Below are positions 1 through 31,223 of a stretch of DNA of 31,223 nt, one piece after another. Each line of letters opens with the position of its first letter. Position 1 is the stretch's first letter. Both the position numbers and the translations under genes were made by a program. This DNA comes from an uncultured Gemmatimonadaceae bacterium (GTDB taxonomy: Bacteria; Gemmatimonadota; Gemmatimonadetes; Gemmatimonadales; Gemmatimonadaceae): the NCBI GenBank assembly GCA_963829055.1, contig CAWHHI010000001.1:1-31223 (forward strand), in the 5' to 3' direction. The notes beneath the pieces are model-generated. The model ran no database searches. It had not been told where the DNA came from and was given only the letters and a program-made list of their open reading frames with translations.

Positions 1-102
1 CGCGATGAAATTGTACAGGAGTAACATGCTCGCGCAGCTGGTCTGGTGCCGATGCCGCTTGCTGGTGTGCAGAACGCCCGCGCGCGGTGTGAGCTTTGGT
101 CA

Positions 103-999
103 ATGCCAACCACTGCCAACACGCAGGCGACGACCAACAGACCGATCGGCGCCGAGTCGGCGACGATGACGCGCGTGTGCGTGTTCGAGCCCATCGAGCT
201 GCTGCGCGCGCGGTACACGCGTCAACGGTTCGCTCCGCACACGCACGACGAGTACGTCTTCGGCGTCATCGAGAGCGGCGCCGCGCTCACGTTCTTCCGT
301 GGCCGCGAGGACGTCCATGCGGCGGGGTGCGTCATCACGTTCGCGCCTGGTGAGGTTCACACCGGCGCGCCAGCCACGGAGGAGGGCTGGGGCTACCGCA
401 TGCTCTACCCGAGCGAGGCGCTCGTCCGCTTCGTCGCGCGGGAGGCGACGGGTCGTGATTTCGCGCCGGTATTCGATACGTCCTCCGTGCAGGATCCGCG
501 GTTCGCGGAGCGCGTCCGCGCGATGCATGTGGTGCTCGAGAGCGACGCCGATCGACTCCGGAAAGAATGCGCCCTGCTGGAAACGCTCGGCGAGCTCGTC
601 CTCCATCACGCAGCGGCGGCGCGGTCCGGATGCCTAACGCCGACCGCCCCGCGCACCACCGCCGCCCTCTGCCGCGTCCGCGATCTGCTCGAGACGGAAT
701 ACTCGCGGACGGTCACGATCGGCGAGCTCGCCCGCGAGGCGGGACTCAGCACGTTCCACCTCATTCGGGTGTTCCGCGCCGCGTTCGGGCTCCCGCCCTA
801 CAAATACCTCGAGCAGGTCCGCATCCAACAGGCGCGTCGGCTGATCCGGCACGGCTTTCCGCTCACGCATGTGGTGCACGCGACCGGGTTCTCCGACCAG
901 AGTCACCTGACGCGCTACTTCAAGCGGATCGTTGGCGTGACACCGGGTCGGTATGCCCGCGCCGGCTGCGACCTCCGCGGCGCGGAACGCGTCGCCTGA
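103..999 (+). CDS. AraC family transcriptional regulator (cupin ligand-binding domain + double HTH)
   Basis: N-terminal FAPHTHDEYVFGVIE...PGEVH cupin motif. C-terminal LAREAGLSTFHLIRVF...GFSDQSHLTRYFKRIVGVTPGRY AraC signature. Start uncertain (46, 103 or 166). Confidence 0.95.
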   Translation: MPTTANTQATTNRPIGAESATMTRVCVFEPIELLRARYTRQRFAPHTHDEYVFGVIESGAALTFFRGREDVHAAGCVITFAPGEVHTGAPATEEGWGYRMLYPSEALVRFVAREATGRDFAPVFDTSSVQDPRFAERVRAMHVVLESDADRLRKECALLETLGELVLHHAAAARSGCLTPTAPRTTAALCRVRDLLETEYSRTVTIGELAREAGLSTFHLIRVFRAAFGLPPYKYLEQVRIQQARRLIRHGFPLTHVVHATGFSDQSHLTRYFKRIVGVTPGRYARAGCDLRGAERVA

Positions 1000-1032
1000 C
1001 AGGAACCGAGCAACGAGAGCAACGGCCGAACA

Positions 1033-1590
1033 ATGACAAAGAGTAGCGGCGTCAGTCGTCGCCTGACCTCGTGCGTCCTGGTCGTGACCACGTTAGGCGT
1101 GATGGCATGGACGTCCCGATCGCCGGCATCGACCATCGCGTCGACGACTACGTCAACGACCACGCAGGCTGCGACCACCGACGAATCGCGGGCGGTGCTC
1201 GCCGTCGTGCAGCGACTGTTCGACGCCATGCGCTCCAGGGACACCGCCGCGTTCCGCGACGTCTTCGAGCCTAGCGCGCGGCTCGTCGGCATGCGCACCA
1301 GGCCGAACGGCGAGCAGGTCGTTCAGGTGCTTCCGTGGGACCGCTTCGGCGCGTTCATGGCGTCGGACACCCGCGGGCCGTGGATCGAGCGCGCGTGGTC
1401 GCCGGAGGTGCGCATCCGCGGCACGCTCGCGACGGTGTGGGCCGAATACGACTTCCACTTCGGCCAGACGCCGAGCCACTGCGGCGTGGACGCGGTTCAG
1501 CTGCTCAAGACGCCGGGAGGCTGGAAGATCGTCTCGATCGCCGACACGTACGAGCCCACGGGCTGTCCGACCCGCGAGCCACCGCGTTAG
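1033..1590 (+). CDS. Secreted NTF2/SnoaL-like family protein
   Basis: Hydrophobic N-terminal signal and Thr/Ser linker, then VQRLFDAMRSRD...ATVWAEYDF...HCGVDAVQLLKTPGGWKIVSI, typical of the NTF2 fold. Confidence 0.85.
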   Translation: MTKSSGVSRRLTSCVLVVTTLGVMAWTSRSPASTIASTTTSTTTQAATTDESRAVLAVVQRLFDAMRSRDTAAFRDVFEPSARLVGMRTRPNGEQVVQVLPWDRFGAFMASDTRGPWIERAWSPEVRIRGTLATVWAEYDFHFGQTPSHCGVDAVQLLKTPGGWKIVSIADTYEPTGCPTREPPR

Positions 1591-1614
1591 GCTCCACGCC
1601 AGGCACCGCGGTCG

Positions 1615-2553
1615 TCAGGCCGTTGGACGCAGTAGCTGCGGCGCGCGAAGCCGGCTGACACGCAGCTTCGCTCCCGTCTTGAGGATCGCGATGTAGTCGC
1701 CGCCGAACCACGGCTGCACCTCGCGAATGCGCTCGATGTTGACGATCACCGACCGATGGATCCGGACGAACCGCTTCGGGTCGAGACCTTCGGTGAGCCC
1801 CGCGAGCGACGCGCGCAGTCGATGCTGCGCATCCCCGACGTGCAGCACCATGTAGTTGCCGTCCGCCTCGATCCAGTCCACGTCGACTGCCGGCACGAAT
1901 CGCACGCGTCCGTCGGAGCGCACGGCAAAGCGTCCAATGTAGGACGCCGCGCCGCCACGCGCCGGCTCTACACTGTCCGGGACGTCGTCGCCTGACGCGT
2001 CGAGATCAGCACTCGACTCCGATAGTGTCGGCCTCGGTGCGACGCCACCTGGAGGCGTTGGCAACCGAGTGAACGAGCCCGCCTGCCACGCCTGCACGAA
2101 CTCCGCGAGCCGACGTCCCAACTCCCCGTTTCGCCGCTCCTGCACCGCGGTCTGCGCGCGCTCGAGCGCCGCGAGCAGACGCTCGTCGGGGAACGGCTTG
2201 AGCACGTAGTCCAGCGCGTGCACCTCGAACGCGCGGATCGCGTGCGAGTCGAACGCGGTCACGAACACGACGACGGGCATCGAGGGCGTGTCGATCTGCT
2301 CGAGCACCGCGAACCCATCGAGTCCTGGCATCTGCACGTCGAGGAACACGATGTCGGGCGAGTGCTGGCGGATCGCGTCCACGGCCGACGCACCGTCCCC
2401 GCACTCGCCCACGATCTGCACATCCGCCGCGTGACGCAGCGCGAGCCGCATGCAGTCTCGAGCCAGGGGCTCGTCATCGACGATCAGTACGCGGACCGTT
2501 CCGACCGCGGGTGAGACAGGGGCGGTTACGACGTTAGGCACCGACGGCGACAT
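1615..2553 (-). CDS. LytR/AlgR family response regulator (REC + LytTR)
   Basis: VLIVDDEPLAR, VFLDVQMP, FVTAF and DYVLKP receiver motifs. C-terminal VDWIEADGNY...FVRIHRSVIVN LytTR domain. ATG at 2553 overlaps the kinase stop; the upstream part of ORF 1615..3630 is a shadow frame. Confidence 0.95.
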   Translation of the reverse strand: MSPSVPNVVTAPVSPAVGTVRVLIVDDEPLARDCMRLALRHAADVQIVGECGDGASAVDAIRQHSPDIVFLDVQMPGLDGFAVLEQIDTPSMPVVVFVTAFDSHAIRAFEVHALDYVLKPFPDERLLAALERAQTAVQERRNGELGRRLAEFVQAWQAGSFTRLPTPPGGVAPRPTLSESSADLDASGDDVPDSVEPARGGAASYIGRFAVRSDGRVRFVPAVDVDWIEADGNYMVLHVGDAQHRLRASLAGLTEGLDPKRFVRIHRSVIVNIERIREVQPWFGGDYIAILKTGAKLRVSRLRAPQLLRPTA

Positions 2554-3689
2554 CTCGATCCTCGACATTCGTGTGGAACGGCAGCAGCACCCTCGCGCGG
2601 ACGCCACCGCCTGGTACGTCGGCGACATCCAGGGATGCCGCCTCGGGGCCGTACAGCTCCGCCAGCCGCGCTCGGGTGTTCGACAACCCGATGCCCTCGC
2701 GCGGCGCTCGGCCATCGATCGGACTGAGCCCGTCGCCGCTGTCACGCACCGCGAGCTCGACGTGCAGCCCCGATCGACGCGCGGATACGCGAAGCAGCGC
2801 GGGTCCTGGGACGTCGGGCGATGCCGTGGCGAAGCGCGTTCTCGACCAGCGGCTGCAGGATGAGTGGCGGCACGAGCGCGGTGCGGACGTCGGCATCGAC
2901 GTCCCACGTGACGTGCAGCCGATCGCCGAAGCGCACGAGCTCGATGTCGACGAAGCGTCCGAGGTAGCTCAGCTCGTCGGCGAGCGGAATCTCGGCCGGC
3001 ATCTCGCGGTCGAGCGTCGTGCGCAGCAGATCGCCGAGTCGCGCGAGCATGTCGACGGCGGCGTCGTGCTCGCGTTTCCGGACGAGACCGGCGACCGCAT
3101 TCAACGTATTGAACAGGAAGTGCGGATTGAGCTCCATGCGAAGCGCATGGATGCGCGCCTCGGCGAGATTCAGCTGCAGTCGCGCGGCTCGTGATTCGGT
3201 CTGCGCTGCCACGAGCGCGAGGTGACGGAAGCGCGCGAAGTACGCGAACGCGTAATACACGCTGAGCGCCGCCGCGTAGATGAAAAAGTCGGTCGCGATG
3301 TACCGCGACTCGAAGTAGCTGATCATCCGCTCGACGGTGGGTCCCCACGGCGTGGGGCCGTTCGCCCAGAAGTACGCGACGCCGAAGACCGCGATATGAA
3401 CGACCGACAGCACTATCGACGTCGTCCCGTGAACGGCGGAGCTCCGGCGCCACCTGCCGCCGTCGAAGCGAAAGCGCTGCGCCAGCCAGATCACGACCGG
3501 CATGACCAGCATCCAGAGGCCCCACCACAGCCCGTTGTCGCGAAGAACCGACAACAGCGGTCGTTCGCCGCCCTGGATCTGGAGCATGACGTAGTCTTTC
3601 GCGCACTCCAGCAGCCCAATGGCGGCGCACGCGCCGGCGCCGACGAGCGACGCGGTTCGCCAGCCGATCTGATCCCTGTCTTCAGGCAT
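2534..3689 (-). CDS. LytS/YehU-type membrane sensor histidine kinase (one frameshift near 2810)
   Basis: Four TM-like segments, ELNPHFLFNTLN H-box and LQPLVENALRHG. Continues in ORF 2534..2896 with VRDSGDG and GIGLSNTRARL. Confidence 0.92.
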
Positions 3690-3725
3690 CGTGCATCCGG
3701 AGCGTCAGCGATGGGAGCCTAGTCA

Positions 3726-3820
3726 TGTCATCCCGTAGCCAGTCTAGGCGCCAGTATCGCACGAAGGTCCCTCGCTGGACGCTCGGTGATGACAAGCTCG
3801 TAGCTGTCGCTCGGAATGAC
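3726..3820. repeat. Degenerate copy of GTCAT(T/C)CCGAGCG...CGCTCGG(A/G)ATGAC palindromic repeat
   Basis: gaaggtccctcgctggacgctcggtgatgac (3763-3793) is a near reverse complement of 7932-7960. cgctcggaatgac at 3808-3820. Confidence 0.7.
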
Positions 3821-3898
3821 ACAAGGTGGCGACGCCGTCAGCCGACGGTGCTGCCACCTGGGCCGAACCGTGATTTTCGCCGTCCCAGCCGTGAAGCG

Positions 3899-6564
3899 CT
3901 ACTCCTCTCGAAGCGCGGAGATCGGGTCGACGCGCGCCGCCCGCCAGGCCGGCATCGCGCCGGCGGCAAGCCCGACGATAGCGAGCATCACCGCCGAACC
4001 GGCGACCGTCACTGGATCGGACGGCGACAGACCGTACAGGAACGACGTGACCCAGCGCGTGCTCATCAGCGCCGCCGCTGCGCCGAGCGCGACCCCGAGC
4101 ACGACCATGCGCGTCACCTCCCCGAGCACCAGCCGCATGACCCGTTGCTGCCCGGCACCTAACGCGATGCGGATGCCGATCTCGTTGCGACGTCGCGCCA
4201 CGCTGTACGACAGCGTCCCGTAGAGCCCGACCGTCGCGAGCAGGAGCGCCAGACCGCCGAAGAACCCCGAGAGCGACGCGAGCAGGCGCTCGCGCGAGAG
4301 CGACGCGTCCACCTGCGCGGACAAGTGGCGTGAACTCGAGCGCGATCGACCGGTTGACCTGCGCGACCATCGACTTGATGACCGGCGCGATATCGGCCGG
4401 CGGCCCGCTCGTTCGGACCTCGTACTGCGCGTACGAGCCGGGCCCTGCGTTCTGCGCTGCGGCGACGTAGATGGTCGGGATCGCCTCCTCGCGCAGCTCG
4501 CGATACTTCGCGTCCTTCACCACACCGATGATCTCGACCGGCTGGCTCACGCTATCGCCAATCGTCGTTCGGTAGGTCTTACCGAGTGGGCTCGCGCCGC
4601 CGAAGAACTTCTTGACCACCGCCTCGTTCACGATCGCCACACCGGGGGCTCCCAAGCGGTCGCGGTCGTTGAAGTCGCGGCCGGCCAGCAACGGCGTACC
4701 GAGCGTGGTGAAATAGCCGTCGCTGACTTCGTTGAAGTACGCCAGGGCGTCCCGCTCGCTCTTGGCCGAGAAGCCGTCCACCTTGATGAAGTCGTTCCAC
4801 GCGCTGCCGCTGATAGGCGTGATCTGAGAACCGGCGGCGCTCACAACGCCCGGCAGCGCACGGATCCGGGTCAGCAGGTCTCGGCGCACGGTGGTGTACA
4901 CGCTGTCCGAATAGCCGCCATGGCTCAGATCCACACTGACGATCAGCACGCCCTCGCGCCGGAAGCCAGGGTCGAGCACCGCAAGGTTGCGGAACGTGCC
5001 TAACAACAACCCGGCTCCGATCACCAGCACCAGCGACAGCGCGATCTGTCCTACAACCAGAACCTTTCCGACGGAAAATCGCGTGTGGCCTTCGGCGATG
5101 CCGCGTCCGCTCGGCCTTGAGCGCGAGCTGCGGATCGACGTGCGTGGACCGCCAGGCCGGCGCGAGCCCGAACAGGATACCGGTCGCCACCGCGACGATC
5201 AACGTGAACGCGAGCACGCGTCCGTCGAGCGTGAGGTCGAGCGATACCGGAGCCTGTCCGCGCGACAGCGACGCAACCAGCATCGAAGTACCCCATCGCG
5301 CGAACAGCGCTCCGGCCAGCGCGCCGAGTCCCGCGAGCAGGATGCTCTCGGTGAGCAACTGGCGCACGAGACGGCGTCGCGCCGCACCGATGGCGAGGCG
5401 AATGGCCATCTCGCGTCCACGCACGGCGGCCCGTGCGAGCAGCAGGTTCGCCACGTTCGCGCAGGCGATGAGCAGCACGAGCCCCACGACCACCATCAGC
5501 ACAGTCAACGCCTTCTGATATTGAATTCGTACGTACGATAGCCCGTTAGGCGCCGGCCTCACGCCGAGCGTGTTCTTGGCATATTCGGCTTTCTCGGCGA
5601 CGCCCCATCGCTCCGGGATCGTCGCGGCGAAGACCGCGGGCGCAAGTGCGCGGACGCGTGTCGCCAGCTGCGTCGGTGTAACGCCTGGCTTCGGGCGGCC
5701 AATGATGTACAGGTACCACGTGCTTCGTTGGTCGAGATCCGACCGCTGACAGAGCGGTACGTACACCTGCGGTGATTCGCCCACGCTCACGCCGAAGAAC
5801 GATTCCGGCGTGACCCCGACGATCTCGTACGGCTTGCGGTCGAGCGTGATCGTCTTGCCGACGGCCGACGGCGATCCGCCGAACTCACTCTGCCAGAACC
5901 CGTGGCCCAACACGGCCACGGCGGGACATCCACGAACATCGTCCGTGCGCGCGAGCAGACGCCCCGCCTCCGGCCGAACGCCGAGCGTGGAGAAGTAGTC
6001 GCCGCTCACCATCACGCCTCGCGCGCGTCGAACTTCGCCGCCGGCGGTGAGATTGAACCGCTCGTTGCCATACGCGAAGACGCCGGAGAACATGTCCTGG
6101 CGGTCGCGAATCTGCTCCCAGATCGGGTTCGTGAAGACCGCCCCGCCCTCGGATTCACCCATGGTGACGCGAACCAGCTCTTCGGGATGCGTCACCGGCA
6201 GCGATTTCAGCACGACGGCGTTGATCAGGCTGAAGATCGCCGTGTTGGCCCCGATGCCGAGGCCTAACGAGACGATGGTGACGAGCGCGAAGCCCGGGCT
6301 GGCGCGCAGCGCACGGACCGCGTACCGCACGTCGGCGCCGACGGACTCGAGCCACGTCATGACGTCGGCGTCGCGCGTGCGCTCCTTCTGCATACCCGGG
6401 TTGCCGAAGCGGCGGCGCGCTTCGCGCCGCGCGTCGTCCTCGCTCATCCCGCCCGCCACGAGCTCATCGGCCCGCTCGGCCATGTGGAACGCCATCTCGC
6501 GGTCGATGTCCGCTGACAGCCGGTTCGATCGGAGCAGGTTGACGAAGCGCCGGTACAATCCCAT
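3899..6564 (-). CDS. Duplicated ABC permease (MacB_PCD/FtsX x2, ADOP-like); frameshifts near 5110 and 4325
   Basis: DREMAFH...ARRRFGN prefix, [28 protein letters not shown]...[11 protein letters not shown], and a second half ending [15 protein letters not shown]...[17 protein letters not shown]. Spread over ORFs 4579..6564, 3744..5030 and 3899..4324. Confidence 0.93.
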
Positions 6565-6612
6565 CGGTCGTATCCTCGGTGGAGGAACTCGTTATGCAGG
6601 CCATCACAGCCA

Positions 6613-6949
6613 TCATGCGTAGCGCAGCACGCGGGTGACGCCTTCCGTGAGTCGGGCCCAACTCTCCTGTTCGGCGGCGAGCTGTTTCTTCCCGGCGGCG
6701 GTGAGCACGTAGAATCGCGCCTGGCGGTTCTTCTCCGTGACTCCCCAATCTGCTCGCACCCAGCCGTCCTGCTCCATGCGATGGAGCGCCGGGTACAGCG
6801 ATCCTTCCTCCACGCGGAGCAGCTCGGCCGACGCTCGCTGGATGTGCGCGGTGATGCGCATAGCCGTGCATGCGCCCCTGTGAGGCGAGCGTCTTGAGCA
6901 CGAGCAAGGCGAGGGTGCCTTGGAGAATGTCGTTGCGTTGTCTGGGCAT
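6613..6949 (-). CDS. PadR family transcriptional regulator (Acidobacterial type); frameshift near 6857
   Basis: LQGTLALLVLKTL...MHGYA joins ITAHIQRAS..LRVEEGSLYPALHRME..GW..WG.TEKNRQARFY.LT..GKKQL. Lies directly upstream of the permease. Confidence 0.93.
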
Positions 6950-6962
6950 ATGGCTCCGAGCC

Positions 6963-6990
6963 GACCTAGCTATCCATAACTAGCTAGGTC
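6963..6990. promoter_or_regulatory. Putative PadR operator (perfect 10-bp inverted repeat)
   Basis: GACCTAGCTA-tccataac-TAGCTAGGTC, 13 bp upstream of the padR ATG. Confidence 0.65.
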
Positions 6991-7152
6991 AGAGGCTACA
7001 TGCTCAGACAACGCGAGTCAACAAAGCGTTGGCTGGCGTCCAGTCGCCGAGTGGGTCGGTGGTCAGGAATGGGCAGTCGCCAGGTTCTGGATCGCGACGG
7101 GCAACCCTATGTACCTGTCGGTGTACTAATTGGCTGGGAGGACCTGATACCT

Positions 7153-7922
7153 ATGCCAACATTTTCCACGATTCGCGGGCGCGCAGTCGCGCTCGCTCTG
7201 ACGCTTGCTCTCGGCGCGCCGGTTTCAGCCGTCTGGGCCGCGCCCTCACCCTCTGACCCTTCAACCACCGCGCGAGACATCGGGCTCACCGAGCGCAATG
7301 TCGCCGCATCGAACGACAAGGTGCGCGCCGCGTATTCCGACCTCGCCACCATGTGGACCAACGGGTTCACCGAGATGCGCGAGCGGTTCGCCACACCACG
7401 ACTGCTCCGCTATCGCGGTGCGGTGCGCAGCGCGTGCGGCGTTATGCAGCCGAACAACGCGGCGTACTGCCCGCGCGAGAACGCGATCTACTACGATGAG
7501 GTGTTCGTCGCCGCACAGGCGAAGAGCGCCGCGTCGGAGCTCGGCAACCGACGGTGACATGGCGGGCATCGGCGTGATCGCCCACGAGATGGGCCACGCG
7601 GTCGCCATCCAACTCGGCTACGAGTCACCGGTCGCGTACGAGAACGAAGCGGCGGCGGACTGTCTCGCCGGTGCATTCGCCAGGCACGCCGATAAGAGTG
7701 GCTCGCTCGAGAAGGGCGACGTCGAGGAGGCGTTCTTCGGCATGGCTGCTGCCGCGGATCCGACGCCTGAGCTGACCGGCAACCGTCGCGTCGATCGCGT
7801 GCTGCTCACGCGCGCCGCGATGATGGCGCACGGCACGAAGGACCAGCGGCCAGCAGAACTTCCGCACCGGCCTCGAAGGCGGCGCCGGGGCGTGCTTCGA
7901 GGAGCTGGGCAGCATCCGGTAA
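7153..7922 (+). CDS. Secreted neutral zinc metallopeptidase (YpfJ/Zn_peptidase-like); frameshifts near 7549 and 7850
   Basis: Signal peptide, SACG...NAAYCP, VIAHEMGHAVA (HExxH), ENEAAADCLAG, HGTKDQR. Restored C-terminus QQNFRTGLEGGAGACFEELGSIR ends in TAA at 7920-7922. Confidence 0.88.
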
Positions 7923-7931
7923 CTGCGTGAA

Positions 7932-8036
7932 GTCATCCCGAGCGGCAGCGAGGGACCTTCTGTGATGTCATCGTAGCCCGTTTGGCCACAATTGGATTCA
8001 CAGAAGATCCCTCGTCGCTGCGCTCCTCGGGATGAC
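7932..8036. repeat. Palindromic REP/MITE-like element between convergent genes
   Basis: gtcatcccgag..cagcgagggaccttctgtga ... tcacagaagatccctcgtcgctg..ctcgggatgac form ~33-bp imperfect inverted arms. Confidence 0.85.
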
Positions 8037-8038
8037 CA

Positions 8039-10661
8039 CTAGTTCCGCAGCGTCTCCACCGGATCCACCGCCGCCGCACGACGCGACGGGACGTACGCGG
8101 CGCCAAGCGCGGACAACAGTACGATCGCTGCCCCGCCCATGAGCGCGATGCCGTCGAACGCGGGCAGGGTCGGGATGTGCGCCGCGCCGAACCGCGCCAT
8201 GCCCAGGGCGAGCAACGAGCCGATCACCACACCCGTCACGGCCAATCGCACCGACTGACGGACGACCAGGGCCACGACTATCCGTCGGGTCGCTCCGAGC
8301 GCGACGCGTATGCCGATCTCCTTCCGGCGAAGCGCCACGATGTAGGCGAGCACGCCATACACGCCCGAGATCGTGAGCACCAACGCGATCCCGCCAAGCA
8401 ACGACGCGATCCAGTGCGCGACTCGGAAGGGGTAGGCCTGCATGGCCATCGCCTCATCGAGTGTGTGAATCTCCACCGATCCACCCGGGTCTATGGTGCT
8501 GAGCGCGTGTCGGATGGAACGCTGTGCAGTGCCAGCGGCTGCGCGAGTCCGGACGAGCAGCGTCATTCCGCCCGTGTCGACGGCGGCGGGCTCATACACG
8601 GTGGGACGGTCCCGGCGCTCCCCGATAAACCCAAGGACGACGTTGCTCGCCACGCCAATGACGCGCGCCGCGCGCGGCGCCGAAGCCGAATCGCGGCCGC
8701 CCGAACCGAGGAGAATCGTGGCACCGAGCGCGTCACCGTTCGGCCAGAGCTCGAGCGCCGCGGCGTCGTTGATGACGACGACCGCTTCACCCGCGTGGCC
8801 CTCGTCGACGGAGAACGTACGGCCACGGACGATCGGGATGCCTAACGTCTGGAAATAGCCCGGCGAAACACGGATGCTTCCGGCAGCGCCCGCGTGAGCC
8901 GTCGCCGCCCCGGAAACCGCGATCGGCCGGAGCCTGCCGTCGAACGGTGCGTGCGATGTGGCGGCGATAGCGCTCACACCTGGCTCGTGCCCGAGACGCT
9001 CGACGATCGCATGATGAAGGGCCACCGGCGAATACACCTGCACGAGTCCATCAGCGCGGAATCCAATGTCGAGCGTGTCGAGTCGCTCCGCGTTCCGCAG
9101 CAGGATGCCGCTCAGCTCGAGCAGCATGGCGCACATGGTGACCTGGCCGATGACGAGGGCGTTCCGGATCCGCGTTGGCCGTAGAGCGACACCGAACTCC
9201 CCACGCGTCGCCTCGATGACGTTCGTGCGTGTCGTCTGCAACGCCGGGACCAGCCCGAACGCCACCGCGGACGCAATCGCGCCGGCGAACAGAAACGCGA
9301 AGAGCCTCGCGTCGGGTGCGAGTGAGACGACCCGGATGTAGGACGCGAATACCGGCGGCACCGTCGCGACGATGAGCTTCACACCGGCGCCGAGAGCCAG
9401 GCGCGACAGGAGAAAGCCGGCCACACCCGCCGGGACCGCGAGCAGAAGCGCCTCCGCGAGCAACTGCCTGACGAGTCTCGCGCGGCCGGCACCGAGCGCG
9501 AGGCGGATGCCTATTTCTCGCTGCCGCGCCATGCCGCGCGCAAGCATCATGTTCGCCACGTTCGCGCAGGCGATGAATAGCACGAGTGCAAACAGCGCGA
9601 ACACCGGCGCCAGCACGACCATCGTTTCCGGACGACATGTAGGTCGCCGTCGCGCGGGACTCCAGCGCGACCGTCGCGACGCGCTCCGGCTCCGGACGTT
9701 CCGCCGTGAGCGTCGCGACCCACGCGCTCAGGGCAGCAGCAGCGCCTGCCTCGGACATTCCCGGCAACAGTCGTCCGACGATTCTCACGATCGGTTGATC
9801 CGCGTCGGATGGACCGAGGCCATCGACCAACGCACCGACCATCGTGATTGGCGTCCAAAAGTCCAGTGGTAAATCAGTCAGCCCGTCGAACCCTTCGCGC
9901 GCAACGCCAATGATCTCGAACGATCGACCGCGGAGCAGCACGCGGCGCCCGACGATCGCGGAGTCGCCGCCAAATTTGGTACGCCAGGCGCGGTGGCTGA
10001 GCACGATCACGGCCGAGCCGCCGGCCGCATCGGCATCCGCCGGCACGATCGTCCTGCCTAACGCCGCCGGCACGCCAAGCATCGCGAAGTAGTTTCCGGT
10101 CACCGCCTGAAGCATCAACGGCTCGCCATCCCGGCGGACCATGAGCCATCGATACGCGAAGCTTTCCGCGAACGCGGGATTCGCGCGCGTCAGCGCGGCG
10201 TGCTCGTTCAACGTCGCGTTGCGCGCGCGACCGGTCTTGTCGCGAAGCGTGATCTCGTACAACGACCGCGGATCGCGCACGGCCAGCGGACGCAGCACGT
10301 ACGCATCGAAGATGGTGAACGCCGTCGTCACCAGACCGAGGCCAAGACCGATCGTCAGCACGACGGTGAGCGCGAACCGCGGCGCTCCGCGGAAGACACG
10401 CAGCGCATAACGCACATCCTGCGCAGCTTGCTCCAGCGCCTCTACACGCGACGCGCCGCGCGCCTGCTCGGTGAGCGCGGTGACATTCCCGAACGCGCGG
10501 CGCGCTGCCAGCCGCGCGTCCGCGGGGCGCTCACCACGCGCGATGCGTCGCTCGACATCGCGCTCGAGGTGATAGCGCATCTCCTCGTCCAGCTCGTCGT
10601 CGGTCGAGCGACGCCTGACGAGTGCGCGGACACGCACCGCGGCCGCACGGAGCACCCGCAC
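8039..10661 (-). CDS. Second duplicated ABC permease (ADOP-like); frameshift near 9625
   Basis: [76 protein letters not shown]. ORFs 9051..10661 plus 8039..9622. Confidence 0.92.
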
Positions 10662-10662
10662 G

Positions 10663-10995
10663 CTACGCGCCGTCGAGAATGAGGCCGAGGGCCGCCGCGA
10701 ACCGCTCCCACGCCTCGCGTTCGGCCGCTAGCTGCTTGCGGCCTGACGTAGTCAGCTCGTAGAACCGCGCGCGACGATTGTTGTCCGACACGCCCCACTC
10801 GGCCTTCACGAACCCGCGCGCCTCGAGGCGACGGAGCGCCGGGTACACGGACCCGTAGTTGATCTCCAGAGCACCTTTGGAGACGACCTGAATCGACTGG
10901 GTGATGTCCCACCCGTTCGCTGGCCCGCCTCTGAGGAGGCGGAGCACGATGAGGTCGAGGGTACCCTGCAGCAGATCGGTTTTCGCGTCGCCCAT
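10663..10995 (-). CDS. PadR family transcriptional regulator (Acidobacterial type)
   Basis: LLQGTLDLIVLRLL..GPANGW..GSVYPALRRLE..WGVSDNNRRARFYELT..GRKQL. GGAGAG RBS before the ATG at 10995; the stop abuts the permease start. Confidence 0.95.
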   Translation of the reverse strand: MGDAKTDLLQGTLDLIVLRLLRGGPANGWDITQSIQVVSKGALEINYGSVYPALRRLEARGFVKAEWGVSDNNRRARFYELTTSGRKQLAAEREAWERFAAALGLILDGA

Positions 10996-11000
10996 GGCCT

Positions 11001-11052
11001 CTCCTATTGCCAAGTAATAGGTAGCGGTCGACCTATTGCCCGTCAATAGGAG
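11001..11052. promoter_or_regulatory. Tandem putative PadR operators
   Basis: CCTATTgccaagtAATAGG (11003-11021) and CCTATTGcccgtCAATAGG (11032-11050). The first overlaps the RBS. Confidence 0.7.
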
Positions 11053-11095
11053 ACGCCCAGATCTGCTCAGGTCCGGTCAGATCTCAGGCGTGCGA

Positions 11096-11422
11096 TCAGT
11101 CGGCGTACGGCGAGTCTTCGTCGGCGTCGTCGTCCGTCGCGCTGCCGGCGAGCGTCGTCAGCGACGCGGCCGGGACCAGTGAGCGCGCGAGGTCGACGAG
11201 CATCGGGCTCAGATGGCCGCCGTATCGAAGCAGCGAGGCGGCTCGGCTGCGGCGCGCGAGCAGGAACGCGATCGGGGCCATGTCACGCTTCGCCGCGTTG
11301 CACTCCGGGCAGGCGAGCACGAGGTTGTCGCGCCGATCGTAGGCCGACTGGCCACGGCGGGGTTGGACGTGGTCCAGCGTCATGACGGCCGGCTTGAACT
11401 TGCGCTCGCAGTAGGCGCACAC
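11096..11422 (-). CDS. HNH endonuclease domain protein (true start probably further upstream)
   Basis: CAYC...TLDHVQPR...NLVLACPECN zinc-binding HNH signature. The frame stays open upstream (TAYAETRRWLLAEHGP, basic low-complexity sequence) to a TAA at 11651. Confidence 0.85.
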   Translation of the reverse strand: MCAYCERKFKPAVMTLDHVQPRRGQSAYDRRDNLVLACPECNAAKRDMAPIAFLLARRSRAASLLRYGGHLSPMLVDLARSLVPAASLTTLAGSATDDDADEDSPYAD

Positions 11423-11943
11423 GGGTCCGTGCTCGGCCAGCAGCCAGCGGCGCGTCTCGGCGTACGCCGTCCGGTGGGTCGGATGCGAGGTGAGCCGGGA
11501 GGACGCGGCGTGCGACCAGTCCGGGCTGCCGGTTCCGGAGCCTCGACCGCGCCTCGAGCGGCTCGATTTCTTCTTGGCCGGAGCCGGCCGTGGTATAGCG
11601 GGCTCGACCTTTCGCGGCCGCGGGGCGTGGTGCTGGCCGTGGCGACGCGGTTAACGCCTGTGAGCGAGCCTTTGGCGGGGGCGGGGCGGCCGCCTGTCGG
11701 CTACGCGGGCGCGCGGTTTGTTCGGACGGGCGAGCGGGTCGGGCGGGGTGGTCGGCGGTCGCGCTTCGCGGCTGACCCGCGGTGGCGGGACGGCTCGGGA
11801 GAGTCTGTTCGGTACGGGGAATCGTCGGACAATCGGGTCAATCTGAGAATTCAGGGTTAGTCTTGGGCCGGCGCGGCCATCACAAATTTGGGATGCACCG
11901 CCGTTCCAGCCAGGGTGAAAGATACAGCCGAACCGCAAGGGCC

Positions 11944-12333
11944 ATGGCTATTCATGTCGTCCGCCTCGGTACCCCGCGTCTTCCGGGTGAGGGAATTCGC
12001 CTCGGAACCGTCCGCCGTCCGCCCCGGGGCGTTCGCAAAGCAGACTACGCGGCCCGCGACTTCTACGACGTCTGGCTGCCCGAGCTCGCGCCGTCGGCCG
12101 AGCTCCTGTCGTGGGCAACGACGGAGCCGCTGGTTGGAAAACGGTGGACGGCATTCGAGCGTCGCTACCACTCCGAGATGTCATCGCCGGCCGCTCGGCA
12201 CCTGATCGAGTTGCTGGTGGCCATGTCGACAGGAACCAACCTGTCCGTCGGCTGCTACTGCGAGGACGAGTCGCGCTGCCATCGGTCATTGCTCCGAGGG
12301 CTGCTCGCTGATGCTGGCGCGACAATCGAGTAG
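11944..12333 (+). CDS. DUF488 (YeaO-like) family protein
   Basis: RLGTVRRPPRGVRK...DVWLPELAPSAEL...F.RRY..EM...GCYCEDESRCHRSLL. Confidence 0.85.
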   Translation: MAIHVVRLGTPRLPGEGIRLGTVRRPPRGVRKADYAARDFYDVWLPELAPSAELLSWATTEPLVGKRWTAFERRYHSEMSSPAARHLIELLVAMSTGTNLSVGCYCEDESRCHRSLLRGLLADAGATIE

Positions 12334-12350
12334 TCGCGCGTCCGCCCATG

Positions 12351-12633
12351 GAACAGCATGACAGGATGGCCAGGATTGGCGGCATGACTGCAACGGCAAC
12401 TAGCAGGACAGGATGGCCAGGATTGGACAGGATTGAACAGAGGACCGCTTCGCGCTCGGGGAGCGTGTCGCCGGGCCAACGAATGAGAGGAACAGCCGCT
12501 CGGGACGCCACTGGCGCCCCGAGACGGCTGTTCCCCTCATCCGTCAGGCTCGTTGCGGGAGGGCTCCCCGACGCGCGACACGGCAGGCATCTGTTCAATC
12601 CTGTCCATCCTGGCAATCCTGTCATGCTGTTTC
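12351..12633. repeat. ~280-bp fold-back element with 9-nt-periodic CAGGAT terminal inverted repeats
   Basis: Left aacagcatgacaggatggccaggattgg and gacaggatggccaggattggacaggattgaacaga. Right tctgttcaatcctgtccatcctggcaatcctgtcatgctgtt. Central hairpin at 12483-12540. Confidence 0.85.
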
Positions 12634-12688
12634 GCCGTTACTCCTGAAGCTCGGCTCGTTCGCCAAATCCTGTCATGACTTTCGGCCG

Positions 12689-12717
12689 TTGCGCGATGCG
12701 TCCGAAATTTTTATTGT
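12689..12717 (+). promoter_or_regulatory. Sigma70-like promoter
   Basis: TTGCGC-N17-TATTGT in a locally AT-rich patch about 40 bp upstream of a small ORF. Confidence 0.55.
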
Positions 12718-12758
12718 ACGCGAAGCACGCTTCACTTCCCTGCTCGCGGAGAAGATCC

Positions 12759-12839
12759 ATGCGCAATTCCACCTTCCGGACCGACGTAGTCGTCGTGCGC
12801 CCGCGCACGTCGAACTGCACGGTCGTTTGTGTTGGATGA
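12759..12839 (+). CDS. Putative 26-aa leader peptide MRNSTFRTDVVVVRPRTSNCTVVCVG (absent from ORF track)
   Basis: GGAGA RBS upstream of ATG 12759; TGA at 12837-12839. Lies between the promoter and a terminator upstream of MATE. Confidence 0.6.
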   Translation: MRNSTFRTDVVVVRPRTSNCTVVCVG

Positions 12840-12871
12840 GATAGCGCTGATCGCACGCTGAGCCGGGCCCG

Positions 12872-12913
12872 GACAAGGGCGGCACCGCGATCGGTGCCGC
12901 CCTTTGTCTTTCT
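12872..12913 (+). terminator. Intrinsic terminator/attenuator hairpin
   Basis: aagggcggcaccg-cgat-cggtgccgccctt 13-bp stem followed by T-rich tgtctttct. Confidence 0.75.
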
Positions 12914-12956
12914 GCGCGTCGCTGTCCGGTCAGAACGCGCCTGCGGAACCAGCTTC

Positions 12957-14393
12957 ATGTCAGACCAAATCGATATCGCACTCGCCGGACCCGCCTCGCC
13001 GGCTCCTGACGAGAGCATCTGGAGCGCCGTGCGCGAAGCCCTTCGCGGCTCGCGGCGCAACTACACCGAAGGCCCGATCGGACGCGCCATCCTCATCCTC
13101 GCCATCCCGATGGTGCTCGAGATGGTGATGGAGAGCGTGTTCGTCGTCTGTGACGTGTTCTTCGTCTCGAAGCTCGGCGCCGACGCGGTCGCGACGGTCG
13201 GGCTCACCGAGTCGCTGCTCGCCATCGTCTACACGATCGCGATGGGGTTGTCGATCGGTGTGTCCGCGACGGTCGCGCGACGCACGGGCGAGCACGATGC
13301 CGAAGGCGCGTCGCGCACGGCCGTGCAGGGCATCTCGCTCGGCATCATCGTCGCGCTCGTGCTCGGCGTGTCGGGCGCGCTGTTCGCGCCCTCGCTGCTC
13401 CGGCTCATGGGTGCGTCGGACAGTGTGCTCGCGAGCGGCAGCATGTTCACGCGCGTCATGCTCGGCGGCAACGCGTCGATCCTGCTGCTCTTCCTGATCA
13501 ACGGCATCTTCCGCGGCGCGGGGGACGCGCAGCTGTCGATGCGCACACTCTGGCTCGCGAACGCGATCAACATCGCGTTAGGTCCATGCCTGATCTTCGG
13601 GCTCGGTCCGTTCCCCAGGCTCGGCGTGACCGGCGCGGCGATCGCGACCACGATCGGACGCAGCATCGGCGTGCTGTTCGGGTTGTCGCAGTTCTTCCGC
13701 CAGAGCGGACGGGTGCACATCGATCGCCGGCACCTGCGGCTGGATCCGGGCCTCATGGCGCGGCTCGTCTCGCTGTCGAGCAGCGGCACATTCCAGGTAC
13801 TCATCGGAACGGCGAGCTGGATCGGACTCGTGCGCATTCTCGCGTCGTTCGGCAGTAACGCGCTGGCCGGATACACGATCGCGATTCGCGTCGTGCTGTT
13901 CGCGCTGCTTCCGTCGTGGGGCATGAGCAACGCGGCGGCGACGATGGTGGGTCAGGCGTTAGGTGCCCGCAAGCCCGACCGCGCCGAGCGCGCGGTCTGG
14001 ATGGCAGCACGGTACAACTTCTTCTTTCTGGGAGCGGTGGGGCTGCTGTTCTTCTTCGGCGCCCGCGGCATCGTTGGTCTGTTCACGAACGACGCCGCGG
14101 TGGCGGAATTTGCGCGCACGGGCCTGCGTGTGATCGCCGTCGGGTTCGTGCTCTACGCCTACGGGATGGTGTTGTCGCAGTCGTTCAACGGCGCCGGCGA
14201 CACCTGGACGCCAACGTGGCTCGGCTTCTTCTCGTTCTGGGTGTTCGAGATCCCGCTGGCGTACGTGCTCGCGGTGCACGTCGGGCTCGGCCCGCTCGGG
14301 GTGTTCATTGCGATCCCGGCGGCGTTCTCGATCTACGCGCTCGCCGCGCTTGTGATGTTCCGGCGCGGCACGTGGAAAACGAAGAAGGTGTGA
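12957..14393 (+). CDS. MATE family efflux transporter
   Basis: GPIGRAILILAIPMVLEM, DVFFVSKLGADAVATVG, GIFRGAGD, GVTGAAIAT, QSFNGAGDT; about 12 TM segments; intact ORF. Confidence 0.95.
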   Translation: MSDQIDIALAGPASPAPDESIWSAVREALRGSRRNYTEGPIGRAILILAIPMVLEMVMESVFVVCDVFFVSKLGADAVATVGLTESLLAIVYTIAMGLSIGVSATVARRTGEHDAEGASRTAVQGISLGIIVALVLGVSGALFAPSLLRLMGASDSVLASGSMFTRVMLGGNASILLLFLINGIFRGAGDAQLSMRTLWLANAINIALGPCLIFGLGPFPRLGVTGAAIATTIGRSIGVLFGLSQFFRQSGRVHIDRRHLRLDPGLMARLVSLSSSGTFQVLIGTASWIGLVRILASFGSNALAGYTIAIRVVLFALLPSWGMSNAAATMVGQALGARKPDRAERAVWMAARYNFFFLGAVGLLFFFGARGIVGLFTNDAAVAEFARTGLRVIAVGFVLYAYGMVLSQSFNGAGDTWTPTWLGFFSFWVFEIPLAYVLAVHVGLGPLGVFIAIPAAFSIYALAALVMFRRGTWKTKKV

Positions 14394-15287
14394 CCGTGCC
14401 TGACGAGCGCGCCGATCTCCGTCCCGTGAACGCACTCGTATATCCCACCGCGTCCGTGTTTCTGGACGCGGTGCGCCCGACGCTGGGAACAGCACGAGGC
14501 GGAGCACCACCTGGTGTTAGGCATTGCCGAGAGCGTCTCGGCTGACCCATCGTCCGAGGCGGACCTTTTCGCCATGGCGATCGAGGATCACCTCGGGTTG
14601 GCGCTCGCGGCAATCATGACTGGCTCGCGGCCACTACTCGTCGCGAGTGATCGCGAGGACGTGACGGAGTCCGCGCCACTGCTGTGGGATGAGCTCGAGA
14701 AGGCGGGGCGAGCGCCGAGCCACGTCATCGGGGCGGTGGGCCAGATCGAGTCCGTCGTGCAGGAATGGACGCGGCGGCGCGGCCGCGTTGCTCGCCTGGC
14801 AATGCGGCAACGCGTCTACAAGCTCGTCGAGGTCAGCCCGCTGCCACCCGTATCGGGCCGACTTCGCATCGCGACGACGGACGACGTCGATCTGGTGACG
14901 GCGTGGATCACCGCGTTCGAGGCCGAGGCGCTCGGATCGGTCGCGGCGGTGGTGTCGAGCTCCGCTCGCGCCATTGCGGAACGGCGCCTGGCTGCAGGCG
15001 AGGTGTTCCTCTGGTGCGACCCGGAGCCGCGCACGATGGCGGGTTCGGCGCGTCCGACGAAGCGTGCGGTTGCGGTCAACGCGGTGTACACGCCGCCCGA
15101 ATGGCGACGGCGCGGCTACGCGTCGGCGTGCGTGGCGGAGTTGAGCCGGCTGCTACTCCGTCGCGGGTTCGAGTTCTGCGTGCTCTACACGGATCTGGAG
15201 AACCCGACGTCGAACGCGATCTACACGCGCATCGGGTACCGCCCGGTGCGGGACTTTCTCATGTATGACTTGAGAGAAGGTCGGTAG
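14390..15287 (+). CDS. GNAT family N-acetyltransferase (FR47-like); frameshift near 14488
   Basis: VNAVYTPPEWRRRGYASACV acetyl-CoA motif and LYTDLENPTSNAIYTRIGY. The GTG start overlaps the MATE stop. Confidence 0.9.
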
Positions 15288-15293
15288 GAGCTT

Positions 15294-15381
15294 GTCATTC
15301 CGAGCGGAGCGCGGAACGCGCGGAGTCGAGGAATCGTGCGGTTCCCGGTAGAGAGCCCTCTATCGGGACGCTCGCGATTCC
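15294..15381. repeat. Palindromic REP/MITE-like element (right arm truncated)
   Basis: gtcattccgagcg..gagtcgaggaatcg..cccggtagagagccctctatcggga..cgattcct, between convergent genes. Confidence 0.8.
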
Positions 15382-15386
15382 TAACG

Positions 15387-16462
15387 TCAGCGCTTCCCGA
15401 CCGCGCGCCACCAGGGCTCGACGGATCGCGGCGACGACGGCTCGACCGACTCGCCCGGCCTCGGCATCACCAGCGGCACTCCCGCCGCTTCCGCCGCCGC
15501 GACGACGCGCTCCGCGGGCTCGTCCCACGCGTGGAACGCCAGATTGAACGTTCCCCAGTGAATCGGCAGCAGCAACTTCGCGTTGCACGAGTGTGCAGGC
15601 GCGAACCGCCTGCTCCGGCGTCAGGTGGATGTCCGGCCACGTCGGCCCGTACGCGCCAATTTTGATGAGCGCGATGTCGAACGGCCCGTACCGCCGCCCA
15701 TTCTCGGCGATCCCGTCGAAGGGGCCGGTGTCGCCGCTGTGGAACACGCGATGCGTCGGCCCGATGATCGACCACGACGCCCACAGTGTGTGATTGCCAC
15801 CCGTTAGGCCGCGTCCGGAGAAGTGACGCGCGGAGCCGGCGGCGATCGTCAGTGGGCCGACCTGCGTCGTCTCCCACCAATCGAGCTCCACGATGCGCGA
15901 GGTGGTGACACCCCACCGCTCGAGATGCGCGCCGACGCCGAGGGCCGTGATGAACGGGACGCGCGCCTGGGTGATGCTTCCCATGAGCGTTCGCACCGCG
16001 GCCATGTCGAGATGGTCATAGTGGTCGTGCGTGAGGATGACGGCATCGAGACGTCGGCAGCGCCTGCAGCGCGATTGGCGGCGGGTGAAAGCGCTTCGGT
16101 CCGAAGCGCTGTGACGGCGAGACCCGCTCGCCGAACACCGGGTCGACGAGCACGCGGAGTCCGTCGATCTCGATGAGCGCGGTCGCGTGGCCGAACCACG
16201 TCACGCGGAGGCCGCTCGCCGGCGGCGCCGCGAAGTCCGCGGGCGTACGTGAGACGACGGGGAGCGGCGCCGGCGGTACACGCTGCTCCTTGCCGCCGAA
16301 CTGGCGCCGCATCGTCTCGATGAACGCGCCAGGCACCATCTTGTTCGTCTCGACGGAGTTCTTGAACGTGCCGCCGTTGAACTGCGGCGACCGCTGCATC
16401 CGGGCGAGTCGGTCGCCGGTCGCCCGCGCGCCGAACGCGTCGAAAAAGCTCATCAGTCCCAT
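15387..16462 (-). CDS. MBL-fold metallo-hydrolase (RomA/NAPE-PLD-like); frameshifts near 16050 and 15590
   Basis: VTWFGHATALIE..LVDPVF, ILTHDHYDHLD (16008-16040), ARHFSGRG, FHSGDTG, LPIHWGTF. Confidence 0.9.
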
Positions 16463-16506
16463 GCGGAGAGCATTCACCCGAACGTGCGCGAGCGCTATAC
16501 TCGAGC

Positions 16507-16987
16507 GTGCCGAAATCCAAGAAAGCCGAGACGCCGGCCAAACAGGTTGCTGGATTCATCGCGAAGTTCGACCCAGCGATCGCGAAGCTCATTCGCGGTG
16601 CCCGCGCGAAGGTCCGGAAGCGTTTGCCGACGGCCGTCGAGCTCGTGTACGACAACTACAACGCGTTGGCGATCGGCTTCGGGCCAACCGAGCGTACGAC
16701 GGATGCGATCCTGTCGGTGGCGGGATACGCGACCGGCGTCACGCTGTATTTCACGTACGGCAAGTCGCTGCCGGACCCGCACCACCGACTCGAGGGCTCC
16801 GGGAATCAGGGCCGTTTCGTCCGGCTCACGAGTCTGGCGGTGCTGGACGAGCCGGTCGTGGCGGAGCTCGTGACGGCGGCCGAGGAGCGGGCGCGCGTGC
16901 CGTTTCCGGCGTACGGGCAAAGGATACACGGTGGTGAAGTCGATCTCGGCCAAACAACGCCCGAGGCGCCCGCCGAAGAAGACCTAA
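16507..16987 (+). CDS. DUF1801-like protein; frameshift near 16920
   Basis: RKRLPTAVELVYDNYNALAIGFGPTER..LPDP..RLEGSGNQ.RF. Restored end GYTVVKSISAKQRPRRPPKKT with TAA at 16985-16987. Confidence 0.75.
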
Positions 16988-16993
16988 CGACGA

Positions 16994-17120
16994 GTCATTC
17001 CGAGCGCGAGCGCCGAAGGCGGCGCAGGTCGAGGAATCCGACGATCGGCGTCCTCGGGTAGAGGGCCCTCTACCGGGAGCCGACGCGATTCCTCGACTCG
17101 CTTCGCTCGCTCGGAATGAC
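16994..17120. repeat. Complete palindromic REP/MITE-like element
   Basis: gtcattccgagcg / cgctcggaatgac termini, gtcgaggaatc / gattcctcgac inner arms, central palindrome GGTAGAGGGCCCTCTACC. Confidence 0.9.
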
Positions 17121-17190
17121 ACGGGGCCTCCCAACCCGTCCCGCATCCGATCACATTAGCCAGGTGCCTCGACCTCCTCGCCCCGACTCT

Positions 17191-19440
17191 GTGCTCGACC
17201 AGGACGCCCTCATGGTCGCACGAACGCTGCTCGCCGACCGGTACACCGTCGAGCGGGAGATCGGTCACGGCGGCATGGCCACCGTCTATCTCGCCGAAGA
17301 GACCAAGCACGGGCGACAGGTCGCGATCAAGGTCCTGCGCCCCGAGCTCGCGGCGACGTTAGGCGCCGACCGCTTCCTGCGCGAGATCGGGATCGCCGCT
17401 CGGCTGACCCATCCGCACCTCGTCCCATTGATCGACTCCGGCGAAGCCGGCGGACTGCTGTATTACGTCTCGTCCTACATGCCCGGCGGCTCGCTCCGCG
17501 AGCGGCTGGAACGCGAGGGCAAGCTCTCGGTCCGCGAGACGCTTCGCATTGCCGAAGACGTGAGCAAGGCGCTCGACCACGCGCATCGCGCCGGCTTCGT
17601 GCACCGCGACGTCAAGCCCGAGAACATCCTGTTCGCGGACGGCCATGCCATGCTCGCCGACTTCGGCGTCGCACGCGTGTGCTGTGGCGAGGGCGACGAT
17701 CCGGTAACGGCAGCAGGCATCGCCATTGGCACGCCCGAGTACATGAGCCCCGAACAGGCAAGCGGGGATCCCCACATCGATGGACGGAGCGACATCTACG
17801 CACTCGCCTGCGTCGTCTACGAGATGCTCGCCGGCAAGCCGCCGTTTCATGCGACGTCGCATCGCGCCGTGATGGCCCGGCACCTGACCGAGACGCCGGC
17901 GCGCCTTCGTGCGGTGCATCCGGAGATCCCGGCGAGCATCGATGACGCGATCGCGATCGCGATGAAGAAGGATCCCGCGCTCCGGTACGGTTCGGCGTGC
18001 GACTTCGTCGACGCGATGCGTGTGGACTCGCCGGCGCGGAGTCGCGCGTTCACTGGCGTCAGCCGCAACATCGCGGTGCTTCCGTTCGTGAACGCGAGTC
18101 CGGATCCCGACAACGAGTACCTGAGCGACGGTATCACCGATGAGCTCATCGACGCGCTGGCCAAGGTCGAGGGCATTCGCGTCGCCTCGCGAACGTCCGT
18201 GTTCGCGCTCAAGGGGAAGCCGCAGGACGTTCGTGCGATCGGTGCGCTGCTCGATTGCCCCGTCGTGCTCGAAGGCACCGTGCGTCGCTCGGGGCAGCAG
18301 CTGCGGATCACGGCGCAGCTCACCTCGACCGATGATGGTCATCTCATATGGTCGCAGCGCTACGACCGCCAGATGGCCGACGCATTCGCCATCCAGGACG
18401 AGATCGCGCGCACGATCGTGAGCACGCTGCGCGCGACGACGTTCGGCGACCTGACCACACCGCCGCTGCGCCGACACACGGAGAACGCTGCCGCGTACAG
18501 CCTCTATCTCAAGGGCCGATTCGAGTGGAACCAGCGCACGCAGGAGAGCATCGCCGCGGGCATCCGGTTCTTCGAGCAGGCGATCGCTGAGGATCCGGGG
18601 TACGCGCTCGCGTACACGGGGCTCGCGGACTGTTACGCGCTGCACGTGGACTACCGGAGTGTGCCGGTGGCCAAGGGCTTCGAGGCGGCGAAGGCCTACG
18701 CGCGGAAGGCAATCACGCTGGATGATTCGCTCGCCGAAGCGCACGCGTCGCTCGCGTGGGTGCTGTTCATCTACGACTGGAACTTCGACGAGGCCGAGCG
18801 TGAGTTTCGGCGCGCGATCGAGCTCGACCCGCGTTATGCATCGGCACACCAGTGGTACGCGTTCCTGCTCATCGCGAAGGGCGCGTTCGGTGACGCGCTC
18901 GTGGAGAGCCACACCGCGGTGGAGCTGGACGCCGGCTCCGCGTCGGCGCGTCGCTCGCTGGCGATGGCTTACTACTACGCGAAGCGGTGGGACCAAGCCG
19001 TCTACCACTTCGAGCGCGCGGTCGCCGTCAACCCGACCGCCGAAGAGACCTACCGCATCTGGGGCCTCATGCTCGCCGTCGCCGGAAAGTCGGACGAGGC
19101 GATCCGGATGCTGCGCGAGACGGCGGCGATGCCCGAGGCGGGAACGTATACGCGGGCATCGTTAGGCTACGCGCTCGCGCGTGCGGGGCAGCGCGAGGAG
19201 GCGCAGGCAATCTACGACGATCTGGCGGCGGCGGTCGCGGCCGGCAACTACGTCTCCCCCGTGGCATTCGCCACCATCCTCATCGGACTGGGCGACGTCG
19301 ACGGCGCACTGGACTGGGCGGAGCGCGCGTTGGAGGATCGTCGCGGGTGGCTCCTCTATCTGAACGTGAACCCGCTGCTCGAGCCGTTGCGCGGGCACCC
19401 GCGGCTCGACGCACTCGTCCGCCGCGTGCAACCGATATGA
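17191..19440 (+). CDS. Ser/Thr protein kinase with TolB-N-like and TPR domains
   Basis: IGHGGMATVYLA, VAIK, HRDVKPEN, DFG, GTPEYMSPE. Then IAVLPFVNAS..YLSDGITDELI and TPR repeats. Start 17191 or 17212. Confidence 0.95.
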   Translation: MLDQDALMVARTLLADRYTVEREIGHGGMATVYLAEETKHGRQVAIKVLRPELAATLGADRFLREIGIAARLTHPHLVPLIDSGEAGGLLYYVSSYMPGGSLRERLEREGKLSVRETLRIAEDVSKALDHAHRAGFVHRDVKPENILFADGHAMLADFGVARVCCGEGDDPVTAAGIAIGTPEYMSPEQASGDPHIDGRSDIYALACVVYEMLAGKPPFHATSHRAVMARHLTETPARLRAVHPEIPASIDDAIAIAMKKDPALRYGSACDFVDAMRVDSPARSRAFTGVSRNIAVLPFVNASPDPDNEYLSDGITDELIDALAKVEGIRVASRTSVFALKGKPQDVRAIGALLDCPVVLEGTVRRSGQQLRITAQLTSTDDGHLIWSQRYDRQMADAFAIQDEIARTIVSTLRATTFGDLTTPPLRRHTENAAAYSLYLKGRFEWNQRTQESIAAGIRFFEQAIAEDPGYALAYTGLADCYALHVDYRSVPVAKGFEAAKAYARKAITLDDSLAEAHASLAWVLFIYDWNFDEAEREFRRAIELDPRYASAHQWYAFLLIAKGAFGDALVESHTAVELDAGSASARRSLAMAYYYAKRWDQAVYHFERAVAVNPTAEETYRIWGLMLAVAGKSDEAIRMLRETAAMPEAGTYTRASLGYALARAGQREEAQAIYDDLAAAVAAGNYVSPVAFATILIGLGDVDGALDWAERALEDRRGWLLYLNVNPLLEPLRGHPRLDALVRRVQPI

Positions 19441-20387
19441 GCATGGAGAGCGAGGTGCGAATGAGCCGTTGGTCACGCCCAGTGCGCATTGGAGGCGGGA
19501 TCATTGGCGGGCTCGTCGTCGCCAGCGCGGCCGCGGCGACCATCGGAGCGTACGTGTGGCGCAGGACGACCGCGCGGCGCTACGCAGCGCTCGCCGACCA
19601 GCTGCGCCTTCGCCGCGACGCGCCCGGGCACCCATTCTCGCGCGCGGAAACGGACCGACTCCCTGCCCCGGTCGCGCGCTACTTCGCGTTCGCGCTCCCC
19701 GAGGGGCAACGACGCGTCCGAGTCGCGCGAGTGCGCTGGGTTGGCGAGATGCGTCTGAAGCCCGACGGCGCGTGGAGCCCCTTCACTGCCGAGCAACGGT
19801 TCACGGGTGCGCCACCGGGGTTCGTCTGGGACGCCGAGGTCAGGATGATGCCGCTCGTACCCGTGCGTGTGCGTGACAGCTACGTCGCCGGACAGGGACA
19901 GATGCTCGGACGGGTGGGCGGTGTGGTGTCGGTCGTGAACGAGGGAGGCACGCGCGAGATGGCGTTAGGCGCGCTCGTCCGCTGGCTGGGCGAGGCGGCC
20001 TGGTTCCCGACCGCCCTCTTGCCCGGCGAAGGCGTGACCTGGGAGGCGATCGACGACCACTCGGCCCGCGCCACGGTGACGGATGGCGCGACGAGCGTCA
20101 CCGCCGATTTTTACTTTGCGCCGACAGGCGAGATGACGCGCCTGACGGCGCTACGCTACCGCGACGTGAACGGCACCGGTGTGCTGACGCCGTTCGAGGG
20201 ACGCTACGAGCGCTTCATCCGCGAGCAGGGAGTCATGGTCCCGGGCGCGGCAGAGGTTGCGTGGCTCCTTCCCGAGGGACGCTTTGCCTACTGGCGCGGC
20301 CATCCCTCGGGTATCTCCTACGACCTCGTGCCCGAGCTCGCGTCAGGGCCTACGGCCGGTGAGCGACCGCCTAACGCAGAGCGGTGA
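19437..20387 (+). CDS. DUF6544-like membrane-anchored protein
   Basis: N-terminal TM; LPAPVARYF, W.PFTAEQ.F...PGFVWDA, VRDSY, RWLGEAAWFPTALLP..GVTW, F.YW. The ATG overlaps the kinase stop (ATGA). Confidence 0.75.
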   Translation: MSMESEVRMSRWSRPVRIGGGIIGGLVVASAAAATIGAYVWRRTTARRYAALADQLRLRRDAPGHPFSRAETDRLPAPVARYFAFALPEGQRRVRVARVRWVGEMRLKPDGAWSPFTAEQRFTGAPPGFVWDAEVRMMPLVPVRVRDSYVAGQGQMLGRVGGVVSVVNEGGTREMALGALVRWLGEAAWFPTALLPGEGVTWEAIDDHSARATVTDGATSVTADFYFAPTGEMTRLTALRYRDVNGTGVLTPFEGRYERFIREQGVMVPGAAEVAWLLPEGRFAYWRGHPSGISYDLVPELASGPTAGERPPNAER

Positions 20388-20693
20388 GCTCCCCGAGTGC
20401 GATGGGAGCGTTCGTCGCGGCCATGGCACCTCACTTCGGTACTGGTAGCGACAGCGGAGCCGACTCGTAGATGACCCCGCACGCGCGGTCGACCAACTGG
20501 ATGGAGGCCGACGTCGGTGCCGGCAGCGCAGGATCGGTGACGACGTAGATCTGATTCAACGAAGCAGCGCTACTGGACCGATCCGATTCCGGCACTCGGC
20601 CCGTGCCACTTCGCTTGACAAGGCAATGGTACATGACGCCGATTCACGAACGGTCGGAATCGCCGTATGCCCGGTCCCTCACCCGCATGTGCA

Positions 20694-23600
20694 ATGCGTA
20701 ACGCCCTCCGCCTCGCGCTCGCCGCGACCGTCGCCGCCGCGCTCGTCATTCCCGAGACGAGCTCCGCGCAACGCGCCGAGTTGCCGCTCAAGCCCACGCG
20801 CACCGTCAAGTTCACGACCGACGAGGGCACGTGGATGTCGCTCGACGTCTCGCCCGATGGGCGGACGCTCGTCTTCGACCTCGCGGGCGACCTCTACACA
20901 CTGCCCGTCACCGGCGGCAAGGCCACGCGCATCACCGACGGTATGGCGTTCGACGCTCAGCCGCGCTGGTCAGTCGATGGGAAGAACATCGTGTACGTGA
21001 CCGACCGCGATGGCTCGGACGACGTCTGGGTCATCGACGCCGACGGGAAGAATCCGCGGCAGATCACGAAGACCGATCGCACACAGTTCCTCTCCCCCGA
21101 GTACACGCCGGACGGCAAGTACATCGTCGTCTCGCGGAACGCCGCGCTCTTCGGCACAGGGTACAACCTGTACATGTACCACAAGGACGGCGGCACCGGC
21201 GTGAAGATCACCGGCAACGCACCTGCCGGCGGCGCGCCCGCAGGTGGCCCGGGCGGTGGCGGCCCACAACGGAGCTACGTCGGCCCCGCGTTCGGCAAGG
21301 ATTCGCGTTATGTGTACGCCGCGTCGCGCAACGGGGGCGCCGCGGGCTACAACCAGACCAACTTCGACTGGACCATCGTCACCTACGACCGCGAGACCGG
21401 TGAGACGGCGCCCCGCGCGGCAGCACAGGGCGGCGCGTTCAAGCCCGTGCTGAGCCCGGACGGCAAGTGGCTCGTCTACGGCACACGCGCGGACACCGTC
21501 ACGTCGCTCCGCATCCGCGACATGGACTCGGGCGACGAGCACTGGCTCGTGCAGAACGTGCAGCGTGACGACATGGAGTCGCGGTTCACGCGCGACATCC
21601 TGCCTAACATGACGTTCTCGCCGGACTCGAAGTCGCTGTTCGCGGCGTGGAATGGCAAGATCCGTCGCGTCGACGTCGCCACCGGACGCCCGACAGAGAT
21701 CCCCTTCTCCGCCGACGTCGAACAGCAGCTCGGCGCACTCTCGAAGTTCGACTACCCGATCAACGACTCGACGCTCACCGTCGCGCAGATCCGCGGCGCG
21801 CGCCCATCGCCGGACGGCAAGCGGCTCGCGTTCACCGCGCTCGACAAGCTGTGGATCATGGATCTGCCGTCCGGTTCACCTAAACGCCTGACGCGTTCTC
21901 CGCACGAGACCGGCGAGCATTCACCCGTCTGGTCGCCTGACGGGCGCTATCTCACGTACCTCACGTGGACCGACCAGGGCGGCGACATCTACCGCATCGC
22001 TCCTGCCTCGCCTAACGCTACACCGGAACGCCTCACGCGGCAGACCGCGTTCTACACTGCCGTCAACTACACGCCGAACGGGCAGCGCCTGGTCGCCTAC
22101 AAATCGCCGCGGCAACCGCGTCTCGAGGAAGGCTTTCAGTACGGCAGCGAGCTCGTATGGCTGCCGGCGAATGGCGGGCCGACGACGTCCGTCGCGCCCG
22201 TGCCCGGCAATGCTGGCTTCCCACACTTCACGCGCAGCGACAACGACCGCGTCTATCTCACGCAGGGATCGACGGGCCTCGTATCCATGCGCTTCGACGG
22301 CACGGATCGCAAGACGCACATCAAGGTCACCGGCAATCCCGACTACCGTCAGACGACGCCGCAACCGCAGAACGCGTCGGAGATCCTGATCTCGCCTAAC
22401 GGCGATCGCGTGATGGCCGAGGTGGACGCGAACGTGTACGTGATGGATCTGCCGATCGTCGGCGGGCAGACGCCGACGGTCTCGGTCGTGAACGCGGCGC
22501 AGGCTGCCATTCCCGTCATGCGCCTGACGCGCATCGGCGGCGACTTCGTCGGCTGGCAGCCGGACGGCAATCACGTCTTCTTCTCGATCGGCCGGAGCTA
22601 CTTCAACTACGACCTCGTTCGCGCCGACTCCCTCGTGCGCGACTCGACCGTTCGCGCGGATTCGGTCAAGCGTGTCGCTGGCGCGGCCAACGCCGCACGT
22701 GACTCCGTGACCGCGGACAGCTCGCGGAATCACCCCGCCTACGAGCCGACACGGCTCGATGTCGCGATCACCGTCCCGGTCGACAAACCGCGAGGCCAGG
22801 TCGTCCTGCGCAACGCGCGCGTCATCACGATGAAGGGCGATGAGGTCATCGAGCGCGCCGACATTCTCGTGAAGGACAACCGCATCGCGGCCGTGGGCGC
22901 CGCCGGCACGGTGCAGGTGCCTAACGGGACACGCGAGATCGACGTTGCCGGTAAGACCATCCTCCCGGGCTTCGTCGACACGCACGCGCACATGTGGCCG
23001 GAGTGGGGGATCCATCGGTCGCAGGTGTGGATGTACATGGCGAACCTCGCCTACGGTGTCACCACCACGCGCGACCCGCAAACGTCCACGACCGACGTCC
23101 TGTCCTACGGCGACCTGGTCGAGACCGGCGACATTCTCGGACCGCGAATTTTCTCCACCGGGCCGGGCGTATTCTGGTACGACGACATCAAGAGCCTCGC
23201 CGACGCGCGCGACGTGCTGCGCCGCTACTCCGAGTTCTACCACACGAACACGATCAAGCAGTACATGGTCGGTGACCGGAAAGTGCGGCAGTGGGTCGTG
23301 ATGGCCGCGAGGGAGCTCGGCCTCTCACCGACGCTCGAGGGTGGCCTCGACATCAAGAAGAATCTCACGGAAGCGATGGACGGCTACGCGGGCAGCGAGC
23401 ATTCGTACCCGATCACGCCGCTGTTCAAGGACAACGTACAGGTGGTGGCCGAGAGCGGCATCACGTACACGCCGACGCTGATCGTGCTCTATGGTGGCCC
23501 GTGGGCGGAGAACTACTGGTACGAGCACTACGACATCACGAAGGACGAGAAGCTGAATCGCTTCACGCCGAAGAGCGAGATCCTCGACCGCGGGCTCCGC

Positions 23601-24062
23601 CGGCCCGGCTGGTGGCACGACAGCCAGTACGCACACCCGCTGTACGCGGCGCAGGCGAAGAAGATCATGGATGCGGGCGGGCGCGTAGGCGTCGGCAGCC
23701 ACGGCCAGCTGCAGGGCCTTGGCTACCACTGGGAGATGTGGAACATCGCGAGCGGCGGCGCCACGCCGATGCAGGTGCTGCGCGCGGCGACGATTCACGG
23801 CGCGGACGCGTTAGGTCACGCGAAGGACGTGGGGTCGATCGAGGTCGGCAAGCTCGCGGACCTGGTGGTGCTGGACGCGAACCCACTGGAGAACATCCGG
23901 AACACGAACTCGGTGCGGTTCGTGATGAAGAACGGCCGGATGTACGACGCGAACACGTTAGGCGAGACGTGGCCGCGGCAGAAGGCGATGGCGAAGCAGT
24001 GGTGGATGTACGACGATGTCCCGTCGGCACCGTCCGGCGGTTCGACGTCGCCTGAGCCGTAG
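20694..24062 (+). CDS. Secreted amidohydrolase family protein with N-terminal PD40/TolB-like beta-propellers
   Basis: Signal peptide; TDEGTWMSLDVSPDG and repeated SPDG blades; GKTILPGFVDTHAH metal site; YGVTTTRDP; GSIEVGKLADLVVLDANPL. Confidence 0.93.
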   Translation: MRNALRLALAATVAAALVIPETSSAQRAELPLKPTRTVKFTTDEGTWMSLDVSPDGRTLVFDLAGDLYTLPVTGGKATRITDGMAFDAQPRWSVDGKNIVYVTDRDGSDDVWVIDADGKNPRQITKTDRTQFLSPEYTPDGKYIVVSRNAALFGTGYNLYMYHKDGGTGVKITGNAPAGGAPAGGPGGGGPQRSYVGPAFGKDSRYVYAASRNGGAAGYNQTNFDWTIVTYDRETGETAPRAAAQGGAFKPVLSPDGKWLVYGTRADTVTSLRIRDMDSGDEHWLVQNVQRDDMESRFTRDILPNMTFSPDSKSLFAAWNGKIRRVDVATGRPTEIPFSADVEQQLGALSKFDYPINDSTLTVAQIRGARPSPDGKRLAFTALDKLWIMDLPSGSPKRLTRSPHETGEHSPVWSPDGRYLTYLTWTDQGGDIYRIAPASPNATPERLTRQTAFYTAVNYTPNGQRLVAYKSPRQPRLEEGFQYGSELVWLPANGGPTTSVAPVPGNAGFPHFTRSDNDRVYLTQGSTGLVSMRFDGTDRKTHIKVTGNPDYRQTTPQPQNASEILISPNGDRVMAEVDANVYVMDLPIVGGQTPTVSVVNAAQAAIPVMRLTRIGGDFVGWQPDGNHVFFSIGRSYFNYDLVRADSLVRDSTVRADSVKRVAGAANAARDSVTADSSRNHPAYEPTRLDVAITVPVDKPRGQVVLRNARVITMKGDEVIERADILVKDNRIAAVGAAGTVQVPNGTREIDVAGKTILPGFVDTHAHMWPEWGIHRSQVWMYMANLAYGVTTTRDPQTSTTDVLSYGDLVETGDILGPRIFSTGPGVFWYDDIKSLADARDVLRRYSEFYHTNTIKQYMVGDRKVRQWVVMAARELGLSPTLEGGLDIKKNLTEAMDGYAGSEHSYPITPLFKDNVQVVAESGITYTPTLIVLYGGPWAENYWYEHYDITKDEKLNRFTPKSEILDRGLRRPGWWHDSQYAHPLYAAQAKKIMDAGGRVGVGSHGQLQGLGYHWEMWNIASGGATPMQVLRAATIHGADALGHAKDVGSIEVGKLADLVVLDANPLENIRNTNSVRFVMKNGRMYDANTLGETWPRQKAMAKQWWMYDDVPSAPSGGSTSPEP

Positions 24063-24068
24063 GGCTGG

Positions 24069-24308
24069 GCTGGGTGCTGGCTCGCTGCATCTGACGATCG
24101 GGATCGCTGTCTTGTCGGCGGGGGTGTCGCGTCTCCGGCGCCGTAGGCGCTTACACGCCCTGAGCCGACGGGTACCGAACTCCGTGTACGGCTGGCTGGC
24201 TCGGCCCCCTCGTCTCGGGGCTACGCGCCAACGGCTCCTACGACGCGACACCCCCGCCTCCTGGTACGCATCCCGAACCTCAGGGCCGAACAGCGAGCAG
24301 CACCCAGC
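24069..24308 (-). repeat. Structured repeat module, copy 1, within a long fold-back
   Basis: Perfect 17-bp arms ggcgggggtgtcgcgtc / gacgcgacacccccgcc (24117-24133 / 24242-24258) enclose a core that is the near reverse complement of 24478-24586. Outer arms are gctgggtgct..ctcgctg / cagcgag.agcacccagc. Strand is inferred. Confidence 0.75.
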
Positions 24309-24463
24309 AAGTCCGTGACCCACGCTCGGCGGCGTCTGCCGAACGGCGGCACCGAGGCGTGGGCGCGCGCACTTGCTGCGCGCTGGTTGCTCGCGCGCTC
24401 GCGGCGGTCGCGATGCGTGCCGGTGACGAGCGGCCGGCCACGCGAGCGCGCCATGACCGTGGG

Positions 24464-24600
24464 GCGCGGGCGCTCGGCGTAGGGGGCCTCGCGCGTAGCC
24501 CCGAGACAACGGGGCCGAGCCACTCTGCCGTACGACGGAGTCCGGTACCCGTTGGCTCGAGGCGTGTAAGCGCGTGGCCACCGGAGCCGAGTGCCCGCGC
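24464..24600 (+). repeat. Structured repeat module, copy 2
   Basis: 15-bp arms gcgcgggcgctcggc / gccgagtgcccgcgc (one G-U) enclose the conserved core gcgcgtagccccgagac..ggggccgagcc..gccgtac.acggagt.cggtacccgt.ggctc..ggcgtgtaagcgc. Confidence 0.75.
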
Positions 24601-24746
24601 CTAGCGCCGCGATGATCTCGACCGGCCCCGCCGCGCGCATGATGCAAGAGCGAGCAGCACAGCAGCAGCCAGCAGCCCTGCTCTCGCCGCAACGGAATCG
24701 CGCGGTATGTTCTGTCCAGCAACCCGCCCTCCAACTGCCGAACACC

Positions 24747-25732
24747 ATGCACACGCTGACCCCGACACCGTTCGATCTGGCGCGACGGAGAGTTCGTCCG
24801 CTGGGAAGACGCGAACGTCCACGTCCTCTCCCACTCGATGCAGTACGGATCCGCCGCCTTCGAAGGCATCCGCTGCTACGACACCCCGCGCGGACCCGCC
24901 ATCTTCCGCCTCGACGCCCACCTCCAGCGGCTCGTGATCTCGTGCCGCATCTATCGGATGGACGCTCGCCTACTCCGTCGACGAGCTCGTCGTCGCCTGC
25001 TGCGAGCTCGTCGAGCCGCAACGGGCTCGACGCCTGCTACATCCGCCCGATGGTCCTTCGCGGCTACGGCGCGTCGAGCATGATCCCGTTCGCGAGCCCC
25101 GTCCACGTCTACCTCCCCTGCTGGCCGTGGGGCGCCTACCTCGGCGAAGGCGCACTGGAGAACGGCGTCGACGCGTGCGTGTCCTCCTGGCAGCGCGTCG
25201 CGCCGAACACGATCCCCGCCATCGCGAAGATCGCCGGCAACTACCTGAGCAGCCAGCTCATCAAGATGGAAGCGCTCGCCAACGGCTTCCAGGAAGCCAT
25301 CGCGCTCGGCGACGGACGGCACTGCTGAGCGAAGGGTCGGGACAGAACGTCTTCGTCGTCTCGGGCGGAACCGCTCTACACGCCGCCCATCAACGGAACG
25401 CTGCTCGCCGGCATCACGCGCGACAGCATCCTGAGCCTCGCGGGTGACCTCGGCATCCCAGTGCGCGAGCAGCCGATCCCGCGCGAGATGCTGTACGGCG
25501 CGGACGAGATCTTCCTCACCGGGAACGGCGTCCGAAGTGACGCCGGTGCGCAGCGTCGACAGGATCACGATCGGACGCGGCCGCCGAGGCCCGATCACGG
25601 AGCAGGTGCAGCGTCGCTTCCTCGACGTCGTGAACGGCCGAGTGGACGATACGCACGGCTGGCTCACGCACGTGCGCGATCACGTGAAGAGTCGTCGCCG
25701 CGGGACCCGCGTGCGGCCGAGCGAGCCAGTAG
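24747..25732 (+). CDS. ilvE: Branched-chain amino acid aminotransferase (multiple frameshifts)
   Basis: [35 protein letters not shown] (PLP lysine), [34 protein letters not shown]. Split over several frames; the end is approximate. Confidence 0.92.
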
Positions 25733-25740
25733 CGGAGCAT

Positions 25741-25851
25741 GTCATTCCGAGCGAGCGAAGCGAGTCGAGGATCGGCGTCCCGGTAGAGGGCCCTCTGCGG
25801 CGACGGTTCGCGCGACTGCGCGGGCGCCGCCTCGGCACCGCTCGGACTGAC
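25741..25851. repeat. Degenerate palindromic REP/MITE-like element
   Basis: gtcattccgagcgagcgaagcgagtcgagga..cccggtagagggccctct matches the reverse complement of 16994-17120. Ends cgctcggactgac. Confidence 0.85.
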
Positions 25852-25869
25852 CGTCGCTGCTGCACGACC

Positions 25870-27430
25870 CGCTCGATTCCCGGACCCGTCGACCGGGTCC
25901 ACTTCGAGGACGAGCAGCGACGCTACCGGCGGAAGAGCTGGCGCTTCTCCGTCTTCGCCGCATTCGCCGCGCGTGCACGACCGGCATCCCCGCCTGCGTC
26001 ATCGTGACGCCGCTCATCTACGCGTTCGCGCTGCTCGTCGCCTACATCATCAACGCCATCTCGCCGCTCTCGCCGGCACCTGGACGTCGCTCGCAGACGC
26101 TCGTCCGAGGCGATCCCGCGCGCCGTCGAAGCCATGGACGACGGCAGCGACGCAGCGTGACATCGCACGCGTCGCGGCTCGGTATCGCCGTGCTCGTCGT
26201 CCCCGGCGCCATCGCGATGCTCGCGATGTGGATCGCCGTGCGCGGGCTCGTGGGACGAGTCGGCGTCGGCTGGTCGCTCGACCGCATCGGTGCCCGGCGC
26301 TCAAGCCGCGCGACCAGGAGGAACAGCAGCTCCGCAATCTCGTCGAGGAGATGGCCATCGCCGCGGGCGTGAAGCCGCCGCGTGTTCTGCTCATCGACAC
26401 GACGGAGACGAACGCGGCGATCACCGGCCTCGAGCTTCGACGACTCGACCATTCTCGTGACGCGCGGGCTGCTCGACACGCTCGATCGCGACGAGACACA
26501 GGCCGTCATCGCGCACCTCATCGGGTCCGTCGGCAACGGCGACCTGCGCATCGCGTCCATCATCTTCTCGATCTACCAGACGTGGGGCGCGCTGGCACTC
26601 GCGCTCAACGCGCCGGTCGAAACGACGCGCGCGCAAGGCGATGTGGCGCGCGTTCAAGGTCGCGTTCCGGTCGCAGAAGCGCGAAGTCGATCGATGGGAA
26701 GCCGAGTTCGTGAGCGATGCGCTGTTGCGCGGCGCGACCAACGAAGACGCCGACCCCACCGACATCGGCGAGCGCGTCATGTCGCATCGTCCGACTCGGG
26801 CCGGGCGCCACCGGCGAACCCAATTTCTTCGAGAAGGCCTACGTGATGGCGATGCTGCCGTTCATCCTCGGCGCGCAGGTCGTTCGGTTCGCCATCTTCA
26901 TCTCGTCCGTCGTGCTCGTCGGGCCGATCGTGTCGTTCATGTGGCGCACGCGGCGCCACCTCGCGGACGCGATGGCCGTGCAGCTCACGCGCTACCCCGA
27001 CGGGCTCGTTCGCGCGCTGCACAAGCTCAGCATCTCGCCCGCGTCGAGCGTGAAGGGTGCCGGCGGACTCGCGTTCCTGTTCGTCGTCTGGCCGGCAGCA
27101 CGAGCGGCAACGACGCCGTGATCGGGCAGTTCGCCCGCATGCACCCCAAGCTCCACAAGCGACAGCGCCGGCTCCGCGCGCTCGGCGCGACGAACGTGTC
27201 GGACGCGCAGGCGTCGGCGGAGCGATGGACGCCCGGCAAGTGGTTCGGCGTCATCCTGCTCACGGTGCTGATCGGCCCGCTCATGGCGGTCGCACTCGGC
27301 GTGTCGATCGTCGTGCTCGGGATGCTGACCATGCTGACCCTCGATGATCATGATGGTGCTGATGTTCGCCGTGTGGGGCGGACTCAAGCTCGTGTTCATC
27401 GTCATCCCGGCCTGGATCGCGAAGCGCTGA
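25870..27430 (+). CDS. M48/HtpX-like membrane protein with degenerate zinc site (multiple frameshifts; start approximate)
   Basis: QLRNLVEEMAIAAGVKPPRV...NAA, VTRGLLDTLDRDETQAVIAH, ADAMAVQLTRYPDGLVRALHKL, MHP; several TM segments; TGA at 27428-27430. Confidence 0.8.
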
Positions 27431-27649
27431 CGACCAGACCAGCTCCATCACTTCGCCCCAAAACCCCACCAATTCGCCACACGCGCGCGCCAGCGCGCTG
27501 CATCCGGCACTTGTCCGCCCAGCGCGTTCCGCGAGTCATTCCCGCGAATTCGCCAGCCGCTTATTCGACTGCATGGAGAGCTGACCGATGATCGCAGGGC
27601 TTTGGATCCGCGAAGTGGTCACTCGAGACGTCGTCCTTCGAGATGTCGT

Positions 27650-29518
27650 CGTCGAGATGTCGTTCGACGCGCGCTCGCGTTCGGATTCATCTGTCGGCCG
27701 TCACCGCGTCCGCGTGCACGAGAGCGACGCGGCTCAGAGTGCGCAGGCACGCGACGTCGCGATGTTCCGCGGCGGCGCCACGCGCAGCGGCGTGTACGCC
27801 GCGCTCGCCCGGACAAGGCGCTCGCGGGCCTGCAGTGGCGCTTCCTGACCGAAGGCGACGTCGTCTCATCGCCCACGGTACTCGGCCAGACCGTGTACGT
27901 CGGAAGCGGCGACGGTCACCTGTACGCGCTCGATCGCACCACCGGTACGCAAGAAGTGGGCGTTCGACGCGGGCAATCCGATCCCCTCTTCGCCCGCGGT
28001 CGGCGGCGGCGCCGTGTACTTCGGCACCCGCGACGGCGAGTTCTTCGCCGTCGATGCCGCGACCGGGCAAGCAGCGCTGGACGTTCACGACCGGGCGCGC
28101 TCATGCCGTGGCCGTGGGGTCACGAGAGTGGTGACGTCTACACGTCGTCGCCGGCGTTCGCGAACGGGCACGGTGTTCTTCGGCGCCGGCGATGGTCGCG
28201 TGTACGCGGTCGATGCCGCGACCGGGAAGGAGAAGTGGCACGGCGCAGACCGAGGGTCGCGTGCGCGCGTCGCCGGCGGTCGACGCATCGCGCGTGTACG
28301 TCGGCTCGGCCGACGGTCGCGTGTACGCGTTCGATCGCGCGACCGGCGCGCTCGAGATGGAAGTTCGAGACGGAGGGCGTGAAGCTCGAATCCGGGCAAC
28401 TTCGGCTTCGACCGCCGCACCGTGCAGTCGTCACCCTCGGTGAGCAACGGGACGGTGTTCGTCGGCGCGCGCGACGGATGGATCTACGCGATCGATGCCG
28501 CGATCGGGGACGGAGCAGATGGCGCTTCGACCACAAGGTCTCGTGGATCAACACGTCGCCGGCCGTGGTCGATGGCGTCGTGTACGCAGGCAGCTCGGAC
28601 GCGCAGTTCGTTCAGGCGCTGGACGCCGCGACCGGCAAGGAGCTCTGGCGCACGACGACGGGCATGACGTGGTCGTCGCCCGCCGTCGCGGGCGACATGA
28701 TCTACGCCGGCGACGGCCAGGGCCGCGTGAACGCGATCGACCGGAAGTCCGGCAAGCTGCTGTGGAGCTTCCGCACCGGCGAGCACGGTGTACTCGTCGC
28801 CGACGCCGTCCGGGCGATCTGGTGTTCGTCGGCAGCACGGACGGCGGCGTGTACGCGCTGCGCGTGTCGCCGACGCCCGTGCATCGCGCCGTGTTCTTCG
28901 ACTCCGCGTACATCAAAGTCGGCGATCGGTTCCGGACCCGGTGCTGCTGTCGCGCTACTTCGCGAACCGCGGCTACCAGGTGCTGGACGAGAAGGCGTTA
29001 GGCGAGTTCCTGCCAGGCCCGCATCGCCGACAGGGAGCCGAGCGTGCTTGGTGTTCGCGGTCGATCACGTGCCGCCGCCGGCGGTGGACACGAGCGCCGT
29101 TCGAGCGGTCGCCGCTGCGCCGCTATCTCGATGCCGGTGGGAAGGTCGTGTGGCCGGGGATTCCGCCGGTGCTCTTTCCTCGCGATCCGAAGACGGGGAC
29201 ATCCCTGGCGGGCTCTCGTCGCTCAAGTGGGGCAACGCGACGAAGTTGTTAGGCGTGCCGCACGAGGCGGCGATGTTCGACCAGCGCGGCGTGCGCGCGA
29301 CGGACGCCGGCAGGCAGTGGGGCCTTCAGACGCGCTGGCGTACCGGCTGGGGGATCGACCCCGACAAGTCGATCACGGTGCTGGGCCTCGACGAATTCGG
29401 CCTCGCGTCGGCGTGGGTCAAACGCTACGGCGGACCGGAGGGCACGGGCTTCGTCCGCGTCCCGCCGGATGACATGATGACGATGTTCCTGGCCGCCGAG
29501 TACCGTCCTAGCAAATAG
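27650..29518 (+). CDS. PQQ-binding-like (BamB-type) beta-propeller protein (many frameshifts; start approximate)
   Basis: MFRGGATRSG leader and repeated SSP.V...VYVGS.DG..YA.D..TG...W blades across ORFs 27602..29518, 28014, 28192, 28422 and 28788. Confidence 0.88.
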   Translation, partial: RRDVVRRALAFGFICRPSPRPRARERRGSECAGTRRRDVPRRRHAQRRVRRARPDKALAGLQWRFLTEGDVVSSPTVLGQTVYVGSGDGHLYALDRTTGTQEVGVRRGQSDPLFARGRRRRRVLRHPRRRVLRRRCRDRASSAGRSRPGALMPWPWGHESGDVYTSSPAFANGHGVLRRRRWSRVRGRCRDREGEVARRRPRVACARRRRSTHRACTSARPTVACTRSIARPARSRWKFETEGVKLESGQLRLRPPHRAVVTLGEQRDGVRRRARRMDLRDRCRDRGRSRWRFDHKVSWINTSPAVVDGVVYAGSSDAQFVQALDAATGKELWRTTTGMTWSSPAVAGDMIYAGDGQGRVNAIDRKSGKLLWSFRTGEHGVLVADAVRAIWCSSAARTAACTRCACRRRPCIAPCSSTPRTSKSAIGSGPGAAVALLREPRLPGAGREGVRRVPARPASPTGSRACLVFAVDHVPPPAVDTSAVRAVAAAPLSRCRWEGRVAGDSAGALSSRSEDGDIPGGLSSLKWGNATKLLGVPHEAAMFDQRGVRATDAGRQWGLQTRWRTGWGIDPDKSITVLGLDEFGLASAWVKRYGGPEGTGFVRVPPDDMMTMFLAAEYRPSK

Positions 29519-29551
29519 GGCGTGGCCCAATCGACGCAATGGGTCATTGGG

Positions 29552-29664
29552 GTAATTGAGTCAGACTCGATTCTCATCATTCTGTTGCTACGTAATTGGG
29601 GTCAGACTCAGCTGACCCGTGTAGGTAAGGGGTCAGACTCGAGTCTGACCCCACACTGACCCCT
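29552..29664. repeat. Cluster of GGGGTCAGACTC units including a perfect 24-bp palindrome
   Basis: gtaattgagtcagactc (29552-29568), gtaattggggtcagactc (29592-29609), ggggtcagactcgagtctgacccc (29629-29652) and an extra ctgacccc. Confidence 0.85.
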
Positions 29665-29738
29665 GCCCGACCCCGATCATTGGACCGGCCTAACGAGATC
29701 GCACGTTGCGATCGCGGCCTCCGCCACGTCCCTGCAAC

Positions 29739-31037
29739 GTGCAGCGCCGCAGCTTTCTCAAGTATGCTGGTGCCAGTCTCGGTGCGATCGTCGTCGGCTG
29801 CAGCCGTCACGTCGCGCTCACAGGGCCGGCCTCCCCCGCCGTTCAGCGGGTTCGCCCCGGATTTCTCTTTGCGTCCGGGATCGAGAACAGCTACCCGCTC
29901 CTGCCCGACGGCTCGCGGTACGATCAACTCGACGCGTGCGGTCATTACACACGATGGCGCGATGATTTCAGGCTCGCGCAATCGCTGGGCATCGACGCAT
30001 TGCGTTTTGGGCCGGCGTGGTATCGCACGAACCCGGCGCCTGGTCGATTCGACTGGTCGAGCATCGACGATCAGATGGACTGGCTGCGCCGGTCGGGCAT
30101 CGCGGTCATCGCGGACCTCTGTCACTTCGGCACACCTGGTTGGATCGATGGGTTTCGCGACCCGTCGCTGCCGATCCATCTCGCGGCCTACGCGCGCGAG
30201 TTCGCGCACCGCTACCCGTGGGTGCGGCACTTCACGCCGGTGAACGAGATCTTCGTTGCGGCGAACTTCTCGTCGATGCTCGGCTGGTGGAACGAGTGCG
30301 CGACGGGCGACGAGTCATTCGGTCGAGCCCTGCGGAACCTGAGCATGGCCCACGAGCTCGCGGTTGACGCAATCCTCGCTGTACAGCCGCGCGCGGTGAT
30401 CGTTCAGGTGGAATCGTTCGAGCGGTTCACGCCCGCCGACGAGAGCCCGGCGGCGATGGCGCAGTCGCAGTTCTGGAACGAAGCACGATTCGCCGCTCTC
30501 GACCTCACGCTCGGCTACAGGCCATCACCGGTCATTCGCGACCTCCTTGTCAGCGGCGGGATGACCGAGAGCGACTTCGCGTTCCTGCGCGGCCGGCGTG
30601 GCCGCGGCACGCGGTGGATCGGCGTGGACTACTACATCACGTCGGAGCAGCTGGTGGCGGGCGATGGGAGAAAGCGTCCGTCGCCGGACCGGGTTGGTCT
30701 CGCGACGCTCGCCCAGGAGTATCACACCCGATACTGCCTGCCGATGATGTTGTCCGAGACGAGTCGTGTGTCCTCGCGCGCGGTCGACTGGCTGTGGGAG
30801 CAGTGGCGCGAGACGCGTCGGCTCGCGGAATCGGGCGTCCTGGTGCACGGGTTCACCTGGTTCCCGCTCGGCGACGTCGTCGACTGGCGTCATGCGCTAC
30901 GCGAGAAGCGCGGCGACATCGACCCGATCGGCCTGTACAACATGAGCCGCGAGGCGCGCTCGGTGACGGCGGCGTATGCGAGCCTCATCGCCTTCGTCAT
31001 GCCAGGTAACGTCCGCGCCGCTGCGGTCGTGGGGTAG
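29739..31037 (+). CDS. Glycoside hydrolase family 1-like protein with Tat (lipoprotein) signal
   Basis: FLFASGIENS, GHYTRWRDDF, DLCHFGTP, TPVNEI (acid/base), IGVDYY, LSETS (nucleophile), GFTWFP. N-terminus RRSFLK...VVGC. Confidence 0.88.
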   Translation: MQRRSFLKYAGASLGAIVVGCSRHVALTGPASPAVQRVRPGFLFASGIENSYPLLPDGSRYDQLDACGHYTRWRDDFRLAQSLGIDALRFGPAWYRTNPAPGRFDWSSIDDQMDWLRRSGIAVIADLCHFGTPGWIDGFRDPSLPIHLAAYAREFAHRYPWVRHFTPVNEIFVAANFSSMLGWWNECATGDESFGRALRNLSMAHELAVDAILAVQPRAVIVQVESFERFTPADESPAAMAQSQFWNEARFAALDLTLGYRPSPVIRDLLVSGGMTESDFAFLRGRRGRGTRWIGVDYYITSEQLVAGDGRKRPSPDRVGLATLAQEYHTRYCLPMMLSETSRVSSRAVDWLWEQWRETRRLAESGVLVHGFTWFPLGDVVDWRHALREKRGDIDPIGLYNMSREARSVTAAYASLIAFVMPGNVRAAAVVG

Positions 31038-31052
31038 GAACTGTTCCTCCCT

Positions 31053-31100
31053 GCAACGGCAACAGCAACGGCCATTCACCGCGAAGGATGCGGAGGATTG
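31053..31100. repeat. Short CAACGG/CAACAG iteration, possibly the left end of another intergenic element
   Basis: tgcaacggcaacagcaacggc; the same tgcaacggcaac occurs at 12389-12400 inside the fold-back element. Confidence 0.45.
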
Positions 31101-31223
31101 CTCCGCAACCGGCCAGACGAACCGCTTCGACACACCATCCAGAACCGAGGGTGTGGATGGTTACTGGAGCAGTTCACTGCATCCGCTTCGGAATCGCGCG
31201 AGTAGCCTGACGACGCCGGGACG

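Follow-up and report, generated by a model that had tools for sequence, protein, structure and literature searches.

What maintains a short non-palindromic word that recurs throughout a bacterial chromosome, even against the codon habits of its host? The question arises from a 31,223-nt stretch of DNA (the window) in a Gemmatimonadaceae metagenome-assembled genome (MAG; G000, 20 contigs with chimeric blocks, 86% complete), in which a sequence-only reading noted a highly iterated motif and proposed a genome-wide signal comparable to HIP1 or DNA uptake sequences. To our knowledge, few groups carry such hyper-abundant words in their genomes, and there is still no agreement on what HIP1 does. No published description of the word was found in a search that did not extend to bioRxiv supplements, to REBASE or to the majority of subscription journals, where a methylome for these lineages may exist; the supplementary files of PMC4752239 mention no Gemmatimonadota and do not contain the word.

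Copies of the word in the window

All 29 copies counted by the sequence-only reading, 14 as CCTAAC and 15 as GTTAGG, were found at the positions it gave (Table 1), while an order-2 Markov model expects 2.0 CCTAAC. Every copy extends to CCTAACR (25 with G, 4 with A), and 28 are preceded by a purine, the exception being a T before 15380. Recomputing the zero-order estimate of ~5 CCTAACR gave 5.15, and the GC content, estimated by eye as ~69%, is 67.5%. Four spellings occur, i.e., GCCTAACG (n = 19), ACCTAACG (n = 5), GCCTAACA (n = 4), and TCCTAACG (n = 1). The word was said to be read mostly as TTA-GGN or CCT-AAC, which agrees with the 13 x-Leu(TTA)-Gly and 6 Pro(CCT)-Asn readings among the 25 sites within gene calls; the rest are three Leu(CTA)-Thr, one Val-Arg and two stops. 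Four copies lie outside gene calls, and the assembly is frameshift-rich. The word does supply the stop codons proposed at 1588 (TAG) and 2534 (TAA) and probably also the one at 16985, where the preceding gene shifts frame and ends in PPKKT-stop.

Table 1. Copies of the word in the window, with reading context and state in congeners
Spelling	Position	Strand	Context	Congeners
GCCTAACG	632..639	+	Leu(CTA)-Thr in AraC-family gene	
GCCTAACG	1091..1098	-	Thr-Leu(TTA)-Gly	
GCCTAACG	1585..1592	-	TAG stop (1588-1590) of 1033-1590 comes from word	
GCCTAACG	2532..2539	-	minus-strand TAA stop comes from word	
ACCTAACG (weaker variant)	4157..4164	+	minus-strand Ala-Leu(TTA)-Gly	
GCCTAACA (weaker variant)	4998..5005	+	Val-Arg(AGG)	
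GCCTAACG	5544..5551	-	Pro(CCT)-Asn	
GCCTAACG	6262..6269	+	Ser-Leu(TTA)-Gly	
GCCTAACG	8840..8847	+	Thr-Leu(TTA)-Gly	
GCCTAACG	10056..10063	+	within ORF 9051-10661, outside gene calls	
ACCTAACG	13576..13583	-	T>C at 13583 in contigs from four independent short-read runs gives full GCCTAACG	0/5 have copy
ACCTAACG	13957..13964	-	MATE gene	5/5 keep core
GCCTAACA	14515..14522	-		GCCGAGCA in 5/5 (Leu CTC, not TTA)
TCCTAACG	15379..15386	+	Thr-Leu(TTA)-Gly; sole copy without preceding purine	
GCCTAACG	15802..15809	-		1/3 aligned keep copy
ACCTAACG	16982..16989	+	probable source of TAA stop (16985), frameshifted gene	
GCCTAACG	17357..17364	-	kinase gene, Thr-Leu-Gly	5/5 keep copy
GCCTAACG	19160..19167	-		0/5 have copy
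GCCTAACG	19963..19970	-	Ala-Leu(TTA)-Gly	
GCCTAACG	20369..20376	+	Pro-Asn	
GCCTAACA	21602..21609	+		GCCGAACA in 3/3 aligned
GCCTAACG	22010..22017	+	Pro-Asn	1/3 keep copy
GCCTAACG	22394..22401	+	Pro-Asn	1/3 keep copy
GCCTAACG	22919..22926	+	Pro-Asn	3/3 keep copy
ACCTAACG	23809..23816	-		0/2 aligned have copy
GCCTAACG	23956..23963	-		1/2 keep copy
GCCTAACG	28996..29003	-		5/5 keep core
GCCTAACA	29247..29254	-		0/5 have copy
GCCTAACG	29688..29695	+	outside gene calls	

Genome-wide abundance and codon cost

Across G000, CCTAAC occurs 7,103 times and GCCTAACG 5,004 times, the latter ~260-fold above a masked null and 30-fold above synonymous shuffles. The motif had been described as a flat RCCTAACR; its over-representation stood, its flatness did not, and specificity is graded over the 8-mer GCCTAACG. 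Specifically, variants with one mismatch at an end stand at 9–65-fold, those with two end mismatches at 0.6–4-fold, and the spellings of NCCTAACN span 0.6- to 260-fold, which is not the behavior of a fixed 6-mer independent of its flanks. One-off neighbors are not depleted, except for GCCCAACG at 0.65–0.71. Coding copies numbered 4,412 versus 413–509 in five synonymous-codon shuffles (3,133 versus 90–106 for GCCTAACG), and TTA was used for 1,844 of the 9,449 Leu codons in the context G|Leu|GG versus 843 of 168,520 elsewhere. The word imposes TTA, CCT, and stop codons against the genome's own codon habits.

That the signal is genome-wide was borne out by 7.5–12.2 copies per 10 kb in 20/20 contigs (mean, ~0.9 per kb), together with even spacing and conservation (see below). 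The two strands carry equal numbers genome-wide, as the sequence-only reading had suggested in contrasting the word with Chi and KOPS, and we saw no skew across the GC-skew switch on contig C16 (left arm 161/219, right arm 259/247, consistent with gene orientation) nor over 660 kb of G283 (345/324). Both rRNA operons of G000 contain 0 copies, and foreign blocks within the assembly lack the word; the large word-empty blocks are probably mis-assembled foreign DNA rather than true acquisitions. Since 6/6 congeners carry the word, orthologous sites are shared and the foreign blocks lack it, we rejected a platform artifact. Assembly errors do not gather at the word (2 within 10 bp versus 3.2 expected, a weak test). 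Two housekeeping stretches on contig C19 fell under the genome mean, at 5.6 and 6.9 per 10 kb. Dense clusters singled out no gene, and no cassette-like polarity at gene ends was seen.

Conservation and distribution among lineages

Among 150 coding sites, 68 were common to congeners, at a four-fold identity of 0.51–0.52. Where G|Leu|GG was present in both genomes, the congener had TTA at 38/62 positions with TTA in G000 and at 9/155 without it. The word is retained in congeners despite near-saturated synonymous sites. Across the order its distribution is patchy, with close relatives entirely lacking the excess and densities running continuously from ~30 to 1,250 per Mb. In a second phylum, some Chthoniobacterales (Verrucomicrobiota) are packed with the word as GCCTAACGA, which requires one extra A. 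Thirty-nine of 40 viral contigs with a two-copy pattern, whose host range is unclear, had at most one further copy nearby and thus give little sign of phage mimicry; the viral scans yielded one chance-like triple, and 39/40 pairs were chance-like.

Mutual exclusion and a GC halo around copies

Copies avoid one another within ~300 bp in every orientation class. Among 7,082 gaps, 213 were shorter than 100 bp versus 622 expected, and the 8-mer pair correlation in successive 50-bp bins was 0.16, 0.26, 0.39, 0.52, 0.73, 0.81, and 0.92, while three control words gave a flat one. CG-Leu-GGC was spelled with TTA in 10/145 cases with another copy within 50 bp versus 293/509 with one at 400–600 bp. Inverted pairs closer than 50 bp reached 0.17–0.23 of expectation, and those 40–150 bp apart were likewise depleted (n = 63). 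GC at four-fold sites is raised symmetrically on either side of a copy, by +1.57, +1.00, +0.68, and +0.34 points at 12–30, 30–60, 60–100, and 100–150 bp (SE 0.2–0.3, taking sites as independent; 4/12 control words showed single-bin rises of 2–3 SE), and the effect fades by 150–300 bp. This halo is +2.4 ± 0.5 at 12–60 bp in other Gemmatimonadaceae and weak in Verrucomicrobiota (+0.2 ± 0.4 at 12–60 bp, +0.7 ± 0.3 at 60–150 bp). Synonymous divergence was flat with distance to the site, a comparison near saturation and of low power. Exclusion and halo have one common length scale. The influence of each copy seems to range over ~300 bases, as if word-bearing DNA wins short gene-conversion events.

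Identity with integron attC ends

PMC7370490 gives the attC R boxes as RYYYAAC and GTTRRRY, and GCCTAAC/GTTAGGC fits both. G000 carries its own integron, and in both phyla the commonest attC-end spelling of the lineage's cassette family is the word; attC families of relatives without the genome-wide excess begin with the same spelling. Specifically, GCCTAACG starts 14/43 sites in 12 Gemmatimonadaceae and GCCTAACGA starts 7/10 in G306 and 3/3 in G291, with the full word at 1/8 in G301. The ninth base, nearly free in the genome word, is C in 41/43 Gemmatimonadaceae attC starts, while the next base of Chthoniobacterales attC is the extra A that their genome word requires. The word begins or ends true arrays in G000 (contig C20), G025, G027, and G283, where two inverted R boxes close a hairpin between cassettes; four sites tested form hairpins of the attC type (z −2.2 to −6.1). 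In contrast, the dispersed copies, ~7,000 in number, are lone boxes inside genes, with no partner box, no attC hairpin and no arrangement between cassettes, and they are not predicted by the presence of IntI. One-strand clusters with ~550-bp spacing in word-poor relatives, considered as mobile-element signals, proved to be attC arrays. The attC-end identity, the second phylum and the ~300-bp range of action had been missed by the sequence-only reading.

Search for a reader of the word

None of the candidates examined (integrase, methyltransferase, ComEC/ComEA/ComM, ComP, SWIB, Ssn) tracks the enrichment across genomes. IntI was above cut-off in 24/41 genomes, both word-rich and word-poor, and several word-rich genomes yielded none (G002, G004, G010, G018, and G020, as well as G285 and G406). 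SWIB occurs in 17/17 of the word-poor genomes in the family, yet the search did not recover it from G036, G040, or G284, all word-rich; the Ssn-type GIY-YIG nuclease is in 9/28 word-rich and 6/36 word-poor genomes. Competence genes are present (ComEC in 10/10 genomes, ComEA in 5/5, adjoining pilB, and ComM in 62/64, plus pilins), and were rejected as readers since word-poor relatives have them too; an alignment of 6 of the 10 ComEC proteins showed nothing. ComP was above the PF16732 cut-off in 0/36 genomes, with four weaker matches, all word-rich, in a set where 28/36 genomes were word-rich. Among the 30 of 49 pilin loci seen, only GspG was common to both phyla. Reading by eye the 470 proteins that G000 shares with a word-rich Chthoniobacterales genome, compared over 1.12 of its 3.94 Mb, revealed no convincing reader; a horizontally shared one may lie in the remaining 72%.

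The only DNA methyltransferase candidate of G000 is an orphan Eco57I-like N6 enzyme, followed by a helicase-like gene and conserved in 49/52 order genomes searched. It was rejected as reader because it is equally present in word-poor genomes, where its C-terminal half is conserved too; it scored far under BREX PglX cut-offs and was not found in 4/5 word-rich Verrucomicrobiota (incomplete genomes). Families N6/N4, C5, Vsr, and NucS were detected in 3, 1, 1, and 0 of 5 word-rich genomes, with none in the 86% of G000 that is assembled. Of the binding, uptake or methylation/repair system that had been proposed, the methylation/repair part is thus weakened, while uptake or binding may hold, with no reader identified.

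DISCUSSION

The reading that we favor, at a probability of about 0.48, is that GCCTAACG serves as a donor tag, has been amplified by molecular drive and works like a DNA uptake sequence. A sequence-specific factor would favor word-bearing DNA as donor when homologous sequences undergo gene conversion, most plausibly because short fragments with the word are preferentially taken up or processed during natural transformation. Word-creating mutations would spread and word-breaking ones would be overwritten, even against codon preference. Conversion tracts would reach no more than a few hundred bases from each copy, so that another copy in the same tract would contribute less, hence the exclusion out to ~300 bp, and GC-biased conversion would leave a small symmetric halo of similar width. 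The preference of the factor would coincide with the attC end; it may have evolved for the harvesting of cassette DNA, and this coincidence may explain why unrelated soil lineages converge on one word. In favor we count the excess, graded ends, density, strand balance, exclusion, halo, conservation, lack of copies in rRNA genes and foreign blocks, competence genes, and attC spelling. Against it count the failure to find a receptor, competence genes in word-poor relatives, the shortness of the 300-bp scale (short fragments are usually degraded before recombining, according to PMC7811141), the depletion of close inverted pairs, the sub-mean housekeeping stretches, the weak Verrucomicrobiota halo, the single-bin rises at control words, and the poor species label that a tag common to two phyla makes. 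A bolder version, which we consider rather doubtful, is that in several soil lineages, belonging to two phyla, a factor for DNA acquisition is tuned to the conserved cassette end and lets them harvest cassette DNA across species, with short conversion tracts driving, as a by-product, the attC end into their own chromosomes.

The proposed likeness to uptake sequences or HIP1 gained support from density, strand balance, even spacing, and conservation. Like the DUS of Neisseriaceae and USS of Pasteurellaceae, of comparable density at about one per kb (PMC2817400), the word is non-palindromic, hundreds-fold in excess, equal on both strands, spaced more evenly than random, located within genes, conserved beyond the synonymous background, and missing from rRNA genes and perhaps from acquired foreign DNA in a host with competence genes. 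It differs in being shorter (8–9 nt), with no ComP found, shared by two phyla, patchy among close relatives and identical to the attC end; DUS/USS form terminator dyads, whereas here there are none. DUS are also enriched in the core genome (PMC2397512), unlike the word in the C19 stretches checked. HIP1 (GCGATCGC, cyanobacteria), a palindrome with 10–90 kb periodicity, is likewise an 8-mer of up to several hundred-fold excess, conserved in and between genes, tolerant at its first and last base, and described as of unknown function (PMC5861425, PMC4390886). In contrast to HIP1, the word is not palindromic, is polyphyletic, and is tracked by no methyltransferase found in these incomplete genomes. 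Chi and KOPS are also short, non-palindromic, over-represented chromosomal words, but the word shows neither replication-linked strand skew nor orientation-dependent spacing; flank dependence and the PglX scores set it apart from restriction-modification or BREX targets.

An unlikely alternative to a drive is that a chromosome-binding protein organizes or shields ~150 bp on each side of the word in a structural role of the HIP1 type, with purifying selection keeping the sites. Where footprints overlap, each further site would gain less, and the halo would come from protection against deamination or oxidation. The binding-like gradation, orientation-independent exclusion, symmetric halo and conservation fit, and a nucleoid role has been argued for HIP1 (PMC5861425). 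However, the continuous densities and the lack of excess in close relatives are hard to reconcile with an essential structural site, SWIB, the one shared nucleoid-type candidate tested, does not track the word, and the attC identity is left unexplained.

That identity is what recommends the distinctly improbable idea that integron machinery writes or favors the word, IntI or the cassette-making process acting on chromosomal R-box look-alikes and triggering short conversions with word-bearing DNA as the source. The modal attC start, even in word-poor genomes, the matching extra A and the integron of G000 all point this way. However, IntI recognizes attC chiefly by structure, which dispersed copies lack, as they lack cassette-like polarity; the erratic occurrence of IntI, the mismatch at the ninth base and the single full word among the G301 starts also argue against it. 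Also improbable, and slightly more so, is a mismatch-repair ratchet directed by methylation or another mark, whereby a copy newly arisen by replication error labels the strand it lies on as the template, except where an older copy lies close by. In PMC4390886, such a proposal for HIP1 expects new sites to be lost close to existing ones, matching the exclusion, and the orphan methyltransferase with its helicase-like neighbor offers a candidate; its distribution, the sparsity of the other repair and methylation families, the graded flanks, undepleted neighbors save GCCCAACG and unclustered assembly errors (weak test) speak against this. A Chi-, KOPS- or defense-type self mark shielding chromosomal DNA from a nuclease would suit the word-free foreign blocks and strong conservation, but is very improbable given the lack of replichore skew (C16; 660 kb of G283), the orientation-independent exclusion, and the viral counts.

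The hosts, soil bacteria from two phyla, are abundant and for the most part uncultured, and in their MAGs the word tells native from mis-assembled foreign DNA. Its ~forty-fold variation among relatives provides many independent contrasts for finding the reader and for testing drive against selection, and the common scale of exclusion and halo makes recombination tract length and GC-biased conversion readable from single genomes. A causal link to attC would make the word relevant to the acquisition and making of integron cassettes. Were cassette harvesting true, it would constitute a third, independent uptake-sequence system, common to two phyla, the first to connect uptake specificity with integrons, and an entry into how chromosomal genes become flanked by R boxes during cassette genesis.

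Abundance and spelling of the word

The sequence-only reading counted 29 copies of CCTAAC/GTTAGG in the window, and a check of the sequence recovered all of them at the same positions with the same flanks. Its proposal of a genome-wide signal without strand bias also held: we found 7,103 copies of CCTAAC in the assembly (G000; 7.78 Mb, 20 contigs, 86% complete), with 7.5 to 12.2 copies per 10 kb on all contigs and near-equal strands on every contig. C follows 96% of all CCTAA in this genome. Compared with a Markov null from which the core had been masked in training, the 8-mer GCCTAACG occurred 5,004 times against 19 expected, i.e., a 260-fold excess, followed by ACCTAACG (65-fold), GCCTAACA (54-fold), CCCTAACG (43-fold), GCCTAACC and GCCTAACT (13- to 14-fold), TCCTAACG (9-fold) and the weak form GCATAACG (4- to 11-fold), where the null form of the word is GCCGAACG. 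Two end mismatches left 0.6- to 4-fold and other core changes 0.65- to 3-fold of the expectation. Such a graded excess looks more like binding affinity than a fixed enzyme site.

Rare codons do carry the word within genes, as had been suggested from the window. A total of 4,412 coding copies were observed versus 413 to 509 after synonymous shuffling, TTA made up 1,263 of the 2,855 codons in the context CG-Leu-GGC, and proline was spelled CCT in 1,292/2,869 cases before AAC versus 6/1,991 before AAG. Copy density is raised at stop codons and directly behind them, and is reduced over the first 200 bases of coding sequence.

Host and assembly of the window

The window is contig C1 of G000, whose proteins had a median identity of 60% to loci with Gemmatimonadaceae or Gemmatimonadota in their titles (27 of 93 matches at 70% or more) versus 38% for Verrucomicrobiota loci, and the host is therefore taken, on protein similarity, as a member of the Gemmatimonadaceae. 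The gene content of the window is ordinary (an AraC regulator, ABC permeases, MATE, a kinase and an amidohydrolase). Single-base insertions are numerous in this assembly, of which gene calls span 72%. Short-read contigs of four studies matched the window, with 98–99% identity in most pieces listed, and runs X1, X2, X4 and X6 contain contigs of this identity; because they lack the insertions that split several genes, we regard these splits as assembly errors. Word-free blocks occur inside the same assembly, which shows that the word is not a product of the platform. The largest (C6, 7–55 kb; C11, 7–44 kb) carry second copies of housekeeping genes with 45–59% identity to the native ones and are probably chimeric. 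Among the word-free blocks, the two that were checked held duplicates of chorismate synthase, FtsK and FolD-like genes. Separately, CAAATTTG was counted four times on two strands in the window versus 0.02 expected; it is its own reverse complement, hence these are two places, and it is not enriched genome-wide.

Features located during the analysis (C, contigs of G000 unless another genome is named; L, fetched loci)
Feature	Location	Remarks
Genes split by single-base insertions	window 3744-6564, 8039-10661, 16173-16987	Insertions missing from short-read contigs
Word-free blocks	C6:6855-55038; C6:about 597000-623330; C11:7378-44055	Resemble foreign DNA mis-assembled into the MAG
Chromosomal integron, scattered attC sites	C20:103000-209000; C9:92266-93484; C10:178807-190167	Integrase divergent (about 265 bits, at the TIGR02249 cut-off)
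Orphan Eco57I-like N6 methyltransferase	C8:73551-about 78400 (L029)	About 1,000-1,130 aa; orthologues L049-L078
comM split by 3-12 kb	G264:C175; G012:C92; G323:C1	All word-poor; probably from inserted elements
Secreted protein, repeated helix-hairpin-helix motifs	L139:1084-1722 (G014, richest genome)	Second ComEA-like match; not found in G000 or G239
CRISPR-like array	L360:2400-3883	About 55 repeats, period 60-61 bp; word in repeat loop, taken as chance
Viral contig, 5 kb	L269	Five 8-mer copies; only one of 40 with >3

Distribution across genomes

With genomes called word-rich from 34 copies per Mb, 16 of 41 near relatives qualified, and a phylum sample yielded 14 rich genomes among 261, all 14 within the order and 0/86 outside it. 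Density spans about 34 to 1,250 per Mb, and the clades of a quick methyltransferase tree, in which many forks stay open, mix rich and poor genomes. A search of 185,579 species genomes with a three-copy pattern returned 45 matches: Gemmatimonadota supplied 21 and Chthoniobacterales or Verrucomicrobiae 23, and the last was a betaproteobacterium in which no other copies occurred. Verrucomicrobiota loci spell the word GCCTAACGA, with A as the next base in 90%, and 13 of 121 genomes of their order (Chthoniobacterales) are word-rich. Both dialects, i.e., phylum-specific spellings, were present in metagenome contigs. Four unpublished genomes (G013, G084, G123 and G202) supply low-count rows in the relative, IntI and phylum counts, and no claim depends on them.

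Conservation, spacing and a GC halo

Orthologue comparison showed conservation: 68 of 150 G000 coding sites were common to congeners (five congeners, with one gene able to count once per congener), despite a four-fold-site identity of 0.51–0.52 and the retention of rare A/T third bases in only 10–20%. Within the window, the core was kept in 22 of 54 aligned site-genome pairs, and the unshared copies were the GCCTAACA copies.

The pair correlation of the 8-mer was 0.16 below 50 bp and rose to about 0.9 at 300 bp, while three control words gave flat profiles. Close pairs were depleted in same, convergent and divergent orientations alike, and only 1.2–1.9% of weak variants, including GCATAACG, lay within 50 bp of strong sites versus 6.2% at random. 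GC at four-fold sites within genes was raised symmetrically about the word (+1.57, +1.00, +0.68 and +0.34 points in successive bins up to 150 bp) and lowered by 0.35 to 0.49 points at 300–700 bp; none of 12 control words had a comparable run, with single-bin rises of 2–3 SE in four. This halo recurred in two other Gemmatimonadaceae sets (+2.39 ± 0.67 and +2.47 ± 0.65 at 12–60 bp) and was weak in Verrucomicrobiota. On rough estimates, an equilibrium excess of 260 would correspond to a force of about 5.6 log units, an adjacent copy would take away about a third of it, and the 0.16-logit halo would call for a GC bias near 3% for every unit of that force.

Candidate readers

No reader, i.e., a sequence-specific factor presumed to recognise the word, was found among the candidate families tested against word-rich and word-poor genomes. 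None of IntI, the order-wide Eco57I-like methyltransferase, other methyltransferase families, Vsr, NucS, ComEC, ComEA, ComM, ComP, pilins, SWIB or an Ssn-type nuclease (a test prompted by PMC11893778) tracked the word. A weak hint came from comM: once adjacent splits in three rich genomes are treated as frameshifts, 5 of 36 word-poor genomes had the gene split far apart or yielded no match, as against 0/28 word-rich ones (p 0.06). The comparison of G000 with one word-rich Chthoniobacterales genome, of which 28% was covered, brought up no convincing reader. The continuous, polyphyletic pattern would also fit a bias in shared machinery, which would show only with frequent transformation and large populations.

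Among the genomes searched, the Eco57I-like enzyme occurred as a single copy in 49 of 52 from the order and in 0/3 from elsewhere; its C-terminal half is conserved. In G000 it lies among housekeeping genes, followed by a gene for an SNF2/DEAD-type helicase, and the enzyme resembles a domesticated methyltransferase. For two marine Gemmatimonadetes MAGs, PMC8919816 gives no methylated motif, a negative repeated in preprint 10.64898/2026.06.24.734251.

Possible origins of the word

Donor-biased short conversion would give abundance, conservation, mutual exclusion and the halo on one scale. To gain from conversion, the word would have to mark the donor, because it would wear itself away if it marked the recipient that is cut. 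Two other explanations remain in contention, a bound-protein footprint (PMC5861425) and a repair ratchet (PMC4390886).

An integron-driven process remains as well. Where relatives are word-poor, a large share of their few copies sits in arrays of GCCTAACA ... CGTTAGGC hairpins, these being the R boxes of attC sites in integrons (PMC7370490), and G000 itself carries an integrase and attC sites on C20. Its attC family starts with GCCTAACG in 7 of 9 sites and ACCTAACG in 1 of 9; the same family in 12 word-poor family members starts with RCCTAAC in 20 of 43, GCCTAACG being commonest (14; Fisher p 0.03). In G283 the attC family starts with RCCTAACGA. The attC spelling thus exists without a genome-wide excess. 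Using an attC pattern with matches in 6 of 39 genomes, we found GCCTAACGA starts at 7/10 sites in word-poor G306, 3/3 in word-poor G291 and 1/8 in borderline G301, so the attC of the second phylum continues with the same A that its genome word adds. The ninth base argues against the genome word being a simple attC copy: Gemmatimonadaceae attC have C there, and their genome word leaves it almost free; the dispersed copies themselves are not attC sites. How cassettes are created is described as unknown in PMC4889954. A Chi- or KOPS-type function is unlikely; the sequence-only reading had already set the word apart from both by its lack of strand bias.

Its comparison with DNA-uptake sequences stands in part. 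The word would work like one, through a donor-biased drive, and donor-biased conversion agrees with the drive model for uptake sequences (PMC2817400, PMC2397512 and PMC7811141); it differs in that terminator dyads and ComP were not found. Our literature searches found no description of the word. It is real and strong, and belongs to the class of hyper-abundant words.
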